Below are positions 1-64,000 of a DNA stretch of 64,000 nt, piece after piece. The DNA is taken from assembly GCA_964467905.1 (NCBI GenBank), contig CAYXSY010000007.1, forward strand, positions 116 through 64,115, in the 5' to 3' direction. Source of the stretch: an uncultured Planctomycetales bacterium (GTDB taxonomy: Bacteria > Omnitrophota > Gorgyraeia > Gygaellales > Profunditerraquicolaceae). Below the pieces are notes generated by a model. It saw nothing but the letters and a program-made list of their open reading frames with translations, had not been told where the DNA came from and did not search any database. Both the position numbers and the translations under genes were made by a program. Positions within the stretch are counted from its first letter, which is position 1; every line of letters begins with the position of its first letter.

Positions 1-125
1 AATACACAATTGACCTTAAAGGCAAAGATATGTCCTATATTATAGGAGGTTTTTGCTGGTCAACTAATTCTGATGTTAATCCCGATGGAGCAACTTTCTA
101 TCTGGATGAAATAAAGTTTGAATAA
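1..125 (+). CDS. C-terminal fragment of an upstream gene (function unknown)
   Basis: The frame from nt 3 is open from the window edge and reads YTIDLKGKDMSYIIGGFCWSTNSDVNPDGATFYLDEIKFE, with stop TAA at 123-125. The start lies outside the window. Confidence 0.4.
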   Translation, partial: YTIDLKGKDMSYIIGGFCWSTNSDVNPDGATFYLDEIKFE

Positions 126-210
126 GAAAAAAGATACGGTGATAAGGCGCAGGGGCGGTTCTTAGAAAAATAGGACCGTCCCTGTAAGCCTCGGCCGTTC
201 CTTTCAATAT

Positions 211-1458
211 ATGAAAAGATTCCTTATCTTATGCTCTGTTTTTATTTTTCTTCTCATTCCTCAAGGCCTTGCCAAAACAAACCCTAAGGTCTATATAAAG
301 AAACTGCCTAAAGACCGCTACCAGCTGATTGTTGATAAGAAGCCTTATGTGGTTAAGGGGGTTTGTTATAACCCCATTCCTATAGGACAAAACCATCAAT
401 ATGACTGGTGGTCTGACCCTGCCAAACCCTGGCTTGTGGATGGTAAGCTCATGAAAGAAATGGGAGTTAATACCATCAGGATTTATCAAGTAGGTGAGAA
501 TCCAGAAAAAGTAAAAGAAGTTATAAGAGATCTCTATGAGAAATTCGGTATCCGTACAATTTTAGGGAATTGGCTTGGTTTCTGGAATTACCCGTGCCCA
601 TTCTACGGAGATAAAGATTTTCAGGATGGGATCAGAAAAGAAGTTGTGGATATGGTTAATACTTATAAAGATGAACCCGGTGTTTTAATGTGGATTTTGG
701 GCAATGAGAATAATTATTCCTGTCTGGGACGCGTTAATCCATGGACTAGCGATGAAATAGATAAAGAAAAAGACCCACAGAAGCAAAATAATATGCGCGC
801 GCGTATTTATTATTCCTATGTAAATAGTATTGCCAAAGAAATACATAAGGTTGACCGTAATCATCCCGTTGCTTTGGGCAATGGCGAGTTGGTAGGGCTT
901 GAAGTCGCGAATGAGGTTTGCCCGGATATAGACTTGGTAGCTTGTATAATATATAGAGGTAAGACTTTTGGTAATCTTTTTAATTCATTGCGCGCAAGTT
1001 TTGACCGTCCGGTACTTTTAAGTGAATTCGGAGCGGATAGCTATGACGCTTATTTAAAAAAGGAAGACCAGAACATGCAGGCCTTTTTCTTGGAGTCGCA
1101 ATGGCGTCAGATTTATGAGAATTTAGCGACGAATAAAGATGGCGCAGGCAATTGTATAGGCGGCCTTATGTTTGAGTGGACGGATGAATGGTGGAAACAT
1201 AATGAATCTTGCCCTGACGGCTGGCTTATCCATGATACCGAATCTAATTGGTCAAATGGTAGTTATTATTTTGATATTCGTGCAGAAGGCAATAAGAATA
1301 TGAACGAGGAGTGGTTTGGTATTGTGGCTTTATCAGAAGATTTAGAAGGCGGGTTAAATAAAAGAGTCCCGCGCAAGGCCTATTATGTAGTGCGGGAATT
1401 CTGGAAGAACCCTAATCTTAAGCCGCAGAAGGCAAAAAAAGACATAAAGGTTAAATAA
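211..1458 (+). CDS. secreted clan GH-A (GH2-like TIM-barrel) glycoside hydrolase
   Basis: Signal peptide MKRFLILCSVFIFLLIPQGLA. WILGNENNY (acid/base Glu context) and LLSEFGADSYD (nucleophile Glu context) are typical of retaining (beta/alpha)8 glycosidases. The family was assigned by eye only. Confidence 0.6.
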   Translation: MKRFLILCSVFIFLLIPQGLAKTNPKVYIKKLPKDRYQLIVDKKPYVVKGVCYNPIPIGQNHQYDWWSDPAKPWLVDGKLMKEMGVNTIRIYQVGENPEKVKEVIRDLYEKFGIRTILGNWLGFWNYPCPFYGDKDFQDGIRKEVVDMVNTYKDEPGVLMWILGNENNYSCLGRVNPWTSDEIDKEKDPQKQNNMRARIYYSYVNSIAKEIHKVDRNHPVALGNGELVGLEVANEVCPDIDLVACIIYRGKTFGNLFNSLRASFDRPVLLSEFGADSYDAYLKKEDQNMQAFFLESQWRQIYENLATNKDGAGNCIGGLMFEWTDEWWKHNESCPDGWLIHDTESNWSNGSYYFDIRAEGNKNMNEEWFGIVALSEDLEGGLNKRVPRKAYYVVREFWKNPNLKPQKAKKDIKVK

Positions 1459-1460
1459 CT

Positions 1461-3068
1461 ATGAAAAAGAATATATCTCTAATTTTTGCAGGGGTTATCT
1501 GTGGGTTATTATTTGCAAGTCGTGGGTTTTGTTTGGATAGCGATGTGCAGCTTTCTTCTTTGACCAAGAAAGTTATGGAAGCCAAAGATGATAAAGGAGC
1601 CTGCGATAGCCTTGAGCAGATAATGAGCTTATATTTAAAGGACCATAAGTATGCTGATTTTGCCGGATTCCTTGAATCAGTAGCTCAGAAGAAAAAGAAT
1701 CTAGTGCCTTGCGTTTCTTACTATATCGCATTATGCAGGTACCAGCAGCTTAGGTACCTTGAGGAATCACAAAATTGGGATGAATATTTTAGCCAGGGCA
1801 ATACTTATCGCGATCAGATAACGGGTAATTTAAAAACAGCCATTGGTTCTTTGTCTGCGAATGAGCCGTTATATGTTTATAGCAGACTTCTTTTATGGCA
1901 GTTTCATAATGGCCAGCAGGATGCTTTTTATGAAGAAGCCCTAACAGACCTGGATGATGCTGTCAGCCAGTATGCCAAGAATGCAAAGGACCTCGGTCCT
2001 ATAAAGGCGGCAGCGGATAAATTATTTGAAGCCGGGCAAAACGCTATTTCAAGAAAGATGTATTCGCTTTATACACAAAGGCTTATCTCTTCAGGGTTGT
2101 CGGATAAAGAATTGAAGAAAGCAGGCGATGATTTCTACAAACAGGGTAATCTTGAGTTGGCCGAAAATATATATGATGTATATATAGATAAAATTTCATC
2201 GAGCCTGACAAAGGATAAAGTTTCGGCAATTCTTATAGATATAGCCAAAATGTTTGTCTATAATGACGCAGGCCTGAATGATCCTTCCTATGCGGAGAAG
2301 CTGTTTCAGAGGGCTGAGTCTTTGGGCGGTGAGGGTATTTTTGACGAGCACCTTTTGTATGTGAGAGCTTTTAATCTGGAAAAAGCAAAAGAATATTCAT
2401 CAGCGCGCGACAGGTATATAGTTTTGATTAACCGTTTCCCTTCGGGATTGCATTTTGACGAGGCTGTTTTTAAAGTCGGGATATTGTACGCCTATACTGG
2501 CAGGGATATAAAGAATGCTAAGATATATTTTGAGAAAATATCTTCCCAAGAAAAAATAACTCCGCAAGTGATATCGAGTATTTACCAGCTTGGTTTATTG
2601 AATCAATGGGAGGAGAATTTTGATAAGGCTAAGCAATATTATGCGAAAGCAATTGAGGCAGCCGGAGATAATTTTGCAGATACAATAAGTCTTGTTAAAG
2701 AGAGACTCAAGGAAATCGAAGAAAGCAGGCCTATAGAGTATAATCTCAAGACGTTTATGGATGTTTCTTTGAGGCAGGAGTATGCATATCTGGATGCAAG
2801 TAAAGTTTCTCTGAAATGCAGCCCTTATCAGGGCAAGAAAGATGAATCAATTAATGTATCATCTACGGTTTATATGCCCGCAAGCGGTTGTATGCAGGTA
2901 GAAAATCAGTATTTATGGTCCGGGCATTTAGGAAAAACATCACCACAGGCAGAAAATGCCTCTTTCGATGCTTCTTTTAGCAACACAGGCACAAAAGAAA
3001 TAAACCTTGTAGCTACTTCTTCAAGCGGGATAGTGGATTTTAGCCTGGATATGGTTGATATACGTTAA
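1461..3068 (+). CDS. secreted TPR-like helical repeat protein
   Basis: N-terminal signal/lipoprotein-like segment (ISLIFAGVICGLLFASRGFC). Repeated A/Y/L-rich helical pairs (e.g. YYAKAIEA, YQLGLLNQW). The start follows the previous stop by 2 nt. Confidence 0.5.
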   Translation: MKKNISLIFAGVICGLLFASRGFCLDSDVQLSSLTKKVMEAKDDKGACDSLEQIMSLYLKDHKYADFAGFLESVAQKKKNLVPCVSYYIALCRYQQLRYLEESQNWDEYFSQGNTYRDQITGNLKTAIGSLSANEPLYVYSRLLLWQFHNGQQDAFYEEALTDLDDAVSQYAKNAKDLGPIKAAADKLFEAGQNAISRKMYSLYTQRLISSGLSDKELKKAGDDFYKQGNLELAENIYDVYIDKISSSLTKDKVSAILIDIAKMFVYNDAGLNDPSYAEKLFQRAESLGGEGIFDEHLLYVRAFNLEKAKEYSSARDRYIVLINRFPSGLHFDEAVFKVGILYAYTGRDIKNAKIYFEKISSQEKITPQVISSIYQLGLLNQWEENFDKAKQYYAKAIEAAGDNFADTISLVKERLKEIEESRPIEYNLKTFMDVSLRQEYAYLDASKVSLKCSPYQGKKDESINVSSTVYMPASGCMQVENQYLWSGHLGKTSPQAENASFDASFSNTGTKEINLVATSSSGIVDFSLDMVDIR

Positions 3069-3113
3069 ACCCCCACCTGCCAAACCATTCTTTTTCTTAA
3101 TCATTAAAAATAC

Positions 3114-3142
3114 TTGACTTATACATTTTTTGGTAGTATAAA
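3114..3142 (+). promoter_or_regulatory. sigma70-type promoter for the ROK regulator gene
   Basis: TTGACT (3114-3119), 17-nt spacer, TATAAA (3137-3142). Confidence 0.45.
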
Positions 3143-3265
3143 TAAATAAAATATTTCTCGTGAAAAGAAACTGTTCTTTTTACGGATGGAAGTACTATAT
3201 ATTTATTATATATAAATTTATAAAATATTTTTCAAAGCCACGGGGAAAGGCACAGCATATTATTT

Positions 3266-4501
3266 ATGCGGCCGGTTAATTTTCAAAAAGAAGAGCTATC
3301 AGAAAAAGAAAAGCGAAATCTTGACATACTGGAGATTCTGAGAAGAAGAGGGCCCATAAGCAGGCCTGAAATTTCCCGTGAGATGGGTGTTAATATAGTC
3401 ACCATCTCAAATTATATAGATGATTTCATAAAGAATAACCTTGTTTATGAAAAAGAACTTGATATTTCAGAAGGCGGCAGGCGCCCGGTCCTTCTTGATC
3501 TTAATCCTCATGCCGGATATGTAGTTGGTGTAGGACTCAACCTGATGAATATGGTTGGGCTTTTGGTAGATTTAAAAGGGAACATTGTCACTAAGACACA
3601 AATAGTCAGGCCCAGGGCTTCGGTTAAAGAAATAACCGAATGTTTATTGGATATAACCCGTGAAATAATCAGGCGTTCTAAAGAATATACGCCTAATATA
3701 AAAGGAATCGGCGTCGGTATTGCAGGCCTGGTGAATAAAAAAGACGGCTCTATACACTGGCCGCAGAAGATTGACAGTAGTTATACCTATGCTTCTGTCG
3801 ATATCCCGTTAAGGGATTTAATTGAAAATGAATTTAATCTTCCGGCATTGATAGAAAATGATGCTACTGCTGCTTGTTTTGGCGAACACTGGCTTGATTT
3901 GGAACGCGGATTAAAAAATGTCCTTTATATGTTCTCCGGTGTTGGCTGCGGGATAATGATTGACGGGCAGGTTTATACCGGTTCAAAAGGTTATGCCGGA
4001 GAAGTTGCCGTGCATAATTATAAGCAGGACGATTCTCTTAATTGCCAGTTTTCAGGCGGGTGCTTCCTTAAAAGATGGGAAGCAGACCTTGGCATAGTAG
4101 ATGATATAAAGAAGCTTTTAGCTAAGGATAAGGAAAAGGCAAAACAGTTTCTGGAATTGACCTCCAGCAAAATTGACAATGTAGATTTAAAGAGTGTTTT
4201 TATCGCTTCCCGTGCCAATAACCAGCTGGCGATTTCCGTGTTAGATGATGCTGCTAAGAGGCTGGGGATAAAGATAGCCCATCTTGTGAATCTCTTAAAC
4301 CCTGAAGTTGTTGTTATCGGCGGCGGGCTCGAAGAGGCATACGATAGATTCTTAAATATAGTCAGCTCTACGGTAAAAGATTGGGCTTTTAAAGAGGCTA
4401 CTGAAGACTTAAAGATAGTTTATTCGCGCTTAAGAGAAAATGCGGTTGCTTTGGGCGCTGCCAGCTTAGTGGTTAAGAATTTATTTGCGCAGTTAAGATA
4501 A
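3266..4501 (+). CDS. ROK-family transcriptional regulator
   Basis: N-terminal winged HTH (ILEILRRRGPISRPEISREMGVNIVTISNYI) followed by a ROK sugar-kinase-like fold (GVGIAGLV, ENDATAACFGE, GVGCGIMIDG, VVIGGG). Confidence 0.8.
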   Translation: MRPVNFQKEELSEKEKRNLDILEILRRRGPISRPEISREMGVNIVTISNYIDDFIKNNLVYEKELDISEGGRRPVLLDLNPHAGYVVGVGLNLMNMVGLLVDLKGNIVTKTQIVRPRASVKEITECLLDITREIIRRSKEYTPNIKGIGVGIAGLVNKKDGSIHWPQKIDSSYTYASVDIPLRDLIENEFNLPALIENDATAACFGEHWLDLERGLKNVLYMFSGVGCGIMIDGQVYTGSKGYAGEVAVHNYKQDDSLNCQFSGGCFLKRWEADLGIVDDIKKLLAKDKEKAKQFLELTSSKIDNVDLKSVFIASRANNQLAISVLDDAAKRLGIKIAHLVNLLNPEVVVIGGGLEEAYDRFLNIVSSTVKDWAFKEATEDLKIVYSRLRENAVALGAASLVVKNLFAQLR

Positions 4502-4547
4502 ATTTATATTTTACTAAAGATTATAAAAAGTAGCCAAATCCAGGAGG

Positions 4548-5738
4548 ATGATAATGGAGCAGAAGGTAAAATTTATAATAATTGGCCTCGCAGGATTATT
4601 ACTTGTGACTTTATTTTTTGCTCTGCAAGCTACTACCGTAAAGGGTAAATTAGAGGTAAGGGTTAAACAGTTAGGAGAAGAAAATGCCTCTTTGATGAAT
4701 AAGGTTAATGCTATTTCTCAGGAGGCAGAACGTTTCAGAAGCAAGGCAGATTCTCTCAATAAAGAAATCGAAAGAATATCTTTGCAGAAGGATGACCTTC
4801 AAAAGAGAGTGGATTTAGTAAGTAAAGAAAAAGAGGAGTTGATTGATAAGCTAAAAGAAATTAAAGATTCAGCCAAAACTCAAGGCGAACAGAAACCCGC
4901 TGCTGCCGGGGCAAATGACGCTTATTGGGCTAATATATTAAAGACTAACGCAGACCTGGAATTAAAGGTAAGTACGGTCCGTAGTGAGCTCAGGGATATG
5001 CAGATAAAGAATGAAGAGCTGGATAGGGCCAAGAAGTCCCTGGAATTAGATATAAATAATCTGGAGCGCGATAAGAAAGATTTGCAACGTCAGGCAGACT
5101 ATAATCAGAAACTAAGCGAAAATCTTACCAATGAGCTTGTCAGTGAGCGTAACGATAAATTTAAGCTTCAGGAAACATTCAAGTCGGTGCAGAGCGAGAA
5201 TACGGCTTTAAGAAGGCAGCTTACCAGGCTTAACGGCAGGAAGATTGCCCTTGAAAGAGATATACAGAAGCTTACCGAAGATAAAGATAATCTCGAGCGT
5301 ACTTTTGCCAATATGGAAAAGGTATTAAAGGGCAACGTCAGTGAAATATGCCAGCTTAAAGATCAGCTTAGCCAGATACGTTCAGGCAACGTTGTTTTGC
5401 CTCCTCAGGAGCAGGATTCCATAGATTTACCTCCTATTGTAGTGCGCCCGCAGGCAGATGCTTCTGTCGAGCCAGCCGATACAAATGCCCCGCCTCCTCC
5501 AGTTAGCCCCGCAGGTCCGATTGTCGGAAAAGTTCTTTCCGTAGATAGAGGCGGTAATTTTGTTATTGTAGATTTAGGAGAAGAGGCCGGTATAAAAGCA
5601 GGAGATCTCCTACAGGTTACAAGGGATGATAAGGATGTCGGGTTAGTTTCAGTAGTCCAGACACGAAAAGATATATCTGCCTGTGATATAAAAAGAGAAT
5701 CACTACCTATTAAGATAGGCGATATAGCAAGTAAGTAA
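4548..5738 (+). CDS. membrane-anchored long coiled-coil protein with Pro-rich linker and small C-terminal beta domain
   Basis: One N-terminal TM helix (FIIIGLAGLLLVTLFFAL), about 250 aa of heptad-like E/K/L/Q-rich sequence, a PPPPVSPAGP linker, then GKVLSVDRGGNFVIVDLGEEAGIKAGDLLQV. The ATG at 4554 has better spacing to AGGAGG (4542-4547) and may be the real start. Confidence 0.5.
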   Translation: MIMEQKVKFIIIGLAGLLLVTLFFALQATTVKGKLEVRVKQLGEENASLMNKVNAISQEAERFRSKADSLNKEIERISLQKDDLQKRVDLVSKEKEELIDKLKEIKDSAKTQGEQKPAAAGANDAYWANILKTNADLELKVSTVRSELRDMQIKNEELDRAKKSLELDINNLERDKKDLQRQADYNQKLSENLTNELVSERNDKFKLQETFKSVQSENTALRRQLTRLNGRKIALERDIQKLTEDKDNLERTFANMEKVLKGNVSEICQLKDQLSQIRSGNVVLPPQEQDSIDLPPIVVRPQADASVEPADTNAPPPPVSPAGPIVGKVLSVDRGGNFVIVDLGEEAGIKAGDLLQVTRDDKDVGLVSVVQTRKDISACDIKRESLPIKIGDIASK

Positions 5739-5771
5739 TTCTTTAACAAGCACGTCTTCATATCGTTTCCT

Positions 5772-6788
5772 ATGGTGCGTATCAAGAAAAGCCCTTCCAA
5801 AAATGTTTCTATTCATGATGTTGCTAAGCTTGCCGGAGTTTCTATAACTACAGTTTCCCGTGTAATAAATAAGACCGGTGCGGTTAAGGATAAGAATAGG
5901 ATCAGGGTTTTAGATGCTATTAAAGAATTGAAATTTCAGCCTTCGGTATTCGCGCAGCGTTTAGCTACCGGGAAAAGCAACGTAGTAGCCCTGGTTATAC
6001 CCCGCTATGAAGGTATGTTTTATTCATTCTATGTTTTAGAACTCATCCGCGGCATAGGTACTTTATGCGAAGCATTAAAACTCGATCTTTTGTTACGTCT
6101 TACCGATAGCAAAACAAGCCTTAGTTTAAGGGGCATAGGGGGCTTGATATTCGCAGATGTTATTGGCAACCGTCTTCAGCTTGATGCTGCTTTGGAAGAA
6201 GGGATCCCGACAGTAGTCATAAACAATAAAGTAGATAATCTTAATGTAAGCTATATCGCCATAGATAACAAAGGCGGGGCAGTAGCTGCTGTAAATTATC
6301 TGGTTGCCTTAGGGCATAAAAAGATAGCCCATATTACAGGGGATCTTATAACTCAGGCAGCTGCAGAACGCCTTGAAGGGTATAAGGATTCGCTGAAGAA
6401 GAATGGCATTCCGTTAAGGGAAGACTATATATTTAAAACAGATTATTCGCGCGGTCAGGCCAGGGCAGCCGCTGAGAAAATAATTAAAATGGATGACCGA
6501 CCGACGGCAGTTTTTGTCGCATCAGACTCTATGGCGCTTGAGGTTATGGCTTTGGTCAGAGAAAACGGTAAAAATGTACCTAAAGATTTGTCTATCGTCG
6601 GCTATGATGATAATCCTTCCGGCTTATACGGGCCTGTAGCATTAACTACGGTAAGGCAGCCTTTAGTTACTATGGCGCAGGAAGGCCTGAAAGAATTAAA
6701 TAACCTTATTTTAGGCAAACAGGAAGCCCCAAGAAAAGTAGTCTTGCCTACGGAATTAATTATTAGAGAGTCTTGCCGGGCAGTATAA
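5772..6788 (+). CDS. LacI-family transcriptional regulator
   Basis: N-terminal HTH IHDVAKLAGVSITTVSRVIN followed by a periplasmic-binding-protein-like sugar-binding domain (IVGYDD, VRQP). Confidence 0.85.
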   Translation: MVRIKKSPSKNVSIHDVAKLAGVSITTVSRVINKTGAVKDKNRIRVLDAIKELKFQPSVFAQRLATGKSNVVALVIPRYEGMFYSFYVLELIRGIGTLCEALKLDLLLRLTDSKTSLSLRGIGGLIFADVIGNRLQLDAALEEGIPTVVINNKVDNLNVSYIAIDNKGGAVAAVNYLVALGHKKIAHITGDLITQAAAERLEGYKDSLKKNGIPLREDYIFKTDYSRGQARAAAEKIIKMDDRPTAVFVASDSMALEVMALVRENGKNVPKDLSIVGYDDNPSGLYGPVALTTVRQPLVTMAQEGLKELNNLILGKQEAPRKVVLPTELIIRESCRAV

Positions 6789-6857
6789 TTTTTAAACAGC
6801 CACCTGCCCTTTTGAAATATCCGCATCACAACTGGTAGTATAGTTAATGTTTTATTT

Positions 6858-6909
6858 CCACAATATATGGTATTTTATTGTTGACACGCTATCCTGTGGA
6901 TGTTATAAT
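6858..6909 (+). promoter_or_regulatory. nrdJ promoter with two candidate NrdR boxes
   Basis: TTGACA (6881-6886), 17-nt spacer, TGtTATAAT (6901-6909). CCACAATATATGGTAT (6858-6873) and ACACGCTATCCTGTGG (6884-6899) resemble the NrdR box acaCwAtATaTwGtgt. The second box overlaps the -35 element and spacer. Confidence 0.5.
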
Positions 6910-6965
6910 TTTATTAGAGGGATGGTATAAATTATTAATTCATCTTTTTAGACGGGAGGCAGAGT

Positions 6966-9260
6966 ATGGCTTTTAAACTTTCTGAAAATGCCGTAAGAGT
7001 GTTGGAGAGAAGGTATCTTAAAAAAGATGCCGCAGGCAAAGTGATTGAGACGCCAGAAGAAATGTTTAGGCGTGTGGCAGAGGCCATTGCTTGCGCTGAC
7101 AAGGCTTACGGTAAAACAGATAAAGAGATTAATGAACTGAAGGAATCATTCTTTCATATTATGACAGAATTTGACTTTCTGCCTAATTCCCCGTGTTTGA
7201 TGAATGCCGGTAGAGAGCTCGGGCAGTTAAGTGCATGTTTTACTCTTCCGATTAATGATTCTATGGAATCTATATTTGAGACATTAAAGGCCACAGCGAT
7301 GATTCATAAATCAGGCGGCGGAACAGGATTTTCTTTTTCTCGCCTGCGCCCGAAGAATTCAGTTGTACAGACTACGGGAGGAGTTGCCTCCGGACCAGTG
7401 TCTTTTATGAAAGTTTATGATGCTGCTACTGAAGCAGTGAAACAGGGCGGTACGCGCCGCGGTGCCAATATGGGAATATTGCGCATCAACCACCCGGATA
7501 TCATGGAATTTATTACCTGCAAAGAAAATAATAAAGACATAAATAATTTTAACATTTCAGTTGCGATTACCGACGAGTTTATGAAGAAGCTGGAAAACAA
7601 TGAAGATTACGATCTTGTTGACCCGCGTTCGAAAGAAGTAACTCATCACATTAATACAAGAGAGGCGTTCAATTTAATAGTAAAGCAGGCATATAAGAAC
7701 GGAGAGCCCGGGATTATTTTTATTGACCGCATTAACCGTGATAATCCTACTCCTCACTTAGGAGAGATAGAAAGTACTAACCCGTGCGGAGAGCAACCCA
7801 TACTTCCTTACGAGAGCTGTGATTTAGGGTCAATTAATCTGGCACGCATGTGTAAGAAGATCGGGAGCCGTTATGAAATTGATTGGGACAAATTAGCCAA
7901 GGTAACGCACCTCGCCGTACACTTTTTAGATAACATAATTGATGTTAATAAATTCCCTATCCCCCAGATAGAGAATGCTACTAAGCTTACGCGTAAGATA
8001 GGCCTTGGTGTTATGGGTTGGGCAAGTCTTCTTATTCGTTTAGGCATCCCTTATAATAGCGACGATGCCGTTTCTTTAGCCGAAAAAGTGATGTCTTTTA
8101 TATTGGGCGAAGCAATTAAGAAGTCGCAGGAAATGGCGTCGGAAAGAGGCGTGTTTCCTGCATTTAAAGGTAGCATCTTTGATAATAAGGGGAAATCTCT
8201 TAGATTACGCAACGCTACCTTAACTACGATTGCCCCTACTGGTACAATAAGCATTATCGCCAGCCCTTGTTCTTCAGGGGTTGAGCCGCTTTTTGCAATA
8301 TCTTATTACCGCAATGTTATGGATAATGATAAATTAGTGGAAACCGAGCCGTTGTTTGAGGAGATAGCCAAGGAACGAGGTTTTTACAGCCGTCAGCTTA
8401 TGGAGAAGATTGCCGAGAAAGGCTCTTTACAGGATTTAACGGAGATACCTGAAGATATAAAAAAGGTTTTTGTTACCGCACACGATATATCCGCTGAGTG
8501 GCATGTTAAGATGCAGGCTGCTTTTCAGAAATTTACTTCCAATGCGGTTAGTAAAACTATTAACTTCCCACATGATGCTCCCGTATCCGATATAGAAAAC
8601 GCTTATATTTTATCTTATAAGCTTGGCTGTAAAGGGATTACCGTATACCGTGATGGAAGCAGGGAAGAGCAGGTACTGAATATTTCTAAAGCTAAGCCTA
8701 AAGAAGAGCAAAAAATATTAGAACCGGGAAAAATTGAGCCGCGTCCGCGTCCGGAGGTTATTATAGGGACTACCACAAAAGTTCCTACCGGTTGCGGTAA
8801 TCTTTATGTGACTATAAATATAGACGAGGAAGGCAGGCCTTTTGAGCTTTTTACTCAGATGGGCAAAGCCGGAGGATGCGCTGGCAGCCAGCTTGAAGCT
8901 TTAGGCAGGCTTGTTTCTTTGGCTTTTCGTTCAGGGATAGAAGTTAAATCTATTATAGAGCAATTACGCAATATCCGTTGTCCCAGCCCTTCATGGGAAA
9001 AGGGGCAGCGTATATTTTCCTGCGCCGATGCAATAGCCAGGGTTATAGAAAAACGGCTTCTTAACAATACATTATCCGCGCTGCCTGCTGAAACAGCTCC
9101 TGTTGCGATGAAGCATTCGCATAATGATGAGACGACAGCAGATCTTGCTTCTCTTGACCGCGGCGGAGATATCGTCGGAGTCTGCCCGGACTGCGGAGGT
9201 GCGCTTAGGCATGAAGAAGGATGCCAAAAGTGCCAGGCTTGCGGTTTCTCAAAATGCTAA
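6966..9260 (+). CDS. nrdJ: class II (adenosylcobalamin-dependent) ribonucleoside-triphosphate/diphosphate reductase
   Basis: Single-chain RNR of about 760 aa. It has the NSPCLMNAG, SACF and TNPCGEQP active-site motifs and a C-terminal CPDCGG...CQKCQACG zinc-ribbon tail. Confidence 0.9.
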   Translation: MAFKLSENAVRVLERRYLKKDAAGKVIETPEEMFRRVAEAIACADKAYGKTDKEINELKESFFHIMTEFDFLPNSPCLMNAGRELGQLSACFTLPINDSMESIFETLKATAMIHKSGGGTGFSFSRLRPKNSVVQTTGGVASGPVSFMKVYDAATEAVKQGGTRRGANMGILRINHPDIMEFITCKENNKDINNFNISVAITDEFMKKLENNEDYDLVDPRSKEVTHHINTREAFNLIVKQAYKNGEPGIIFIDRINRDNPTPHLGEIESTNPCGEQPILPYESCDLGSINLARMCKKIGSRYEIDWDKLAKVTHLAVHFLDNIIDVNKFPIPQIENATKLTRKIGLGVMGWASLLIRLGIPYNSDDAVSLAEKVMSFILGEAIKKSQEMASERGVFPAFKGSIFDNKGKSLRLRNATLTTIAPTGTISIIASPCSSGVEPLFAISYYRNVMDNDKLVETEPLFEEIAKERGFYSRQLMEKIAEKGSLQDLTEIPEDIKKVFVTAHDISAEWHVKMQAAFQKFTSNAVSKTINFPHDAPVSDIENAYILSYKLGCKGITVYRDGSREEQVLNISKAKPKEEQKILEPGKIEPRPRPEVIIGTTTKVPTGCGNLYVTINIDEEGRPFELFTQMGKAGGCAGSQLEALGRLVSLAFRSGIEVKSIIEQLRNIRCPSPSWEKGQRIFSCADAIARVIEKRLLNNTLSALPAETAPVAMKHSHNDETTADLASLDRGGDIVGVCPDCGGALRHEEGCQKCQACGFSKC

Positions 9261-9381
9261 TCGTGTTATAGGTAAGCGTTTTCTAACCTTTTACAACAAG
9301 AGTCTATCTGTCGGGGGCTCTTTACCAGCCTTTACATTAATCTGTACCAGATATAATTCTAAAAAAGCTTATCCTTAAGAT

Positions 9382-10665
9382 ATGAAAAAGATTATATATA
9401 TTGTTCTTGAGGGATTAAGTGACCGGCCTATCGGAGATTTTGGCAATAAAACTCCTCTTGAATCAGCGGTTACTTTTAACTTGGATAATTTAGCGCGTCG
9501 TGGAATGTCCGGGTTGTCATATGTCTGCGCAAAGGGAATATCCCCGGAATCTGATATAGCTGTTATAAGCCTATTAGGCTATGATGTGTATAAATATTAT
9601 ACCGGGCGTGGCCCGCTTGAGTCTTTTGCCGAAGGTTTAATTATTAATGACGGAGATGTTGCTTTCAGGGCAAATTTTGCTACTGTTAATGATTCGGGTC
9701 TTATTGAAGACCGCAGAGTAGCCAGAGACCTATCTACTGAAGAGGCTGCCGCACTTACAAAAGAGATTAATTCTAAAATAACTTTATCGGGAGCAACATT
9801 CGAATTCAAAAATACAGTCGGACATCGCGGGGTTTTGGTTTTTAGGGGGATGCGCTCTAAGCTCTCGGGGTGGGTTAATAATACGGATCCTGCTTATGGC
9901 AGGAATGGGGTAATGGGTATAGCCAGAGAAAGATTTGATAATTATGTTATTGAGTCATCTCCTATGCCGGGCTACGAAGATTCGCTTGAAGCAAAAGAAA
10001 CGGCCCAGATCTTAAATGAATTTACCAGAAAAGCCGTGAAAGTCTTAAATGACTCTCAGGTAAACAAAAAGAGGATTAAAGAAAACAGGATTCCCGCTAA
10101 TGCCATACTTTGCCGTGATGGCGGAGACAGGCTTCCGAGATTCCCGCAACTTAGAGAGCTCTATGGTTTGAGATTCGGTTCTTTTGTGAAGATGCCTATA
10201 GAAAAAGGTATTGCTTTTTTGACCGGGATGGAGCTTATCAGCATTCCGGAATCTACAGGCCATCTTGATGTCGACTATGCAGTGTGGGCAAAAATAGCGC
10301 TTACTTCGATATCAGAATATGACGGGATATATATTCACATCAAAAATATCGATGAGGTTTCGCACGACGGAGATTTTAACAAGAAAAAGGAAATTGTCGA
10401 ATATATAGATAAGTTTTTCCTGGCTAATATTTTATCCGGTTTAAATATTTCCGATACTATTATTGCGGTAACATCGGCTCATTCTACCGTGTGTACGCTT
10501 AAAGCGCATTCATCAGATCCGTCACCGTTTTTGATTGCCGGAGGCAGCATTAAGCCCGATAAAGTCGCGGTGTTTTCAGAAAAGGCAGCCAGATCCGGCG
10601 GTTTAGGAGAAATAGAGGCTACAAACATTATGTCTTATCTTGTGCGTTGTGCAAGAGGAGAATAG
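9382..10665 (+). CDS. apgM: cofactor-independent phosphoglycerate mutase, archaeal-type (alkaline-phosphatase superfamily)
   Basis: The length (427 aa) and motifs match the ApgM family as I recall it: LEGLSDRP near the N-terminus, GHRGVLVFRG, and EVSHDGD metal-binding. Confidence 0.7.
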   Translation: MKKIIYIVLEGLSDRPIGDFGNKTPLESAVTFNLDNLARRGMSGLSYVCAKGISPESDIAVISLLGYDVYKYYTGRGPLESFAEGLIINDGDVAFRANFATVNDSGLIEDRRVARDLSTEEAAALTKEINSKITLSGATFEFKNTVGHRGVLVFRGMRSKLSGWVNNTDPAYGRNGVMGIARERFDNYVIESSPMPGYEDSLEAKETAQILNEFTRKAVKVLNDSQVNKKRIKENRIPANAILCRDGGDRLPRFPQLRELYGLRFGSFVKMPIEKGIAFLTGMELISIPESTGHLDVDYAVWAKIALTSISEYDGIYIHIKNIDEVSHDGDFNKKKEIVEYIDKFFLANILSGLNISDTIIAVTSAHSTVCTLKAHSSDPSPFLIAGGSIKPDKVAVFSEKAARSGGLGEIEATNIMSYLVRCARGE

Positions 10666-10688
10666 GTGGGGGTATTTGATAATTGTAT

Positions 10689-12542
10689 ATGGCCAACGAT
10701 TACGATGTCATAATTATAGGAGCAGGTCATGCTGGTATTGAAGCGGCGTTAGCTTCTGCACGCATGGGCTCAAGCACGCTTCTTGTTACCCTGAGCAAAG
10801 ATACTATAGGAGCCATGAGCTGTAATCCGGCAATAGGCGGAGTAGGTAAGGGGCAGCTTGTTAAGGAGATAGGCGCCTTAGGGGGCCAGATGGCAAAAGC
10901 GGCAGATGCCTGCGGTATACAATTTAGAATATTGAATTCTTCCAAAGGGCCGGCTGTGAGGTCTTCACGTTGTCAAATTGATATGCAGTTATACGCTCAT
11001 TATATGCAGGAGGTGGTTAGTTCCCAAAGTAATCTTTCTCTGCTTGAAAGCCAGGTCAAGGGGCTTGAGATATCCGATGGTAAAGTAAGGGGGATAATTA
11101 CATCCGATAATAAGCAGATTTCATGCGCATGCTTAATTATTTGCACCGGGACATTTTTAAACGGAGTGGTACATATAGGGCTTAAACATTTCTCTGCGGG
11201 CCGTATTAATGAGGTATCTTCGGATGATCTCGCTGATAGTATACGCAAGCTCGGCTTTAAGATGCTTAATTTTAAAACCGGGACATGCCCGCGCTTGGAC
11301 AAGAAGACAATAGATTTTTCCTGTCTTACCCCTCAATATGCAGATAGTATCCTTAAGCCGTTTTCTTTTTCTACGCAAGAGATTACAAATAAACAGATTC
11401 CATGTTATATCACATATACCAACGAGAATACGCATAAGATTATCAGGGACAACCTTGACAGATCGCCCCTTTATACCAAAGTTATTAAATCTACCGGGGT
11501 CAGGTATTGTCCGTCTATCGAAGATAAGATTGTGAAGTTTTCTGATAAATTGCGCCATCAGGTGTTTCTTGAGCCACAAGGCTATGATACTGACGAGATT
11601 TATCCTAATGGCCTCTCAACCAGCCTGCCGGAAGATGTGCAGGTTCAGATGGTACATTCGCTAAAGGGGCTTGAAAAAGCGCGGATTATCCGTTTTGGAT
11701 ACGGGATAGAGCATGCGATAATTGAGCCAACGCAGCTTTATCCTACGCTTGAGACGAAGTTAATTAAAAACCTTTATTTTGCAGGCCAGACTAACGGCAC
11801 TACCGGGTATGAAGAGGCAGCTGCTCAAGGATTAATTGCCGGGATTAATGCGTCATTGAGGGTAAGAAATGAGCAGCCGTTTATACTGGATCGCTCCAGT
11901 AGTTATATTGGAGTGTTAATTGATGATTTAACTACCAAAGGCACAAATGAGCCGTATCGGATGTTTACTTCCAGGGTTGAGTACCGTCTTTTATTGAGAG
12001 AAGATAATGCGGACATCCGGCTTGCCAAATTCGGATTTTCTTTAGGGCTTCTGAATAAAAATGATTATTTAAGATTGCAGGAGAAAGAGAAGGAGATTGA
12101 GAAAGCTATTAGTTTGCTTAAGGCAACGCGCATAAAGCCGCTTGAGAGCGTTAACCAAAAATTGAAGAGATTAAACAGTTCTCCTATAAGAAAAGTAGTT
12201 TCCCTTGAAGAGATATTGAAACGTCCACAGATAAGCGTGGATGACCTTAAGGGGTTAAGCGGCATATATTTTGATGTTTCTGATTTTGCTTTGCAAGCTG
12301 CACAAATAGAGGTAAAATATTCAGGATTTATCAAAAGACAGGCTGCAGAGATTGAAAGGTTCAGGAATGTAGAAAAAATCAGGTTGCCTCATGACCTGGA
12401 TTACTCTAAGATCCCCGGCATATCCCGTGAAATAAGAGAAAAGCTTACTAATTTTCGGCCGCTTAACCTCGGCCAGGCAAGCCGTATCTCAGGAGTAACG
12501 CCGGCTGCTATTTCTATATTGATGATTTATCTTAAGCGATAA
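10689..12542 (+). CDS. mnmG: tRNA uridine-5-carboxymethylaminomethyl modification enzyme MnmG/GidA
   Basis: YDVIIIGAGHAGIEAA FAD motif, FAGQTNGTTGYEEAAAQG, and a C-terminal GISREIREKL...GQASRISGVTPAAI. The ORF track starts at TTG 10683, but ATG 10689 is more likely. Confidence 0.92.
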   Translation: MANDYDVIIIGAGHAGIEAALASARMGSSTLLVTLSKDTIGAMSCNPAIGGVGKGQLVKEIGALGGQMAKAADACGIQFRILNSSKGPAVRSSRCQIDMQLYAHYMQEVVSSQSNLSLLESQVKGLEISDGKVRGIITSDNKQISCACLIICTGTFLNGVVHIGLKHFSAGRINEVSSDDLADSIRKLGFKMLNFKTGTCPRLDKKTIDFSCLTPQYADSILKPFSFSTQEITNKQIPCYITYTNENTHKIIRDNLDRSPLYTKVIKSTGVRYCPSIEDKIVKFSDKLRHQVFLEPQGYDTDEIYPNGLSTSLPEDVQVQMVHSLKGLEKARIIRFGYGIEHAIIEPTQLYPTLETKLIKNLYFAGQTNGTTGYEEAAAQGLIAGINASLRVRNEQPFILDRSSSYIGVLIDDLTTKGTNEPYRMFTSRVEYRLLLREDNADIRLAKFGFSLGLLNKNDYLRLQEKEKEIEKAISLLKATRIKPLESVNQKLKRLNSSPIRKVVSLEEILKRPQISVDDLKGLSGIYFDVSDFALQAAQIEVKYSGFIKRQAAEIERFRNVEKIRLPHDLDYSKIPGISREIREKLTNFRPLNLGQASRISGVTPAAISILMIYLKR

Positions 12543-13231
12543 TGGATAAAAAGAAGAATTACCTTGATATAAAAAGATTCTCTTTGAAACAGGGGGCTGA
12601 TCTATTTGGAGTCGCCGATATAAAGAATATTAAGGGAGATTTTGTATTATCTTCTGAATTCTTGGATGGAGTAAACAGTGCTGTCTGTTTAGGTGTGCGT
12701 CTTTCCACAGGAATCTTAAGCCAAATAAACAACGAGCCGAATAAACTTTATTTTCACCACTATCGTACGGCCAATGCTGTTTTAGACCAGCTTGCTTTTA
12801 AATTGAGTAATTATATGCAGGATAAGGGTTATTTAGCTTTAGCAATACCGGCTTCGCAGATTCTTGATTGGCAGAATCAGAAGGCGCATCTTTCGCATAA
12901 GAAATTAGGAGTTTTGGCGGGGTTAGGCTGGATAGGTAGAAATAATCTTTTAGTTAACCCTAAACTCGGGAGCCGCCTACGTTTAGTCTCCATATTGACA
13001 AATATGCCTTTAAAGGTTGATAAACCTCTGACTTATGGATGCGGAAGCTGCCGTTTATGTATTAACGTGTGTCCGGCGCAGGCTATAAAAGATGAGCCGG
13101 AGGGTTTTGATCACATAAAATGTTTTGAGAAGTTAAAGGAGTTCCAGAGGCAGAAGTTAGTTGATCAATATATATGCGGCGTATGTGTGAATGTGTGTAA
13201 AGGAACCGGGAAGCATAAGGTAAATAAATGA
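12542..13231 (+). CDS. QueG-like 4Fe-4S protein (short epoxyqueuosine-reductase family member)
   Basis: GLGWIGRNNLLVNPKLGSRLRLVSILT, plus CGSCRLCINVCP and CGVCVNVC ferredoxin motifs. It is shorter than canonical QueG. The start overlaps the mnmG stop by 1 nt. Confidence 0.55.
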   Translation: MDKKKNYLDIKRFSLKQGADLFGVADIKNIKGDFVLSSEFLDGVNSAVCLGVRLSTGILSQINNEPNKLYFHHYRTANAVLDQLAFKLSNYMQDKGYLALAIPASQILDWQNQKAHLSHKKLGVLAGLGWIGRNNLLVNPKLGSRLRLVSILTNMPLKVDKPLTYGCGSCRLCINVCPAQAIKDEPEGFDHIKCFEKLKEFQRQKLVDQYICGVCVNVCKGTGKHKVNK

Positions 13232-14211
13232 ACATATTATTGATTCTCTTGACTTTAGTAATGAGCATAGGAGTCGGCTGGTCTATCGGCGCCAACGACG
13301 CAGCCAATTCGTTAGGCACGGCTGTCGGTTCGCGCGTGCTCACTCTTAAAAGGGCAATTATCTTAATCTGCGTTTTTGGTTTTATCGGAGCTTTTCTACA
13401 GGGCTCGCATGTTGCCAAGACCATCGGCAAGGGCATTGTGCCGTTAGATCAGCTGGATAAGAACCTGTCTTTATATATAGCCTTAATTGCTTCTTTCGCC
13501 GCCTGCGTATGGGTAGTCATAGCGACTTCCTGGAAAATACCGATTTCTACGAGCCATTCTATAGTAGGGGCAGTAGCCGGTGCAGGGCTTGCGGCCGGGG
13601 CAACAGTAAAATGGAAAGTACTTTTTGATATATTCATCTGTTGGATATTCACGCCTTTGGGTTCGGCTGTTTTAGGCTTTATCTTCTATCAGATCTTTAA
13701 AAGTTTATTCTATAGGTTTGTCCCGCGTAAATATTTAAAATCAAGTCTGGCGGTTTTAATTATTATAAGCGGCTGCTATGTTGCATATTCCTGGGGGGCT
13801 AATGATGTTGCTAATGCAACTGGGGTGATGGTCGGGGCAGGGGTTTTTACTCCTACTGTAAGCATCGTTATAGGTGCGGCAGCCATATTGTTGGGTATTC
13901 TCACCTGGGGTTATAAGGTTATTGAGACTATAGGTTCGGAAATAACCCATCTTTTACCGATAATGGCTTTTGCTGCGCAGCTAGCCAGCGCAGTTAATGT
14001 GCATATATATACTATTTTAGGGGTGCCGGTTTCTACGAGCCACTCTATTGTCGGGGCAATTTTTGGTGTCGGCTTAGTCAGAGGTTTACATGTTCTAAAC
14101 GTGAGAATAATCAAAGATATAGTTATCTGCTGGCTGGCCACGCCTTTTATTTCAGGGGTGATAAGTTTTATTGCACTTAAGTTAATAATGATTTTTGTAA
14201 AAATTACGTAA
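13228..14211 (+). CDS. PiT-family inorganic phosphate transporter
   Basis: Duplicated GANDAANS / GANDVANA signatures and about 10 hydrophobic helices. ATGA overlap with the upstream gene. Confidence 0.88.
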   Translation: MNILLILLTLVMSIGVGWSIGANDAANSLGTAVGSRVLTLKRAIILICVFGFIGAFLQGSHVAKTIGKGIVPLDQLDKNLSLYIALIASFAACVWVVIATSWKIPISTSHSIVGAVAGAGLAAGATVKWKVLFDIFICWIFTPLGSAVLGFIFYQIFKSLFYRFVPRKYLKSSLAVLIIISGCYVAYSWGANDVANATGVMVGAGVFTPTVSIVIGAAAILLGILTWGYKVIETIGSEITHLLPIMAFAAQLASAVNVHIYTILGVPVSTSHSIVGAIFGVGLVRGLHVLNVRIIKDIVICWLATPFISGVISFIALKLIMIFVKIT

Positions 14212-14226
14212 GAGGAGGGTAAAGAT

Positions 14227-14895
14227 ATGAAAGAGGTAAGGAATATTTTAGGTTGGTTAGGTATGGCTGAAGAGCAGTCTATTCTGCAGGATGCCCAGAA
14301 ACACGTTGAGGAAACCTACCGCACCGTTGGTTATTTTGCCGAAGCAGTACAGGTTTTTATTAAAGGGGATGCTGCGGCTAAGGCCTTGGCTATAGATAAG
14401 GTCGGCAAGAGCGAACACGAAGCAGATATATTGCGTTCTAAAATGGTTAAGGAGCTTTCTGAAAGTTTATTATTGCCTCCGGACAGGGAGGACCTGATGC
14501 ATTTTGTGAAGACATTGGATAAAATCGCAGACTGGACTAATGGTGCTGCGCGCATATTGGGTTTTATTGAGAAGAAGCTCCCTGAAAATGTGCTTAATAA
14601 TGTTTCTTCTGCCACCGAGTTAATAGTTAATTCCATATCCAAGCTTAAAGAATCAATACACGCTCTTACTAAGAACGATTTAAAAAAAGCCCTTGCTGAT
14701 TGTGAAGAGGTAGATAGAATTGAACATCAGGCAGACGATCAGAAAAAATCACTGATAGAGTCAATTATACACAGCAACCTTGACCCTACGAGCCTGCTTT
14801 TGTCATATCAGCTGGCGGAGTATCTTGAAGGTGTAACTGACAAGATAGAAGATGCGGCTGATTTTATTAAGGTTGTGGCTATAAAATCAAGATAA
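14227..14895 (+). CDS. DUF47 / PhoU-like accessory protein of PiT transporters
   Basis: An all-helical 222-aa protein immediately downstream of PiT, which is a conserved pairing. It has repeated E..AD motifs (EHEADILRSK, EHQADDQKKS). Confidence 0.7.
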   Translation: MKEVRNILGWLGMAEEQSILQDAQKHVEETYRTVGYFAEAVQVFIKGDAAAKALAIDKVGKSEHEADILRSKMVKELSESLLLPPDREDLMHFVKTLDKIADWTNGAARILGFIEKKLPENVLNNVSSATELIVNSISKLKESIHALTKNDLKKALADCEEVDRIEHQADDQKKSLIESIIHSNLDPTSLLLSYQLAEYLEGVTDKIEDAADFIKVVAIKSR

Positions 14896-14915
14896 ATGGT
14901 GAGGCAAGATATTGC

Positions 14916-15698
14916 ATGAATAATAAATTATTAGTAACGGTTTTTATGGTTATTATTGTCCCAGGTATTTTGTATGCTGAGACACTCGTATTAAAATCCG
15001 GTAAAGAGATACCTTGCAAGGTGATAGAAAAGACTGCAGATTATGTAAAAGTTGAGTTTGAAGGCAAGGAGATTTATTACGAGAATAAGTATGTAAAAGA
15101 AATAAAAGATGATAATAACTTAAGGCAGCAGAGTAATATTAAAGAGCAATACCCAGAAGAAAACGACCCTATTTTAAAGAAGGCCCTTGAATATGGTTCA
15201 CAAGGCAGGTTCTTGGATGCAAGAAAAGAATTGGAGAGGGCTTCAGCAGATAGTGATCCAAATATTAAAGGTGCGTTGGATATTCTTGATAGCTTAGATA
15301 AAAGAGAGATAAGCTCTGATTATGCCTTAAATCTTTTCAAGGGGTCGTATGCATTAATGCAGCAAGATTATCCTGCGGCTATAGCCAGCCTTGAGAAAAT
15401 ATTAAGCTTGTCCAAGGACGATATGGACGTTTATTATAACCTGGGGGTGGCGTATTATTATTCCGGCGATTTTAACAAGGCGATAGAATATCTGAATAAA
15501 CTGCTTAAGTTAAATCCGGATGACTCCGAGACGCGTGGTCTTATCGGTAATGCCTATTACATGAATGGCCAGTATGATAAGGCAAAAGAGAATTTTATTA
15601 TCGCCAGAGATTTATTCCGCAGGCAGGGCGATACATATTCCGCAGAAGAGGTTGAGAGTTTGCTAAATGAAATCTCCAAGAAAGATAAGTCTTCCTGA
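14916..15698 (+). CDS. secreted TPR repeat protein
   Basis: Signal peptide, then TPR consensus stretches (YYNLGVAYYYSGDFNKAIEYLNKLLKLNPDD). Confidence 0.65.
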   Translation: MNNKLLVTVFMVIIVPGILYAETLVLKSGKEIPCKVIEKTADYVKVEFEGKEIYYENKYVKEIKDDNNLRQQSNIKEQYPEENDPILKKALEYGSQGRFLDARKELERASADSDPNIKGALDILDSLDKREISSDYALNLFKGSYALMQQDYPAAIASLEKILSLSKDDMDVYYNLGVAYYYSGDFNKAIEYLNKLLKLNPDDSETRGLIGNAYYMNGQYDKAKENFIIARDLFRRQGDTYSAEEVESLLNEISKKDKSS

Positions 15699-16554
15699 TA
15701 GGCGCTGTCCACAGACCCAAAAACAAAGAATATTTATACTTCTGATTTTATTGGTGCTTGTTATTCTAGGGGAAGCCCCTTGTCAGCAGCAATGTAAGAC
15801 GGCCGGTGAGGGGTTAAGTTTTGCTGCAAGCGGAGATTTCGCCGGTGCTAAAGAAATATTCAATGCGGCGCTTAAATGTAATGCCAAGGATGATACTTCC
15901 AGAAGCTCTCTTGAGCTGATAAATGATTTTGATACAAATAAAATAAATAGCGAATATGCTATTTCTTTGTTTAAATCCCTAGACTATTTCTATAAAGGCA
16001 TGCATCAGGATGCTATTGCAGAATTAAGCGCGTCAATAAAGACTTACCCTGATTATCCGCGCGGATATAATATATTAGGGATGTTTTATGCGGTTTCAGG
16101 CAGAAATGACCTGGCCGAAGAATCTTTTCGTAAAGCAGTAGATATAGATTCTAATTACGCCAAGGCCTATTATAATCTGGCTTGTTTGTGCCAGGCTCAG
16201 AATAAGGCAGATGAGGCCGTGAAGTATTTCCAAAAGGCAGCCGATTTAAGCCGCGATTTGGGAGGGGCAAGTTATTCCGGCATAGCTTCTATTTATGCAT
16301 CTTCAGGCAAGATAAAAGAGGCCTTAGAATATTATAATAAGGCCTCTGAATACGAGCCGTATAACCCGACGATCCAGTATCAATCCGGGCTGCTTTATCT
16401 TATGGAAGACGATTATGCCAATTCAAAGTACAGGCTGGAGAAGGCCGCCGTCTTGTACGAATTTAATAACGATCAAGAAGGCCTGGCAAGGGCACAGGCA
16501 TATCTTATGAAAATAGATGAAATTAATAGTTTAGGTAATCAGCCGAGCCAATAG
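15667..16554 (+). CDS. membrane-anchored TPR repeat protein
   Basis: TM/signal segment RIFILLILLVLVILG. TPR motifs (YNILGMFYAVSGRNDLAEESFRKAVDIDSNYAKAYYNLA). Overlaps the previous gene by 32 nt. Confidence 0.6.
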   Translation: MKSPRKISLPDRRCPQTQKQRIFILLILLVLVILGEAPCQQQCKTAGEGLSFAASGDFAGAKEIFNAALKCNAKDDTSRSSLELINDFDTNKINSEYAISLFKSLDYFYKGMHQDAIAELSASIKTYPDYPRGYNILGMFYAVSGRNDLAEESFRKAVDIDSNYAKAYYNLACLCQAQNKADEAVKYFQKAADLSRDLGGASYSGIASIYASSGKIKEALEYYNKASEYEPYNPTIQYQSGLLYLMEDDYANSKYRLEKAAVLYEFNNDQEGLARAQAYLMKIDEINSLGNQPSQ

Positions 16555-16558
16555 TGTT

Positions 16559-17037
16559 ATGTTTAGAAAGATTGTATTTATTTTATATCTTGTATTATTT
16601 ATCCACGCATATTCTTACGCTTTCCAATTTGAGAATTATGCCTGGGGTCAATCTATAGAAGAATCCAAGGAGTTGTTAAGAAAGTCAAACAAAGCCTTAG
16701 TTTATGCAGGCAGCGAGAAGATATCCTATAGAGATACTATTTCTGGCGAGCTTTCACAAGTAAATCTTTTCTTTACCTCTAAGAGTCAGCTGCTTTTTAT
16801 GGTTCAGATATTGTTTGAAGAATATTCGGCAGCTGAAAAGTTCAGAGATATTTTGGCTAAAATACACGGCCGCCTATCAAAGAATCTTCTGATTTAGATA
16901 GGTATATATGGATTGATGATTCAGGGTGTGTAATTGGCTTAAGCTATGGTCAGGGCAAGGCCGAGCTTATTTATTCTGCAGGCGATTCCCCTCAGGATGG
17001 CACAAAAGCGGGGAGCGCAGCAGATTTCCTTAATTAG
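16559..17037 (+). pseudogene. small secreted protein gene interrupted by a frameshift near 16864-16873
   Basis: The ORF 16559-16897 stops at ...KIHGRLSKNLLI*. The frame shifted by 2 nt is open from about 16861 to TAG 17035-17037 and reads ...PPIKESSDLDRYIWIDDSGCVIGLSYGQGKAELIYSAGDSPQDG..., which looks like a natural continuation. The switch point is the GC run cacggccgcc. Confidence 0.45.
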
Positions 17038-17051
17038 GCAGCATTATACCC

Positions 17052-17079
17052 TTGACCATGAATCTAGATATGCTAATAT
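17052..17079 (+). promoter_or_regulatory. sigma70-type promoter for nadE
   Basis: TTGACC (17052-17057), 16-nt spacer, TGcTAATAT (17071-17079). Confidence 0.5.
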
Positions 17080-17130
17080 ATAATTTTAGATTTTACATTC
17101 CTTTAGCTTTATATAGTATAGTTAATATAT

Positions 17131-17856
17131 ATGAAAAATAAGATTATAGCTTGGATTAAAGAACAGGTGAGGCAATCGGGAGCAAAAGGCATTGTTATGG
17201 GGCTTTCTGGCGGCATTGATTCTAGCGTAGTCGCTGCGCTAGTCAAGGAAGCGATCGGGGAGAAACGTCTTTTCGGGCTGTTCCTGCCTTGCCATAGCCA
17301 CGGCCAGGACCTAGAGGACGCCAGGCTTATTGCAAGGAAGCTAAAGATAAAAACTAAATTAATCGATCTTTCTTCTGTTTATGATGGCCTACTGAAACTG
17401 TTGCCTGCAGCCGGTAGCTTAGCTAAAGCGAATCTAAAGCCCCGGCTTAGAATGATTACGTTGTATTATTTTGCCAATAAACTTAATTATCTGGTTTGCG
17501 GTACGGGGAATAAATCGGAACTAATGGCAGGATATTTTACTAAACACGGCGACGGGGCTACGGATTTATTACCTATAGGCGGCCTGTTAAAGAAGGATGT
17601 CAGGAAATTAGCAGTCGAGCTTAATATCCCCAAGCGCATAATTGATAAGGCGCCCAGTGCCGGTTTATGGATTGGCCAAACTGACGAAGACGAGATGGGG
17701 ATTAGTTATACAGATCTGGATAATATATTGACTAGTATCGAGTGTGGGAGTAGGCTTAAAGATAGCAGTAAAGTGTGCAGGGTAAGGAAAATGATTGAAA
17801 AATCCGGGCATAAGCGGCAGGGGCCAAAAGTTTTTTATCTTAAAAAAGGGGGCTAA
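17131..17856 (+). CDS. nadE: ammonia-dependent NAD+ synthetase
   Basis: SGGIDSS PP-loop and a short (241 aa) NadE architecture with no glutaminase domain. Confidence 0.88.
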   Translation: MKNKIIAWIKEQVRQSGAKGIVMGLSGGIDSSVVAALVKEAIGEKRLFGLFLPCHSHGQDLEDARLIARKLKIKTKLIDLSSVYDGLLKLLPAAGSLAKANLKPRLRMITLYYFANKLNYLVCGTGNKSELMAGYFTKHGDGATDLLPIGGLLKKDVRKLAVELNIPKRIIDKAPSAGLWIGQTDEDEMGISYTDLDNILTSIECGSRLKDSSKVCRVRKMIEKSGHKRQGPKVFYLKKGG

Positions 17857-17858
17857 GT

Positions 17859-18344
17859 ATGGATCAGATATTGGAAATATTGGAGAAAGACGCGCGCAGG
17901 ACTCCCGAGGAAATATCCAAGATGATTAGAAAAAAGCCACAGGTTATCAGGGGCATGATAAAGAAGTATGAAAAAGATGGGGTTATTTTAAGATATAAGA
18001 CGGTATTGAATAAAGATTTAGTCAGGGAAAATGATTCAGGGGTAAGGGCACTTATCGAGGTTAATATTACCCCGCAGAAGGATTTAGGTTTTGACCGTAT
18101 AGCCGAAAGGATTTATTCATTTCCGGAAGTTTCCAGTTGCTATCTTATTTCCGGTACATATGATTTGCTCCTTATTGTGGAAGGCAAGGACCTGCATACC
18201 GTTGCCAGATTTGTCGCAGAAAAGTTAGCTCCGCTTGAGAATGTGCGCGGAACCGCCACCCATTTTTTGCTTAAGAAATACAAAGAAGACGGCGTAATTC
18301 TAAAACATAAAGAAGAAAACAAGAGGATTGCAATATCATATTAA
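17859..18344 (+). CDS. Lrp/AsnC-family transcriptional regulator
   Basis: N-terminal HTH (ILEILEKDARRTPEEISKMI) plus a C-terminal RAM/AsnC ligand domain. Adjacent to an aminotransferase. Confidence 0.75.
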   Translation: MDQILEILEKDARRTPEEISKMIRKKPQVIRGMIKKYEKDGVILRYKTVLNKDLVRENDSGVRALIEVNITPQKDLGFDRIAERIYSFPEVSSCYLISGTYDLLLIVEGKDLHTVARFVAEKLAPLENVRGTATHFLLKKYKEDGVILKHKEENKRIAISY

Positions 18345-18460
18345 GTCTTAAATCTTAAGACCATAAACTCTAAGCTCTAAGCTTTTATTTTGTGTTTTGG
18401 ATTCTTGCTTGCCGGCAGGCAGGTGTTTAGGATTTAGTGTTTAAAATTTAAAGTTCTGCC

Positions 18461-19615
18461 ATGAAAACTATTATTGCTAAAAAAGTACAGGATATGCAAC
18501 CATCCGGCATCAGGGCATTTTTTGACCTGGTGCTTGGGATGAAGGATGTAATCTCTCTGGGCGTAGGCGAGCCGGATTTTGTGACCCCCTGGGCGGTACG
18601 CGAGGCAGGTATATCATCTTTAGAAGAAGGGTTCACAAGCTATACTTCTAACAAAGGGCTCTATAAGTTAAGGTTAGGTATCAGTCGTTCTTTAAGGAAT
18701 CGCTATGATATTGAATATTGCCCCGATGAAGAGATTCTAATAACGGTAGGGGTAAGTGAGGCGGTAGATTTGGCTTTGCGTTCCATTATCAACCCTAAAG
18801 ACAAGGTGCTCGTGCCGACTCCCAGCTATGTATCTTATGGCCCAATGACGGAGCTTACCGGGGGAGAGGCAGTTTATATTGATACAAGAAGCACGCATTT
18901 TAAGCTGACCCCGAAATTGCTTAATAAGTATGTGCATCTTAGGCCTAAGGCAATTATATTTAATTATCCGGTCAATCCTACTGGTGTTTCTTATACAAGA
19001 GCCGAGCTTAAGGAAATAAATAAAGTTTTACTTAAGCACAAAATATTTTGTATTACCGATGAGGTATATGCAGACTTGACCTATGATTTTGAACATACTC
19101 CTTTTGTTACTTTGCCGGGAGCAAAAGATAACACCTTATATTTAAACGGTTTTTCTAAATCTTATGCTATGACAGGATGGCGCGTAGGCTATGCCTGCGG
19201 CCCCAAAGAGATAATTGCGGCTATGACTAAGATACATCAGTATACAATAATGTGTGTTTCCATAACTTCGCAGATGGCAGCATCTGAAGCAATACATATA
19301 GGCAAAAAGTCGGTTGAGGAGATGAAGCGGGAGTATAAACGCAGACGTGAATTTATTGTAGATGGGCTTTGTCGCATAGGATTATCTTGTAAAAAACCGC
19401 AAGGCGCGTTTTACGCTTTCCCCTCGATAAAGAGCACCGGGCTATCCTCTCTGGAATTCGCTAAAAGACTTTTAAACAAAGAAAAAGTTGCGCTTGTCCC
19501 GGGGACTGCTTTTGGCCAGAATTATGATGATTACGTGCGTATCTCTTATGCTTCGAGTTTCGAGAATCTTAAAGAAGCTTTATTGCGCATAGAGAGGTTT
19601 ATAAAAAGTACCTGA
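18461..19615 (+). CDS. class I/II PLP-dependent (aspartate-type) aminotransferase
   Basis: NPTG and the SKSYAMTGWRVGY Lys-PLP motif, with fold type I length. Confidence 0.85.
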   Translation: MKTIIAKKVQDMQPSGIRAFFDLVLGMKDVISLGVGEPDFVTPWAVREAGISSLEEGFTSYTSNKGLYKLRLGISRSLRNRYDIEYCPDEEILITVGVSEAVDLALRSIINPKDKVLVPTPSYVSYGPMTELTGGEAVYIDTRSTHFKLTPKLLNKYVHLRPKAIIFNYPVNPTGVSYTRAELKEINKVLLKHKIFCITDEVYADLTYDFEHTPFVTLPGAKDNTLYLNGFSKSYAMTGWRVGYACGPKEIIAAMTKIHQYTIMCVSITSQMAASEAIHIGKKSVEEMKREYKRRREFIVDGLCRIGLSCKKPQGAFYAFPSIKSTGLSSLEFAKRLLNKEKVALVPGTAFGQNYDDYVRISYASSFENLKEALLRIERFIKST

Positions 19616-19649
19616 TAGGAGCCGGCGGGACTGTTTCCTGGTATTTATT

Positions 19650-20378
19650 ATGTCTAAAGATAAAAAAAATTCAGATTACAAAGTTTATATGAAGCAAATC
19701 GAAGCGCTTGCAAAGGTCGCAAGCCTCATTACTTCCGGTATGTATGTAGAAGAACTTTTGCGTTTGATTGTCAATGTTACGGCAGAAGTTATGAATTCTA
19801 AGATTTCGTCTTTGATGCTTTTAGATCCTGATAAAAAGGAATTGGTAATCAGGGCTACGCAATCGATATCAGAGGCTTATAATAAAAAGCCTAATATAAA
19901 AGTCGGCGATGGTATCGCCGGCATAGTGGCGAAAGAAAAGAAGCCGCTGTGTGTTTTAGACGTTAGAAAAGATCCGCGCTATATGAACAGGGATATAGCC
20001 ATAAAGGAAGGGTTGTATTCTTTAGCGAGCGTGCCTATGATAGTAAAGGGAAGACTCAAAGGGGTTATTAATTGTTATACTTCTAAGAAGCATGAGTTTA
20101 CCAAGGGTGAATTAGCTATACTTACTGCTTTGGCAAGTCAGGCAGCAGTGGCTATTGAGAATGCCGAGTTGGATGTGAGGGCGCGTACAGCCGAAGAGGC
20201 CCTTACCAGCCGTAAGATAATTGAGCGCGCAAAGGAAATTATAGCCCAGGAAACAAACATCCTTCCTTCTGAGGCGTACCGCTTGATACAGAAACAGAGC
20301 ATGGACAAGCGTAAAACTATGCGTGAGATTGCCGAAGCTATTATATTAGCTAAAGATGTAACTAATAAAAGTATTTAG
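19650..20378 (+). CDS. GAF-ANTAR one-component RNA-binding antiterminator (paralog 1)
   Basis: N-terminal GAF domain (LRLIVNVTAEVMNS...GVINCYT...AAVAIENAEL). C-terminal ANTAR three-helix region (SRKIIERAKEIIAQETNILPSEAYRLIQKQSMDKRKTMREIAEAIILA). No receiver domain. Confidence 0.85.
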   Translation: MSKDKKNSDYKVYMKQIEALAKVASLITSGMYVEELLRLIVNVTAEVMNSKISSLMLLDPDKKELVIRATQSISEAYNKKPNIKVGDGIAGIVAKEKKPLCVLDVRKDPRYMNRDIAIKEGLYSLASVPMIVKGRLKGVINCYTSKKHEFTKGELAILTALASQAAVAIENAELDVRARTAEEALTSRKIIERAKEIIAQETNILPSEAYRLIQKQSMDKRKTMREIAEAIILAKDVTNKSI

Positions 20379-20385
20379 AAAGACC

Positions 20386-20502
20386 TTGACAGGTTGTTGA
20401 TTTGTGGTATATTCCTTTTAATTGGTGAGTACGAAGACGTCTTACCTTGGAACAAGGGAGACGTCTTTTTATTTTTATAAATAGTGCCTAAAAATTAGGC
20501 AC
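20386..20502 (+). promoter_or_regulatory. promoter plus leader attenuator in front of the Nfn/GltA-like operon
   Basis: TTGACA (20386-20391), 16-nt spacer, TGgTATATT (20405-20413). Terminator: 9-bp stem 20434-20442/20459-20467 and an inner 5-bp stem 20445-20449/20453-20457, followed by TTTTTATTTTT. A competing hairpin 20424-20446 (GGTGAG...CTTACC) could act as an antiterminator. A further 8-bp hairpin lies at 20484-20502, just before the RBS. Confidence 0.65.
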
Positions 20503-20519
20503 AAAATGGCGCAGGAACG

Positions 20520-21359
20520 ATGAAGATATTAAAGAAACAAGTATTGGTTGATTATCACGGGGTAAGGATTGTTAAATTAGAGATTAGTTCTGTAGAAATA
20601 GCAAAGAAGGCTCAAGCAGGACAGTTTATAGCCTTGATGGTTTGCGAGGAAGGCGAAAGGATACCCTTAACCGTAGTAGATAAAGATGAATCCCGGGGTA
20701 GTTTTACGTTGATTTTTCAAGAGGCAGGCTATACTACCGGCCTTCTGGGTCAGCTTGAAGAGGGGGACAGCCTCTATTCTTTAGTAGGTCCTTTGGGACA
20801 TCCTACAGAAATAAAGAAATATTCTAAAGTATTTTTGGTCGGAGGCGGTGTGGGCATTGCTGAAATTTATCCGGTAGCCAGGTCTTTTAAGAAAGCGGGT
20901 GTCCCTGCGGTTTCTATTATTGGTTCCCGTAACAAGGATTTATTAATATTGGAGAAAGAGTTAAAAGAGGCTTCCGATAAATTATTTGTTACCACTGACG
21001 ACGGGTCATATTCCCGTAAGGGCTTTGTTACCGAAGTGTTGAAAGAAGCTTTGAGCTCTGAGGTTTACGATGCGAGTTCGGGATTAGTTTATGCTGTTGG
21101 CCCTATATCGATGATGAGGAGCGTAGCTAAAGTTACCAGAGATTTTAATATCAAAACTTATGTTTCTCTGAATGCCTTAATGGTGGATGCTACGGGTATG
21201 TGCGGATGCTGTAGGGTTACCGTAGGGGGAGAATTGAAATTCTCTTGCGTGGACGGTCCTGACTTTGATGCGCATCTAGTAGATTGGGATGAATTAATCA
21301 AGAGAAATAAGATCTATGAACAAAAAGAAAAGCATATCTGTAATTTAAGTAAATTATAG
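20520..21359 (+). CDS. PyrK-like FAD/NAD(P)-binding [2Fe-2S] subunit (NfnA / SudB type)
   Basis: Ferredoxin-NADP-reductase-like fold (GQFIALM, RIPLTV, LVGGGVGIAE) and a C-terminal MCGCCRV...FSCVDGP cluster motif. It is paired with a GltD-like subunit. Confidence 0.75.
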   Translation: MKILKKQVLVDYHGVRIVKLEISSVEIAKKAQAGQFIALMVCEEGERIPLTVVDKDESRGSFTLIFQEAGYTTGLLGQLEEGDSLYSLVGPLGHPTEIKKYSKVFLVGGGVGIAEIYPVARSFKKAGVPAVSIIGSRNKDLLILEKELKEASDKLFVTTDDGSYSRKGFVTEVLKEALSSEVYDASSGLVYAVGPISMMRSVAKVTRDFNIKTYVSLNALMVDATGMCGCCRVTVGGELKFSCVDGPDFDAHLVDWDELIKRNKIYEQKEKHICNLSKL

Positions 21360-21365
21360 CACAAA

Positions 21366-22790
21366 ATGAGAAAAGAACCGGTAAGAGTAAAAGAATTGGA
21401 AGCGCAGGTCAGGTCGGCAGACTTCATGGAAGTAGTTGCTGGTTATAGCGAAGAGGAAGCGTTGCTTGAGGCATCGCGTTGTCTACAATGTAAAAATCCG
21501 GTTTGTATTTCAGGTTGTCCTGTTAACATCAATATCAAGCAGTTTATTGGTTATATTAATAAGAAAGATTATAAGAACGCGTATCTTACCATCAGAGAAA
21601 AGAACGATTTTCCTTCTATCTGCGGGAGGGTTTGTCCTGCGGAATATCAGTGTCGCAAGGCTTGCGTTTTGACTAAAAAAGGCGCGCCCTTCGCATCTCA
21701 AGAAGCAATTAATATCCATTTTCTGGAAAGATTTGTAGGCGATTACGGCGCAAAGAACAAGCTTGAGGTTCCCGTAGAAAAAGATGAAAAACTTTCTAAA
21801 TTTAAGGTGGCGGTAGTTGGTTCCGGGCCTGCGGGTCTTTGTTGTGCAGGAGAGCTTGCTAGACGCGGTATAAGAGTAGTTATCTTTGAGAGCTTGCATA
21901 AGGCCGGAGGGGTTTTGAGGTATGGTATACCTCCTTTTAGGCTACCGCGCGATATCTTGGATTACGAGATAAATTATTTGAAAAAACTGGGGGTAGAGAT
22001 TATCCCCAATTTCATTATAGGTAAAGCTTTGACCTTGGATGATATTTTTTCGCAAGGTTTCTCTGCCATATTTCTAGGTTTAGGCGCGGGAGTGCCTTCC
22101 TTTTTGGGTATCCCCGGAGAGAACTTTTGCAATATATATTCAGCTAATGAATTTTTGACCCGGGTTAATTTGATGTCCGCATATAAATTCCCAAAGTTTC
22201 ATACTCCGGTGAACATAGGCAAACATGTGGTTATAATCGGCGGGGGGAATACGGCGATGGATGCAGCTAGAGCTGCTTTACGTATTCAGAAGATGTCTGG
22301 CATGGACGCAGATACAACTGTAGTATATCGCAGGAGTGAGGTTGAAATGCCGGCGCGCAGACTGGAAATAGAGCATGCTAAGGAAGAAGGAGTAAAGTTT
22401 GATTTTCTTATTCAGCCATTAGGTTTTACCGGAGATGCTGCAGGGTTCGTGAAAAAGATGAAGTGCCTAAGGTGCAGGCTTGGTGAGCCGGATTCCTCAG
22501 GCAGAAGAAGGCCGGTTCCTATAGAAAATAGTGAATTTGAGATTGATTCTGATATGGCGGTTATTGCAGTGGGTTTAGCTGCTAATCAGATTCTTACCAG
22601 CGTAACTCCAAGTATTAAAACTGATAAATATAAAGATGTAGTTGTTAATCCTGATACTATGGAGACTTCTGTCAGCGGGGTTTTTGCGGGCGGAGATATT
22701 GTGGGTGGTGAAGGTACAGTTATCGAGGCTATGGGGATGAGCAAGAAGGCTTCCAAGGCAATAATTGATTATCTTTCAGAGTTAAAGTAG
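21366..22790 (+). CDS. GltD-homologous NADPH oxidoreductase subunit (NfnB / SudA / 'homotetrameric glutamate synthase GltA' type)
   Basis: N-terminal Cys clusters (CLQCKNPVCISGCP; CGRVCPAEYQCRKAC) and two dinucleotide folds (VAVVGSGPAGL; VVIIGGGNTAMD). Confidence 0.8.
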   Translation: MRKEPVRVKELEAQVRSADFMEVVAGYSEEEALLEASRCLQCKNPVCISGCPVNINIKQFIGYINKKDYKNAYLTIREKNDFPSICGRVCPAEYQCRKACVLTKKGAPFASQEAINIHFLERFVGDYGAKNKLEVPVEKDEKLSKFKVAVVGSGPAGLCCAGELARRGIRVVIFESLHKAGGVLRYGIPPFRLPRDILDYEINYLKKLGVEIIPNFIIGKALTLDDIFSQGFSAIFLGLGAGVPSFLGIPGENFCNIYSANEFLTRVNLMSAYKFPKFHTPVNIGKHVVIIGGGNTAMDAARAALRIQKMSGMDADTTVVYRRSEVEMPARRLEIEHAKEEGVKFDFLIQPLGFTGDAAGFVKKMKCLRCRLGEPDSSGRRRPVPIENSEFEIDSDMAVIAVGLAANQILTSVTPSIKTDKYKDVVVNPDTMETSVSGVFAGGDIVGGEGTVIEAMGMSKKASKAIIDYLSELK

Positions 22791-22919
22791 TACGGTATAG
22801 GGCGGCAGCGTTGGCCGCCAGAACAATGTTAGTTATTCTGTTTTGCTCCTTAGAGCTTGATAGGGGTTAGAGCTACGTAGCAATTGCTTCGAAGCTCTAT
22901 CGTAAGATAGCAGGGCTAA

Positions 22920-24281
<1,362 letters not shown>

Positions 24282-24299
24282 ATTTAGATAACAACATAC

Positions 24300-24554
24300 T
24301 TGACAAGGCTCTAATAGTATGTTATTCTTTTCTTAACAATTTAAAAGAGCACAAGGTTGTGCTTAAGATAAAGGACAAAGGCGTTATATAACAATATAAC
24401 GCCTTTTTCTTTTTTATCCTATTCTATGTGAGAATAATTTTATAAAAGTAAGCCCTTCATGCCCGGTCACTTAGAGGGAGAACGGGGTTTTACTTTTTAT
24501 GTAAACAATGGCGTTTTATGCCGTAATCCGGCATAGAACGCCTTTTTATTTTTT
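24300..24554 (+). promoter_or_regulatory. promoter plus two tandem hexaloop-hairpin/terminator attenuators upstream of GAF-ANTAR paralog 2
   Basis: TTGACA (24300-24305), 17-nt spacer, TGtTATTCT (24320-24328). P1 AGCAC-AAGGTT-GTGCT at 24348-24363. P2 GAC-AAAGGC-GTT at 24374-24385, overlapping terminator 24377-24416 (GGCGTTATAT/ATATAACGCC + T-run). Second unit: AAAC-AATGGC-GTTT at 24503-24516, overlapping terminator 24510-24554 (14-bp stem + TTTTTATTTTTT). Confidence 0.7.
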
Positions 24555-24558
24555 AGCC

Positions 24559-25266
24559 ATGCAAAATTCATTTAATGAACAAATAAAGGCCCTTTCTAAA
24601 ATCAGTAAGGCGATTACTTCAGATTTCTATCTGGAGGATATATTGCGTCTGATTGTTACAGTTACGGCAGAAGTTTTAGATTCTAATATTTGTTCTTTGA
24701 TGCTTATTGATGAGAAAACTGGTGAATTAATTGTCCGGGCTACTCAGAGCGTAAGCGAAGAATACAATAAGAAGATGCCTCTTAAGGTTGGTGAAGGCAT
24801 TGCCGGCAAGGCGGTTGAACATAATAAGGCAATAGCAGTAAAGGATGTTACTAAAGAAAAAGAATATAAACATAAAGATGTCGCCAGAAAAGAAGGGCTC
24901 GTATCTTTGTTATGTGTCCCCATGTCGGTAAAGGGTAAAACAATCGGAGTAATTAATTGTTATACCGCCAAAGCACATAATTTCAGCGATACAGAGATAG
25001 AGATATTGACTACTATTGCCAATCAGGCGGCAGTAGCTATTGAGAATACCGAGCTTATGGTTAAAAGCAGGGTTATCCAGGAAGAACTGGAGACTCGCAA
25101 GAGGATTGAGCGCGCCAAAGGTGTTTTAATGCGTGATGAAAAACTCACTGAGGAACAGGCGTATTTAAAGATCCGTAAATATAGTATGGATAATCGTAAA
25201 AGCATGCGTGAAGTGGCGGAAGCGATTATCTTGGCAGCAGATATGAAGCAATTAATCAGGAGCTAA
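24559..25266 (+). CDS. GAF-ANTAR one-component RNA-binding antiterminator (paralog 2)
   Basis: Clear paralog of 19650-20378, with shared runs LRLIV.VTAEV, RATQS, GVINCYT, AAVAIEN and MRE.AEAIILA. The track start at 24508 lies inside the upstream terminator, so Met at 24559 (MQNSFNEQ...) is taken as the start. Confidence 0.85.
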   Translation: MQNSFNEQIKALSKISKAITSDFYLEDILRLIVTVTAEVLDSNICSLMLIDEKTGELIVRATQSVSEEYNKKMPLKVGEGIAGKAVEHNKAIAVKDVTKEKEYKHKDVARKEGLVSLLCVPMSVKGKTIGVINCYTAKAHNFSDTEIEILTTIANQAAVAIENTELMVKSRVIQEELETRKRIERAKGVLMRDEKLTEEQAYLKIRKYSMDNRKSMREVAEAIILAADMKQLIRS

Positions 25267-25300
25267 GTAGCTCTTTTTGCTGGTTATGAGGTTAATTGTC

Positions 25301-25320
25301 TTAATCCAGGGTTGGGTTAA
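25301..25320 (+). promoter_or_regulatory. isolated ANTAR-P1-like hairpin (7-bp stem, hexaloop AGGGTT)
   Basis: TTAATCC-AGGGTT-GGGTTAA, with one U-G wobble. The loop is nearly identical to the pyrG-leader P1 loop AGGGTA. No terminator follows it. Confidence 0.35.
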
Positions 25321-25368
25321 GCTAAATGGCCAGCGACGTGTATAACAAAAGAAGGGAGGCAAGGTTAT

Positions 25369-27021
25369 ATGAATCTTAGTAGGCCGAATGCGAATGATGC
25401 AACTGGTACGTTTAACCGCTCAAAAAATGTGGTTCCGGGTTCAGGTATTTGTTCCCGTTGTGTAGACGGCTGCAAGGGTAATTGTGAGATTTTTAAGGCA
25501 AGCTTCAGGGGCAGGGAAGTTATTTATCCGGGGCCTTTTGGTGATATAACCGCGGGTGCGGATAAAAATTATCCTGTCGATTATTCTCATTTTAATATCC
25601 AGGGCTATGCTTTAGGCGCTAAAGGTTTAAGTGAAGGTAGCGACGGTAACCCGGATAATACAAAATTCCCGGATGTGGATACTACGACAGAATACGGGTG
25701 GAGCTCTAAAGTTAAAATGGAAGTTCCTATATTTACCGGGGCTTTGGGTTCTACAGAGATTGCGCGTAAAAATTGGGAGCATTTTGCTGTAGGGGCTGGT
25801 ATATCAGGAATAACTTTGGTTTGCGGAGAAAATGTCTGTGGTATTGACCCCGGGCTTGAGCTTGATAGTAAAGGAAAAATTAAGAATTCTCCTGAGATGG
25901 ATCGTCGCATAGAAATATACAGGAGATTCCATAGGGGTTTTGGAGAGATCCTGGTGCAGATGAACGTAGAGGATACGCGTTTGGGAGTAGCTGAATATGT
26001 CCGTACAAAACATAAGTTAGAGACCATTGAGCTTAAATGGGGGCAAGGGGCTAAATGTATCGGAGGCGAAATAAAAGTCCGTAGCCTCGAACGGGCGCTG
26101 GAATTAAAGAAGCGGGGTTATATTGTTACTCCGGACCCGGGCTCAGAGGTTGTGCAGAAGGCGTTTAAAGATGGAGCGATTAAGGAATTTGAAAGGCATT
26201 CGCGCTTAGGTTTTGTCTCTGAAGAGGCATTCTTGGCGGAAATCAAACGCCTTAGAGATTTAGGTTTTAAGAGAATAACGCTTAAGACGGGGGCTTATTC
26301 TATGCGTGAATTGGCCATGGCTATCAAGTATTCTAGCCTTGCCGGGATTGATCTTCTGACTATTGACGGGGCGCCGGGAGGAACGGGTATGAGTCCGTGG
26401 CGGATGATGCAAGAGTGGGGCATCCCTACTTTTTATCTTGAAGCTTTGGCTTACGAGTTTTGTGATAAATTATCTAAGAAAGGCTTACGTGTGCCTGATA
26501 TCGCGATAGCCGGAGGGTTCTCAAGCGAAGACCATGTGTTTAAAGTAATTGCCATGGGCTCTCCTTATGTAAAGGCAGTTTGCATGGGCCGGGCGTTGAT
26601 GATTCCGGGTATGGTAGGCAAAAATATAGGACTTTGGATTAAGGAAGGCGATGTCCCCGTTACAATTTCTTCATATGGGCACACGGAAAAAGAGATATTT
26701 GTCTGTTATGAAGAGCTTATCGAGAAATATGGTAACGAGATGAAGGATATCCCCCTTGGTGCCATAGGTATATATTCTTTTGTCCAAAAAATAAAGGTTG
26801 GGTTGCAGCAACTTATGGCTGGCAGCAGGAATTTCCGGATAAGCACTATCTCCCGCAATGACCTCATGAGTTTGACCGAAGATGCGGCTAAGGTATCAGG
26901 AATTCCTTATGTGATGGATGCTTATCGCAGCGAAGCGGAGTCGATACTAAACGGGGAATCCGATGTAAGACCAGAAAGAGGTTTTGATCGGCAGCGCTTT
27001 AGCGTATCCGCAAGGAGGTAA
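25369..27021 (+). CDS. FMN-binding glutamate-synthase-domain-2-like protein (GltS-related, stand-alone)
   Basis: Homologous by eye to the GltB FMN/synthase domain (IDGAPGGTGMSP versus ISGGDGGTGASP in the window's own GltB; AGGFSSEDHVFKVIAMG). Has an N-terminal CSRCVDGCKGNCE Cys cluster. Confidence 0.7.
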   Translation: MNLSRPNANDATGTFNRSKNVVPGSGICSRCVDGCKGNCEIFKASFRGREVIYPGPFGDITAGADKNYPVDYSHFNIQGYALGAKGLSEGSDGNPDNTKFPDVDTTTEYGWSSKVKMEVPIFTGALGSTEIARKNWEHFAVGAGISGITLVCGENVCGIDPGLELDSKGKIKNSPEMDRRIEIYRRFHRGFGEILVQMNVEDTRLGVAEYVRTKHKLETIELKWGQGAKCIGGEIKVRSLERALELKKRGYIVTPDPGSEVVQKAFKDGAIKEFERHSRLGFVSEEAFLAEIKRLRDLGFKRITLKTGAYSMRELAMAIKYSSLAGIDLLTIDGAPGGTGMSPWRMMQEWGIPTFYLEALAYEFCDKLSKKGLRVPDIAIAGGFSSEDHVFKVIAMGSPYVKAVCMGRALMIPGMVGKNIGLWIKEGDVPVTISSYGHTEKEIFVCYEELIEKYGNEMKDIPLGAIGIYSFVQKIKVGLQQLMAGSRNFRISTISRNDLMSLTEDAAKVSGIPYVMDAYRSEAESILNGESDVRPERGFDRQRFSVSARR

Positions 27022-27023
27022 GC

Positions 27024-27212
27024 ATGGATAACAAAGGGTTATGTATCAATTGTGCTCACGATAAAACTTGCAGCTTTGTAAGATTTCCTTTGATTTTGCA
27101 GTGTGAAGAATTTGATATCGCTTCTGTTAGCACGGCAGAGCAAAAGTTGCAAAGTTTGAAAAAGAGCGCGCAGTATAAACCAGCTACAGAGCAAGAATAT
27201 ACTGTAGAATAA
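27024..27212 (+). CDS. small Cys-rich protein coupled to the GltS-like gene
   Basis: 62 aa with CINCAHDKTCSF...LQCEEF (a 4-Cys pattern). The start lies 2 nt after the upstream stop. Function unknown. Confidence 0.45.
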   Translation: MDNKGLCINCAHDKTCSFVRFPLILQCEEFDIASVSTAEQKLQSLKKSAQYKPATEQEYTVE

Positions 27213-27244
27213 CATTTGTTGCATTGCCAGGTGATTTATGGCTG

Positions 27245-27279
27245 GCCATGGGGCGTAACACTTGCCCCATGGCTATTTT
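27245..27279 (+). terminator. intrinsic terminator after the GltS-like operon
   Basis: A 10-bp GC-rich stem GCCATGGGGC/GCCCCATGGC followed by TATTTT. Confidence 0.75.
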
Positions 27280-27292
27280 GATTAACTTAATC

Positions 27293-27399
27293 TTGACAAA
27301 ACCCTCTGATATGGTAAAATAACTATACATAGGAGCAGTAGCAAGACAGAGAAGTCTTTTAGTAGAGCAAATGCTACTAAAAGACTTTTTTTATTTTTT
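27293..27399 (+). promoter_or_regulatory. promoter plus AAGAC-N6-GTCTT hairpin and leader terminator of the hydrogenase operon
   Basis: TTGACA (27293-27298), 16-nt spacer, TGgTAAAAT (27312-27320). Hairpin AAGAC-AGAGAA-GTCTT at 27343-27358 overlaps the 5' arm of a 13-bp terminator (27353-27365/27374-27386) followed by TTTTTTTATTTTTT. Confidence 0.7.
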
Positions 27400-27412
27400 A
27401 GCTGGTTTTCTA

Positions 27413-28852
27413 ATGAATACACAAATATCGTTGTCTTATCTTATCTTTGTACCATTGTTTGGAGCGTTAAGCTTGCCTTTGTTAGGGAAAATTTCAGCTT
27501 ACCTTAGGAATTCATTAGCTTTAGTTCTTACGCTCGTCCCACTGGTTATTTCTGTCTTGTTATGGCCTCATGTTTCTTCCGGCGGAGTTATCATCTCAAA
27601 TATTACCCTGCCTTTGGGTTTTAATCTTAACTTGCAAGCAGATGCCTTGGCAGTTTTTATGGCCTCTGTCTCATCATTTATAAGCGCGTTAATAGTTGTA
27701 TATTCATTTTCTTATATCAGCCATTACAGGAATCAAAATGAATACTATTTTTTTGTTGTCTTATTTGTCGCCGCGATGGCAGGGCTTGTTTATTCTGCAA
27801 ATTTGATTTTCTTGTATATATTTTGGGAGATTACCGCTATTGCCAGCTGGCGCCTGATAGGTTTCTTTAGAAATAAAGAGTATGTTTTAAAAGCGGACAA
27901 GGCTTTTATGATTACTGTCTTTGGCGCTCTCTTGATGCTTTTGGGTTTTATCATGATATATACACAAACGGGGTCTTTTGATATTCCGGCTATAAAGGAG
28001 GCGATAAAGGCAAAACCTTTATCGGGCTTGGTTATTGTGTTAATACTGGCGGGGATATTGTCTAAATCTGCTACTTTGCCGTTTCAGACCTGGCTTCCTG
28101 ATGCCGGTATTGCGCCATCTCCTGTGACTGCGCTTTTGCATGCCGCGGTTTTAGTTAAAATAGGTGTTTATGTATTCGCACGTTTATTCGTAGTTAATTT
28201 TCCCCTTATTGATTCCTGGTCTAATGTTGTCTTGCTGATAGCTGCCGCAAGCACTTTAATATCTGCCGGGTGCGCTTTTATTGAGTCTGATTTAAAGCGC
28301 ATCATCGCTTATTCTACTATAAGCCAGATAGGTTTTATTTTCTTAGGGTTTGCATCAGGCACTTCGATAGGTATCTTCGGAGGCCTATTGTATATTCTTA
28401 TACATGGTTTAGGCAAGGCGGGGCTTTTCTTATGCGCGGGAGTTATAGAGCAGAATTGCGGGACTAAAGATATAAATAAACTCGGGGGGCTGGCAAAGAC
28501 TATGCCTTTTACCGCAGCTGCTTTTTTAATTTGTGCTTTTTCGATAATGGGCGTGCCTCCCACGGGAGGTTTTTTTAGTAAATATATGGTACTTGCAGGG
28601 GCTTTTACCGGAGGACATTATTTAGTTGCTTGGGTTTTCCTTGTTTGTGCGGTTTTTACCGTACTGTATCTTTTGAGAGTATTTTGTGCTGTATTCTTAG
28701 GCGGGCTCAAGATAAATGCTGGAGAGGGCACGCGCTCAATGGTATCTTGCATTGTTATATTGGCGGTATTGTCCATAGCTGCAGGGGTATTTATGGGGTA
28801 TTTATCCGTTCCGCTAGATGATATAACTAAACAAATGCTAGCATTAAAATGA
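27413..28852 (+). CDS. hydrogenase membrane subunit, Mrp/NuoN-M-type antiporter-like
   Basis: Polytopic, with proton-antiporter-M family signatures (WEITAIASW, SATLPFQTWLPDA, AYSTISQIG). The track start at 27371 lies inside the leader terminator, so Met at 27413 (MNTQISL) is used. Confidence 0.8.
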   Translation: MNTQISLSYLIFVPLFGALSLPLLGKISAYLRNSLALVLTLVPLVISVLLWPHVSSGGVIISNITLPLGFNLNLQADALAVFMASVSSFISALIVVYSFSYISHYRNQNEYYFFVVLFVAAMAGLVYSANLIFLYIFWEITAIASWRLIGFFRNKEYVLKADKAFMITVFGALLMLLGFIMIYTQTGSFDIPAIKEAIKAKPLSGLVIVLILAGILSKSATLPFQTWLPDAGIAPSPVTALLHAAVLVKIGVYVFARLFVVNFPLIDSWSNVVLLIAAASTLISAGCAFIESDLKRIIAYSTISQIGFIFLGFASGTSIGIFGGLLYILIHGLGKAGLFLCAGVIEQNCGTKDINKLGGLAKTMPFTAAAFLICAFSIMGVPPTGGFFSKYMVLAGAFTGGHYLVAWVFLVCAVFTVLYLLRVFCAVFLGGLKINAGEGTRSMVSCIVILAVLSIAAGVFMGYLSVPLDDITKQMLALK

Positions 28853-30669
28853 CACAAACTATATTATTACCTATAATTCTTTTGCCTGCTGTTTTAGGTG
28901 GCTTATTGTTTCTGCTGCCGCTTAGGGCATCTAGAATTGCATTTTTGCTGTCTTCTTTAGTTAACGCAATCTTAGCATTCTCTCTCTTTGGCAAACAGGC
29001 AGATTATATTGTCCCCTGGGCAGGTTTTGGGTTGGATTTTTCTCTGAGACTATATCAGTTCAGCGGTTTTATTCTGGCTGCATGCGCTTTCTTTGGACTA
29101 TTAATAGCTGTCTACTCGTTTAAGTTTATGTCGGATAGACACAATCAGAAACAGTTCTATGCCTGTTTATTGTTGTCGCTTTCTTTTGTTAATGGGGCAG
29201 TCTTAGCCGACAATCTGGCATTATTATTGTTTTTCTGGGAAGCCCTGTTGATTACGATGTTCGTTATGATTAATGCAGGCTCTGATCACGCATATCATAC
29301 CGCCAAGAAGGCATTTATTATCGTAGGTTTTTCGGATATCTGTCTTATGGCCGGGGTGATTCTTGCAGGTATTTTAGGCGGGACGCTTAATATCGCCGGT
29401 ATGCATTTATCTTGTAGTGGATTATCTAACTTAGCTTTTATTTTGCTTATCATTGGAGCTCTTGCTAAGGCAGGCTCTATGCCGTTTCACACCTGGATAC
29501 CGAATGCAGCCGTTGATTCCCCGCTGCCATTTATGGCTTTTTTCCCTGCAGCTATTGAGAAATTGCTGGGGATATATTTTTTAAGCCGCATATGTTTGGA
29601 TATTTTTAAACTTGAAGCTTCATCAGCCATGAGTACGCTTTTGATGGCTGTGGGGGCTTTTACGATAATACTGGCTGTTATGATGGCATTAATTCAGAAG
29701 GATTACAAGAGGCTGCTTTCTTATCATGCTATAAGTCAGGTTGGATATATGGTTTTGGGTATAGGCACTTGTCTGCCCGTGGGGATAGTGGGTGGTATCT
29801 TTCATATGATTAATCATGCCTTGTATAAGAGCTGCCTTTTTCTTACTGCTGGTTCGGTTGAAAAGCAGACTGGTACAACCGAGCTTAGTGTCTTAGGGGG
29901 CTTATGGCGTAAGATGCCGGTTACTTTCATTTGTTTTACGGTCGCCGCGCTCTCTATTTCCGGAGTTTTCCCTTTTAATGGCTTCTTTTCCAAGGAGCTC
30001 ATATACGATGCTGCTTTAGAGAGAGGATTAGTTTTTTACATTGCGGCTATTCTAGGTTCATTCTTTACAGCGATTTCTTTCTTAAAGTTAGGGCATGCTG
30101 TGTTTATAGGTAGAAGCCGTAAAGATTATCCGCAGCTGAAAGAAGCCCCGTATTTGATGCTTTTGCCTATGATCGCGATTGCTTTAATTTGTATCATATT
30201 TGGCGTATTTAATTACCTGCCTCTTAGGAACTTAATACAGCCTATTATAGCAGACAGGCTTATGGGGCATGATTATAGCGGTATGCCGCATAATATTATA
30301 ATTATTGCTATAACCTTGATAGCATTATTAGGTGCTTTTATGCACCATATTTTTGCTGTACGTATAATGGGCAGCCCGCTTAAAGCAGCAGATGATATAT
30401 ATCATGCTCCTGTTATCAGGCGTGTATATAATTGGGCTGAAAGAGGTTTCTTTGATCCGTATATTATAGGTATGAAACTAATTGATAAATTGTCTATGTT
30501 TTTGATGTCTTTAGACCGTTTAATAGATTGGTTTCTGGGAGATTTTTGTGTTAGTCTCTCAAATAGAACCTCCCTGTTAATCAGGCAGCTTCATTCGGGT
30601 TATTACGTTATTTATATTATCTGGTCGCTTATAGGAGCAGCATTCGTTGTGGTTTTTGCGATAAGATAA
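28849..30669 (+). CDS. hydrogenase membrane subunit, NuoL/MrpA-type antiporter-like
   Basis: 606 aa and polytopic (FWEALLITMF, GSMPFHTWIPNA, SYHAISQVGYM), with an extended C-terminal region. ATGA overlap with the upstream gene. Confidence 0.8.
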   Translation: MTQTILLPIILLPAVLGGLLFLLPLRASRIAFLLSSLVNAILAFSLFGKQADYIVPWAGFGLDFSLRLYQFSGFILAACAFFGLLIAVYSFKFMSDRHNQKQFYACLLLSLSFVNGAVLADNLALLLFFWEALLITMFVMINAGSDHAYHTAKKAFIIVGFSDICLMAGVILAGILGGTLNIAGMHLSCSGLSNLAFILLIIGALAKAGSMPFHTWIPNAAVDSPLPFMAFFPAAIEKLLGIYFLSRICLDIFKLEASSAMSTLLMAVGAFTIILAVMMALIQKDYKRLLSYHAISQVGYMVLGIGTCLPVGIVGGIFHMINHALYKSCLFLTAGSVEKQTGTTELSVLGGLWRKMPVTFICFTVAALSISGVFPFNGFFSKELIYDAALERGLVFYIAAILGSFFTAISFLKLGHAVFIGRSRKDYPQLKEAPYLMLLPMIAIALICIIFGVFNYLPLRNLIQPIIADRLMGHDYSGMPHNIIIIAITLIALLGAFMHHIFAVRIMGSPLKAADDIYHAPVIRRVYNWAERGFFDPYIIGMKLIDKLSMFLMSLDRLIDWFLGDFCVSLSNRTSLLIRQLHSGYYVIYIIWSLIGAAFVVVFAIR

Positions 30670-30695
30670 GGGAATAAAAAAGAAAGGTTTCTAGA

Positions 30696-32129
30696 GTGCC
30701 GTCATTTTTCATTTTAGTCCCGTTTTTCTTGCTGGTATTTATTAATATACCGTTCAGGAATATTTCTAAATATTGTTATTTTTGGGCGCCGGCGTTTTTA
30801 TTTTTACTCCAGGCATGTCTTGTTATTCTGAATCCTTTGTTGTTCTGGAGTGTTTATCCTGACCCGTTCGGAGCATTCTTTTCTTTTGGTTTGTCAGTGG
30901 ATAAGCTTAGCCTTATTGCTTTATTTTGCATAGGCCTTGTAGCATTGATATCAATAATGGTAGGTAAGGCGACCATAGAAGATACACGCAGGAGGTTTTA
31001 TTTTGTAAATTTAATATTAATCTGTGTTATGGGCATGAATGCGGCCGTTCTATCAACCGATATATTTTCCTTGTATGTATTTATTGAAATAACCGCTTTG
31101 TCATCTTTTTTGCTGATTGGTATCTTCCGGGATAAATTCGGCATAGAAGCAGCTTTTAAATATATGATACTTTCTTCTATCGCCACGGTATTTATGCTTT
31201 CTTCTATCGGGTTATTTATTCTTATGGCAGGAGGGACGTCATTTACCGCAATATATGGGGCTTTTGCTGGAGGAACAGCTAATTTTCTTCTGCAGCTTGC
31301 GGTGGTATTATTTGTCTGCGGGCTTCTTATTAAATCTGGGGTTATCCCGTTCCACGGTTGGCTTCCGGATGCTTATGCGGCTAGTCCCGCTGCCGCTTCA
31401 ATACTGTTGGCTGGGATTGTGACAAAGATATGCGGAGTTTATGTATTGTTGCGTCTTTTTATTTCTGTTTTCTCTGTTTACCCTGGACTAAAAGAAGCGA
31501 TTATGATTTTGGGTTTGGTTTCGATTTTTGTCGGCGCATTTGCCGCCATTACCCAGAATAATCTAAAGCGTATGTTGTCCTACTCGAGCATAAGTCAGGT
31601 AGGCTATATTATCTTAGCCTTAGGATGCGCAACCCCGCTTGCGTTTTGCGGAGCAATCTTTCATTTTCTAAATCATGCCATATTCAAATCGCTTCTTTTT
31701 GTTAATGCTGCGGCTATTGAGAAGGCAACAGGCATGATAGATATAGATAAAATAGGCAGTAAAGCAGTATCGATGCGTCTTACCGGATTCACAAGTTTAT
31801 TTGGTTTCTTTTCTGCTGCAGGCATTCCGCCTTTTGCCGGATTCTGGAGCAAGCTTGTTATTATTATTGCGCTATTAGCATCCGGCAAGGTACTTTATGC
31901 AGGCGCTGCCATAGTTGCCAGCATATTAACAGTGGCATATTTTCTTTATTTGGAAAGGGGACTTTTCTTCAGGAGCGATGACAAAGCCGAACCCCAGTCT
32001 TTAAATAAAGTTTCTTTTAATCTCATTTTCCCCCAGGTCCTACTGGCCCTGATTACTATTGGTATGGGATTAGGTTTTCCTTTTATATTTAATACCTGGA
32101 TATTGCCTCTGGAGGGCCTGGTGCGATGA
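30696..32129 (+). CDS. hydrogenase membrane subunit, NuoM/MrpD-type antiporter-like
   Basis: 477 aa and polytopic (FIEITALSSF, GVIPFHGWLPDAY, SYSSISQVGYI). GTG start. Confidence 0.78.
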   Translation: MPSFFILVPFFLLVFINIPFRNISKYCYFWAPAFLFLLQACLVILNPLLFWSVYPDPFGAFFSFGLSVDKLSLIALFCIGLVALISIMVGKATIEDTRRRFYFVNLILICVMGMNAAVLSTDIFSLYVFIEITALSSFLLIGIFRDKFGIEAAFKYMILSSIATVFMLSSIGLFILMAGGTSFTAIYGAFAGGTANFLLQLAVVLFVCGLLIKSGVIPFHGWLPDAYAASPAAASILLAGIVTKICGVYVLLRLFISVFSVYPGLKEAIMILGLVSIFVGAFAAITQNNLKRMLSYSSISQVGYIILALGCATPLAFCGAIFHFLNHAIFKSLLFVNAAAIEKATGMIDIDKIGSKAVSMRLTGFTSLFGFFSAAGIPPFAGFWSKLVIIIALLASGKVLYAGAAIVASILTVAYFLYLERGLFFRSDDKAEPQSLNKVSFNLIFPQVLLALITIGMGLGFPFIFNTWILPLEGLVR

Positions 32130-32629
32130 GCGAGCTTCAATTAGATATGGTTTTATTATTTACATTGCTTATATCCGCGTTATGGACAGTTATGACCGTC
32201 AGGCTTATCAGGGCTATAGTAGGGCTGGCCCTAACCAGCGCCGTACTTTCCATGATAATGTATAGGCTTTCATCGCCTTTGGCGGCTGTCTTTGAATTAT
32301 CGGTTTGTGCGGGATTGATTTCTGTAATATTTGTTACTACTGTTAGCTTTACGCAGCGCGTAAGTAAGGAACGTTTGATTGCGCGCCGCAAGGAAAGATT
32401 TATGAAATTCTGGTATCTGCCTTTTATTCTCGTGGCAGGAGCGTTGGTATTAGTTTATTACACAAAAATACCTAAGAACATCGCTGTGCACCCTAAGGTT
32501 GATATGGATGTACGTAATATGCTCTGGAATATAAGGCACCTTGATTTGCTAGGGCAGATTATACTGCTTCTAACAGGTTCGATAGGAGTTGTAGTTTTGT
32601 TTAAGGAGTTCAAAGATGATAAGTCTTGA
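32126..32629 (+). CDS. MnhB/MbhD-E-like small membrane subunit
   Basis: 167 aa with 4-5 TM helices and a conserved acidic residue in VFELSVCAGLIS. Its position between the antiporter-like and NuoK-like subunits fits this assignment. Confidence 0.55.
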   Translation: MSELQLDMVLLFTLLISALWTVMTVRLIRAIVGLALTSAVLSMIMYRLSSPLAAVFELSVCAGLISVIFVTTVSFTQRVSKERLIARRKERFMKFWYLPFILVAGALVLVYYTKIPKNIAVHPKVDMDVRNMLWNIRHLDLLGQIILLLTGSIGVVVLFKEFKDDKS

Positions 32630-32939
32630 GTCGGCGTATCTTTTCTGGTATTTCAGCATTTTTATAATACTTTTATTTATAATTGGTGTTTACTGTATTC
32701 TGGCCAGCTTTAATTTAATCAGGGCTTTAATTGGTCTTGAGATATTAATTAAGGCTGCTACGCTGTTAATAATCTTATCCGGGCATATAAGCGGCAGGGA
32801 AGATTTGGCTCAAGCGGTAGTTATTACACTTATAGTTATCGAGGTTGTAGTTATGGTGGTCGCGGGTGGTATTGCCCTATGGGCATTTCGTCATAATAAG
32901 ACGATTGACCCCAGAAAACTTACAAATTTAAAAGGCTGA
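32616..32939 (+). CDS. NuoK/MrpC/MbhG-like membrane subunit
   Basis: 107 aa with 3 TM helices and membrane-embedded Glu residues (GLEILIKA, VIEVVV). Confidence 0.6.
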   Translation: MISLESAYLFWYFSIFIILLFIIGVYCILASFNLIRALIGLEILIKAATLLIILSGHISGREDLAQAVVITLIVIEVVVMVVAGGIALWAFRHNKTIDPRKLTNLKG

Positions 32940-32943
32940 GACT

Positions 32944-33279
32944 ATGTTTAAGGATATTTTGATTACTCCACCAGCAGTATTCCTTATTATTTTCATTGTG
33001 ATGGTACTATTAGCGCGCATCTTATCTGCTTTAGCGTTTCACAGAAAGGTTCCTTCCAAAGAATCAAAGAAGGCATATGCCTGCGGAGAGGATTTTAAAG
33101 AACATCTAATCCAGCCTGATTACAGCCAGTTTTTTCCTTTCGCGTTTTTCTTTACCATACTTCATGTTGTGGCTTTAGTCATAGCTACCGTACCCATGGA
33201 AAGCCTTGAGACTTTTGCTATCGCAGTTGTGTATATTATCGGGGCGGTTATAGGTTTATCCATACTTTTGAGGAGATAA
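32944..33279 (+). CDS. NuoA/MbhI-like membrane subunit
   Basis: 111 aa with 3 TM helices. YACGED matches the NuoA PYECG loop position, and it lies immediately upstream of the NuoB-like gene as in nuo operons. Confidence 0.5.
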   Translation: MFKDILITPPAVFLIIFIVMVLLARILSALAFHRKVPSKESKKAYACGEDFKEHLIQPDYSQFFPFAFFFTILHVVALVIATVPMESLETFAIAVVYIIGAVIGLSILLRR

Positions 33280-33714
33280 TTGATGGGGTTAGTAAAGAAA
33301 GTAGTTCTGTGGTCACAGACTAAATCTCCGTGGGTTTTGCATTTTAACACCGGAGCGTGCAATGCCTGCGATATAGAAATTGTTGCCGCCTTGACTCCGC
33401 GGTATGATTTGGAGCGTTTTGGCGTGCAGCTTAAAGGTACCCCCAGGCATGCAGATATCTTATTATGTTCAGGTCCGGTTACAAAACAAATCGAATGCCG
33501 CCTGAAGAGAATTTATGAGCAGATGCCTGAGCCAAAATTTGTAGTAGCTGTGGGTACTTGTGCTTGTTCCGGAGGGGTGTTCAACGGCTGTTATAATGTT
33601 GACGGCGGTATTAATAAGGTAATTCCGGTTTCAGCCTATATACCCGGATGTCCTGCCAGTCCCAAGGCAATTATTGACGGAGTAGTTAAGCTTTTAGCAA
33701 GCGTCAAAGATTAA
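33280..33714 (+). CDS. [NiFe] hydrogenase small subunit, NuoB/MbhJ-type
   Basis: Four Cys for the proximal [4Fe-4S] cluster in the NuoB pattern (GACNACDIE, GTCACSGG, IPGCPASP). Confidence 0.88.
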   Translation: MMGLVKKVVLWSQTKSPWVLHFNTGACNACDIEIVAALTPRYDLERFGVQLKGTPRHADILLCSGPVTKQIECRLKRIYEQMPEPKFVVAVGTCACSGGVFNGCYNVDGGINKVIPVSAYIPGCPASPKAIIDGVVKLLASVKD

Positions 33715-33738
33715 ACTTTCTTTAAAGGATAGAAAACG

Positions 33739-34200
33739 ATGCAGGAAGATATTATTAAGGATAAGCTGGAATCAAGATTTAGTTATCTCAAGGGCGCTGT
33801 TTCTGTCTCCAGAATTTCACGTCTATCTATTGAACTAAAGAAAGAAAACCTTAATGAGGTTTTAGATTATTTGATTCATGAGTTTGGATTTAAAAAGCTT
33901 TCTACGATTACCGGGATTGATTTAGGTGATAACTTAGAGTTAATTTATCACTTAGATGGAGGAGGGAGCTTGATCATCAATGTAAAGGTTCGTCTAGAGA
34001 GGGATAACCCCCGCATTAATACGGTAATCCCGTATTTTTTGAATGCTGATACATACGAACGCGAGCTCGTGGATTTATTAGGCGTTAATGTAGATGGTTT
34101 GCCTAAGGGTAACCGTTATCCGCTCCCGGATAACTGGCCGCAGGGGCAGCATCCTTTACGTAAAGATTGGCCGGGCAAGATTAGCCAAGGAGGTGTTTAA
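33739..34200 (+). CDS. NuoC/MbhK-like hydrogenase subunit
   Basis: 153 aa with NuoC-type motifs (ERELVDLLGV, YPLPDNWP). Sits between the NuoB- and NuoD-like genes. Confidence 0.8.
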   Translation: MQEDIIKDKLESRFSYLKGAVSVSRISRLSIELKKENLNEVLDYLIHEFGFKKLSTITGIDLGDNLELIYHLDGGGSLIINVKVRLERDNPRINTVIPYFLNADTYERELVDLLGVNVDGLPKGNRYPLPDNWPQGQHPLRKDWPGKISQGGV

Positions 34201-34201
34201 A

Positions 34202-35440
34202 ATGCATGATTCTGGTGAAGTAAAGATTCCTATCGGTCCTCAGCATCCGTCTTTGAAAGAGCCAGAGAGCTTCTTGATAACTTTGCGAGGAGAGAAAATT
34301 ACGGCTTCCAGTATAAGATTAGGATATAACCATCGTGGCATAGAGAAGGCATGCGAACAGAGGAGCTATACCCAGGCGTTGTATTTGGTTGAACGTATCT
34401 GCGGGATATGTTCCCATTCGCACGCAACCTGTTTTGTCCATGCCGTAGAAGAAATCGCCGCCTTAGATGTTCCTAAAAGAGCAAAGTATATACGTACTTT
34501 AATCTCGGAGCTGGAGAGAATCCACAGCCACCTTCTCTGGTTAGGTGTAGCAGGGCATGAGATAGGGTTTGATACGCTGCTTATGTATACCTGGAGGGAT
34601 CGCGAGATAGTAATGGATATATTAGCGCTTTTAAGCGGCAATCGTGTAAATTACGGAATGAATACTATAGGCGGAGTAAGGCGTGATATATCAAAAGAAC
34701 AGATAGACGAGGTAGTCAAGGGCATCAAGATTTTAGAAGAACGCACGAAATATTATATAGATTTAGCTAAGGGTGAGACTACGCTTGCAAAGAGGCTTTC
34801 AGGAGTAGGTATTTTATCTAAGGATGATGCATTGAAGTTAGGGGCAGTTGGTCCGGTAGCCAGGGCATCTGGCATAAAATGCGATGTGAGAAAAGATGAC
34901 CCTTATTCTATATATCCGGAACTTGATTTTGAAGTTGTCACAAGTGATTGCTCTGATGTGTACGGACGTACCCTTGTGCGTTTAGGCGAACTTATGCAAT
35001 CTTATAGTATGATACAGCAGATTCTTAAGAAAATTCCTGATGGACCGCTTGTTGTGAAGGCGCCGCGTAAAATACCTGCTGGAGAGGCAGTCAGCCGGTA
35101 TGAGGCTCCGCGCGGAGAAGATTTTCATTATGTAAAATCAAATGGTACGGAGAAACCCGAAAGGGTTAAGGTCCGCGCTCCTACCTTAGCCAATATTCAG
35201 GCAGTTTCGCGTATGCTTGAAGACAGGTATTTAGCGGATATGCCTATAGTTGTGGCGGCAATAGATCCATGTTTTTCCTGTACAGATAGACTTATTTCTT
35301 TGCGCCATGGGCAAAAAGGCAGCAGAGAAGTATTGAGCTGGGAGGCGTTGCGCTTAAGGAGCATAGAGTGGTACAAAAAAAGAGGAATAGATTTTTCAAA
35401 GATAAGCCAGAGGTTTTCAAATAAATTGGCAATAAGATAA
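34202..35440 (+). CDS. group 4 [NiFe] hydrogenase large (catalytic) subunit, NuoD/MbhL-type
   Basis: Both Ni-Fe ligand motifs are retained: RICGICSHSH near the N-terminus and DPCFSCTDR at the C-terminus. AAGGAGG lies 8 nt upstream of ATG 34202. The track start at 34094 overlaps the previous gene and is rejected. Confidence 0.9.
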   Translation: MHDSGEVKIPIGPQHPSLKEPESFLITLRGEKITASSIRLGYNHRGIEKACEQRSYTQALYLVERICGICSHSHATCFVHAVEEIAALDVPKRAKYIRTLISELERIHSHLLWLGVAGHEIGFDTLLMYTWRDREIVMDILALLSGNRVNYGMNTIGGVRRDISKEQIDEVVKGIKILEERTKYYIDLAKGETTLAKRLSGVGILSKDDALKLGAVGPVARASGIKCDVRKDDPYSIYPELDFEVVTSDCSDVYGRTLVRLGELMQSYSMIQQILKKIPDGPLVVKAPRKIPAGEAVSRYEAPRGEDFHYVKSNGTEKPERVKVRAPTLANIQAVSRMLEDRYLADMPIVVAAIDPCFSCTDRLISLRHGQKGSREVLSWEALRLRSIEWYKKRGIDFSKISQRFSNKLAIR

Positions 35441-35442
35441 AT

Positions 35443-36384
35443 ATGGCAAAGATTATTTTACAAATCCTTATCTTTCCCGGTTTCCTTTTTCTTTTTATGT
35501 TCGGGCTTTTCGCCGAATACCTGGATCGCAAGCTTTATGCCCGTTTTCAGAATAGAATTGGTCCACCGTGGTTTCAGCCGTTAGCCGACTTTATAAAATT
35601 ATTGAGTAAGGAAGATATAGTTCCTGAAGAGGCCGATGCCAGGATATTCAAGCTTATGCCAGTTTTTGCGCTTACGGCTACAGTGAGCGCGTTTTTATAT
35701 ATCCCTACCTGGAGTAAGGAGGCCATTTTTTCCTTTAACGGAGACGTCATAGTTGTCTTATATCTGTTGACTATCCCGACTTTGACTTATTTTCTCGGCG
35801 GGTGGTATTCGCGTTCAGTTTATTCTATGATAGGTGCTATACGTTCTTTGACCCAATTGTTTGCTTATGAGGTGCCGCTTTTTATGACAATACTGGCTTC
35901 GGCATTACTGGCAGACAGCTGGTCTCTGAGTAATATGGTCAGTTTTTATAATGCCCATCCCTGGTATTGGCTTTTTAACATACCGGGATTTTGTATCGCT
36001 TTGATTTCCTTATTGGGTAAGTTAGAGAGGGTGCCGTTTGATATTCCGGAAGCAGAGACTGAGATAGTCGCGGGAAGCTTTACTGAATACAGCGGCAGGC
36101 TCCTTGCGCTTTTTCGTTTGTCTTTGGATATAGAGTTAGTCGTCGGAGCATCTTTATTAGCAGCAGTCTTTATGCCGTTCGGTTTGGGCTTTCATTCATT
36201 ACTGGGTTTTGTATTATATATCGTTGAAACTTTATTTATTATAGGGGCGGTTGCTTTCTTACGCTCGATATTTGCGCGCCTCAGGTTAGATCAGATGATT
36301 GCTGTTTGCTGGAAATATTTTGCCCCTGTGGCGTTTTTACAGGTTCTTCTTAACTTGATTTTGAAAGGAATACTTCCAAGATGA
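35443..36384 (+). CDS. NuoH/MbhM-like membrane subunit
   Basis: 313 aa and polytopic, with NuoH signatures (RKLYARFQNRIGP, FAYEVPL, ERVPFDIPEAETEIVAG). Confidence 0.85.
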   Translation: MAKIILQILIFPGFLFLFMFGLFAEYLDRKLYARFQNRIGPPWFQPLADFIKLLSKEDIVPEEADARIFKLMPVFALTATVSAFLYIPTWSKEAIFSFNGDVIVVLYLLTIPTLTYFLGGWYSRSVYSMIGAIRSLTQLFAYEVPLFMTILASALLADSWSLSNMVSFYNAHPWYWLFNIPGFCIALISLLGKLERVPFDIPEAETEIVAGSFTEYSGRLLALFRLSLDIELVVGASLLAAVFMPFGLGFHSLLGFVLYIVETLFIIGAVAFLRSIFARLRLDQMIAVCWKYFAPVAFLQVLLNLILKGILPR

Positions 36385-36773
36385 GTAGGCCAGGTAAGGT
36401 TACTAGGCAGGTTTTGTCTTCTTTGACCAAGAAACCGGCAACTATAAATTATCCGCGCCAGGCATCCCCTATGCCTAAAGGATTCCGCGGTAAACTTAAA
36501 TTTAATCCCGATCTTTGTATAGGGTGCCGTATGTGCATGCGTGATTGCCCTACGGGAGCAATAGAAATACGCAAAGTAGCCGATAAAACATTCGAGGCAG
36601 TAATAGATTTGGGTAAATGTATATATTGCGGACAATGTGCGGATTCCTGTATAAAAAAAGCCATACAGCTGACAGGCGATTTCGAGCTTGCCGAGCTTGA
36701 TTATAAGAAGCTTAATATTATTTTTAAGAATGAACCATCTGAAGGAAGCTCTCAGGGGCAAGCTAAAGAATAA
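36381..36773 (+). CDS. 2x[4Fe-4S] ferredoxin subunit, NuoI/MbhN-type
   Basis: CIGCRMCMRDCP and CIYCGQCADSC motifs. ATGA overlap with the upstream gene. Confidence 0.85.
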   Translation: MSRPGKVTRQVLSSLTKKPATINYPRQASPMPKGFRGKLKFNPDLCIGCRMCMRDCPTGAIEIRKVADKTFEAVIDLGKCIYCGQCADSCIKKAIQLTGDFELAELDYKKLNIIFKNEPSEGSSQGQAKE

Positions 36774-37227
36774 GCACAAAATTGTTGTCTTAGGTATAGG
36801 TTCTGATTTCAGGGGTGATGATGCCTCTGGGCTTATGGCCGCTAGAATTGTTTTAAGAAGGATATCCAGGCGTAAGACGCCAGGCAGAATTAGCGCGGTC
36901 TTTGCAGAGTCAGTTCCTGAAAATATCACAGGTTTAATCCGTAAGATAAAACCTGGCTACGTTATAGTTATTGATTCTGCGCATATAGGTAAGCAGGCTG
37001 GAGATTTTTGTGTCATTGAGCCCAGCGATATAGAAAATAATCTTGTCAGTACCCATAAAGTGTCTTTGGACGTGTTCTCTAGATATCTTGAGCAGAGTAT
37101 AGGTTGTAAAATGTTTATCGTTGGGATACAGCCTAAGTCTATAAAATTCGGTTCTTCTGTTACTAAACAGGTAGCATTAGCCGCAAAAAAAGTAGCCGTT
37201 ACGTTAATTGAGCTTGACAAGGCCTGA
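36730..37227 (+). CDS. hydrogenase maturation endopeptidase (HycI-like)
   Basis: KIVVLGIGSDFRGDDASG, then DSAH and VSTHK. Met at 36730 is chosen; the track start at 36688 lies deeper inside the previous gene. Confidence 0.75.
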   Translation: MNHLKEALRGKLKNKHKIVVLGIGSDFRGDDASGLMAARIVLRRISRRKTPGRISAVFAESVPENITGLIRKIKPGYVIVIDSAHIGKQAGDFCVIEPSDIENNLVSTHKVSLDVFSRYLEQSIGCKMFIVGIQPKSIKFGSSVTKQVALAAKKVAVTLIELDKA

Positions 37228-37359
37228 TTATATGGTATAATTTACTTGTAATAGATAAGAAAGACAAAGATGTCTTCAGGCAAATAGGCCTGAAGATTTT
37301 TTATTCTCTAGGACTAAGGCGTCCTTTTATCCGGTGGTGGGTAGAGGGACGTTTTTTTT
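37214..37359 (+). promoter_or_regulatory. promoter plus two tandem hairpin/terminator units upstream of the sigma-factor gene
   Basis: TTGACA (37214-37219), 16-nt spacer, TGgTATAAT (37233-37241). AAGAC-AAAGAT-GTCTT at 37261-37276 overlaps terminator TCTTCAGGC/GCCTGAAGA + TTTTTT (37273-37302). GGAC-TAAGGC-GTCC at 37311-37324 overlaps a second stem (37320-37328/37343-37351) followed by T8. Confidence 0.65.
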
Positions 37360-37375
37360 GTTTTAAAGGAGAGCC

Positions 37376-37900
37376 ATGAGTGATTTTGAGATTTTATTAA
37401 AAAGAATATCGCCGGTTTTAAAAAGAATAACCTTTAAATTAGGCGGATATCATACTTTTCTTAACGAAGAAGATTTATATCAGGAAGCCCTGGTATTTTT
37501 ATGGCAAAAATTAGGCTTGGGCGAGCTTTCTGATAAGACGGATAGTTATATACTACAGGGTTGTTATTTTCATCTTAAGAATTATATAAGAAAAAAATAC
37601 AAGAAGATTAATTTTATAAGCATAGATAATATTATAAATGCTGAAGAAGATAACACGCGCAGTGGTTTTTCATTGAAAGATGAGAAATCGCTTTATTACA
37701 GAGACGAGCTTAATGCCAGGTTTATTGCGGATTCTATACGCAATAACGGGTTAGACGATAGAGAAAAAGAGATTGTGGGCTATTATGCGCAGGGTCTTAC
37801 TACCAGGGACATAGGGAAACGATTAGGCCTTTCCCATGTACGTATAGTAAAAATAACCGCCGAAATACGGGTTAAATGCCGCAAGCATATAGATTATTGA
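37376..37900 (+). CDS. ECF-like sigma-70 family factor (regions 2 and 4 only)
   Basis: Region 2 is EDLYQEALVFLWQK. Region 4 HTH is REKEIVGYYAQGLTTRDIGKRLGLSHVRIVKI. No anti-sigma gene is evident next to it. Confidence 0.65.
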   Translation: MSDFEILLKRISPVLKRITFKLGGYHTFLNEEDLYQEALVFLWQKLGLGELSDKTDSYILQGCYFHLKNYIRKKYKKINFISIDNIINAEEDNTRSGFSLKDEKSLYYRDELNARFIADSIRNNGLDDREKEIVGYYAQGLTTRDIGKRLGLSHVRIVKITAEIRVKCRKHIDY

Positions 37901-37971
37901 TTTTGTTGTTACCAATTCATGTAAATTGTTACTTGTATAAGTGAAACACATTGATGTGTAGTAGTAAAGCC

Positions 37972-38009
37972 AAGGATGCTTAAGTTTTAAGTATCCTTTT
38001 TTTGTTTTT
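37972..38009 (+). terminator. intrinsic terminator after the sigma-factor gene
   Basis: A 12-bp stem AAGGATGCTTAA/TTAAGTATCCTT (one G-U pair), 3-nt loop, then TTTTTTTGTTTTT. Confidence 0.75.
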
Positions 38010-38012
38010 ATC

Positions 38013-38066
38013 AAGACGTTGGTGTCTTTTTGGCATTGGAGTCGCCAGGAAGGCGCCATTTTTTTT
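38013..38066 (+). promoter_or_regulatory. AAGAC-N6-GTCTT hairpin plus U-run, then a GC hairpin plus T8; alternatively a sigma54-like -24/-12 element
   Basis: AAGAC-GTTGGT-GTCTT at 38013-38028, followed by TTT. CGCC-AGGAA-GGCG at 38043-38055, flanked by TGG/CCA and followed by T8 (38059-38066). TGGCAT-N5-TCGC at 38031-38045 matches the GG/GC spacing of sigma54 promoters. Confidence 0.4.
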
Positions 38067-38092
38067 GCGCAACCAGAAAAAGGAGAGGTTTT

Positions 38093-38860
38093 ATGCGTAA
38101 GGCTATGTGCTTATTATTGTTAGTTTTTGCTCTTCACGGATTTGTTCTCGCAGGCGAAAGTCCAGAAGCCACATTGTTAGGAAAATCCGGTTTTGAGGTC
38201 AGCGGCGATGTTTCGTTTTTCACTCAATACATATGGAGAGGTTTTGTTTTAGACAGAGATGCTGTTTTTCAGCCGGGTATTTATATATCCAGTCCAAAGT
38301 CTAAGTTCGGCAGGGTAAAAGGCGGGTTTTGGTCTAATGTTCCTTTGCAGAATAAAGATGATTTGAGTTCGCAAGAGTACGATTATATATTCGATTACAC
38401 TTATGATTTTAAATATGCGAGCGTATCTTTAGGGCATACTTATTATGATTTTTCCGGCACCCATACTTATAGCAAAGAGTTTTACGTTGGCTTGAACCTG
38501 CCGGGGATCTTTCTATCCCCATCAGTGTATTATTACCGCGATTACGGAGACCCTAAACATGGCGGCGGGCTTGGTAGTTATACCGTTGTAAGCGCTTCCT
38601 ATAGCTTACCGCTAGACTTAAAAAATATACCCTGCAGCCTTGATTTATCCGGTCATGTAGGTTTTAACCATAATTTGTTCATGGATGGCGATGGCGGAGA
38701 TGTTGCTTTAAAAGTAGGTTTTACAGTGCCAATTACCAAGAATCTTAAACTGACGCCCAATGTAAATTATTCTATTCCTTTCGGCGATTTAAGGGATAAG
38801 GACCACGCTAATCAGAAAGACAGGTTCTTTGGAGGCGGAACTTTAGCGTATGTATTTTAG
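38093..38860 (+). CDS. outer-membrane beta-barrel porin (TorF/Gcw_chp-like) linked to amtB
   Basis: Signal peptide MRKAMCLLLLVFALHGFVLA. Alternating beta-strand pattern, an SGDVSFFTQYIWRGF N-terminal motif, and a C-terminal ...LAYVF. Good RBS (AAAGGAGAGG) before ATG 38093. The track TTG start at 38030 is rejected. Confidence 0.6.
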   Translation: MRKAMCLLLLVFALHGFVLAGESPEATLLGKSGFEVSGDVSFFTQYIWRGFVLDRDAVFQPGIYISSPKSKFGRVKGGFWSNVPLQNKDDLSSQEYDYIFDYTYDFKYASVSLGHTYYDFSGTHTYSKEFYVGLNLPGIFLSPSVYYYRDYGDPKHGGGLGSYTVVSASYSLPLDLKNIPCSLDLSGHVGFNHNLFMDGDGGDVALKVGFTVPITKNLKLTPNVNYSIPFGDLRDKDHANQKDRFFGGGTLAYVF

Positions 38861-38881
38861 TTTCTAAAAAGGAGGGAGTTT

Positions 38882-40111
38882 ATGGTAAACGCAGGTGATA
38901 CGGCGTGGGTTTTAATTTCGGCAGCTTTGGTAATGTTAATGGCACCGGCTTTGGCATTCTTCTACGGTGGGATGGTCAGGCGTAAGAATATTTTAAGCGT
39001 CCTTATGCAATGTTTTATTGTTCTTTGCGTTCTAAGCGTGCAGTGGGTATTATTCGGGTACAGTCTTTCTTTCCATCCTTCAGGCGGATTCTGGGGTGGG
39101 TTTGGCTGGGCGGGATTAAATGGAGTAGCTTTAGAGCCGTACGCGGATTACGCAGCTACGATACCGCATCAGGCGTTTATGATTTTCCAGGGCATGTTTG
39201 CGGTCATAACCCCGGCTTTGATTATCGGAGCTTTTGCCGAGAGGATGAAGTTTTCCTCTTTCCTTGTTTTTACATTGCTATGGGCAATGTTTGTATATAA
39301 CCCTCTTTGTCACTGGGTTTGGGGTATAGGGGGATGGCTTCGTAATTTAGGAGCGCTTGATTTTGCCGGAGGTACGGTTGTGCATATCAATGCTGGTATA
39401 GCTGCTTTAGTAACTGCTTTTGTAATCGGCCGCAGGAAGAATCTTGAGCAGAATATTCCTGCACCGCACAATATGCCTTTTGTAATATTAGGTACAGCTT
39501 TACTTTGGTTTGGTTGGTTTGGTTTCAATGCCGGCAGTGCTTTATCCGCCAACGGTATTGCAGTGAACGCTTTTGTAGTTACTAATACTGCTGCTGCAGC
39601 CGCAGGATTAAGTTGGGCATTGATTGAGTGGATACGTAATGGCAAGCCTACAATATTTGGGCTTGCAAGCGGCGCGGTTGCCGGATTAGTGGCCATTACG
39701 CCCGCGGCAGGATATGTTAATGCTATCTCGGCCATCATAATAGGCATAATGGTAAGCATGTTTTGTTTTACTGCCGTAAGCGTTATAAAGCCAAAACTCG
39801 GATACGATGATTCGCTTGATGCTTTTGGGGTGCATTGTGTAGGAGGCATTTGGGGAGCTTTGGCTACCGGATTGTTTGCTTCCAAGGTAGTCAATCCTTC
39901 CGGATCAGACGGGTTGTTTTTCGGAAATCCCAATCAGTTTACGGTGCAGTTAATAGCAGTTTTAATAACTATAGTCTATACAGCCGTTGTTACCATGATT
40001 ATATATAAGGTTGTGGATTTGTTTATCGGGGTCAGGGTTGAAGAGAAGGATGAATTAATCGGTCTGGATGTTACTCAGCACCATGAAAGAGCGTACACTA
40101 TATTAGAATAG
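38882..40111 (+). CDS. amtB: ammonium transporter
   Basis: AFFYGGM, DFAGGTVVHINAG and DAFGVHCVGGIWG (the twin-His pore motifs), with 11 TM helices. Confidence 0.93.
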   Translation: MVNAGDTAWVLISAALVMLMAPALAFFYGGMVRRKNILSVLMQCFIVLCVLSVQWVLFGYSLSFHPSGGFWGGFGWAGLNGVALEPYADYAATIPHQAFMIFQGMFAVITPALIIGAFAERMKFSSFLVFTLLWAMFVYNPLCHWVWGIGGWLRNLGALDFAGGTVVHINAGIAALVTAFVIGRRKNLEQNIPAPHNMPFVILGTALLWFGWFGFNAGSALSANGIAVNAFVVTNTAAAAAGLSWALIEWIRNGKPTIFGLASGAVAGLVAITPAAGYVNAISAIIIGIMVSMFCFTAVSVIKPKLGYDDSLDAFGVHCVGGIWGALATGLFASKVVNPSGSDGLFFGNPNQFTVQLIAVLITIVYTAVVTMIIYKVVDLFIGVRVEEKDELIGLDVTQHHERAYTILE

Positions 40112-40122
40112 GGAGGATTATA

Positions 40123-40464
40123 ATGAAGTTGATAATTGCTATAATACAGCCGTATAAGCTAGAAGAAGTAAAAGAGGAGCTTTATAAGTCGGAAGTTAAT
40201 CTTATTACTGTCAGCGAAGTCCTAGGCCATGGCCGCCAGAAAGGTGTCACGGAATTCTACCGTGGTAATAAAGAAACCGGCAACCTCCTGCGTAAAATAC
40301 GCCTGGAAATAGCGGTAAATGAGGATTTTGTTGAGCCTACGATAAAGGCGATCGTCAAAGGGGCTAAAACAGGAGAGACAGGAGACGGAAAGATTTTTAT
40401 TCTGGATTTAAAAGAGTGCGTGCGGATACGTACGGAAGAAAGGGGCTCATTGGCTATAGGGTGA
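40123..40464 (+). CDS. glnK: P-II nitrogen regulatory protein
   Basis: 113 aa: MKLIIAIIQPYKLEEVKEEL, a T-loop GHGRQKGVTEFYRG containing the Tyr, and a DGKIFI motif. Adjacent to amtB. Confidence 0.92.
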   Translation: MKLIIAIIQPYKLEEVKEELYKSEVNLITVSEVLGHGRQKGVTEFYRGNKETGNLLRKIRLEIAVNEDFVEPTIKAIVKGAKTGETGDGKIFILDLKECVRIRTEERGSLAIG

Positions 40465-40531
40465 AAAAAGATGTTACCAAAGTACAGGTTTATTTACTTG
40501 TATATATAGATAATCAAAGCTCGTTTTTTTA

Positions 40532-40611
40532 GCACATCGTAGTGCAAAAATAGGCATAAAGAAGACAGGGGCGTTCTTCAATCGCAAGGAAGGACGCCTC
40601 TTTATTTTTTT
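40532..40611 (+). promoter_or_regulatory. dual hexaloop hairpins plus terminator between glnK and glnN
   Basis: P1 GCAC-ATCGTA-GTGC at 40532-40545. P2 GAC-AGGGGC-GTT at 40564-40575, overlapping a 13-bp terminator stem (40567-40579/40589-40601) followed by TTTATTTTTTT. An extended -10 TGgTATAAT at 40620-40628 lies downstream of the terminator. Confidence 0.6.
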
Positions 40612-40656
40612 ATAGGCTGTGGTATAATAAAGAAAATTATTCATAGGAGGGTGTAT

Positions 40657-42849
40657 ATGAGTATCCGACAGGAAGCATTATTTAAGATAAAAAGTGTTGA
40701 ATTGCCGAAAGTGGTTTTGCCGAAGAAAACATCTTCTTATTTCGGAGAAAATACTTTTAGCCTTCAGGCTATGCAGAAACATATATCCAAAAGCACTTTT
40801 GAAGCTTTTAAGAAATGGATTTCTGAAGGTAAGACTATTAGCTTAGAACAGGCTAATGAGATTGCCTCTGCCATGAAGGACTGGGCAATATCCAAGGGCG
40901 CTACATATTATACGCATTGGTTCCAGCCTATGACCGGTCTAACCGCGGAAAAGCACGATAGTTTTATATCTATATCTGCTCCGGGAAAGGTCATTGAGAG
41001 ATTTTCAGGCTCAAAGTTGATTCAGGGAGAGCCTGACGCTTCGAGTTTCCCTTCCGGAGGAATACGTGCTACTTTTGAAGCGCGCGGTTACACCGCTTGG
41101 GATCCTTCAAGCCCGGCATTTATTATTGAGAGCAAGCTTGGCAAGACCCTATGTATACCCACCATATTTATTTCTTATCATGGAGAGTCTCTCGATAAAA
41201 AGCTGCCTCTTTTAAGATCAGATGAAGCTTTAAGTAAGGCGGCTATAGGCTTGCTTAAACTATTTGGCCACAAAAATGTAAAAAAAGTATTTTCTACATG
41301 CGGCCCGGAGCAGGAGTATTTCTTGATTGATAAGAATTATTATAATTTACGTCAGGATCTGATTATGGCAGGCAGGACTCTTGTAGGTGCTCCTTCTCCT
41401 AAGGGACAGCAGCTTGAGGATCAGTATTTTGGCACGATTAAAGAGCGGGTAGTAAATTTTATGTTTGAGGTGGCAGAAGAAGCTTATAAGCTGGGTATTC
41501 CTCTTATGACGCGCCATAACGAAGTTGCACCTCACCAGTATGAATTCGCACCTATCTTTGAAGAATCGAATATTGCCGCAGATCATAATCAGCTTTTGAT
41601 GGAGTTAATGAAAAAAGTTGCATTGAGGCATAATTTAGTCTGTCTTTTGCATGAGAAACCCTTTGCCGGGATTAATGGCAGCGGGAAGCATCTTAATTGG
41701 TCTCTTGCTGATGATAAAGGAAATAACTTATTGAATCCAGGAGAGACTCCGGAAAGCAATTTACAATTTTTAGCTGTGCTTGCAGCTGTCTTGAGAGCGG
41801 TTTATCTGCATGCGGATCTGTTGCGTGCTTCTGTGGCTTTGGCTGGCAATGAACATCGCCTTGGTGCAAATGAAGCACCTCCTGCGATTATCAGTGTTTT
41901 CTTGGGCGAACAATTGACCAATATTCTTGATATGATCGAGAAGGGTTCTAAGAGCAGTGTTTCTAAACGGGATATTATTGATCTGGGTATTGCGCGTTTG
42001 CCCAGGTTTAATAAGGACACCACTGACAGAAATCGCACTTCACCTTTTGCTTTTACCGGTTCGAAATTCGAATTTCGCGCGGTGGGTTCATCGCAAAACA
42101 TATCAACGCCTATTACGGTAATTAATACCATTATTGCCGAAAGCCTCGATTATGTGGCAGAGAAGATAAATAGGGCCCAAGAAGGCAGGGATTTCAACAG
42201 CGCGGTTATGCGAGTCATTAGTGAGATTATCAAAGAGACTAAAGACGTGCGTTTTGAGGGGAATAATTATTCTGAGGATTGGTTAAAGGAGGCAAAGAAA
42301 AGAGGCCTGCCAAATGTCGCCGCTACTTATGAAGCGCTCGAGGCTTTAACTAGGAAGCAAAATATAACCATGTTTGAGAAATATAAAGTTTTCTCTAAAG
42401 AAGAGCTTCTTGCAAGATACCATATATGGGTGCATATGTATAACCTTACTCTAGAGATTGAGGCCAATACCTTGAATGAAATGGTTAATGCTTCAGTGGT
42501 GCCCGCAGGCTATGAATATGAGAAATTGCTTGCGCGTACGCTTGATGAGTTGATAAGACTTCAAAAGACCGCTGGTTTGAAGCTGGATGCAGCTGCCGTT
42601 AAGGATAAGAAGGAGCATTTAAGAGATATAGTTTCCAAAATTTATTACGTGCGCCATAATACCGCAGAGATGGTTAAATTGCTGGAGCATGCGCAAAAAA
42701 TTAATAATGAGAAACGCGCCCAGCTTTATTTTAAAGAGCTTAAGCCGCTGATGGATCATATACGCAGGCACGTAGATCAGCTTGAGTGCGTTGTTTCTGA
42801 TGATGCTTGGGATCTTCCTAAATACAGAGAAATGCTTTTTATAAAATAA
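40657..42849 (+). CDS. glnN: type III glutamine synthetase
   Basis: About 730 aa, the GSIII length class, with GSIII-type catalytic motifs (FGENTF near the N-terminus, NGSGKHLNWS, NRTSPFAFTGSKFEFR). AGGAGG lies 6 nt upstream of ATG 40657; the track uses GTG 40651. Confidence 0.88.
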   Translation: MSIRQEALFKIKSVELPKVVLPKKTSSYFGENTFSLQAMQKHISKSTFEAFKKWISEGKTISLEQANEIASAMKDWAISKGATYYTHWFQPMTGLTAEKHDSFISISAPGKVIERFSGSKLIQGEPDASSFPSGGIRATFEARGYTAWDPSSPAFIIESKLGKTLCIPTIFISYHGESLDKKLPLLRSDEALSKAAIGLLKLFGHKNVKKVFSTCGPEQEYFLIDKNYYNLRQDLIMAGRTLVGAPSPKGQQLEDQYFGTIKERVVNFMFEVAEEAYKLGIPLMTRHNEVAPHQYEFAPIFEESNIAADHNQLLMELMKKVALRHNLVCLLHEKPFAGINGSGKHLNWSLADDKGNNLLNPGETPESNLQFLAVLAAVLRAVYLHADLLRASVALAGNEHRLGANEAPPAIISVFLGEQLTNILDMIEKGSKSSVSKRDIIDLGIARLPRFNKDTTDRNRTSPFAFTGSKFEFRAVGSSQNISTPITVINTIIAESLDYVAEKINRAQEGRDFNSAVMRVISEIIKETKDVRFEGNNYSEDWLKEAKKRGLPNVAATYEALEALTRKQNITMFEKYKVFSKEELLARYHIWVHMYNLTLEIEANTLNEMVNASVVPAGYEYEKLLARTLDELIRLQKTAGLKLDAAAVKDKKEHLRDIVSKIYYVRHNTAEMVKLLEHAQKINNEKRAQLYFKELKPLMDHIRRHVDQLECVVSDDAWDLPKYREMLFIK

Positions 42850-42905
42850 AAGCTTTTAGATATATAGAGTACGCTGTAGTATTCTAAAGAATATTTTCTA
42901 AGAAA

Positions 42906-42964
42906 GAACATCGACGTTCATAAAAGTTGGATTATTTTTCCAGCTTGGATGAACGTCTTTTTTT
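42906..42964 (+). promoter_or_regulatory. hexaloop hairpin overlapping a terminator between glnN and the mini-NtrC/gltB genes
   Basis: GAAC-ATCGAC-GTTC at 42906-42919 overlaps the 5' arm of stem GACGTTCAT/ATGAACGTC (42913-42921/42949-42957), followed by TTTTTTT. Confidence 0.55.
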
Positions 42965-43024
42965 ATCCATTATGCCATAATGGAATATTCTTATAACAAG
43001 CATTGATTAAGGTTTGGGCAAAAT

Positions 43025-43402
43025 ATGATAACTATATTGATAGCTGATGATGAAATTAAGGCAAAAGAAAACCTTGTTAACGTGTTAAAGCAGGGCGGCT
43101 ATGACTTAGCGGATGGTTTCGCGGCGGATAATACTATAAGATTTATGAGGAAGAAGGATATAAGTGATTTATCTTTCGTCAGGGATATAGTTATTGAGTT
43201 AGATGATTCTTTGATTAAAGAGAATAAGGGCGCATTATACAGAACTGTACTTGAGGCCATAGAAAAGCCTTTGTTTGAGCGCATACTGGAGCGTACAGAG
43301 GGCAATCAACTTAAAGCCGCTAGGATACTAGGGATAAACCGTAATACTATGCGTACCAAGATGAAGAAATTCGGGATAAATATAAACAAATGGAAAATAT
43401 GA
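43025..43402 (+). CDS. mini NtrC-like protein: receiver-domain remnant plus Fis-type HTH, no AAA+ domain
   Basis: The N-terminus MITILIADDEIKAKENLVNVLKQGGYDL looks like receiver beta1-alpha1-beta2. The C-terminus LYRTVLEAIEKPLFERILERTEGNQLKAARILGINRNTMRTKMKKFGI is a typical NtrC/Fis HTH_8. Only 125 aa. Overlaps the gltB start. Confidence 0.6.
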   Translation: MITILIADDEIKAKENLVNVLKQGGYDLADGFAADNTIRFMRKKDISDLSFVRDIVIELDDSLIKENKGALYRTVLEAIEKPLFERILERTEGNQLKAARILGINRNTMRTKMKKFGININKWKI

Positions 43403-46400
43403 GAGAATATAATCATTTTCCCAGAAAGCAAGGGCTTTACGATCCTGCATTTGAGCATGATGCGTGTGGAGTAGGTTTTGTCTGTAATATCAAAGGTAAA
43501 CGCAGTAATAAGATCGTCCGGCAGGGGCTTGAAGTTTTGGAGCATCTGTCTCATCGTGGCGCAACCGGGGCCGACCCTAAGACAGGAGACGGGGCGGGGA
43601 TATTAATACAGATGCCACATAACTTTTTTGCTGCTATTTTAGATGGCACTAATATTAATCTTCCTGTAGCCGGAGAATACGGCACAGGGTTAGTATTCCT
43701 TCCTGTTGATAGTGCTGAGCGTAATTGGTGCAAGGACTTATTTAGCAAGGTTATCAAAGAAGAGGGGCAGGTTCTATTGGGCTGGAGGAAAGTTCCCGTA
43801 GATAACAGTTGCATAGGGCATACAGCGCGCAGCAGCCAGCCTGAAATCGAGCAGCCTTTCATTAAGAAAAGCGGCGAATTCTCGGATGACCTTGGCTTTG
43901 AAAGAAAACTTTATATTATCAGGAAGAGAATAGAAAACCAAGTGCGGTCTTCAAAGATAAGGCAAAAGAGTTTCTTTTATATTACCAATCTTTCTTCCCG
44001 GACTTTTTCTTATAAAGGTCTTTTAATGAGTGAGCAGTTAAGGAGTTTCTTTAAGGACTTATCCGACGAGCGGATTGCTAGCGCCATATCCCTGGTGCAT
44101 TCCAGATACAGCACCAATACTTTTCCCACCTGGGATTTGGCTCAGCCGTTTAGGTTTATCGCCCATAATGGAGAGATTAATACTTTACGCGGGAATATAA
44201 ATTGGATGCGCGCCAGACAAGGGCTATTGAAAAGTAAGTTGTTCGGTAAGAAGTTAAAACAAATATTTCCTGTTATTGTTCCGGGTGGAAGCGACTCGGC
44301 TACGCTGGATAATGTGTTTGAATTACTCATGCTTTCAGGAAGGGACCTGGCGCATGTTATGCTTATGCTTATACCCAGTGCCTGGGAACAGAACAAACTT
44401 CTTGCTAAGGGATTACGGGATTTCTATAAATATCACGCTTGTATTATGGAACCCTGGGATGGCCCGGCAGCGATTGCTTTTAGCGACGGGAAAAGAGTTG
44501 GTGCGGTGCTTGATAGAAACGGGTTAAGGCCGGCGCGCTATATTATTACCAGAGACGATACCGTGGTTATGGCATCGGAGGTGGGGGTTTTGGATATCCC
44601 TGCAGAAGATATCATTAGTTCGGGCAGGCTTAATCCGGGTAAAATATTCTTTATTGATACAGAACAGGGCCGTATTGTTGATGATAAGCAGATTAAAGAA
44701 GGCATCTCAAAGAAATCTGAATTTGGTTCTTGGTTGAAAAACAATATGCTTGAGTTGGATAATCTGCCTTCTGTTAAGGATAAGAAGCCGGACAAAACAG
44801 ATACGGCTGTTTTGTTGAAGGCTTTTGGTTATAGTCGCGAGGACTTAAAATTCATTATCAAACCCATGTTTGAAAACTCTCAGGAGCCGGTGGGTTCAAT
44901 GGGTAATGATACCCCGCATGCTGTTTTATCGAAGAGGAGCCAGCTACTATATTCTTATTTTAAGCAACTGTTTGCACAGGTGACGAATCCCGCTATCGAT
45001 CCTATCAGGGAGGAACTCGTTATGAGTTTAGACACTTACCTGGGGCCGGAGGGTAATTTACTTGATGAATCAGCTTTACATTGTCATAAGCTGCAAGCCA
45101 GGCGTCCGGTACTTACTGACGAAGAGCTTGCAAGAATACGTTTTATAAAAATTAATGGTTTTAAAACCAAGACTATCCCGTTGCTTTTTAAGGCAGCTGA
45201 TAAAAAAGATTTTTTGAGAGCGCTTGAGCGCATATGCAGGGAGTCAGAGAAGGCCATTAAGGATAAATATACGTTTATTATTTTAAGTGATAGGGGAGTC
45301 AGCAAGGAACATGCGGCTTTGCCTGCTTTACTTGCAACCGGAGCCGTGCACCATTATTTGATAAAGAAAGCATTGCGTAATCAGATAAGCATCATATTAG
45401 AGAGTGCCGAGCCCAGGGAGGTTCATCATTTTGCTCTGCTATTTGGCTACGGCGCAGATTGTATCAATCCCTATCTTGCTTATCGGGCGTTGGGTTATAT
45501 CATAAATGAAGAAAAAACCAAAATCGATTTAAAGACTGCAACGCTCCGTTATATAAAAGCCGTAGATAAGGGGATCTTAAAGATTCTTTCTAAAATGGGG
45601 ATTTCTACTCTACAGAGCTACCGCGGGGCCCAAATATTTGAAGCTTTTGGTATAAACGATAAGGTTATAGAGCGCTGTTTTGCAGGGACGGCCTCCAGAA
45701 TAGGCGGTGTTGATTTTGAGCAGATTCGCAAGGAGTGTGTTTTAAGGCACGGTGATGCTTTTGTCTCCATAGGATCAGCCAATCCTAATCTGGACACAGG
45801 AGGTATATATCAATATAAGAAAGACGGGGAGTTTCATCTCTGGAATCCCGATAGCATATCCGCCTTGCAGGATTCCGTCTGGAATAATGATTATAATAAA
45901 TACAAGATTTTTGCCGGATTAATAAACAATCAACAGGGCAATCCTACGACATTAAGGGGATGTTTGAAGTTTAAAGTTGCTCAACCTGTACCGATAGAGC
46001 AAGTTGAGTCAGCTGAATCTATAGTTAGGCGTTTTGTAACCGGAGCAATGAGTTTTGGATCGATCAGCAAGCAGGCGCACGAGACGATGGCGATAGCTAT
46101 GAATAGGATGGGCGCTAAGTCTAATAGCGGAGAGGGCGGAGAAGATCCGGAGCGTTTCTTTCCACTCCCAAACGGGGATTTACGCAGAAGCGCGATTAAA
46201 CAAGTTGCATCCGGGAGGTTCGGCGTTACCACTAATTACCTGATTAACGCAGATGAATTACAGATTAAGATTGCGCAGGGGGCAAAGCCGGGAGAGGGGG
46301 GGCAGCTGCCGGGGCATAAAGTAAGCCCTATAATTGCCAAGACGCGTTATACAACCGCAGGCGTAACTTTGATTTCTCCACCTCCGCATCACGATATTTA

Positions 46401-47931
46401 TTCGATTGAGGATTTGGCACAGCTGATATTTGATTTAAAGAATACCAACCCCCGTGCGCGAGTAAGCGTTAAGCTTGTATCCGAGATAGGAGTAGGGACA
46501 ATAGCTGCCGGAGTAGCTAAAGGACATGCTGATATGATTTTGATTTCAGGGGGTGACGGCGGCACAGGAGCTTCCCCGCTTAGTTCTATAAAACACGCAG
46601 GTCTGCCTTGGGAATTGGGAATCTCCGAGACGCATCAGACTTTGGTCCTAAATGATTTAAGAAGCAGAGTAAGGCTGCAAGCCGACGGACAGATGCGCAC
46701 CGGACGAGATATAGCAGTTGCCTGTCTTCTGGGAGCGGAAGAATTCGGGTTTGCTACGGCAGTCTTGATTACTCTTGGTTGTGTTATGCTGAGGCATTGC
46801 CATTTAAATAATTGTTCAGTGGGCATAGCTACGCAGGAAGAGCTATTGTGCAATAAATTTCATGGTAAGCCGGAGTATATAATTAATTATTTTAGATTTG
46901 TGGCTGAGGAGTTGCGTGAGATTATGGCATCTCTTGGCTTAAGGACTATTAACGAGATGGTAGGTAGGACCGAGTTTCTGGAGATAAATAAAGATATACT
47001 GCCCTGGAAAGCAACGGGCCTGGATTATTCCCGCATTCTTTACAAGCCTAAGACAGCAAAGAGAGAGGATGTTTATTGTTCTGTTGCCCAGAACCACGGT
47101 CTGGAGAATATTTTAGATAAGAAATTAATAGTTTTGTCAGATAAAGCCCTTAAGAATAAACAAAGTGTTAATATGGAGCTTACGGTTAACAACACTAATC
47201 GTACTACGGGCGCGATGTTAAGCGGTGAAGTTTGCCGTCTCCACGCAGAGGAGGCTCTTGCAGAAGATACTATTTACTGTAAGTTTAGGGGAGTTGCCGG
47301 ACAGAGCTTCGGTGCTTTCCTGGCTAAAGGTATTACTTTTGAACTTGAGGGTATGAGTAATGATTATGTAGGGAAAGGGATTTCAGGTGGCAAGATTATC
47401 ATTTATCCTGATCGTAAAGCTAGGTATGCACCGGAAGAAAACATAATTATAGGTAATACTACTTTTTACGGGGCGATAAATGGCGAGGCCTATATAAACG
47501 GTATAGCTGGTGAGCGTTTTTGCATACGTAATTCCGGGCTCCTGGCAGTAGTAGAGGGGGTAGGAGATCACGCCTGTGAATATATGACTGGGGGTAAGGT
47601 TGTTGTGTTGGGCAAAACAGGGAGGAATTTCGCTGCGGGTATGTCCGGAGGGGTTGCTTATGTTTATGATGAAAGTAATGATTTCAGAAATAAATGCAAT
47701 ATGGAGATGGTTGAATTAGGGGCCCTGGATAAAGAAGATAGAGAAAATCTGCATATGCTGCTTAATAATCACTATAGATATACAAAAAGTAATAAAACGC
47801 GCATTATACTTGATGATTTCGTGACTCAAGCAAAGAAATTTGTCAAAGTAATGCCGATTGAATATAAGAAGATATTAGAACACAAGAAGCTGGAAAAGAA
47901 AATGGAGCTTGCGGAGGTATCGGACGGTTAA
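43390..47931 (+). CDS. gltB: glutamate synthase large subunit
   Basis: 1513 aa. Ntn-amidotransferase Cys in HDACGVGF, a central domain, an FMN/3Fe-4S domain (SGEGGE, ISGGDGGTGASP, C..C cluster region), and a C-terminal GXGXG beta-helix domain. The exact start (43390 or 43399) is uncertain. Confidence 0.95.
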   Translation: MENMREYNHFPRKQGLYDPAFEHDACGVGFVCNIKGKRSNKIVRQGLEVLEHLSHRGATGADPKTGDGAGILIQMPHNFFAAILDGTNINLPVAGEYGTGLVFLPVDSAERNWCKDLFSKVIKEEGQVLLGWRKVPVDNSCIGHTARSSQPEIEQPFIKKSGEFSDDLGFERKLYIIRKRIENQVRSSKIRQKSFFYITNLSSRTFSYKGLLMSEQLRSFFKDLSDERIASAISLVHSRYSTNTFPTWDLAQPFRFIAHNGEINTLRGNINWMRARQGLLKSKLFGKKLKQIFPVIVPGGSDSATLDNVFELLMLSGRDLAHVMLMLIPSAWEQNKLLAKGLRDFYKYHACIMEPWDGPAAIAFSDGKRVGAVLDRNGLRPARYIITRDDTVVMASEVGVLDIPAEDIISSGRLNPGKIFFIDTEQGRIVDDKQIKEGISKKSEFGSWLKNNMLELDNLPSVKDKKPDKTDTAVLLKAFGYSREDLKFIIKPMFENSQEPVGSMGNDTPHAVLSKRSQLLYSYFKQLFAQVTNPAIDPIREELVMSLDTYLGPEGNLLDESALHCHKLQARRPVLTDEELARIRFIKINGFKTKTIPLLFKAADKKDFLRALERICRESEKAIKDKYTFIILSDRGVSKEHAALPALLATGAVHHYLIKKALRNQISIILESAEPREVHHFALLFGYGADCINPYLAYRALGYIINEEKTKIDLKTATLRYIKAVDKGILKILSKMGISTLQSYRGAQIFEAFGINDKVIERCFAGTASRIGGVDFEQIRKECVLRHGDAFVSIGSANPNLDTGGIYQYKKDGEFHLWNPDSISALQDSVWNNDYNKYKIFAGLINNQQGNPTTLRGCLKFKVAQPVPIEQVESAESIVRRFVTGAMSFGSISKQAHETMAIAMNRMGAKSNSGEGGEDPERFFPLPNGDLRRSAIKQVASGRFGVTTNYLINADELQIKIAQGAKPGEGGQLPGHKVSPIIAKTRYTTAGVTLISPPPHHDIYSIEDLAQLIFDLKNTNPRARVSVKLVSEIGVGTIAAGVAKGHADMILISGGDGGTGASPLSSIKHAGLPWELGISETHQTLVLNDLRSRVRLQADGQMRTGRDIAVACLLGAEEFGFATAVLITLGCVMLRHCHLNNCSVGIATQEELLCNKFHGKPEYIINYFRFVAEELREIMASLGLRTINEMVGRTEFLEINKDILPWKATGLDYSRILYKPKTAKREDVYCSVAQNHGLENILDKKLIVLSDKALKNKQSVNMELTVNNTNRTTGAMLSGEVCRLHAEEALAEDTIYCKFRGVAGQSFGAFLAKGITFELEGMSNDYVGKGISGGKIIIYPDRKARYAPEENIIIGNTTFYGAINGEAYINGIAGERFCIRNSGLLAVVEGVGDHACEYMTGGKVVVLGKTGRNFAAGMSGGVAYVYDESNDFRNKCNMEMVELGALDKEDRENLHMLLNNHYRYTKSNKTRIILDDFVTQAKKFVKVMPIEYKKILEHKKLEKKMELAEVSDG

Positions 47932-47932
47932 A

Positions 47933-49357
47933 ATGGGCGATATCAAGGGGTTCTTAAAGGTTAAAAGGGATACGGTCGATTACCGGCCGGTATGTGAAAG
48001 GGTAAACGATTTTTGTGAAGTTTGTCTTTTGCCTAAAGAAGAAAAGTCTAAGGCTCAAGCATCACGTTGTATGGATTGCGGCACTCCTTTTTGTAATTGG
48101 GCTTGTCCATTAGGAAATTATATACCGGAATGGAATGATTTTATGTTTAAGGGCAATTGGGAGAAAGCATTGGAGCTTTTATCGGCGACGAACAACCTGC
48201 CTGAGGTTACCGGCAGAATTTGCCCAGCCCTATGTGAATATTCCTGCGTTTTGGGCATTAATGACGAAGCTGTTTCTATCAAGGATAACGAGCTTGCAAT
48301 TATCGAGTACGGTTTCAAGCATAATTTAATCAAACCTAGGCCGCCGGAGCGCCGTACGGGAAAGAAAGTAGCTGTAGTCGGCTCGGGTCCGGCCGGGCTC
48401 TCTTGTGCAGATCAGTTAAATAAGGCAGGCCACAGGGTTGTTGTTTTTGAAAGAGATGATGCTATAGGCGGTATCTTGCGTTACGGGATACCGGATTTTA
48501 AATTGGAAAAAACTATACTTCAGCGGCGCCTGAATATTATGAAAAAGGAAGGCATCAAATTTATGACTTCGGTTAATATCGGGTTTGACATGGGTATAGA
48601 CAAGCTAAAGAAAGAATTTGATGCCATATGTCTTGCCGGTGGCAGCCGCGTTCCGCGCGATTTAAATATAGCAGGCAGAGAATTGAAGGGGATACATTTT
48701 GCCATGGATTATCTTATGCAGTCAAATAGGAGGATAGCTAAACAAAAAATAAGCCTAGAAAAGCTCATTGATGCTAAGGGCAAGAAGGTAGTAGTTATCG
48801 GAGGAGGAGATACTGGAGCTGATTGTGTGGGTGTCGCCCATCGTCAAGGAGCTTCCTGTATTGTGCAAATAGAATTGTTGCCTAAGCCTTCGGAATCAAG
48901 GACTAAAGATTTCCCTTGGCCGAAATACCCCGCAATTTTAAAGACTTCTACCAGTCATGATGAAGGCGGAGAGCGTCAATGGTCAATTCTCACCAAGCGT
49001 TTTATCGGAGAAGGTGGAAGGGCTAAAAAATTGCTTTGTGCCAAGGTTAATGTAATCAGGGATCCCTCCGGAGTTATTAAGATAGAGGAAATACGGGGGA
49101 CAGATTTTGAAATCGATGCCGATTTAGTTATTCTGGCGCTTGGGTTTTTGTGCCCTGAGAAAAAAGGCATTATCGAGGATTTGGGCCTTGAGCTTGATCA
49201 GCGCGGTAACGTTAAAACAGATATCAACTTTATGACTTCTATAAAAGGTATATTCTGCGCAGGAGATATGCATAGAGGACAATCTTTGGTGGTCTGGGCT
49301 ATTTTAGAGGCGCGTCGGGCAGCTCTTAGCATAGATAGGTATCTTATGTCTGATTAA
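47933..49357 (+). CDS. gltD: glutamate synthase small subunit (NADPH)
   Basis: RCMDCGTPFC and CPALCEYSC clusters, plus VAVVGSGPAGL and VVVIGGGDTGADC dinucleotide folds. Met at 47933 (MGDIKGF) follows the gltB stop by 1 nt. The track start at 47909 is rejected. Confidence 0.93.
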   Translation: MGDIKGFLKVKRDTVDYRPVCERVNDFCEVCLLPKEEKSKAQASRCMDCGTPFCNWACPLGNYIPEWNDFMFKGNWEKALELLSATNNLPEVTGRICPALCEYSCVLGINDEAVSIKDNELAIIEYGFKHNLIKPRPPERRTGKKVAVVGSGPAGLSCADQLNKAGHRVVVFERDDAIGGILRYGIPDFKLEKTILQRRLNIMKKEGIKFMTSVNIGFDMGIDKLKKEFDAICLAGGSRVPRDLNIAGRELKGIHFAMDYLMQSNRRIAKQKISLEKLIDAKGKKVVVIGGGDTGADCVGVAHRQGASCIVQIELLPKPSESRTKDFPWPKYPAILKTSTSHDEGGERQWSILTKRFIGEGGRAKKLLCAKVNVIRDPSGVIKIEEIRGTDFEIDADLVILALGFLCPEKKGIIEDLGLELDQRGNVKTDINFMTSIKGIFCAGDMHRGQSLVVWAILEARRAALSIDRYLMSD

Positions 49358-49388
49358 AAAGTGAGCATCTGTGGCTTTGCGTTTGGTA

Positions 49389-49497
49389 TTGACTTATAAT
49401 TATGTCGTGGTATAATTTAAGTGTAATTCAGGGTAGAATTGCTATAAAACAATGGCGTTTAGAGATAGGAAAATTGTCTCTAAGCGCCATTTTTATT
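49389..49497 (+). promoter_or_regulatory. promoter plus canonical dual-hexaloop (ANTAR-type) attenuator of the pyrG-carAB-purF operon
   Basis: TTGACT (49389-49394), 16-nt spacer, TGgTATAAT (49408-49416). P1 GTAATTC-AGGGTA-GAATTGC at 49423-49442. 4-nt linker. P2 AAAC-AATGGC-GTTT at 49447-49460, overlapping a 14-bp terminator stem (49452-49465/49477-49490) followed by TTTTATT. Confidence 0.75.
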
Positions 49498-49514
49498 GAG
49501 TAAAAGGAAAGATT

Positions 49515-51122
49515 ATGCCTAAATATATATTTGTTACCGGCGGGGTGATATCAAGCTTAGGTAAGGGAATAGCTTGCGCGTCTATCGGCAAGATACTTGA
49601 ATCCCGGGGGATAAAGGTTACCCTGATGAAGCTTGACCCTTATATAAATGTTGACCCCGGGACTATGAATCCTTATCAGCATGGCGAGGTATATGTTACT
49701 GAAGATGGAGCCGAAACGGACCTTGATTTAGGTCATTATGAGCGTTTTACTAATGCCGAAATGACCAAGTTTAACAATGCCACAAGCGGCAGTGTCTATA
49801 ATTCAGTTATTTTAAGAGAGAGGCGCGGCGATTATCTGGGGAAAACTATACAAGTTATCCCGCATATCACTAACGAAATAAAAGACAGGATTAGGAGGGT
49901 CGCCGATACATCTGGGGCAGAGGTAATATTGGTTGAGATCGGCGGCACTGTCGGGGATATAGAAAGTCTCCCTTTCTTAGAGGCAGTCAGGCAATTTAAG
50001 CTCGACATTGGCGAAGGCAATGTTTTATACGTCCATTTGACCCTCGTTCCATATATAAAATGCGCCGAAGAAATAAAAACCAAACCCACCCAGCATAGCG
50101 TTGGCACACTAAGAGAGATTGGTATACAGCCAGATATACTTATTTGCCGTACAGAGAAGCCGCTTTCAGGTGAAGTTAAAGAAAAGATTTCTTTGTTTTG
50201 CAATGTAGCTAAGGAAAGCGTGATTGAGGCCATTGATGTCGATACTATATATCGCCTGCCACTGGTTTTTAAGTCGCAGGTTTTAGATGAAATAATATTG
50301 AGTCATTTTAAACTGATACGTAAGTCTTCGGATTTAAAGGATTGGGAAAAAATGGTAGTAGATAAGACCATAAACCCCAAGAAAGAGGTTAGAATTGCCT
50401 TAGTCGGCAAATATATAGCGCTTCAGGATGCGTATAAATCCATATATGAATCTTTAGTCCATGCAGGGATACACAATGACGCCAAGGTTTATATTAAGAA
50501 AGTAGATTCTGAAGAGATAGAAGAAAAAGGCGTGGAGTGTATGTTGGCTGATGTCTGCGGCGTGTTAGTCCCGGGAGGATTCGGCTCAAGAGGCATTGAG
50601 GGAAAAATCAAAGCTATCCAATACGCACGTAAGAATAAGATTCCGTTTTTCGGACTATGCCTTGGTATGCAGTGCGCAGTTATTGAATTTGCGCGGCATG
50701 TTTGTGCCTTGGGGGGAGCTAATTCTACAGAGTTTAACATTAAAACCAAACATCCGGTTATAAGCTTGCTTGCTCAACAGCGTAATATTAAAGATCTCGG
50801 CGGGACAATGCGCCTGGGATCCTATCCGTGTAAAATCAAGAAAAGAACCCTGGCTTATTCGGTGTATTCTAAAGACCTTATCCATGAGAGGCACAGGCAT
50901 CGCTATGAATTCAATAACAAATACCGCAGCGTCTTAGAGAAAAAAGGCATGATTTTCTCCGGGATATATGCTAAAAAGGATTTGGTGGAGATAGTTGAAT
51001 TGAAGGACCATCCGTTTTTCATCGCTGTTCAGTTCCATCCAGAATTCAAGTCTAAACCTGATAAAGCCCATCCTTTATTCAGGGATTTTATTAAGGCGGC
51101 AGTCGATAAAGCAGAAAAATAA
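49515..51122 (+). CDS. pyrG: CTP synthase
   Basis: [18 protein letters not shown], and a GATase domain with GLCLGMQ and HRHRYE. Confidence 0.95.
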
Positions 51123-51126
51123 AGAT

Positions 51127-52206
51127 ATGAAAGCAATATTAGCATTAGAAGACGGAAAGACCTTTAAGGGGCATTCTTTCGGTGCTCAGGGAGAATGTTC
51201 CGGGGAAGTTGTTTTTAATACCAGCATGACCGGTTACCAGGAGATATTGACTGATCCTTCCTATAAGGGGCAGATTGTTGCTATGACTTATCCGTTGATA
51301 GGAAACTACGGAGTCAATAGAGATGATGTAGAATCACGCAAGCTATTCCTTGAGGGTTTTGTAGTAAAAGAATACAGTAAAATAGCAAGCAATTGGCGTT
51401 CTCAGGAAGATATAGGAGATTATTTAAATAAGAATAATATCCTTGGTGTCGAAGGTATAGATACAAGGGCTCTTACCTTGCATATAAGGCATGCTGGAGC
51501 GATGAAGGCTGTTTTGTCTACAGTTGATTTAGATGAGAAAAGTTTAATCCGTAAGGCCAAGAGTTCCCCCGGATTAGTGGGCATAGATCTGGTAAAAGAG
51601 GTGTCTATCCGCAAGCAATATACTTGGGATAAGGCTAAGCATAAGTTTAAGGTTGTCGTACTTGATTGCGGAGTAAAGTATAATATATTGCGTAGCCTGC
51701 TTAAGCGTGACTGCCAGGTTATAGTGGTTCCGGCTCGCACAGGCTATGATGAGATTATGAAGCTTAAACCCGATGGCGTGCTTCTTTCTAATGGCCCGGG
51801 AGACCCGGCTGTAGTCTGCTATGTAGTCGATACAACCAAGAAGCTTATCGGTAAGATACCGGTATTTGGCATATGCTTAGGCCATCAGATGATGGGCTTG
51901 GCTTTAGGCGCTAAGACTTACAAGCTGAAGTTCGGACATCACGGGGCAAACCACCCGGTAAAAGATCTGCGCACAGGTAAGGTTTATATAACTTCTCAGA
52001 ATCACGGTTTCTGCGTGAATATAGATACGCTTAATAAAAAGGAAATAGAATTAACGCATATGAATCTCAATGATAATACCCTTGAGGGTTTGAAACACAA
52101 GAAATTCCCTGCTTTTTCAGTGCAGTTTCATCCTGAAGCTTCTCCCGGTCCGCAGGAATCAGCATATTTGTTTGATGAGTTCATTAAGATGATGAAGAAT
52201 AGATAA
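51127..52206 (+). CDS. carA: carbamoyl-phosphate synthase small (glutaminase) subunit
   Basis: GICLGHQ catalytic Cys, a QFHPEA His/Glu motif, and the N-terminal CarA-specific domain. Confidence 0.93.
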   Translation: MKAILALEDGKTFKGHSFGAQGECSGEVVFNTSMTGYQEILTDPSYKGQIVAMTYPLIGNYGVNRDDVESRKLFLEGFVVKEYSKIASNWRSQEDIGDYLNKNNILGVEGIDTRALTLHIRHAGAMKAVLSTVDLDEKSLIRKAKSSPGLVGIDLVKEVSIRKQYTWDKAKHKFKVVVLDCGVKYNILRSLLKRDCQVIVVPARTGYDEIMKLKPDGVLLSNGPGDPAVVCYVVDTTKKLIGKIPVFGICLGHQMMGLALGAKTYKLKFGHHGANHPVKDLRTGKVYITSQNHGFCVNIDTLNKKEIELTHMNLNDNTLEGLKHKKFPAFSVQFHPEASPGPQESAYLFDEFIKMMKNR

Positions 52207-52209
52207 AAT

Positions 52210-53862
52210 ATGCCTAAACGCACAGATATTAAGAAAATATTGATTATCGGCTCAGGCCCTATAGTTATCGGACAGGCATGCGAGTTCGATTATTCTGGTT
52301 CGCAGGCATGCAAAGTATTAAAACAGGAAGGCTACAAAGTAGTTTTGGTTAACTCTAACCCCGCGACAATTATGACCGATCCCGAGATAGCAGATAGTAC
52401 TTATGTTGAGCCGATTACTCCGGAGATGGTTGCAAAAATTATAGCCAAGGAAAAACCCGATGCTATTCTGCCGACTCTTGGTGGACAGACCGCCTTAAAT
52501 ACTGCTGTCAAGCTGCATGAAATGGGCGTGTTGAAGAAATATAAAGTAGAGACCATAGGGGCAGATATTAAGTCCATCAAAAAAGGTGAAGATAGGCAGT
52601 TGTTTAAAAAAGCCATGCAGAAGATAGGCCTGGATTTACCACGTAGTGGACAAGCCTATAATCTTAATCAGGCTATTGAAATCGCACGCTTAATAGGTTT
52701 CCCTGTGATTATCCGCCCGAGTTTTACCTTGGGAGGTACTGGTGGCAGCATAGCTTATAACATAGAGGAATTCCGGGTATTAGCCAAGAGGGGCCTAGAG
52801 TCTAGCATGATTAGCGAAATATTGATAGAAGAATCGGTTATCGGATGGAAAGAGTTTGAGCTGGAAGTCATGCGTGACTTAAAAGATAATGTCGTCATAA
52901 TTTGTTCTATAGAGAACTTTGATCCTATGGGTGTGCATACGGGAGACAGCATTACTGTAGCGCCTATCCAGACTTTGACAGACAAAGAATATCAGCGTAT
53001 GCGCGATGCATCAATTGCCTGCATAAGAGAAATCGGGGTTGCTACAGGAGGCTCAAACATCCAATTTGCAGTAAACCCTAAGAACGGACGCATGGTAGTT
53101 ATCGAGATGAATCCCAGGGTTTCCCGCAGCTCGGCTTTAGCATCTAAGGCTACGGGTTTTCCTATTGCAAAAATAGCCGCCAAGCTTGCCGTAGGCTATA
53201 CTCTTGATGAGATAGCCAATGATATAACCAAGCAGACGCCGGCTTGTTTTGAGCCAGCTATAGATTATTGTGTGGTAAAGATACCGCGTTTTACTTTTGA
53301 GAAGTTTTCTTCGGCGGATCCTACGCTCGGGGTTTCTATGAAATCAGTAGGTGAAGTTATGTCTATCGGCAGGACTTTTAAAGAGGCGCTGCAGAAGGCA
53401 TTAAGATCGCTTGAAATAGGCTTAAGCGGACTGGATAATCTAAAAGAAGATGTACCCGATGAAGACCTGAAGAATAAAATATCTTCGCCCAACGCCCTGA
53501 GGATATTGTATATAAAATATGCGCTTCAAAACGGATATACGATAGACAAGATTAATGAATTGACTGGTATCGACAAGTGGTTTTTAGAAAATATCCGCCA
53601 GATAATAGAGTTAGAAGATAAAATAAAACAGGGATTGAAATTAGAACAGAGCCAAAAAGCTTTCTCTTTATTGAGGCAAGCTAAGGAATGGGGATTTTCT
53701 GACCGGCAATTAGCTAGAATGTTAGAATATGATGAAGAAACTGTAAGGAGCTGGCGCAAAAAAATCGGGATAGAGCCGAGTTACAGGCTGGTCGATACTT
53801 GCGCCGCGGAATTCCAGGCGTTTACTCCTTATTATTATTCTTCTTACGAACAGGATAAATAA
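52210..53862 (+). CDS. carB: carbamoyl-phosphate synthase large subunit, N-terminal half only (split CarB)
   Basis: [20 protein letters not shown], an ATP-grasp domain ([16 protein letters not shown]) and the oligomerisation domain. It ends at ...[22 protein letters not shown], exactly where full-length CarB continues into its second ATP-grasp half. purF starts 2 nt later. Confidence 0.85.
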
Positions 53863-53863
53863 A

Positions 53864-55234
53864 ATGTGCGGGATATTCGGAATATACCCTCATAAGGATG
53901 CAGCACGTTATACCTACCTTGGGCTTTATGCATTGCAGCACAGAGGCGAGGAGTCCAGCGGGATAGTGTCCCGTTGCGGCAGGAAAGTATATCTGCATAA
54001 ATCTACCGGTTTGGTCAGTGACGTGTTTAATGAGAAAAATATACGCAGTTTAAAGGGCGAGCTTTCGATAGGGCATGTGCGTTATTCTACCACAGGCAGC
54101 AGCAATATTAAGAATACCCAGCCTTTTTATGTAAAGTCAAAGATAGGCGATATCGCTATAGCGCATAACGGTAATCTAGTTAATACGTTGCAGCTAAAGG
54201 CTGAATTAGAAAATAACGGTGCTATATTTCAGACTACGATGGATTCAGAAATTGTCGCGCATCTTCTTGCACATAGTAAAACCAAAGATTATAAACAGGC
54301 TGTTATAGAATCTCTGTTAAAGTTAAAAGGTGCCTATTCTTTAGTATTTATGCTTAATGATATACTTATTGGTTCAAGGGATCCATTTGGATGGCGTCCT
54401 TTGTGCTTAGGCAGGTTGAATGGGGCCTATGTTTTAGCAAGCGAGACGGTGGCCTTGGATTTGGTGGGAGCTAAATATGTAAGAGACATAGAGCCGGGGG
54501 AAATAGTCTTTATCCATAAAGATAGTTTCGAATCCGTAAAACCTTTTGGTAGCAGCCCGCATGCATTCTGTATATTTGAATATATTTATTTTGCGCGTCC
54601 CGACAGCAATATCTTTGGTAATAATGTTTACAGCGTAAGGAGGAAGTTGGGTGAACGGTTGGCAAAAGAGCATCCGGCAGACGCAGATTTAGTTATGCCT
54701 ATACCTGATTCCGGTACATATGCTGCTTTAGGTTATTCTAACGCAAGCGGCATACCTTTTGAGTTCGGTATGATCCGTAACCATTATATAGGCAGAACCT
54801 TTATTCAACCTAGCCAGGATATGCGTGATTTCAGGGTGAAGGTTAAGTTAAATCCTCTCGGCGAGGTATTAAGGGGCAAAAGAATAGCTATTATAGAAGA
54901 TTCTATTGTCAGAGGCACGACAAGCAGGATGAGGGTAAGAGCCTTGCGTCAAGCAGGAGCTAAAGAAGTCCATATGCGCGTCAGTTGCCCGCCGCTGAAA
55001 TACCCATGTTTTTACGGAATAGATTTTCCTACGAAAAAAGAACTTATAGCCTCAGGCCACGATATTAAATGGATTAAGGATTTTATAGGAGCAGATACTT
55101 TGGAGTATTTATCTCTTGAAGGGATGCTTTCTTCTATGCCTCTGCCGAAAGAAGAATTTTGTACCGCCTGTTTTACCGGAAAATATCCGGTTAGCCCGTC
55201 TTGCCGCCTTTCAAAGTGTGCCCTGGAAAGATAA
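53864..55234 (+). CDS. purF: amidophosphoribosyltransferase
   Basis: MCGIFG N-terminal Cys nucleophile, a PRTase motif (IAIIEDSIVRGTT), and [4Fe-4S] Cys residues (CPPLKYPCFYGIDFP; CTACFTG). Confidence 0.93.
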   Translation: MCGIFGIYPHKDAARYTYLGLYALQHRGEESSGIVSRCGRKVYLHKSTGLVSDVFNEKNIRSLKGELSIGHVRYSTTGSSNIKNTQPFYVKSKIGDIAIAHNGNLVNTLQLKAELENNGAIFQTTMDSEIVAHLLAHSKTKDYKQAVIESLLKLKGAYSLVFMLNDILIGSRDPFGWRPLCLGRLNGAYVLASETVALDLVGAKYVRDIEPGEIVFIHKDSFESVKPFGSSPHAFCIFEYIYFARPDSNIFGNNVYSVRRKLGERLAKEHPADADLVMPIPDSGTYAALGYSNASGIPFEFGMIRNHYIGRTFIQPSQDMRDFRVKVKLNPLGEVLRGKRIAIIEDSIVRGTTSRMRVRALRQAGAKEVHMRVSCPPLKYPCFYGIDFPTKKELIASGHDIKWIKDFIGADTLEYLSLEGMLSSMPLPKEEFCTACFTGKYPVSPSCRLSKCALER

Positions 55235-55238
55235 TATT

Positions 55239-55829
55239 TTATTTGACAGGATTCTCGAGTTTTCTTATTTTCTCAATCATCAATACATCGTTATTCTTTT
55301 GCGACAATTCCTTAGCGCGCGACAAAAAATATGAAGCTTTTTTCCCTTCTTTATTAACCAGAAGTATTAACCCTATATTATAATATATTTTAGGATTTTC
55401 TTTGTCTAATGAGAGTGCGGTATCAAGATATTTTAAGGCCTGGTTATAATCTTTAAGATAGGCATATGCGGCTCCGAGATTTATGTATGCGCTTGTAAAA
55501 TCCGGCTTAATACGAACAGAGTTATTAAAATCTTCTATTGCTTTATCGTATTGCCCTAAATTAGCGTGTATTATTCCAAGGCGGTAATAGGCCTCGGAGT
55601 ATGAAGGATTTATTTTTATGCTTTCCTCAAGGAGGGCTATGGCTTTTTCATTCTCTCCTTTTTCCGATAAAATAGCGGCCTCTGACAGTTTAGCTTCTGC
55701 ATCTTGGGATGATGGCTGTTTTTGTTCAATGGTGATTTCTGGCAGGGGGTGATTGGTGTTATCTGTTTGGGCCTGCAGAATACCTGAAAGGGCAAAAACC
55801 AATGGCACGGATATAATTAATACTCGCAT
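55239..55829 (-). CDS. secreted TPR repeat protein
   Basis: The only convincing minus-strand gene. Signal peptide MRVLIISVPLVFALSGILQA, then three or four TPR units (AYYRLGIIHANLGQYDKAIEDFNNSVRIKPDF...). Confidence 0.7.
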   Translation of the reverse strand: MRVLIISVPLVFALSGILQAQTDNTNHPLPEITIEQKQPSSQDAEAKLSEAAILSEKGENEKAIALLEESIKINPSYSEAYYRLGIIHANLGQYDKAIEDFNNSVRIKPDFTSAYINLGAAYAYLKDYNQALKYLDTALSLDKENPKIYYNIGLILLVNKEGKKASYFLSRAKELSQKNNDVLMIEKIRKLENPVK

Positions 55830-55899
55830 AATTTAATTCTATCAGGTAATTTTTATAAAACAATACAAATATGATATTTATGGTTAGTCTTTATAACTA

Positions 55900-55928
55900 T
55901 TGAAGAAGGGTTTAATTGGTAGTAAAAT
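55900..55928 (+). promoter_or_regulatory. sigma70-type promoter for the 55956 operon
   Basis: TTGAAG (55900-55905), 17-nt spacer, TAAAAT (55923-55928). Confidence 0.4.
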
Positions 55929-55955
55929 AATAAAAATATCAAAGGCCGCGATTAG

Positions 55956-57884
55956 ATGAATAGAGAAGAAACCATAGAAGATTTTTTTAGTACTTTCAAG
56001 ACCTCAATTAACATATCCTCACTGTATACCCCCGACCATCCCTATTTTGTAAAGTCCATAACAGAAATGAAGAATAAATGCGACAGCATGTTTGCATTTT
56101 GCGATGTTATTACTATAGGTTTTACTCCTTCAGGATTGATTTTTGACGGCAAGAAGATGGAGAAAAAAGGCTTATTTGATGATATTGCCAGGTCTTTTCA
56201 TGCCCGCAAAGTAAAAAGCTTAGATATTAATAAAGGCGTGAGTTTAGATGAGCTGGTTTTCTTCTTTAGTAGCATTGCTATGCGTCCGGCCGAAATAGCC
56301 AAAGAAGGAGGTATTACAAAGATTCTTGGTAGACAAAAACTTTCTAATATATCCGTTGCGGAGTTGGATTATTCTGCTTTACTTAAAGGTTCGGGGGAGC
56401 AGCCTATTGATGTCTGGGCTTATCTTTTGAAAGAAGCTGTAGGTGAAGGCGCCAGAGAGAAAATTAATGTATTAGTTGAAAGCTTCGGGGTTCATATAAG
56501 GAAATTCCATCTTAAAGATTTTTTAAGCGGTGATGAACTTCAGGATGACTTAAACAGGTTTCTGCAGTATTTAAAAGATAACAACATATCCGATTTTCAT
56601 AAATGCAGCCAGGAAATATGTACTGTTATATTAAAGGATAGCCAGGAGTTTGATCCGCAGAAATTCCAAGAGCTAGCTCCGATGTTGGATTCTATCGATG
56701 CCGATGATTTGGCAGCTTCACTAGTACAGAGGCTTGTTTCGGGTGAGGGCCTGAATTCGTTGAATTTAAAACTTTTCTTTAAATTTATAGGTCCTGCGAA
56801 GCAAAAAGAGATAGCCATATCTTTGGCCAAGAAATTAAAGACGCAGGGTCGGGTAAGCGATCCTCACGGGCTAAAGAAAAGGATAAATGAGCTCTTCAGC
56901 TCGATTACTGACACAGGCGTTTCAGATGTATACCATCAGCAACTCTCTTCTTTGATAGATGACATAGTAGTGTTATCCGAGAGAAAAATAGACCATAAAG
57001 AAATTGTACGTAATTATCGTTTTATACTTTTCGAGCTCTTGGTTGAAGAAAAAGATGAAGAAAGGCTTTATTTGGTTATAGAGAAACTAAGAAACGAACT
57101 CGATGTTGTTATTAAAGAAAAAGACTGGCCTTTCTTAAAATTCTTTCTGGAAGCCATTGAGAGGAAAACAAAAATTGATCCGTATCTAAGCAATATTTTT
57201 GTAGATATGTACAGGATGGTTTCAGAGACTGCCGAGTCGTTGATATTAAGCGGCGATGCCACGGAGGAGCTAAGGTTCCTCTTAAAATATATTAATCAGG
57301 CGCATCAGGATATAAATTCTTATCTTCAGATAATTTTCGTAGATAATAGGAATGATTGCGATATCTTGGAGTTATTCTTTAAGTTCTTCCCGGGGCAGGC
57401 GGGCTCATTTAATAATATGCTCGATATGAAAATAGCTGATACCGAATTCATGCTAGAGGTTATTAGTAATCTAAAAAGCTTAAATTATCAAGATATACTA
57501 CAGGTTTACACCCATATATTTGATTCCGGGAGTGATTTTTTAAAGTCTGAGGTCCTTAAGGCCCTCAGATCGTTTCCCTACAGGGACGAAGAATTTTTGT
57601 TATCCATTGTTAAAAAAGAAAATTTTATACTTAGGAAGGAAGCAGTTATAACGTTGAAAGATATAGGCAGCGCAGAAAGAGTTATTGTAGAGACATTATT
57701 TTTGAAGCATGATTTTCTTGGTCTGAATAACAAAATGTTTATTGAAAACATGGATATAGTAGAAGCCGCCGACTTGCGTGAGGCAAAAGACAGGTTGGTA
57801 TCTTTTAGCAAGAGAAGATTTTTCTGGAATAAAGCCTTAAGAGAGAAAGCCACAAGTATACTGAGGAATTGGGATGCCGGGTAA
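55956..57884 (+). CDS. catalytic-domain-less paralog of the HD-GYP N-terminal sensor domain with a long helical C-terminal region
   Basis: The first ~110 aa align by eye with the N-terminus of the next gene (SLYTPDHPYF/KLYTVEHQRF; IGFTPSGLIFDGK/IGIIGDELAFEKE; KVKSLDINKGVSLDELVFFFSSIA/KIEKIVFLKGVSKEELTRFISFLA). No HD motif. Its 3' end overlaps the next gene by 11 nt. Confidence 0.5.
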   Translation: MNREETIEDFFSTFKTSINISSLYTPDHPYFVKSITEMKNKCDSMFAFCDVITIGFTPSGLIFDGKKMEKKGLFDDIARSFHARKVKSLDINKGVSLDELVFFFSSIAMRPAEIAKEGGITKILGRQKLSNISVAELDYSALLKGSGEQPIDVWAYLLKEAVGEGAREKINVLVESFGVHIRKFHLKDFLSGDELQDDLNRFLQYLKDNNISDFHKCSQEICTVILKDSQEFDPQKFQELAPMLDSIDADDLAASLVQRLVSGEGLNSLNLKLFFKFIGPAKQKEIAISLAKKLKTQGRVSDPHGLKKRINELFSSITDTGVSDVYHQQLSSLIDDIVVLSERKIDHKEIVRNYRFILFELLVEEKDEERLYLVIEKLRNELDVVIKEKDWPFLKFFLEAIERKTKIDPYLSNIFVDMYRMVSETAESLILSGDATEELRFLLKYINQAHQDINSYLQIIFVDNRNDCDILELFFKFFPGQAGSFNNMLDMKIADTEFMLEVISNLKSLNYQDILQVYTHIFDSGSDFLKSEVLKALRSFPYRDEEFLLSIVKKENFILRKEAVITLKDIGSAERVIVETLFLKHDFLGLNNKMFIENMDIVEAADLREAKDRLVSFSKRRFFWNKALREKATSILRNWDAG

Positions 57885-59232
57885 GATTGAGAATTGTATA
57901 AAAGACATAGTTTCTTGTTTACAGATAGCTAAACTTTATACTGTAGAGCACCAGCGCTTTGGTCTATTTGTTGATAAAGCCTACGAAAGCTTAAGTGGGG
58001 TCTTAGATGAGAGGGGAGATTTTACCATCGGCATTATAGGGGATGAGCTTGCCTTTGAAAAAGAGATATTCTTTGAGTTAAGCAAGACTATAAAATCTGT
58101 AATCAGCTATTTAAAGCAGAGGAAGATAGAGAAAATCGTTTTTTTGAAGGGCGTAAGCAAGGAGGAACTGACCAGATTCATTTCTTTTCTTGCTTCGTCA
58201 AAGGAGGAGTTTGATAAAGACATTCGCGATGCCCTGAAGTCCTCAGGTATAGTTAACATCGAGGTTGATAGAATCCGGACTGCATCATCCGGGCCTGCTG
58301 ACGCAGGGCGCGAAGCAGCCGTTGTTACCTATCGTCAAGTATATGATGAGGCTTCAGCCAAATCTTTATCAGCTATTGACTCGGTACTGGAAAAGAATAA
58401 CATTCAGTATCTTGAGCTTAAATTTGCGCTTAGCAGTGTATCCGAGTGGCTTGGTAGCCACGGCAGCCATTTATTAAAGCTATTGAATATTAAGCGCTAC
58501 GATACGGTTACATATAGCCACAGCCTTGATGTAGCAATACTTTCTATGTTTCTCTCTTCGAGGTTAGGCTTCGAGTATAAGGATATATTAGAAATTGGCA
58601 CAGCCGCTCTTTTTCACGATGTCGGCAAGCTTTTTATATCCAAGGCAATTATAAAGAAACCAGCTAGACTTACTAATGAGGAGTTTGACGTGGTGAAAAG
58701 CCACGTTAATCTTGGGGCGGAGATCCTTCTTGGATATGTCAACGATATGGGTATTTTGCCGGTTGTAGTAGCTTTTGAGCATCATTTGCGTTATGATTTA
58801 AAGGGCTATCCTAAGTTAATATTCAATCATCCTCTTTGCGATGCCTCACATATAGTTTCGGTATGCGACGTATACGATTCTCTTTCGCAGAGAAGAAGCT
58901 ATAAGAATGATTACCCGCCCGATATGATTTATGATATTATGATGAAGCAGCGGGGGCAGAATTTCCACCCCGATATTTTGGATATTTTTTTCAAGGCAAT
59001 CGGTGTCTGGCCGTTAGGCACCTTAGTGCGTTTAAATAACGGTTTAACCTGTATTGTCAGCGAAGAGAATGCAGATGACATATTCTGTCCTAAGGTTAAG
59101 GTGCTCTTAGGCGAGAATAAAGACGAAATTATCGACTTAAAAGAACGCAAGGATGAGATTCGGATACAGAACTTTATAAATCCCTGGAAGGAAGGTAAAG
59201 AATTGCTTAAGTTAGGCGATGAAGAATCTTAA
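57874..59232 (+). CDS. HD-GYP domain c-di-GMP phosphodiesterase-type protein
   Basis: HSLDVA, LFHDVGK, and EHHLRYDLKGYP (the HD-GYP signature), preceded by an N-terminal uncharacterised sensor domain. Confidence 0.8.
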   Translation: MPGKIENCIKDIVSCLQIAKLYTVEHQRFGLFVDKAYESLSGVLDERGDFTIGIIGDELAFEKEIFFELSKTIKSVISYLKQRKIEKIVFLKGVSKEELTRFISFLASSKEEFDKDIRDALKSSGIVNIEVDRIRTASSGPADAGREAAVVTYRQVYDEASAKSLSAIDSVLEKNNIQYLELKFALSSVSEWLGSHGSHLLKLLNIKRYDTVTYSHSLDVAILSMFLSSRLGFEYKDILEIGTAALFHDVGKLFISKAIIKKPARLTNEEFDVVKSHVNLGAEILLGYVNDMGILPVVVAFEHHLRYDLKGYPKLIFNHPLCDASHIVSVCDVYDSLSQRRSYKNDYPPDMIYDIMMKQRGQNFHPDILDIFFKAIGVWPLGTLVRLNNGLTCIVSEENADDIFCPKVKVLLGENKDEIIDLKERKDEIRIQNFINPWKEGKELLKLGDEES

Positions 59233-59234
59233 GC

Positions 59235-59263
59235 TTTACAAAACGATGCGCCGGGATTATAAT
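59235..59263 (+). promoter_or_regulatory. sigma70-type promoter for the DUF1846 gene
   Basis: TTTACA (59235-59240), 17-nt spacer, TATAAT (59258-59263). Confidence 0.5.
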
Positions 59264-59290
59264 AACCGCAATTAAGTATCTTTAATTAAT

Positions 59291-60817
59291 ATGATTAAGA
59301 AAATAGGTTTCGATAACGAAAAATATCTTAGAGAACAGAGCGCTGCCATTTTAGACAGGGTGAAGAAATTTGGCAATAAGCTTTACCTTGAGTTTGGCGG
59401 CAAGCTTTGTTTTGATTATCACGCCGCCAGGGTTCTGCCGGGCTATGATCCGAATGTAAAAATAAGATTGTTGCAGCAGCTCAAAGATAAAATTGATATT
59501 GTATTATGTATTTATTCAGGGGATATAGAGCGCGGTAGGGTAAGAGGGGATTTTGGTATAACCTATGATGCGGCAACTTTTAAGCTGATAGACGATTTAA
59601 GGAAATGGGATTTGGATATACTGTCTGTAGTCATTACCCGTTTTTCCGGGCAACACGCCGCATCGGTATTTAAAAATAAACTGGAGCGCAGAGGGGTTAA
59701 GGTTTATCTGCATTATCCTATTGAAGGCTATCCTGCAGACGTAGATTTGATTGTCAGTGACAGGGGTTTTGGTAAGAACGAGTATATAGAGACAAAAAAC
59801 CCGATAGTTGTTATAACCGCTCCCGGTCCAAACAGCGGGAAACTATCCACATGTCTCTCACAGCTTTATCACGAACATAAACGTTCGATAAATGCAGGTT
59901 ACGCAAAATTTGAAACATTCCCTATTTGGAACCTGCCGCTCAAACACCCGGTTAATATAGCTTATGAAGCAGCCACTGCAGATATACAGGATTTTAATTT
60001 AGTTGATCCTTTCCATCTTAATAAATACAACAAGACAGCAATAAATTATAACCGGGATGTAGAAAGTTTTCCCATCCTTAGGCTTATCCTTAATAAGATT
60101 ATGGATAAGGATGCAGCGTCATTAATGTATAATTCGCCTACCGATATGGGAGTTAACCGTGCCGGATTCGGCATAGTCAACGATGAAATCGTGCAGGAGG
60201 CAGCAAAGCAGGAACTTATAAGAAGATACTTCAGGTATAATACCGAATACGTATTGGGCATAGAGAAAAAAGATACTGTAGATAAAGTTATGCTCCTTAT
60301 GGAAGAGCTCAGAGTTAAGGTAAGCGATAGGGTTGTTGTTGATGTGGCAAGAAAAGCGGCTGACGATGCCGAGGCTAAAGGTAAAGGGAATGAAGGCATA
60401 TATTGCGGAGCAGCTATCCAGCTGGCAGATGGCAGGATTATAACCGGTAAAAACTCAAAGATGATGCATGCTGCCTCAAGCCTTGTGTTGAATGCGGTTA
60501 AGACCCTGGCAAATATACCCGATGAAATACTTCTATTGTCTCCTCATATTATTAACCAGATACGTAAGTTTAAAGAGAGCATATTAAATACCGAATCCGA
60601 GAGCCTTGATTTGGAGGAGACCTTGATAGCTCTTTCTATAAGCGCTACCACTAACCACACCGCAGAATTGGCCATGGCTAAGCTTGCAGATCTGAAGAAC
60701 TGCGAGTTGCACATGACGCATATCCCTACTCCCGGGGATGAAGTCGGACTTAAAAGGCTGGGCGTGAATCTTACTACTGATGGCAAGTTTTCGTCCCGTA
60801 ATTTATTTATTACTTAA
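59291..60817 (+). CDS. DUF1846 / UPF0371 family protein
   Basis: About 500 aa. The N-terminal pattern GFDNEKYLREQSAAILDRV...LYLEFGGKL.DYHAARVLPGYDPN matches this conserved uncharacterised family as I recall it. Confidence 0.6.
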   Translation: MIKKIGFDNEKYLREQSAAILDRVKKFGNKLYLEFGGKLCFDYHAARVLPGYDPNVKIRLLQQLKDKIDIVLCIYSGDIERGRVRGDFGITYDAATFKLIDDLRKWDLDILSVVITRFSGQHAASVFKNKLERRGVKVYLHYPIEGYPADVDLIVSDRGFGKNEYIETKNPIVVITAPGPNSGKLSTCLSQLYHEHKRSINAGYAKFETFPIWNLPLKHPVNIAYEAATADIQDFNLVDPFHLNKYNKTAINYNRDVESFPILRLILNKIMDKDAASLMYNSPTDMGVNRAGFGIVNDEIVQEAAKQELIRRYFRYNTEYVLGIEKKDTVDKVMLLMEELRVKVSDRVVVDVARKAADDAEAKGKGNEGIYCGAAIQLADGRIITGKNSKMMHAASSLVLNAVKTLANIPDEILLLSPHIINQIRKFKESILNTESESLDLEETLIALSISATTNHTAELAMAKLADLKNCELHMTHIPTPGDEVGLKRLGVNLTTDGKFSSRNLFIT

Positions 60818-60844
60818 AGATACCCCGGGAACGCGTATTAAATT

Positions 60845-61531
60845 ATGTTTGGACTCCGATACAAAAATATTATCAGGTTATGTTTATTTATTTTTCTTAT
60901 CGGGTTAATTTTTTTAGCGGGGAAATACCTGCATATAGACAGCGAGGAGTTAGAGAAATTATTCAAGTCCGTACCGTTTTTATATAGCTCGGCGATATTT
61001 ATATTTTTGTATGTTACGGTTACTTTTTTCGTTTGGTTTTCTAAGGATGTTTTCAGATTAATCGGGGCTATTGTTTTCGGGGCCTATTTAAGCACGCTGC
61101 TGGTTTTTATTTCCGAAACAATTAATGCATTTGTACTTTTTTACACCGCGCGTTTCTTAGGCAGGGATTTTGTAAATAAGCATCTTAATTTCAGTAGTTT
61201 TAATCTAAGTGATAAGCTGGGAAAGTCAAATTTAGCGTGGCTTGTTTTGATTAGAATGGTGCCGTTAGTCCCTTTCAGGTTTATGGATTTAAGCATGGGG
61301 CTCATGAATATCACTTTCAGGCGCTATCTCGTTGTAGTATTGCTGGGTTCTTTATTAAGGATTTTCTGGTTGCAGTTTATTCTGGCCGGCATAGGTAAGG
61401 CAGTCTTAAGCTCTCCGGATGAAATTATCGTTTATTTATCTGCAAACAAGCCGGTATTTATTTTTACCTTTATTTATTTCATAATGAGTGTTATTGTCGC
61501 TCTGAAACTAAACAAAAAAGAGGCCAAATAA
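60845..61531 (+). CDS. TVP38/TMEM64 (DedA-related) membrane protein
   Basis: Polytopic 228-aa protein with a RMVPLVPFRFMDL re-entrant loop motif. Confidence 0.65.
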   Translation: MFGLRYKNIIRLCLFIFLIGLIFLAGKYLHIDSEELEKLFKSVPFLYSSAIFIFLYVTVTFFVWFSKDVFRLIGAIVFGAYLSTLLVFISETINAFVLFYTARFLGRDFVNKHLNFSSFNLSDKLGKSNLAWLVLIRMVPLVPFRFMDLSMGLMNITFRRYLVVVLLGSLLRIFWLQFILAGIGKAVLSSPDEIIVYLSANKPVFIFTFIYFIMSVIVALKLNKKEAK

Positions 61532-62925
61532 TGTCTGTTAAAATAAAATTCTTAGGAGGGGTAAGGACTGTAACCGGATCGAGCCATCTTATCACAACAG
61601 ACAAATCTCAGGTTTTGCTTGATGTGGGGATGTTTCAGGGGCATCGCGATGAATTCTACAAGACTAATACTACGATTGTCTATAATCCCCGTAAGCTCGA
61701 TGCCATTATTTTATCTCACGCGCATCTGGACCATTGCGGCAATATTCCGGTAGTTATGAAAAGAGGCTTACGTTGTAAAATATATACAACTTCTGCTACT
61801 AAGGATTTGTCAGAACTTATGCTTAATGATTCAGGTAAAATCCAAGAGGAAGATATAAGGTATGTTAATAAGATTAATAAGAGATTAGGACTTCCCTTAA
61901 GAAGTGTTTTGTATACACAGCGTGATGCGGCTTTGGCTATTAAGAGGTTTCGTTCGCTTTCTTACGGTCAGCGTTTTTGCGTGGCAAAAGATATTTTTGT
62001 CACTTTATATGATGCCGGGCATATATTAGGTTCCGGCATAATCGTGCTGGATATAAAAGATGCCGGCAGGGATATGCGTATAGGATATGCAGTTGATTTG
62101 GGCAGAAAGAACCTACCTTTGCTTAATAACCCGGTTGTTCCAAGAGGGTTGGATTATCTTATAATAGAGAGCACCTATGGCATGCGGACACATAAACCGA
62201 TTGAAGAAGCCCAGGAGAGATTAAAAGATGCTATAAATATGACCGTGGAGAGAAAGGGAAAAATTCTTATTCCTTCTTTTACCCTTGAACGTACGCAGGA
62301 GGTAATCTATTTCTTAAGTGAGTTATTGAAAGAGAAAAGTATTCCCCCGGTTCCCATATATGTAGACAGCCCTTTAGCCACAGATATAACGGATTTATTC
62401 AGGTTTCACATTAAGTATCTTAACGAAGATGTGCGCCAGGCGATATTAAGAGGTGATGATCCTTTTGAGTTCTTGAACTTAAAGTTTATCCGCTCCCAGG
62501 AGGAGTCGAAAAAATTAAATACCGATAAGAGACCAATGATTATTATCGCCGGAAGCGGAATGTGCGAATCGGGCAGGATATTGCATCACCTAAAGAATAA
62601 TATTGAAGATACGCGCAATACTATATTAGTTGTAGGATACATGGCTAAGGATACTTTGGGCAGGCATATAGTAGATCAATACCCGTTTGTGCGCATTTTC
62701 GGCATTGAGTATGAGCTTAATGCCGAAGTTATCGTGATTAACTCTTTTTCCGGTCACGCCGATAAGAACGAATTGGACGATTTCGTGAATTCCGCGCTGC
62801 CGTTAAAGAGGATTTTCATAGTGCATGGAGACGAGGATCAGTCCCAGGGTTTTCTTGAGCACTTAACGGCTAAAGGGCTTGATGCCTATTTGCCCCAGAA
62901 GAACGAAGAAATATTGCTTAATTAG
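61531..62925 (+). CDS. MBL-fold beta-CASP ribonuclease/nuclease
   Basis: HAHLDHCG (motif 2), DAGHILGS, IESTYG, the beta-CASP motif SGHAD, and a C-terminal HGD. The start overlaps the previous stop by 1 nt. Confidence 0.8.
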   Translation: MSVKIKFLGGVRTVTGSSHLITTDKSQVLLDVGMFQGHRDEFYKTNTTIVYNPRKLDAIILSHAHLDHCGNIPVVMKRGLRCKIYTTSATKDLSELMLNDSGKIQEEDIRYVNKINKRLGLPLRSVLYTQRDAALAIKRFRSLSYGQRFCVAKDIFVTLYDAGHILGSGIIVLDIKDAGRDMRIGYAVDLGRKNLPLLNNPVVPRGLDYLIIESTYGMRTHKPIEEAQERLKDAINMTVERKGKILIPSFTLERTQEVIYFLSELLKEKSIPPVPIYVDSPLATDITDLFRFHIKYLNEDVRQAILRGDDPFEFLNLKFIRSQEESKKLNTDKRPMIIIAGSGMCESGRILHHLKNNIEDTRNTILVVGYMAKDTLGRHIVDQYPFVRIFGIEYELNAEVIVINSFSGHADKNELDDFVNSALPLKRIFIVHGDEDQSQGFLEHLTAKGLDAYLPQKNEEILLN

Positions 62926-62985
62926 CCGATATGTGCTATTATTACTACCCGATTAAAGCAGGTATATTGAAAGGAGAAAACTAAT

Positions 62986-63228
62986 ATGATAGGCGGATTT
63001 TCGACACCAAAAAAAGACAGAAATATAAAAGTTTCAGGCGGCCAGCCTGTTAAGACCGGACAGATATTGTCGCGCGGAGTTACGGTTTATAAGCCAGGGG
63101 CTAATGTCGGCGGGCTCGGCACTCTTTATGCTTTATGTTCAGGCAAAGTCTATTTTACAAAGAGAAAGACCAGTCACGGTAAAGTAAGAACTTTTATAAA
63201 TGTACTTCCGCAGCCCAATAAATCCTAA
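62986..63228 (+). CDS. rpmA: divergent ribosomal protein L27-like protein
   Basis: The core aligns by eye with bacterial L27 (GGQPVKTGQILSRGVTVYKPGANVGGLGTLYALCSGKVYF versus GG.SV.AG.IIVRQRGTKFH.G.NVG.G.DHTLFA..DGKV.F). The N-terminus is MIGGFSTPKKDRN instead of the MAHKK.GGSTRNGRDS tail. Good RBS (AAAGGAG). Confidence 0.55.
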   Translation: MIGGFSTPKKDRNIKVSGGQPVKTGQILSRGVTVYKPGANVGGLGTLYALCSGKVYFTKRKTSHGKVRTFINVLPQPNKS

Positions 63229-63248
63229 CAGCCGCATAAGACGAGCCG

Positions 63249-64000
63249 GTGGATAATAATATAACAGACAAATCCAAGAAGTATTCTCTGATCAAATACA
63301 GCCTGGCGATAGCTGATATAGTCTATTTGTTAGTTTTGTTATTTGTGTTTCAATCGCTCGGCCTATCTAGGGCGTTGTTTGATTACCTTGTTTCTGTTTT
63401 TGCCAGCCCGTTTGTGTTACCGCTGTATCTTGCAGCAGTTTATTCTGTGTATTATCTACTTAATCTGCCACTAAATTTCTTAAGCTCATTTTTCTTTGAA
63501 CATAAATTTAATCTTTCAAAGCAAAGTATAACTTCTTGGGGCGTTGATCAGGCAAAGACATTCGCTTTATCTTATTTGCTGATTCTTATTATTTTTTCTG
63601 CCTTTTACTATATAACTGCCAGGTTCCCTGCGACCTGGTGGATTATATGTTCAATCGCCTGGATGTTTTTTAGCATTATTTTAGCCAAGGTAATGCCTGT
63701 TCTAATTATACCAATGTTTTTTAAATATAAACCGCTTTCCAACGGCTCTCTTAAAAAACGCATTATCGATTTAGCCAATAAGATGGGAGTTAAGCTTTTG
63801 GATGTCTTTGAGATAGATTTTAGCAAAAAGACGCTTAAGGCCAATGCCGCTTTTGTCGGTTCCGGCAATACCCGCAGGGTCATTTTAGCCGATACCCTGC
63901 AGGATAAGTATACTGATGAGGAGATTGAAGTTATACTTGCGCATGAATTTGCGCACTATAAATTTAAGCATCTTCTGAAGATGATAATTATAAATGCGTG
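63249..64000 (+). CDS. M48 (Ste24/HtpX-like) zinc metalloprotease, 5' part (runs off the window)
   Basis: Not in the ORF track because no stop lies in the window. The frame is open from GTG 63249, with an in-frame TAA at 63237. It has several TM helices, then ...DEEIEVILAHEFAHYKFKH with the HExxH motif at 63942-63956. The start codon is uncertain. Confidence 0.7.
   Translation, partial: MDNNITDKSKKYSLIKYSLAIADIVYLLVLLFVFQSLGLSRALFDYLVSVFASPFVLPLYLAAVYSVYYLLNLPLNFLSSFFFEHKFNLSKQSITSWGVDQAKTFALSYLLILIIFSAFYYITARFPATWWIICSIAWMFFSIILAKVMPVLIIPMFFKYKPLSNGSLKKRIIDLANKMGVKLLDVFEIDFSKKTLKANAAFVGSGNTRRVILADTLQDKYTDEEIEVILAHEFAHYKFKHLLKMIIINA

Follow-up and report, generated by a model that had tools for sequence, protein, structure and literature searches.

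Hairpin/terminator units of ANTAR type and their probable control of a nitrogen-assimilation gene cluster in an uncultivated Omnitrophota bacterium

The published RNA target of ANTAR proteins consists of two stem-loops with hexaloops, a terminal C:G pair, a preference for A in loop position 1 and for G in loop position 4 (A1/G4), and a terminator that overlaps the second stem-loop, P2 (PMC3369931, PMC7496416, PMC8934654). Multi-operon ANTAR regulons at genes for P-II, ammonium transporters, glutamine synthetase and glutamate synthase were predicted in many phyla by Ramesh et al. 2012 (PMC3369931), and in Desulfotomaculum acetoxidans 13 sites were predicted in six transcription units (PMC3369931). 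ANTAR regulation of nitrogen genes in Geobacter, to which an earlier note on the DNA studied here had pointed, is represented by the GnfK/GnfR cascade of G. sulfurreducens (PMC2995071). The suggestion in the same note that the system looks undescribed is contradicted by the 2012 predictions: the type of switch is already described, and the details that are new lie in the sensor domain and in the layer formed by the sigma factor. No characterised GAF-ANTAR protein is known.

The window, i.e. the whole stretch of 64 kb that was analysed, includes a 30-kb gene cluster for nitrogen assimilation from an uncultivated Omnitrophota bacterium. All genes named in the earlier note were confirmed by Pfam: NfnA/GltA-like, GDH, GltS-like, a group-4 [NiFe] hydrogenase with HycI, sigma, amtB, P-II, GSIII, gltB, gltD, pyrG, carA and a purF-like amidotransferase, as well as the N-terminal half of carB. 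This cluster appears to be gated by some eleven small RNA switches, each a hairpin/terminator pair of a kind known for ANTAR proteins; a dedicated sigma factor and two GAF-ANTAR genes lie next to them. The whole is probably best explained as a nitrogen-assimilation supercluster of Candidatus Omnitrophota controlled post-initiation by ANTAR-type antitermination.

All ten sites previously listed proved to be real: each combines a hexaloop hairpin with an intrinsic terminator, the 3' arm of the former falling within the 5' arm of the latter. G4 and the closing C:G pair are present in all ten hairpins, but A1, also described as recurrent, in seven (exceptions: TAAGGC at 37310, GTTGGT at 38013 and GAAGAC at 20431). 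The list had missed an eleventh unit, 37946-37998, and had ended the site at 38013 short of its terminator. An upstream P1 hairpin is recognisable in only four to six units and absent from four to five; where both hairpins are present, the linker between P1 and P2 measures 2 to about 30 nt. Some units stand in tandem, a single-hairpin unit coming after a dual-hairpin or class-2 one. The units match the published target definition, including the single hexaloop as minimal motif. P2 and terminator are mutually exclusive, and when leaders were folded with and without the P2 constraint the terminator was more stable by 10-18 kcal/mol in 10/11 units, so that read-through would need a factor.

All units lie on the + strand. 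In the nfnA-gltA-gdh leader (20431-20476), behind a sigma70-like promoter (20386-20413), a degenerate single hairpin AC-GAAGAC-GT overlaps the terminator at 20433-20466 (ddG 10.9); the ortholog in locus L012 carries a canonical GGAC-AAAGGC-GTCC hairpin and terminator. ANTAR2 is preceded by two units. Unit a (24347-24406; promoter 24300-24328; ddG 15.7) combines P1 GAGCAC-AAGGTT-GTGCTT (24347-24364), P2 GAC-AAAGGC-GTT (24374-24385) and a terminator at 24377-24406, and is kept in L081-L084. In unit b (24444-24542) a long conserved hairpin (24444-24497) replaces P1 ahead of P2 AAAC-AATGGC-GTTT (24503-24516) and the terminator at 24510-24542, a layout shared by L081-L083. The sigma gene likewise has two units: unit a (37261-37297; promoter 37214-37241, 12/12 consensus) has AAGAC-AAAGAT-GTCTT and a terminator at 37272-37297, with a ddG of only 3.8 and a degenerate P1 where the L001 and L002 orthologs carry a canonical upstream TTAC-AGCGTT-GTAG; unit b (37310-37355) has the single hairpin AGGAC-TAAGGC-GTCCT and a terminator at 37316-37355, kept as GGAC-YNNGNN-GTCC in L001, L002, L003, L010 and L017.

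The porin-amtB-glnK leader, with the porin start at ATG 38093, holds the eleventh unit as unit a, with P1 ACAC-ATTGAT-GTGT, a degenerate P2 C-AAGGAT-G (canonical AAC-AAAGGC-GTT in orthologs) and a terminator at 37972-37998. In its unit b (38013-38066), AAGAC-GTTGGT-GTCTT overlaps the terminator at 38020-38058, with a U-tract to 38066; orthologs with AGAC-RNNGRC-GTCT and a terminator are found in L002, L003, L008, L010, L017 and L084. The glnN (GSIII) unit (40532-40601; ddG 14.5) comprises P1 GCAC-ATCGTA-GTGC, P2 GAC-AGGGGC-GTT (40564-40575) and a terminator at 40567-40601, and the HTH-gltB-gltD unit (42865-42957; ddG 12.0), which has orthologous sites in 12 loci, comprises P1 TAGAGTAC-GCTGTA-GTATTCTA, P2 GAAC-ATCGAC-GTTC (42906-42919) and a terminator at 42913-42957.

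Two leaders are less widely conserved. The hydrogenase unit (27343-27391; promoter 27293-27320), ahead of a gene whose true start is ATG 27413, is a single AAGAC-AGAGAA-GTCTT hairpin overlapping the terminator at 27348-27391; the leader is identical in a relative of 89% identity and absent from relatives of 58-61%, and conservation of the unit is restricted to the close relative L087. The pyrG-carA-carB-purF unit (49423-49491; promoter 49389-49416; ddG 17.7), with P1 GTAATTC-AGGGTA-GAATTGC, P2 AAAC-AATGGC-GTTT (49447-49460) and a terminator at 49451-49491, was not found in L006 or L009. These two sites are lineage-specific, with no conservation in more distant relatives, and within the regulon proposed earlier the membership of the hydrogenase and of pyrG is weak.

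Conservation was assessed with a covariance model, R1, built solely from 21 leaders of other Omnitrophota genomes. In the window the model found the four canonical dual-hairpin sites, all on the + strand and with E between 2e-8 and 2e-3 (40532, 2.4e-8; 42868, 1.8e-7; 24348, 7e-6; 49425, 1.7e-3), while the porin-amtB-glnK unit a scored E 0.43. All 41 of its matches in 1.41 Mb of loci lay on the gene strand, and eleven further matches in six additional loci were all on the + strand. In the model-fitted alignment from which covariation was counted, the P1 helix shows compensatory changes in 4/5 pairs with an invariant closing C:G pair, and 99.7% of its cells are paired (16 G.U cells, 1 non-pair) versus 22-55% after sliding of the partner column; half-sites vary in compensation as GCAC/GTGC, ACAC/GTGT, GTAC/GTAC and AATTC/GAATT. 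Other Omnitrophota carry the units in their orthologous leaders, where conservation goes along with compensatory changes.

P2 shows almost no sequence variation, its pairing being backed mainly by one covarying pair. This pair also separates the two hairpin classes proposed earlier, which are real at the sequence level: across the window and the Omnitrophota loci we counted AAC/GTT 24 times, GAC/GTC 16 times and the G.U intermediate GAC/GTT 5 times. The two paralogs may match the two classes, as the earlier note proposed, although class 2 leaders were also found beside a third ANTAR orthogroup. A strict scan (AC-NNNGNN-GT, with loop and 3' arm opening a single-hairpin terminator of dG <= -12 followed by a T-run) gave 9 matches in the window, every one of them in a leader and on the + strand, while its coding sequence and its - strand yielded none; 38/38 matches in the Omnitrophota loci were on the + strand. 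The 3-4 unexplained matches in 1.06 Mb of non-Omnitrophota loci, both strands, imply about 0.2 expected in the window versus the 9 observed.

The two paralogous regulators, also on the + strand, carry true GAF and ANTAR domains, as claimed before. GAF-ANTAR regulator 1 (orthogroup A1; 19650-20378; Pfam GAF_2 77 bits, ANTAR 63.7 bits against a cutoff of 27.3) comes after NadE-AsnC-aminotransferase genes and is 55% identical to its paralog; its orthogroup has P/S/A where EutV has Glu160. Regulator 2, ANTAR2 (orthogroup A2; 24559-25266; ANTAR 73.9 bits), retains the equivalents of all EutV RNA-contact residues (R142, K143, K149, E160, Y164, M172). Its homologs (77-88% identity) are without exception from Omnitrophota, and the orthogroup A2 gene invariably precedes a Glu_synthase-domain gene of 550 aa and a Cys-rich ORF of 57-62 aa. 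Wherever the flank of an Omnitrophota locus extends far enough, a GAF-ANTAR gene adjoins sigma, amtB, glnK, GS and gltBD. The nearest relatives of the GAF domains are those of PtsP (EI-Ntr; 3trc, E 7e-18) and NifA, the former a binder of glutamine and the latter of 2-oxoglutarate (PMC4848567, PMC12998190), and direct metabolite sensing, as suggested in the earlier note, is therefore a reasonable reading.

The sigma gene (37376-37900, +; TIGR02937 47.2 bits, cutoff 42.9) encodes an ECF-like factor of an Omnitrophota-specific family: among 933 homologs, every organism name given belongs to Omnitrophota/Omnitrophica, apart from a single bare 'bacterium', and the gene always lies within a nitrogen-assimilation cluster. 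A promoter-like element, GTTACC-N16-TACTTGTA, occurs on the + strand in the leaders of porin-amtB-glnK (37908-37937) and glnN (40473-40502), twice in the window versus 0.00 expected, and 21 times in the Omnitrophota loci, always on the + strand. In every sigma-holding locus it is located 3-26 nt past the sigma stop codon; it is present in the window and in 6 glnN-derived sigma-holding loci and absent from all of the roughly 6 without sigma. It recurs in L085 and L086, fetched independently via sigma homologs, and with one mismatch in L084. This co-occurrence suggests that the sigma factor may recognise the element.

From these features we infer the following scheme, in which protein-RNA pairing, ligand, direction of response and sigma-promoter pairing are all provisional. 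Unaided, the RNA would fold into the terminator, making OFF the default state. One or both GAF-ANTAR proteins, in their RNA-binding state, would grip the hexaloop and hold P2, the small hairpin (AC...GT top, G4, usually A1) formed from the first bases of the terminator 5' arm, and RNA polymerase would read through. P1 would aid binding, as a recruitment hairpin, where P2 is weak (3-4 bp), and a 5-bp P2 stem may be bound directly. The PtsP/NifA-type GAF domain would most likely read glutamine and/or 2-oxoglutarate, or else be contacted by the P-II protein GlnK. The attenuated sigma gene would supply the factor for the GTTACC-type promoters of porin-amtB-glnK and glnN (gltBD in relatives), and attenuation of these sigma-dependent transcripts a second time would create a feed-forward AND gate. 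ANTAR2, behind two attenuators of its own, would be positively autoregulated.

A variant of this scheme keeps the attenuators but brings in the signal through GlnK-GAF contact, or through another ANTAR regulator outside the window, such as a REC-ANTAR protein. P-II genes abound both in the cluster and in relatives, an interaction between the NifA GAF domain and GlnB is documented in Azospirillum (PMC3854208), and, since the analysis covers just 64 kb of the genome, the true regulator could be some other ANTAR protein. We consider this variant rather unlikely, given that the GAF domain is closest to that of PtsP, a direct glutamine binder, that the sole ANTAR genes seen in about 25 Omnitrophota loci are of the GAF-ANTAR kind and always stand beside attenuated operons, and that ANTAR2 itself lies behind two such attenuators.

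Far less probable is that the inverted repeats (GCAC-N6-GTGC, GAAC-N6-GTTC, AAGAC-N6-GTCTT) are DNA operators of a dimeric regulator that overlap terminators fortuitously. Their palindromic form and fixed 6-bp spacer would fit such a role, and the cluster encodes a conserved HTH_8 protein, small and of Fis/NtrC type (43025-43402). However, 52/52 model matches and 47/47 strict-scan matches lie on the transcribed strand, the conserved 6-nt spacers (A1, G4, GGC) lack symmetry, and the sites sit 3' of promoters, always fused to a terminator arm; the compensatory half-site changes with G.U cells are explained by RNA pairing and not by a DNA half-site code. We give even less credence to ordinary terminators with chance hexaloops, or to another attenuator class (riboswitch, T-box, PyrR or pyrG reiterative transcription). 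Leaders of pyrG with terminators are known in Firmicutes, and a weak Rfam match to a PyrR site was obtained at 37240-37357 (33 bits, E 0.47), but against a gathering score of 54 bits, and no Rfam family matched at its gathering score. The motif is missing from the ordinary operon-end terminator at 27243-27275; in the window it exceeds chance expectation, and it is conserved across genomes with full strand specificity.

ANTAR-type antitermination, the favoured reading, places this locus beside several known systems. EutV/EutW of Enterococcus faecalis (6WSH, 6WW6) has RNA-contact residues in common with ANTAR2, and EutV targets likewise show a P1 recruitment hairpin, P2 inside the terminator, G4 as key base and several attenuators per locus. 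In contrast to EutV, the sensor here is a GAF domain instead of a phosphorylated receiver and the regulon serves nitrogen assimilation instead of ethanolamine use; EutV requires P1 in vivo and loses activity when its linker is extended by 20 nt, whereas some units here lack P1 and linker lengths vary widely. NasR of Klebsiella oxytoca (NIT-ANTAR) is also a one-component protein that joins a ligand-sensing domain to ANTAR, and the motif described here is the same as its SELEX consensus (terminal C:G, A1, G4, two stem-loops), but its NIT domain senses nitrate/nitrite and it controls a single operon, where here a GAF domain goes with a multi-operon network. GnfK/GnfR of G. sulfurreducens (Ueki and Lovley 2010, PMC2995071) similarly places ANTAR antitermination of nitrogen genes within a regulatory cascade; there a histidine kinase acts on the response regulator GnfR in a sigma-54/NtrC-type cascade, while here there is an ECF-like sigma and no kinase. 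Also close are the regulons of Ramesh et al., including the glutamate synthase genes of D. reducens, with dual-hexaloop or hexaloop hairpins over terminators at many sites per genome, and Firmicutes glnN leaders among the compared loci carry an almost identical P2, GAAC-AAAGGC-GTTC. What is new relative to these regulons is the phylum Omnitrophota, the adjacent one-component GAF-ANTAR proteins with their PtsP/NifA-type sensor, the tandem arrangement with a single-hairpin second unit, the additional targets (NfnAB-like/GDH, group-4 hydrogenase and pyrG-carAB-purF), and an Omnitrophota-specific ECF-like sigma gene that is always followed by a conserved promoter-like element also preceding the amtB and glnN leaders.

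All ten sites described in the earlier note were found to carry a hexaloop hairpin whose 3' arm forms part of a strong terminator's 5' arm. The loop description held in part: G at loop position 4 (G4) and a C:G pair closing the loop are present in all ten hairpins, but A at position 1 occurs in only seven, the exceptions being those at 37310 (TAAGGC), 38013 (GTTGGT) and 20431 (GAAGAC). The hairpin at 38013 is present, but the end originally assigned to this site cuts off its terminator (38020-38058) and U-tract, and a further unit in the same leader (37946-37998) had been overlooked. Four canonical dual-hairpin units, consisting of an upstream hexaloop hairpin (P1), a linker, a second hexaloop hairpin overlapping the terminator (P2) and the terminator itself, are located on the forward strand at 24347, 40532, 42865 and 49423. 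Three units (24444-24542, 37261 and 37946) show the two-stem-loop arrangement only in part, their partner hairpin being degenerate or replaced, and those at 20431, 27343, 37310 and 38013 have one hairpin instead of two. For the P2 at 37969 the closing C:G is the sole pair left, and this pair is kept in every unit of the window.

The P2 loop and 3' arm lie within the terminator 5' arm in 11 of 11 units, making the two folds mutually exclusive. When the units were folded with and without a P2 constraint, the terminator was the more stable structure in each case and was preferred over the P2-forced fold by 3.8 to 17.7 kcal/mol; the margin was about 10-18 kcal/mol in ten units and 3.8 kcal/mol in sigma-a, the first of two tandem units before the sigma gene. 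This difference in stability implies that termination would be the default and that read-through would need a stabilizing factor. P2 stems comprise 5 bp with 2-3 G-C pairs in single-hairpin units and 3-4 bp with one G-C pair in dual units, which is consistent with P1 acting as a recruitment hairpin that would be most important where P2 is weak.

Several other structures were inspected. In the second attenuator of the ANTAR2 leader, P1 is replaced by a long hairpin (24444-24497) that is conserved, shows compensatory changes and has an apex other than a hexaloop; it has counterparts in three other Omnitrophota loci (L081, at about 9860-9935, L082 and L083) and no match in Rfam. A match at 37234-37274 to R1, our covariance model of dual-hairpin leaders, was rejected as a P1 because it uses the promoter -10 box as P1. 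The strong hairpin CTTAATCC-AGGGTT-GGGTTAAG at 25300-25321, which has a stem of 8 bp and lies between the ANTAR2 and GltS-like genes, was excluded as a new ANTAR site because this position holds a tetraloop hairpin and lacks a terminator in relatives (L081, L083); it may have a role in mRNA processing, stability or translation. Rfam returned nothing at gathering score across the whole window, and its matches at E <= 1 between 19600 and 50000 were confined to weak ones for PyrR-site and rliH, far under threshold.

Chance recurrence of such units was evaluated with R1, trained on 21 leaders from other Omnitrophota genomes with the window sequence excluded, and with a strict motif scan. With filters off, R1 recovered 40532-40575 (E 2.4e-8), 42868-42919 (E 1.8e-7), 24348-24385 (E 7e-6) and 49425-49459 (E 1.7e-3), all on the forward strand, and scored the degenerate units at E 0.4-4. 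Over 1.41 Mb it gave 41 matches, every one on the gene strand, and 11 more in six additional loci, all on the + strand. A loose first scan for hairpin/terminator pairs, which called many sites falsely within coding regions, was replaced by the strict scan, which required AC-NNNGNN-GT with the loop and 3' arm opening a single-hairpin terminator of dG <= -12 with a T-run after it. The window yielded nine matches, each located in a leader on the + strand, and Omnitrophota loci yielded 38, again all on the gene strand. Among 13 matches in 1.06 Mb from other phyla, 9-10 lie directly upstream of Firmicutes glnN, and the residual background corresponds to about 0.2 matches per window by chance. The ordinary operon-end terminator at 27243-27275 lacks the motif.

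Base pairing in the model alignment, which is biased towards the structure because it was fitted to the model, was intact in 99.7% of cells compared with 22-55% when partner columns were slid. Compensatory changes were evident in P1, affecting four of five pairs (GCAC/GTGC, ACAC/GTGT, GTAC/GTAC, ATAC/GTAT, AATTC/GAATT), whereas P2 is near-invariant (GAAC-A..GGC-GTTC) with one covarying pair. The loop-closing C:G is invariant in both hairpins (P1 33/33, P2 41/41). P1 loops have G4 throughout (32/32) and A at position 1 in 22 of 32, with eight G and two T; position 1 of the P2 loops, for which G4 was a scan requirement, is A in 32 of 47, G in nine, T in five and C in one. These data also bear on the proposal of two hairpin classes, rAC-A..GGC-GTT (class 1) and AAGAC-N6-GTCTT (class 2). 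The third P2 pair varies (AAC/GTT 24, GAC/GTC 16) and a G.U intermediate exists (GAC/GTT, 5), so the classes reduce to one covarying base pair. The distinction is nevertheless kept per leader position across genomes, the second units of the sigma and porin leaders being GAC/GTC and the glnN, gltB and ANTAR2 units AAC/GTT. An assignment of each class to one GAF-ANTAR paralog failed, as class 2 leaders follow ANTAR genes of both the A1 and A3 orthogroups.

Every gene named in the earlier note was confirmed by Pfam and NCBIfam. The set comprises NadE, an AsnC regulator, an aminotransferase and GAF-ANTAR1 (ANTAR1, 19650-20378); an NfnA-like/GltA-like pair with GDH; GAF-ANTAR2 (ANTAR2, 24559-25266), a Glu_synthase-domain protein of 550 aa and a Cys-rich ORF of 62 aa; a group-4 [NiFe] hydrogenase including Mrp-type subunits and HycI; a small sigma factor, a porin-like gene, amtB, glnK and glnN (GSIII); a Fis-type HTH protein, gltB and gltD; and pyrG, carA, carB (N-terminal half) and a purF-like amidotransferase. 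The regulon proposed in that note has weak points in its hydrogenase and pyrG members when conservation across relatives is considered: among the orthologous hydrogenase leaders of L013 and L015 and those from a metagenome scan, the hairpin was kept only in a relative of 89% identity and was absent at 58-61% identity, and an ANTAR-type site is likewise lacking before pyrG in L006 and L009.

Individual genes showed further features. The 550-aa protein (25369-27212) has an FMN/Glu_synthase domain as its sole match and none in NCBIfam, and its gene forms a conserved operon with ANTAR2 and a Cys-rich ORF of 57-62 aa in L081-L084. The Fis-type protein (43025-43402, 125 aa) is essentially a Fis/NtrC C-terminal HTH (HTH_8) without a receiver or AAA+ domain, and its gene is conserved directly ahead of gltB in almost every Omnitrophota locus. 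At only 550 aa, the carB product (52210-53862) contains the N-terminal ATP-grasp half and the oligomerization domain, a length suggesting a split or half-size carbamoyl-phosphate synthase large subunit. An ORF start at ATG 27371 was rejected, as it falls inside a terminator loop, and the hydrogenase-operon gene probably begins at ATG 27413. TTG 38030 was likewise wrong as the porin start; the porin-like gene begins at ATG 38093, past the second terminator.

Both GAF-ANTAR genes encode a three-helix ANTAR domain (PF03861; 63.7 and 73.9 bits, Pfam cutoff 27.3), and the closest solved ANTAR domains are those of EutV (6wsh), Rv1626 (1s8n) and NasR (4akk). ANTAR2 retains the equivalents of EutV R142, K143, K149, E160, Y164 and M172, with K147 replaced by R. 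ANTAR1 and its orthologs retain every listed EutV contact except the G4-contacting Glu160, where Pro, Ser or Ala is found consistently. The analysis of this genome covered 64 kb. The GAF-ANTAR genes fall into three orthogroups, with A1 after the aminotransferase gene, A2 before the GltS-like gene and A3 as a third group. In the comparison of residues, which included orthologs from L001-L003, L012, L083 and L084, A2 and A3 have Glu at the Glu160 position, and A3 carries Phe in place of the conserved Tyr on which G4 stacks (PMC3369931, PMC7496416, PMC8934654). The A2 gene lies downstream of two tandem attenuators in all genomes checked, and a GAF-ANTAR gene adjoins sigma, amtB, glnK, GS and gltBD in every locus with sufficient flank. 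The best 120 ANTAR2 homologs are 77-98% identical, and all with an organism name are labelled Omnitrophota/Omnitrophica, which places the window in a Candidatus Omnitrophota genome; the loci fetched via the glutamine synthetase gene agree with this. In several relatives (L010, 560-760; L017, 2920-3100; L085 and L086, around 8100-9900), a gene for a glutamine-dependent NAD synthetase (CN_hydrolase + NAD_synthase) comes after the GAF-ANTAR gene, with the tandem attenuators ahead of it in L010 and L017.

The best PDB match of the GAF domain is that of PtsP/EI-Ntr (3trc, E 7e-18), and the GAF region alone scores 66 bits against the NCBIfam model for nifA and 58 bits against that for ptsP. The GAF domain of PtsP binds glutamine and that of NifA 2-oxoglutarate (PMC4848567, PMC12998190), and P-II is able to contact the NifA GAF domain (PMC3854208). 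Given this similarity to domains of known ligand, direct metabolite sensing by the GAF-ANTAR proteins is plausible.

A second regulatory layer is suggested by the small sigma gene (37376-37900, 174 aa; sigma70-ECF model TIGR02937, 47.2 bits, cutoff 42.9), which is ECF-like (group 4) and Omnitrophota-specific and is itself preceded by a sigma-70 promoter of consensus sequence and by two attenuators. The window has two copies of a promoter-like element, GTTACC-N16-TACTTGTA, at 37908-37937 and 40473-40502 (2 versus 0.00 expected). In Omnitrophota loci 21 copies were found, each on the + strand with a P1 hairpin immediately downstream. Loci carrying the element include L001-L006, L010, L015, L017 and L084-L086, with one mismatch in L084. 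The first copy is located 3-26 nt past the sigma stop codon in every sigma-holding locus, a spacing repeated in two loci fetched independently via sigma homologs, and the element is absent from loci without the sigma gene. The ECF-like sigma factor would read these promoters, and their combination with ANTAR attenuators would constitute a feed-forward AND gate.

Taken jointly, these observations could describe an Omnitrophota nitrogen-control architecture without a described counterpart elsewhere, a reading we consider rather unlikely as a whole. One-component GAF-ANTAR proteins with a PtsP/NifA-like GAF domain may read glutamine or 2-oxoglutarate directly; the two to three paralogs may differ at the G4-contacting residue (Glu versus Pro/Ser/Ala) and may serve separate subclasses of dual AAC/GTT and single GAC/GTC hairpins, the latter with 5-bp stems. 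An ECF-like sigma factor specific to the phylum may, together with a GTTACC-N16-TACTTGTA promoter of its own, form an AND-gated feed-forward loop, and in this lineage the circuit may extend to a membrane-bound hydrogenase and glutamine-consuming nucleotide biosynthesis. The current understanding of ANTAR antitermination is not overturned by these data, which provide a concrete, testable model of nitrogen-assimilation control for a large uncultivated phylum. For the abundant yet uncharacterized GAF-ANTAR architecture this may be the best-defined natural regulon, with about 11 target RNAs in one locus and many orthologous sets for comparison. Moreover, it offers natural single-hexaloop attenuators, the existence of which was left open by structural work on EutV, and provides a candidate promoter for an orphan family of ECF-like sigma factors.

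Published ANTAR targets consist of two stem-loops whose hexanucleotide loops are closed by a terminal C:G pair, with A1 and G4 preferred and P2 lying within the terminator (PMC3369931, PMC7496416, PMC8934654). The C:G pair closing each loop was identified by NasR SELEX (PMC7496416), and the smallest unit for binding is one hexaloop (PMC8934654). At the level of sequence, all of these features are present here. The ANTAR-type identity put forward in the earlier note is thus supported, but its view that the system does not look like a described one is countered by Ramesh et al. 2012, whose covariance search placed ANTAR targets before genes for P-II, the ammonium transporter, glutamine synthetase and glutamate synthase across many phyla, with a regulon of 13 sites in six operons in Desulfotomaculum acetoxidans (PMC3369931). 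A near-identical P2 and terminator unit (GAAC-AAAGGC-GTTC) is found in Clostridia/Lachnospiraceae just upstream of type III glnN (L038, L042, L045, L046, L050, L054, L059, L061 and L080). The few ANTAR genes near Firmicutes glnN (L056, L062, L069) encode the ANTAR domain without a GAF region; when other phyla were searched by tblastn for GAF-ANTAR genes close to glnN, only these and GAF-only genes (L024, L042) were returned. Our literature search found no paper combining ANTAR and Omnitrophota and no characterized GAF-ANTAR protein. Sequence comparison gives good support to a variation on known ANTAR regulation, in which the phylum, the GAF sensor, the conserved arrangement of tandem units whose second member is a single hairpin, and the layer of sigma factor and promoter are new.

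Follow-up and report, generated by a model that had tools for sequence, protein, structure and literature searches.

The experimentally defined substrate of ANTAR proteins comes from the eut leaders of Enterococcus faecalis (eutP, eutG, eutS and eutA), in which a protein dimer recognizes hexaloops whose first base is A and fourth base G, and stabilizes the second of two hairpins (P2) against a terminator, probably after moving to it from the first (P1) during transcription (PMC3369931, PMC8934654). In the structure of EutV with RNA the loop G4 stacks on a tyrosine, and a linker 20 nt longer abolishes antitermination (PMC8934654). The leader described here resembles the eut leaders in having two short A1/G4 hexaloop hairpins, a P2 shared with an intrinsic terminator and a dimeric ANTAR protein as its presumed reader, and like EutV the putative reader (GAF-ANTAR paralog 2) conserves the loop-stacking tyrosine column. 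Unlike EutV, which has a phospho-receiver, it has a GAF sensor. Unlike the eut leaders, which have one unit per gene boundary, there are most likely three serial units in one leader, with P1 loops that are often 7 nt and linkers of 6 to about 20 nt, and the host is an uncultivated Omnitrophota bacterium.

Two further ANTAR antiterminators, NasR (nasF, Klebsiella oxytoca) and AmiR (ami, Pseudomonas aeruginosa), belong to ligand-controlled systems that share with the present locus a leader hairpin and terminator and an association with nitrogen-assimilation genes, although the reader is putative here; the ANTAR domain of NasR also aligns with that of paralog 2. Both systems differ in having a single attenuator and in their sensors, which are NIT or AmiC rather than GAF, and neither regulator gene is known to be placed behind its own target. 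Computational predictions extend the comparison to Desulfotomaculum acetoxidans, with 13 predicted ANTAR units in six transcription units, and to D. reducens; in these regulons, as in the DNA analyzed here, units precede amtB/PII, glutamate synthase, glutamine synthetase and related genes (Ramesh et al. 2012, Fig. 9, Table S2; PMC3369931). The same table lists paired matches 130-250 nt apart before the same genes, including a regulator gene, and serial units were therefore already in the published data, unanalyzed there. The Desulfotomaculum matches are computational only and belong to another phylum, whereas here a probable three units stand before the ANTAR gene itself and are conserved across dozens of genomes.

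Tandem riboswitches and tandem T-box leaders place several termination checkpoints in one leader, giving a sharper or more stringent response. They are read by a metabolite or tRNA that binds the RNA directly, unlike the putative protein reader considered here. Our literature search found nothing on serial ANTAR attenuators or on regulation in Omnitrophota. No GAF-ANTAR protein had been characterized as of Ramesh et al. 2012 (PMC3369931), and the passages retrieved from a 2025 review describe none.

Here we analyze positions 24300-24558 of a 64,000-nt stretch of DNA (the window), which we read, with a probability of roughly 0.75, as the serial ANTAR-type attenuator leader of an operon comprising GAF-ANTAR paralog 2 and a GltS-like gene in a Candidatus Omnitrophota bacterium. 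The leader is a well-conserved but essentially ordinary case of ANTAR antitermination and calls for no new mechanism. It would extend ANTAR antitermination with a GAF sensor to a candidate phylum without genetics and offers a very well conserved set of RNA targets for asking what GAF-ANTAR proteins sense.

Promoter, first unit and conservation of the leader

The intergenic region 24282-24558 lies between gdh (22944-24281) and the gene for paralog 2, and its sigma-70-type promoter (Table 1) scores 10/12 with the TG included. TTGACA, TG and the T, A and T positions of the -10 hexamer are invariant in 12/12 aligned leaders, and the promoter predicts a transcription start near 24335. The promoter, hairpins and two terminators named in a preliminary description of this DNA are all present in the sequence, the hairpins where it had placed them. 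Its claim that ANTAR-type units stand in series behind one promoter is borne out by conservation and pair counts in 34 leaders and by the covariance-model match to unit 1. It had counted two complete hairpin/terminator units; the first is complete and the second, unit 3 in our numbering, has a P2 alone.

Table 1. Coordinates of the leader elements, the neighboring genes and the matches to covariance model R1 in the window
Feature	Position	Strand	Details
GAF-ANTAR paralog 1	19650-20378		Pfam ANTAR
Sigma-70-type promoter	24300-24328	+	-35 TTGACA 24300-05; 17-nt spacer; TATTCT 24323-28; extended -10 TG 24320-21
R1 match, unit 1	24347-87	+	42 bits, E = 1.5e-8
Unit 1 P1 hairpin	24348-24363	+	AGCAC-AAGGUU-GUGCU; loop with A at position 1, G at position 4
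Unit 1 P2 mini-hairpin	24374-24385	+	GAC-AAAGGC-GUU; loop and 3' arm double as T1 5' arm
Terminator T1	24377-24415	+	13-bp stem 24377-24406, loop AACA, then UUUUUCUUUUUU
Middle unit P1' hairpin	24421-24435	+	AUUCU-AUGUG-AGAAU; aligns with UUUC-AGCGUCU-GAAA of relatives
Middle unit P2' mini-hairpin	24446-24457	+	AAG-UAAGCC-CUU; G at position 4, U not A at position 1
T2-like hairpin	24447-24500	+	stem 24447-24494, -13.9 kcal/mol, then UUUUAUGU
R1 match, unit 3	24478-24517	+	16.2 bits, E = 0.029
Candidate unit 3 P1''	24478-24491	+	GAGA-ACGGGG-UUUU; A at position 1, G at position 4; tentative
Unit 3 P2'' mini-hairpin	24503-24516	+	AAAC-AAUGGC-GUUU; same as pyrG leader P2 (49447-60)
Terminator T3	24510-24554	+	14-bp stem 24510-24542, 8 GC pairs, loop UAAUC, then UUUUUAUUUUUU
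GAF-ANTAR paralog 2	24559-25266	+	235 aa; Pfam GAF_2 2.5e-24, ANTAR 8.9e-21
GltS-like gene	25369-27021	+	550 aa; partial PF01645 match
R1 match, sigma-factor gene leader	37233-76	+	12.0 bits
R1 match, glnN leader	40530-77	+	28.4 bits, E = 3e-5
R1 match, gltB leader	42867-920	+	13.6 bits
R1 match, pyrG leader	49424-61	+	13.3 bits

Unit 1 has every sequence-level feature of the published ANTAR substrate. Its P1 helix is 100% paired in the 34 leaders, with one compensatory pair, and the P1 stem covaries across the wider clade (GCAC/GUGC, AUAC/GUAU, GUAC/GUAC, ACAC/GUGU). P2 follows after a 10-nt linker and is invariant (34/34 leaders), and the T1 helix, whose 13 bp are followed by TTTTTCTTTTTT, is 97% paired. 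The unit as a whole folds with -29.4 kcal/mol (z = -8.3).

The gene upstream offers another reason for T1 to be there. The gdh stop is at 24281, with no terminator before the promoter at 24300; the order of gdh followed by the leader recurs at six other loci; and T1, a perfect palindrome, scores on the minus strand too. All of this would fit T1 being mainly the terminator of gdh, with an incidental likeness to P1 and P2, leaving T3 alone to regulate the ANTAR gene. We regard this as very unlikely, given that T1 lies downstream of a conserved promoter, that unit 1 is kept behind other upstream genes at four loci, and that P1 and P2 are both conserved, with P1 covarying and the pair forming the best R1 match. 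Moreover, the roles of gdh terminator and attenuator are compatible: as gdh lacks its own terminator and the arrangement recurs, gdh transcripts are probably also terminated by T1, which we continue to read as the terminator of an ANTAR-type unit.

More than 40 Omnitrophota genomes and metagenome contigs have this leader in front of their orthologous GAF-ANTAR gene. It was recovered at 11 genome loci and on 22 further distinct metagenome contigs, the latter from a two-anchor metagenome pattern scan that returned 27 contigs, 22 of them distinct. Across the 34 aligned sequences, conservation extends to the promoter hexamers, every hairpin loop and both strong terminators. The antiterminated structure (P1, P2, P1', P2', the apex of T2 and P2'') has 97.2% of cells paired across the 34 leaders and the terminated structure (P1, T1, P1', T2 and T3) 95.0%, against 36-58% in a control in which partners were slid by 1-3 columns. 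Both-side changes occur at 6 pairs of the antiterminated and 15 pairs of the terminated structure, most pairs being invariant or changed on one side; this covariation is modest because the sequences are close. From these aligned sequences RNAalifold arrived independently at P1, T1, the hairpin at the T2 apex and T3.

In silico folding, which the preliminary description had put forward as a check, gives -77.2 kcal/mol for the leader 24325-24560 versus -44.2 +/- 3.9 for shuffles (z = -8.5), a far better fold. P2 overlaps T1, P2' overlaps T2 and P2'' overlaps T3 (Table 1), and since in each case the 5' arm of the terminator begins with the 3' half of the mini-hairpin, mini-hairpin and terminator are mutually exclusive. 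Rfam gave no match in the whole window at gathering thresholds, and for this leader (E <= 10) and one related leader (L001) it gave sub-threshold chance matches only.

Among the 33 relatives, G at position 4 is invariant in all six hairpin loops and A at position 1 is mostly present. The window hexaloops AAGGUU, AAAGGC and AAUGGC fit the A1/G4 pattern, the exceptions being UAAGCC in P2' and the 5- or 7-nt loop of P1'. P1-type loops are often 7 nt where 6 is canonical, which would speak for a reading of the hairpins by some factor other than an ANTAR protein (another RNA-binding protein, or a ribosome- or NusA-dependent process), the co-occurrence with ANTAR genes then being a coincidence. This seems highly improbable to us: unit 1 has all the published features of an ANTAR substrate (A1, G4 and a P2 overlapping the terminator), and units precede an ANTAR gene in dozens of genomes as well as nitrogen genes typical of predicted ANTAR regulons.

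The number of units is variable. According to an RNAfold-based terminator finder, which is permissive and lists many false positives in coding regions, at least 16 orthologous leaders have three terminator-like hairpins, with several more close relatives just below thresholds, about 7 have two and about 20 have one. The remaining orthologous leaders have none, and there the gene closely follows another gene. An ANTAR-type attenuator before the paralog 2 gene is thus widespread in these loci, the number of units varying by lineage.

The spacer between the two strong terminators

The 85 nt between T1 and T3 (24417-24502) contain GC-rich pairings that the preliminary description had been unable to assign. 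An assignment is available, as the spacer aligns by position and structure with the middle attenuator of related leaders. It is likely a middle unit present by descent, and the leader most likely comprises three units, not two. Eleven distant leaders have a complete middle unit consisting of UUUC-ANNGUYA-GAAA, 3-6 nt, GGAU-AAAGAC-GUCC and a strong terminator (-13 to -21 kcal/mol) that ends in a U-run. Close relatives have UUUC-AGCGUCU-GAAA, AAGG-AAUGUU-CCUU at the position of P2', and a long imperfect helix whose cap is GUUAGC-AAGGUUUA-GCUAAC, with UUUCUUUU after it.

In the window, the middle unit has the features of an ANTAR substrate with deviations. Read as 7 nt, the P1' loop is UAUGUGA, whose fourth base is G and fifth base U; the P1' helix is 95% paired in the 34 leaders, and the linker to P2' is 10 nt. 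A U as the first loop base, as in P2', is also seen in the UAAGGC loop that precedes a strong terminator at 37314-37351. The T2-like hairpin has a large internal loop and a short U run and appears to be a weak or degenerate middle terminator. Conservation analysis of the spacer, also proposed in the preliminary description, separates two parts: P1', P2' and the lower T2 helix hold the same places in the window as in all relatives (90-95% paired), and the interior of T2 has diverged in the window.

MAFFT gapped the P1' stem and shifted P2' between lineages; for the middle unit we used a descriptor scan with shuffles. The descriptor required a P1-type hairpin and, after a linker of 3-15 nt, a hairpin with a G4 hexaloop that overlaps another hairpin of at least -10 kcal/mol, with a U-run behind. 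It picks up the window's middle unit, having been designed after the site was known; dinucleotide shuffles give about 2.8 matches in every 128 kb by chance, which corresponds to about 0.002 matches expected in 85 nt. Model R1 did not recover the middle unit in its search of the window.

These observations bear on whether only T1 and T3 are functional, the spacer being a decayed middle unit that supplies at most a P1 for unit 3. The fold of the spacer alone is unexceptional against shuffles (z = -1.1 to -1.4), T2 is weak, the P2' loop departs from consensus and the T2 interior in the window is unlike that of all 33 close relatives, in which T2 is itself AU-rich, with -8 to -14 kcal/mol followed by UUUU only. 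Decay would not, however, readily account for the paired P1', P2' and lower T2 helix retained throughout, for the mutually exclusive logic of P2' and the lower T2 stem, which is intact in the window, or for so low a chance expectation of such a unit. We therefore consider full decay unlikely, though not far-fetched, and retain the middle unit by descent as the preferred reading; the chances that it still terminates in the window genome are about even.

The spacer might alternatively be a separate element: a ligand-binding riboswitch, the gene of a small RNA, a small ORF, or a promoter of its own that bypasses T1. Relatives do share the strongly conserved hairpin that caps their T2, a pseudoknot could form in the window from its interleaved CCCU/AGGG and CCCG/CGGG pairings, and a weak TGnGAGAAT string at 24427-35 resembles an extended -10. 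Yet in the window other sequence stands in place of the supposedly conserved core, a change that would not be tolerated in a ligand pocket and that disfavors one here; no Rfam family reaches its gathering score in the window, with chance-level matches in the leader; and no ribosome-binding site precedes the window's 25-codon ORF that starts at 24460. The promoter search made no call in the window's spacer, and no promoter is conserved there in the aligned leaders. A separate element is accordingly given very little credence, and we treat the spacer below as the middle unit. A glutamine-riboswitch or pseudoknot reading of the CCCU/AGGG and CCCG/CGGG pairings was considered and dropped, because this interior is found in the window only (absent from 33/33 close relatives). 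The two-anchor metagenome scan found no window-like spacer, all 27 contigs being of the common type.

The last unit and the start of the regulator gene

The P2'' of unit 3 is invariant (34/34 leaders). The 14-mer AAACAATGGCGTTT occurs exactly twice in the 64-kb window, at 24503 and, in the pyrG leader, at 49447, in agreement with the 14-nt identity between the two P2 hairpins that had been reported. T3 has a free energy of -23 kcal/mol and a helix that is 99% paired with 3 compensatory pairs across the 34 leaders; its stem is followed by TTTTTATTTTTT, which ends at 24554, leaving AGCC alone between the run and the ATG at 24559.

We found no convincing P1 for unit 3 in the window. The weak candidate at 24478-91 has a stem of 2 A-U and 2 G-U pairs and lies 11 nt 5' of P2'', and the R1 match that spans both leaves the P1 part unpaired. 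In relatives the sole candidate is the T2 apex, 20-25 nt from P2'', a distance that counts against it given the effect of a lengthened linker on EutV antitermination. A canonical P1 for unit 3, AAAU-AAGGGU-AUUU in L001, was rejected as a general feature, being absent from the other leaders in an alignment read by eye.

The listed ORF 24508-25266 begins at an ATG inside the AATGGC loop of P2'', which the preliminary description had taken for a false start. This ATG is open and in frame in 5/35 of the distinct leaders whose loop carries it and followed by a stop or out of frame in the other 30/35, and orthologs of paralog 2 align from residue 1, the Met at 24559. On these sequence comparisons ATG 24508 is a false start and ATG 24559 the true one; the latter has no Shine-Dalgarno sequence and lies 4 nt after the T3 U-run. 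Attenuator start codons are thereby of practical use in correcting ORF annotation. At least three ORF starts in the window are artefacts of start codons inside attenuators (ATG at 24508, ATG at 27371 and TTG at 38030).

Regulator proteins, proposed mechanism and the nitrogen-gene leaders

Paralog 2 has the profile of an ANTAR-domain protein (PF03861), with the predicted three-helix domain and G4-stacking aromatic. Its residues 171-225 align to EutV (6wsh), Rv1626 (1s8n) and NasR (4akk) with E = 1e-8 to 3e-7, the proteins to which its ANTAR domain is closest, and its EEQAY aligns with EEEAY of EutV. The conserved Tyr would correspond to EutV Tyr164, assuming a 2-residue numbering offset in the deposited chain. 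Both window paralogs score well above the Pfam ANTAR cut-off of 27.3 bits (63.7 bits for paralog 1, 73.9 bits for paralog 2). The GAF domain of paralog 2 is closest to PtsP (EI-Ntr) and NifA-like GAF domains, and for this reason the signal is probably a nitrogen-status metabolite. An exact look-up of the paralog 2 protein sequence returned no record. Its best 80 genomic relatives are 67-86% identical, come nearly all from Candidatus Omnitrophota MAGs, with a few from Aerophobetes, Auribacterota and Margulisbacteria, and are in 80/80 cases orthologs of paralog 2 and in none of paralog 1. Upstream of paralog 1 come an Lrp-like gene and one for an aminotransferase, and no attenuator was found there. 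Downstream of paralog 2, the 103-nt gap to the GltS-like gene has no terminator that we could find; the two genes are probably cotranscribed, and a GltS-like gene lies downstream of the regulator in about 60 loci.

Under the proposed mechanism, polymerase starting near 24335 would meet T1, the weaker T2 and T3 in succession, each preceded by a mini-hairpin of 3-4 bp whose hexaloop has G at position 4, with like loops on the helper hairpins P1 and P1'. An activated GAF-ANTAR dimer would bind the loops and keep the mini-hairpin closed, blocking the terminator and permitting read-through; in its absence, short RNAs of roughly 78, 165 and 215 nt would be expected. Full read-through would be the product of three rescue events, and because these events multiply and the gene product is itself an ANTAR regulator, the leader should be very tightly off while regulator activity is low, and its response steep and self-reinforcing. 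We infer protein binding, the acting paralog and T2 termination in the window genome from the arrangement of these elements. The autoregulatory feedback is likewise conditional, because the two paralogs, mutually 55% identical, could either of them bind the hairpins: a self-reinforcing loop could arise if paralog 2 is the reader and a cascade if paralog 1 is the sole actor. Serial units before the regulator's own gene would provide a natural case of multiplied checkpoints combined with positive feedback, which could explain a tight off-state of nitrogen genes in these small-genome organisms.

A more elaborate version would have both paralogs read a three-stage relay, in which the apical loop of T2 serves as the next P1, the P2 classes are paralog-specific and the leader acts as an AND gate over two nitrogen signals, the rescue of one terminator presenting the landing site for the next. 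The T2 apex of relatives, GUUAGC-AAGGUUUA-GCUAAC, indeed shows the A1/G4 pattern, and each of the three P2 classes is retained as such in distant genomes (AAAGGC first, AAUGUU or AAAGAC second, AAUGGC third). We offer this elaboration as a speculative and rather doubtful one, next to the simpler serial leader preferred here.

The wider setting of the leader is a plus-strand supercluster of nitrogen assimilation genes that fills the window, running from an aminotransferase through GAF-ANTAR paralog 1, an NfnA/GltD-like pair, gdh, GAF-ANTAR paralog 2 and the GltS-like gene to Mrp/Nuo-like genes, a sigma factor, amtB, glnB (PII), type III glutamine synthetase, gltBD, pyrG and carAB. Covariance model R1, trained solely on unit 1 of 28 other genomes, has its six best window matches all in plus-strand leaders (Table 1). 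Taken together, R1 and the terminator finder point to about twelve attenuators before eight transcription units in the window, including glnN, gltB, pyrG, amtB and the sigma factor, with double units before the sigma-factor gene and the amtB operon.

Predicted alternative pairings and translation start of the regulator leader

Applied to A2, the alignment of leaders preceding orthologs of the regulator (paralog 2), RNAalifold pairs columns 36-42 with columns 177-183 in the L001-type leaders of close relatives, joining AAAAGGA just 5' of the unit 1 P2 to UUUCUUUU at the 3' end of the middle terminator, T2. Either of the two AAAAGGA copies can thus serve as partner of the U-rich strand, a predicted long-range alternative that could be relevant or incidental in L001-type leaders. 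In leaders that go on to a third unit, the middle terminator is usually capped by a P1-like loop, with A as its first and G as its fourth base (loci L016, L020, L024, L035, L049, and L057), and in the two-unit leaders of L017, L018, and L025 the cap is a plain tight loop. The correlation between a P1-like apex loop and a third unit is only suggestive, because L007, L010, L015, and L048 do not follow it neatly.

In the stretch 24543-24561, the regulator start codon, ATG 24559, lies 4 nt past the U-run of the third terminator, T3, and lacks a Shine-Dalgarno sequence, as in close relatives. AGGAGG-type sites are present at the neighbouring gdh, GltS-like, and amtB genes, and more distant regulator orthologs do carry such a site.

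Gene neighbourhood of the regulator

Paralog 1, the other GAF-ANTAR gene, closes the order Lrp/AsnC-like gene, aminotransferase, paralog 1 (17859-20378); in contrast to paralog 2, it has no ANTAR-type attenuator upstream. In L009, L010, L023, and L103, paralog 1 is located immediately upstream of the paralog 2 leader. The gdh leader begins with a P1-like hairpin, downstream of which no terminator was seen. As gdh lacks a terminator of its own in the 19 nt between its end and the regulator -35 box (24281-24300), its transcripts should run into T1, the first terminator of the regulator leader. The same layout of gdh followed by the regulator leader occurs in L002, L007, L008, L013, L015, and L019.

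The GltS-like protein is 78-87% identical in most of the loci in which its gene is paired with the regulator, and about 47-58% identical in roughly ten. It has no sequence relative in PDB, no NCBIfam match, and only a partial Pfam match (PF01645). It might serve the ANTAR protein as a sensor or partner, as in the analogous pairs AmiC-AmiR and NasS-NasT.

Other ANTAR-type leaders in the cluster

Features of the nitrogen-gene cluster outside the regulator leader
Feature	Position	Remarks
Paralog 1 (GAF-ANTAR)	19650-20378	begins 35 nt past aminotransferase gene
P1-like hairpin GGCGGC-AGCGUUG-GCCGCC	22801-22819	start of gdh leader; loop with A1, G4 and U5
GltS-like gene	25369-27021	paired with regulator in about 60 loci
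Cys-rich ORF, 62 aa	27024-27212	next after GltS-like gene
Mrp/Nuo-like operon leader	27343-27415	own promoter, TTGACA 27293
ANTAR-type hairpin AAGAC-AGAGAA-GTCTT, Mrp/Nuo-like leader	27343-58	overlaps terminator 27354-27385
Double attenuator before sigma-70/ECF-like gene	37228-37376	terminators 37273-96 and 37320-51
Double attenuator before gene ahead of amtB-glnB	37901-38095	terminators 37974-96 and 38020-58
pyrG ANTAR-type attenuator	49358-49515	P1 AAUUC-AGGGUA-GAAUU, then P2 identical to that of unit 3

Two listed ORF starts fall within such leaders. ATG 27371 of the Mrp/Nuo-like operon sits in the loop of the leader's terminator, which is followed by a U-run; the true start of the first gene is likely ATG 27413, like that of paralog 2 without a Shine-Dalgarno sequence. 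TTG 38030, listed for the gene ahead of amtB-glnB, is inside the leader of that gene, which likely starts at ATG 38093 with a GGAGAGG ribosome-binding site. Before the sigma-70/ECF-like gene, an AGGAC-UAAGGC-GUCCU hairpin precedes the second terminator.

Bacillus pyrG is controlled by attenuation through CTP-sensing reiterative transcription, whereas pyrG in the window has an ANTAR-type attenuator. In several relatives (L024, L026, L037, L039, L041, L055, and L077), pyrG directly follows the regulator/GltS-like pair.

Follow-up and report, generated by a model that had tools for sequence, protein, structure and literature searches.

The leader of a group-4 [NiFe]-hydrogenase operon from an uncultured Omnitrophota bacterium is probably an ANTAR-type attenuator, in which a protein governs transcription, in a minimal form with a single hexaloop hairpin. 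We put the probability of this reading at roughly 70%, the protein that binds the hairpin being a candidate. The operon lies in a stretch of 64,000 nucleotides, here called the window, and the window features described below are all on its forward strand.

The hydrogenase operon and its leader

The operon (27413..37227) has 11 genes plus HycI, identified by Pfam and NCBIfam subunit matches, sequence motifs and a structure match. It encodes three antiporter-like subunits, NuoJ-, NuoK-, NuoA-, NuoB- and NuoC-like proteins, the large subunit (about 34200-35440), NuoH-like and NuoI-like proteins and the HycI protease (E 1e-28). The large subunit carries the motifs RICGICSHSH and DPCFSCTDR, and its closest solved chain is MbhL of P. 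furiosus (6CFW_L, E 6e-103). The features of an MBH-type enzyme of group 4 are thus all present, namely the CxxC Ni-Fe ligands at the N- and C-termini, a NuoB-like small subunit, an antiporter-like module and a maturation protease. The motifs, the match to 6CFW_L and the subunit set agree with the group given in the first-pass annotation, and by its sequence this is a real group-4 [NiFe]-hydrogenase, to which we assign no subgroup (4d or 4g).

Upstream of the operon, an intrinsic terminator at 27243..27275 (13 pairs, 8 of them GC, with a T-tail) closes a unit formed by a Glu-synthase-like gene and a 62-aa Cys-rich ORF, so that the hydrogenase promoter is isolated from read-through. This promoter, of the sigma-70 type (27293..27320), is present as had been claimed and is near-consensus, with TTGACA at 27293-27298, a 16-nt spacer and a TG-extended TAAAAT at 27315-27320 (11 of 12 consensus matches). 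The predicted transcription start is at about 27327-27329, and only some 15 nt further on lies the hexaloop hairpin (27343..27358), made up of AAGAC (27343-27347), the loop AGAGAA (27348-27353), which has both the G4 and the usual A1 of ANTAR targets, and GTCTT (27354-27358). Coordinates and folding also bear out that the 3' arm of the hairpin enters a 13-bp terminator with a T-run. In this second intrinsic terminator (27353..27399), AGTCTTTTAGTAG (27353-27365) pairs with CTACTAAAAGACT (27374-27386) over 13 bp around an 8-nt loop, the RNA stem being AGUCUUUUAGUAG/CUACUAAAAGACU, and the stable sense-strand stem-loop (13-18 pairs by folding, MFE -21.9 kcal/mol, z = -4.7) is directly followed by a U-tract (T7-A-T6) that ends at 27399. 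From there it is 13 nt to the start codon ATG 27413, the distance reported in the first-pass annotation. An ATG at 27371, taken from the ORF listing, was rejected as the start codon, as it lies inside the terminator loop and homologues begin at the equivalent of 27413. A leader peptide beginning at this conserved loop ATG was also discarded, its equivalent being out of frame in L108.

The segment GUCUU (27354-27358) is common to both structures. It is the 3' arm of the hairpin and forms the basal 5 bp of the terminator, the 5' arm of which the hairpin thus overlaps, and the two folds are mutually exclusive. In isolation the hairpin has a folding energy of -3.2 kcal/mol; when it is enforced in constrained folding, the cost is about 10 kcal/mol and AAGAC, lying between the residual stem and the U-tract, remains single-stranded. 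A hexaloop scan and folding revealed no P1 hairpin between the transcription start and 27343, and the leader does not have the classic dual-hexaloop arrangement (P1 and P2). No Rfam family reached its gathering score anywhere in the window, and the matches in 27200-27450 were at chance level, far below gathering. The 5' leader (AGUAG/GCGUA) may form an outer helix with UAUGCUAC, a conserved segment in the terminator loop, as seen in constrained folds of L013 and L022, although this pairing is inconsistent across clades.

Conservation of the leader in other Omnitrophota

At least 13 further contigs from Omnitrophota have a leader of the same kind before the orthologous hydrogenase operon. Promoter, AAGAC-hexaloop-GTCTT and overlapping terminator are found at the orthologous operons of L002, L004, L013, L022, L033, L088, L090, L092, L098, L108, L113 and L116, and in L001 and L010 an AAGAC-class leader precedes an hppA-hydrogenase unit. 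In the AAGAC class, the six-base loops that are associated with a promoter or terminator have G4 in 14/14 cases, and positions 1-3 vary; with stem variants included, position 4 is G in 20/20 aligned hairpins. Several orthologues have C, T or G in place of A1, which is consistent with the lack of contacts to A1 in the EutV-RNA structure. The 3' arm overlaps the terminator in all orthologues of the AAGAC and GGGC classes. A loop-composition statistic over all terminator-overlapping hexaloop hairpins was dropped on account of a permissive terminator finder and false positives in coding regions; restricted to the DNA upstream of hydrogenase starts it was useful.

Sequence identity indicates that the leader is under strong purifying selection: it is 95-97% identical to those of L083/L081, as opposed to 79-85% for coding DNA and 58-68% for third codon positions. 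In L081/L083 the -35 and -10 elements are kept and the spacer and the upstream DNA diverge. Across orthologues the 5' leader measures 8-20 nt, and in the group of L002, L022, L090, L092 and L098 the gap from transcription start to hairpin is only 8-9 nt, which makes a second hairpin impossible there. A P1 proposed for L013 was set aside, having no counterpart in the nearest relatives L108 and L113.

Within the main class the AAGAC/GUCUU stem is almost invariant, which is unexpected if only its backbone is read; an alignment limited to hydrogenase leaders accordingly carries no covariation signal and is uninformative. Variant stems, with the loop and terminator overlap retained, were found as GGGC-AAAGAA-GCCC (L118), TGGGC-ACTGAA-GCCCG (L132), GGC-AAAGAA-GCC (L094) and AGGAC-TAAGGC-GTCCT (position 37310 of the window). 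Two stem pairs change from A-U to G-C among these variants, a covariation that is biased since the search that yielded them required pairing. The terminator, by contrast, has compensatory changes at three of its pairs when orthologues are compared.

Some leaders keep the terminator with no proper G4 hexaloop, namely those of L098 (7-nt loop, no G4) and of L014 and L016 (both degenerate). These, together with L102, where the hairpin is also damaged or altered and the terminator kept, could mean that the small hairpin is bound by no regulator and that the leader is a constitutive leaky attenuator or a 5'-end stabiliser, in which AAGAC is maintained by its likeness to the terminator's own 3' arm (GAAGAC). 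The thermodynamic dominance of the terminator, and the promoter-proximal terminators of unrelated sequence found in many Omnitrophota hydrogenase operons, would fit as well. We regard this explanation as improbable, as it does not account for an invariant G4 and for selection over the whole leader, nor for the recurrence of the same hairpin before regulatory and nitrogen genes and the ANTAR1 orthologue that adjoins the element in four loci.

GAF-ANTAR proteins and nitrogen leaders of the window

Two GAF-ANTAR genes are encoded within the window (Pfam ANTAR, E 1e-17 and 1e-20), as would be expected near ANTAR targets. The product of the first (ANTAR1, 19650..20378) is the candidate reader of the AAGAC-class hairpins. 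Its C-terminus aligns to EutV (6WSH/6WW6) with the equivalents of Arg142, Lys149, Tyr164, Met172 and Arg175 conserved; in EutV, Tyr164 stacks on the loop G4 (PMC8934654). The GAF domain of ANTAR1 is nearest to those of PtsP(EI-Ntr) and NifA. Orthologues of ANTAR1 (72-76% identity) immediately precede the hydrogenase leader in L013, L088, L108 and L113. The second gene (24508..25266, with its true start downstream of 24550) has a leader of its own, with a dual hairpin (24347 and about 24370), a terminator (24377-24406) and then a second attenuator (24503-24550).

Over about 30 kb, the window has at least nine leaders in which a G4 hexaloop hairpin overlaps a terminator, and five of them have the canonical dual form and precede nitrogen-metabolism genes. 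The genes behind hexaloop-plus-terminator leaders are nfnAB-like genes, an ANTAR gene, a sigma factor gene, amtB-glnB, GS-III, gltBD and pyrG-carAB. The AAGAC/GTCTT stem does recur at 37261-37276 and 38013-38028, as had been stated: the pattern AAGACNNNNNNGTCTT has exactly three copies in the window (27343, 37261 and 38013) against 0.01 expected, and 0 of 100 shuffles reached three. The copy at 37261-37276 (AAGAC-AAAGAT-GUCUU) belongs to the leader of the sigma-factor gene (37214..37363), where it follows a consensus promoter (37214-37241) and overlaps a terminator (37272-37297); as in the hydrogenase leader, it is a single hairpin and not the classic two. A second attenuator in the sigma-factor leader (37310..37355) has AGGAC-UAAGGC-GUCCU at 37310-37325, overlapping a terminator at 37316-37355. 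Two tandem attenuators (37946..38067) precede a unit of an unknown 276-aa protein, amtB and glnB. The first has ACAC-AUUGAU-GUGU and a terminator at 37972-37998; in the second, P1 (AAGAC-GUUGGU-GUCUU, 38013-38028) is followed by P2 (UGGC-AUUGGA-GUCG, 38031-38044), overlapping a terminator with its U-tract at 38060-38067. Finally, in the leader of the nfnAB/sudAB-like genes (20386..20477) there are a consensus promoter and a degenerate hairpin, AGUAC-GAAGAC-GUCUU (20428-20443), whose loop and 3' arm together make up the 5' arm of a terminator (20434-20467). The first-pass annotation had seen here a zero-spacing form of the stem, AAGACGTCTT. It is indeed present at 20434-20443 inside the terminator, but it is better read as the loop and 3' arm of the degenerate hairpin, which may be compared with AAGAC-AGAGAC-GTCTT in L016.

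Loops of the AAGAC class (NNNGAW) differ from those of most nitrogen-gene leaders of the window (ANNGGC), and in other genomes orthologous operons stand behind a c-di-AMP riboswitch or are fused to an ion-pumping pyrophosphatase, which suggests ion or energy signals. It could thus be proposed that the hairpin is read by another trans-factor, either an RNA-binding protein or a small RNA, or binds a ligand directly, in response to redox, H2 or ion status rather than nitrogen. We give this proposal a low probability, because the hairpin, at 16 nt, has too few nucleotides to be a riboswitch aptamer and matches no Rfam family, the G4 hexaloop is the ANTAR signature, and before amtB this hairpin is itself the P1 element in a dual ANTAR motif. 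The least probable explanation is the alternative offered by the first-pass annotation, a palindromic DNA operator at which a dimeric protein (mini-NtrC/Fis-type HTH, Lrp/AsnC or another repressor) blocks elongation or initiation: the arms are a perfect inverted repeat, near-invariant within the main class like half-sites across at least 13 orthologous leaders, two of the sites are placed at about +16 to +35 relative to consensus promoters and HTH proteins are encoded nearby. Against it, conservation of the spacer is strand-specific (G4, usually A5) and not mirrored (C at position 3 in 1/14), in every case the 3' arm forms the base of a sense-strand intrinsic terminator, which would be pointless for an operator, the distance to the promoter varies and the copies in amtB leaders (38013; L016:2299; L112:307) follow a terminator far from any promoter, lineages with GGGC/GCCC or AGGAC/GUCCU stems retain the loop and its overlap with the terminator, and there are ANTAR proteins whose RNA-contact residues are intact.

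For the single-hexaloop ANTAR attenuator we propose the following mechanism. RNA polymerase would start at the strong constitutive promoter and soon transcribe AAGAC-AGAGAA-GUCUU. With no protein bound, the weak 5-bp hairpin would cede GUCUU to the far more stable terminator, and transcription would stop just before the start codon. An active GAF-ANTAR protein, most likely ANTAR1 in response to a ligand that signals nitrogen status (2-oxoglutarate or glutamine, for example), would clamp the hairpin, with G4 flipped onto the conserved tyrosine. GUCUU would then be withheld and the residual upper stem would lie 4-5 nt from the U-tract, so that termination would fail and the MBH-type hydrogenase operon would be transcribed. 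Similar hairpins before the nfnAB-like genes, the alternative sigma factor, amtB-glnB, GS-III, gltBD, pyrG-carAB and one ANTAR gene would be read by the same proteins, and through these shared readers the hydrogenase would be co-induced with nitrogen assimilation. As a plausible purpose, the hydrogenase would provide low-potential (ferredoxin) electrons and ion-motive force, or keep them in balance, for an assimilation that consumes NADPH and ATP.

The neighborhood of the operon points in the same direction. In about 22 loci the hydrogenase operon adjoins the ANTAR1 orthologue, GS-III, amtB-glnB, gltBD or nfnAB-gdh. This synteny, the two GAF-ANTAR genes, the G4 hexaloop-terminator leaders before nitrogen genes and the conservation in orthologues support the earlier claim that the hydrogenase leader is of the same attenuation kind as those of the nitrogen genes. 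Its inclusion in a regulon with ammonium assimilation is likewise supported at the sequence level, and from it we infer nitrogen-dependent expression. Other Omnitrophota have different leaders at the orthologous operon, for instance the c-di-AMP riboswitch, and the link to nitrogen status is thus not universal. Some of the "type-2" leaders (L003, L012, L044, L058, L025 and L045), when inspected for hexaloop hairpins, showed TTATC-N6-GATAA. In the Clostridia MAG L009, apparent dual hairpins upstream of the operon come with no convincing terminator.

Known ANTAR systems and meaning for nitrogen assimilation

The closest known systems are the eut attenuators of Enterococcus faecalis, where EutV/EutW act on ANTAR dual-hexaloop antiterminators (Ramesh 2012 PMC3369931; Walshe 2022 PMC8934654). 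The hydrogenase leader shares with them the G4 hexaloop hairpin whose 3' side overlaps an intrinsic terminator, the mutually exclusive folding and a reader with the equivalents of Tyr164, Met172, Arg142, Lys149 and Arg175. It differs in having one hairpin behind a 5' leader of 8-20 nt that gives no room for P1, a variable A1 and a nearly fixed AAGAC/GUCUU stem; moreover, the sensor is a GAF domain instead of a phospho-receiver and the target is a hydrogenase instead of ethanolamine-utilisation genes. The single hexaloop has since been redefined as the minimal ANTAR binding motif, with G4 contacted, A1 not, and the stem read via its backbone (PMC8934654). Classic EutV antitermination required both hairpins in vivo, a point against a leader with only one.

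In Geobacter sulfurreducens, GnfK/GnfR control nif, glnK and amtB by antitermination, and the conserved GnfR site CAGGCAANGGCGCC overlaps terminators (Ueki and Lovley 2010, PMC2995071). Here too an ANTAR regulator governs a nitrogen regulon. Its site can be read as a GGC-AANGGC-GCC hexaloop hairpin, which in that reading would be an earlier example of a stem that is conserved and of a site that is essentially single, and it resembles the ANNGGC loops of the window and the GGGC-AAAGAA-GCCC variants. GnfR is, however, a response regulator phosphorylated by a kinase and not a GAF sensor, the stem sequence is different, and a hydrogenase target is not reported in that paper (0 mentions, PMC2995071). 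ANTAR nitrogen regulons were also predicted in Desulfotomaculum and Pelobacter, with 13 attenuators in D. acetoxidans over glutamate synthase and other nitrogen-metabolism operons (Ramesh 2012, PMC3369931). The window, too, has many attenuators on nitrogen operons, but the Desulfotomaculum and Pelobacter matches are dual hairpins obtained with a dual-hairpin covariance model, unlike the single hairpins described here. The text and accessible supplements of Ramesh 2012 contain no hydrogenase or NADH-dehydrogenase-like ANTAR target. The NasR-nasF leader of Klebsiella oxytoca is comparable as a case of ANTAR antitermination of a nitrogen-assimilation operon; it differs in its NIT-domain sensor, in a bound hairpin that does not itself overlap the terminator and in its target, nitrate assimilation. 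According to Chai and Stewart, in work of 1998/99, NasR binding reportedly needs only one upstream hexaloop hairpin, in which A1 and G4 are critical.

That nitrogen genes can be under ANTAR attenuation is already established, and in targeted literature look-ups none of the published ANTAR targets was a hydrogenase. What would be new is, first, a natural family of single-hexaloop attenuators kept in many genomes, as predicted by the 2022 EutV-RNA structure and so far undocumented for transcription attenuation. Secondly, shared leaders and repeated synteny would bring a new kind of target into a nitrogen regulon, a ferredoxin-linked, ion-translocating, energy-converting hydrogenase, joined in some genomes by a membrane pyrophosphatase. 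For the annotation of Omnitrophota metagenomes, the leader may also serve as a simple signature of hydrogenase expression that depends on conditions.

With their near-invariant stem and two loop classes, these leaders are a system in which to ask how paralogous ANTAR proteins discriminate their targets. As a tentative proposal, which we hold to be possible and still rather unlikely, Omnitrophota may run two orthogonal ANTAR channels in one nitrogen regulon. ANTAR1 would read the sequence-fixed AAGAC-NNNGAW-GUCUU, sufficient by itself, on the MBH-type hydrogenase (in some genomes with the ion-pumping pyrophosphatase), NfnAB and the sigma factor, and the second paralogue would read the dual hairpins with ANNGGC loops on assimilation genes. 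If so, the attenuator would be the first natural one to combine a single ANTAR hexaloop with specificity for the stem sequence, and an ion-translocating hydrogenase, possibly an H2-driven ferredoxin reductase, would be a dedicated part of nitrogen assimilation. More generally, a hydrogenase in the nitrogen regulon suggests that in these uncultured anaerobes H2 metabolism supplies low-potential electrons or ion-motive force to nitrogen assimilation.

The hydrogenase operon and its leader

The hydrogenase operon (27413-37227) lies in a window of 41% GC, from an uncultured Candidatus Omnitrophota genome, in which all genes are on the + strand. Upstream of it, a strong terminator of the preceding unit (27243-27275) insulates a near-perfect sigma-70 promoter (27293-27320; TTGACA, 16-nt spacer, TG-extended TAAAAT; 11/12 matches). 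About 15 nt past the predicted start site is the hairpin AAGAC-AGAGAA-GTCTT (27343-27358), which shares its 3' arm with the base of a 13-bp terminator, AGTCTTTTAGTAG/CTACTAAAAGACT (27353-27386), directly followed by a T7-A-T6 tract that ends at 27399, 13 nt before the ATG at 27413. The first-pass annotation had described this promoter, hairpin and overlapping terminator, and it proved right in every detail. The recurrence of the stem at 37261 and 38013 was also borne out: AAGAC-N6-GTCTT is present in three copies in the window, against 0.01 expected.

An ATG at 27371, taken as start in a mechanical ORF listing, was rejected; it lies within the terminator loop, and close homologues have 479 aa, which puts their start at the equivalent of 27413. 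This gene has no Shine-Dalgarno sequence, and in all leaders of the AAGAC class the hydrogenase start codon lies 0-15 nt past the U-tract. The terminator loop and 3' arm (27366-27380) include a conserved UAUGCUA(C/G), likewise in the leaders of L002, L004, L013, L022, L090, L092, L108, L113 and L116 (L-numbers denote loci of other genomes).

The operon encodes three NuoL/M/N-type antiporter-like subunits, NuoJ-, K-, A-, B-, C-, D-, H- and I-like proteins and a HycI protease. Both Ni-Fe cysteine motifs (RICGICSHSH and DPCFSCTDR) are intact in the NuoD-like large subunit. Of solved structures, its closest relative is Pyrococcus furiosus MbhL (6CFW_L, E 6e-103), with E. coli HycE ranking behind; judged by its sequence, the enzyme is a genuine group-4, MBH-type hydrogenase. 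The best NCBIfam score of this subunit is NuoD/FpoD, despite the Ni-Fe cysteines and the HycI protease, and the membrane arm is fully complex-I-like, with NuoJ, NuoK, NuoA and NuoH homologues beside the three antiporter-like subunits. The predicted architecture is that of an MBH/complex-I intermediate. Relatives of the first hydrogenase protein are nearly all annotated as Omnitrophota/Omnitrophica. Between a Glu-synthase-like gene (25369) and the leader there is a 62-aa Cys-rich ORF (CxxC...C...C; 27024-27212), conserved in the close relatives L081 and L082 (87% identity), for which a family search gave no match.

Conservation of the leader in other genomes

For comparison, 160 loci that encode a relative of the first hydrogenase subunit were gathered from metagenomes and species-representative genomes, and three contigs from close relatives were added. 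Promoter, AAGAC-hexaloop-GTCTT hairpin and overlapping terminator stand directly 5' of the orthologous operon in L002, L004, L013, L022, L033, L088, L090, L092, L098, L108, L113 and L116. L098 has lost the hexaloop with G at position 4 (G4) and kept the terminator, and so, with a degenerate leader, have L014 and L016. In L001 (49-2458) and L010 (3688-5985) a consensus promoter and a TAGAC-AAWGAW-GTCTT hairpin stand before the gene of a membrane pyrophosphatase (H+/Na+-translocating, PF03030), which is followed after 17-25 nt by the hydrogenase operon, which suggests that ion pump and hydrogenase are a co-regulated unit. In L010, GTCTT could instead pair with a downstream AAGAC at the terminator 5' arm, possibly making a three-state switch. 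The AAGAC hairpin is also found within the amtB-type leaders of L016 and L112.

The loops seen were AGAGAA, CATGAT, AAAGAT, ATTGAA, TACGAT, AGAGAT, TAAGAT, AAGGGT, AGAGAC, ACAGGC, AATGAT, AAAGAA and GTTGGT. All 14 promoter- or terminator-associated six-base loops have G4, A predominates at position 5, and positions 1-3 are variable. In the group of L002, L022, L090, L092 and L098 the hairpin follows the predicted start site after only 8-9 nt, so that a second upstream hairpin is physically impossible; the conserved unit of the hydrogenase leader is the single hairpin. This leader appears to be under purifying selection: in two close relatives whose first-gene proteins are 89% and 83% identical, identity in the transcribed leader is 97% and 95%, against 85% and 79% for coding DNA and 68% and 58% for third codon positions, and in L083 the DNA 5' of the promoter has diverged past alignment. 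The near-invariant AAGAC/GUCUU may reflect joint constraint with the GAAGAC arm of the terminator, reading of the stem sequence by one ANTAR paralogue, or recent common descent.

As the main-class stem is invariant in the hydrogenase-leader alignment, covariation there is uninformative; the terminator has three compensatory pairs among orthologues. When the DNA upstream of all the hydrogenases was searched for hexaloop hairpins of any loop sequence that overlap a strong terminator, the AAGAC class came up together with leaders on other stems: TGGGC-ACTGAA-GCCCG (L132), GGGC-AAAGAA-GCCC (L118, directly after gltBD), GGC-AAAGAA-GCC (L094), GGC-GAAGCA-GCC (L064, Velamenicoccus archaeovorus) and GAT-TAGGAT-GTC (L102). 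In a gap-free alignment of 20 hairpins, which were selected for pairing and thus give support rather than an unbiased covariation test, two pairs change from A-U to G-C, 89% of cells pair and G4 is invariant. The alternative proposed at first pass, that AAGAC-N6-GTCTT is a DNA operator, is unlikely, since the conserved loop bases are strand-specific without mirror counterparts, the 3' arm always forms the base of a sense-strand terminator, and the element lies both ~15 nt past a start site and deep in read-through leaders (38013; L016; L112).

Predicted attenuators in the window and their candidate reader

Around the hydrogenase are an nfnAB/sudAB-like pair, gdh, type III glutamine synthetase (GS-III), gltB, gltD, pyrG-carAB, amtB, glnB and a gene for a 125-aa Fis-type HTH protein. 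An intergenic hexaloop-hairpin scan with leader folding found at least nine predicted attenuators of one kind in the window, namely a six-base-loop hairpin with G4 and, overlapping its 3' side, an intrinsic terminator. The canonical pair of hairpins is present in the leaders of the second GAF-ANTAR gene, ANTAR2 (24347 and ~24370), GS-III (40532 and 40563), pyrG (49423 and 49447) and the amtB unit (37946; 38013 and 38031). As at the hydrogenase (27343), the hairpin is single before gltB (42906) and at 37261 before an ECF-like sigma factor gene (37376-37900), whose leader has a second attenuator at 37310 (AGGAC-TAAGGC-GTCCT). The ANTAR2 leader also has a second attenuator (24503-24550; AAAC-AATGGC-GTTT, terminator 24510-24542 and T-run), with the same hairpin as the second one of the pyrG leader at 49447. 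Since the mechanical start of ANTAR2 (24508-25266) falls inside this attenuator, the true start must be further downstream; the two serial attenuators suggest autoregulation. At 20434, AAGACGTCTT is present within a terminator as first noted. A better reading than zero spacing is a degenerate hairpin, AGTAC-GAAGAC-GTCTT, to which AAGACGTCTT contributes the loop GAAGAC and the 3' arm GTCTT; it has a perfect counterpart at L016:2299 (AAGAC-AGAGAC-GTCTT).

Loops of the form ANNGGC, in which GGC and the 3' arm open the terminator, occur at 24370, 24503, 37310, 40563 and 49447, and NNNGAW loops on AAGAC/GUCUU stems at 27343 and 37261. These two loop classes may each be the targets of a different one of the two ANTAR paralogues. 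An 8-bp hairpin with an A1/G4 hexaloop and no terminator, CTTAATCC-AGGGTT-GGGTTAAG (25300-25321), lies upstream of the Glu-synthase-like gene and may be an ANTAR site working by another route, e.g. translation or stability. A conserved motif, TTACCAA-N13-15-TTACTTGTAT, precedes the leaders of the amtB unit and GS-III and recurs at the corresponding place after the sigma orthologue in L016 (L016:2197-2233). TTACTTGTA has three copies in the window against 0.46 expected, and the sites of these motifs are 37909-37939, 40474-40504 and 37242-37250. The longer motif may be a promoter for the ECF-like sigma factor; if so, given the AAGAC attenuator in front of the sigma gene, there would be a regulatory cascade.

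Both GAF-ANTAR proteins have strong ANTAR domains. The C-terminus of ANTAR1 (19650-20378), aligned with EutV, retains equivalents of Arg142, Lys149, Tyr164, Met172 and Arg175. Its GAF domain is most similar to those of PtsP (EI-Ntr) and NifA, which are nitrogen-status sensors, and 2-oxoglutarate or glutamine is therefore a plausible ligand. ANTAR1 is the preferred candidate reader of the AAGAC-class leader because its orthologues, with 72-76% identity to ANTAR1 and 52-57% to ANTAR2, are encoded directly 5' of the hydrogenase leader in L013, L088, L108 and L113.

The default fold of the leader RNA is the terminator (-21.9 kcal/mol, z = -4.7). Without help, the small hairpin (-3.2 kcal/mol alone) would lose out to it, and forcing it costs ~10 kcal/mol. 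In constrained folding with the hairpin forced, an unpaired AAGAC separates what remains of the upper stem from the U-tract; a protein-held hairpin should thus disable intrinsic termination. In some clades the 5' leader is able to pair with the UAUGCUAC segment, where the antiterminator would be extended. The best explanation, to which we give a probability of about 0.7, is that the hydrogenase leader is a single-hexaloop ANTAR attenuator. It has the loop, the terminator overlap and an encoded candidate reader, and lacks the two hairpins of the classic motif, so it is a variant rather than a plain ANTAR target.

In the EutV-RNA crystal structure, G4 is flipped out and stacked on Tyr164, Met172 plugs the hexaloop, A1 has no specific contact and the stem is held via the backbone (PMC8934654). 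The leader loops match this, with G4 invariant and A1 free. The same authors took a single hexaloop as the new definition of the minimal ANTAR motif and raised the question of where sites of this kind act (PMC8934654); in the literature searched, 'single hexaloop' occurs with ANTAR only in this paper by Walshe and its preprint. Nitrogen regulons under ANTAR control have been predicted for Desulfotomaculum and Pelobacter (PMC3369931), and one was demonstrated for GnfR of Geobacter, whose conserved site CAGGCAANGGCGCC overlaps terminators (PMC2995071). We read CAGGCAANGGCGCC as a GGC-AANGGC-GCC hexaloop hairpin, which would set a precedent for sites that are conserved in sequence and essentially single, and which resembles the ANNGGC-loop leaders of the window. 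No hydrogenase is listed as an ANTAR target in PMC3369931 and the supplements searched, PMC2995071 or a 2025 review.

The hydrogenase and nitrogen metabolism

The proposal that the hydrogenase belongs to the same attenuation regulon as ammonium assimilation is supported by the shared leaders and by synteny. In ~22 of the collected loci, whose flanks are short, the operon lies amid nitrogen genes: gltB-gltD upstream (L003, L012, L030, L117, L118), or, beside it, GS-III (L005, L086, L091, L123, L149), amtB-glnB (L016, L112, L121, L123), nfnA-gltD-like-gdh (L146) or an ANTAR gene (L013, L018, L058, L086, L088, L108 and L113). This recurrent gene order supports a functional link independently of the leaders.

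It may be that the NfnAB-type enzymes of the regulon use reduced ferredoxin and NADH to make NADPH for GDH and GOGAT. The MBH-type enzyme could release H2 to dispose of surplus reduced ferredoxin, pumping ions as it does so, or, reversed, use the ion gradient to drive ferredoxin reduction with H2. A source of that gradient in L001 and L010 could be the co-transcribed pyrophosphatase.

Two other Omnitrophota contigs have a c-di-AMP riboswitch (RF00379; 72 and 62 bits, gathering 38) directly 5' of the orthologous operon (L075:5794-5919; L086:3816-3953), which there appears wired to a different leader sensor. Further conserved leader types precede the operon in L003, L012, L044 and L058 (~150 nt 5' of the hydrogenase start) and in L146 and L149; one is TAAAAT-...AACCAACCTTGTTGCAAGGCTTTTT, another has a promoter-proximal terminator, AATTCACTCC...GGAGTGAATT, and an Rfam search of both gave no family match. 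Because other Omnitrophota place the operon behind such different leaders, nitrogen control of the hydrogenase would be a lineage-specific solution and not a universal one.
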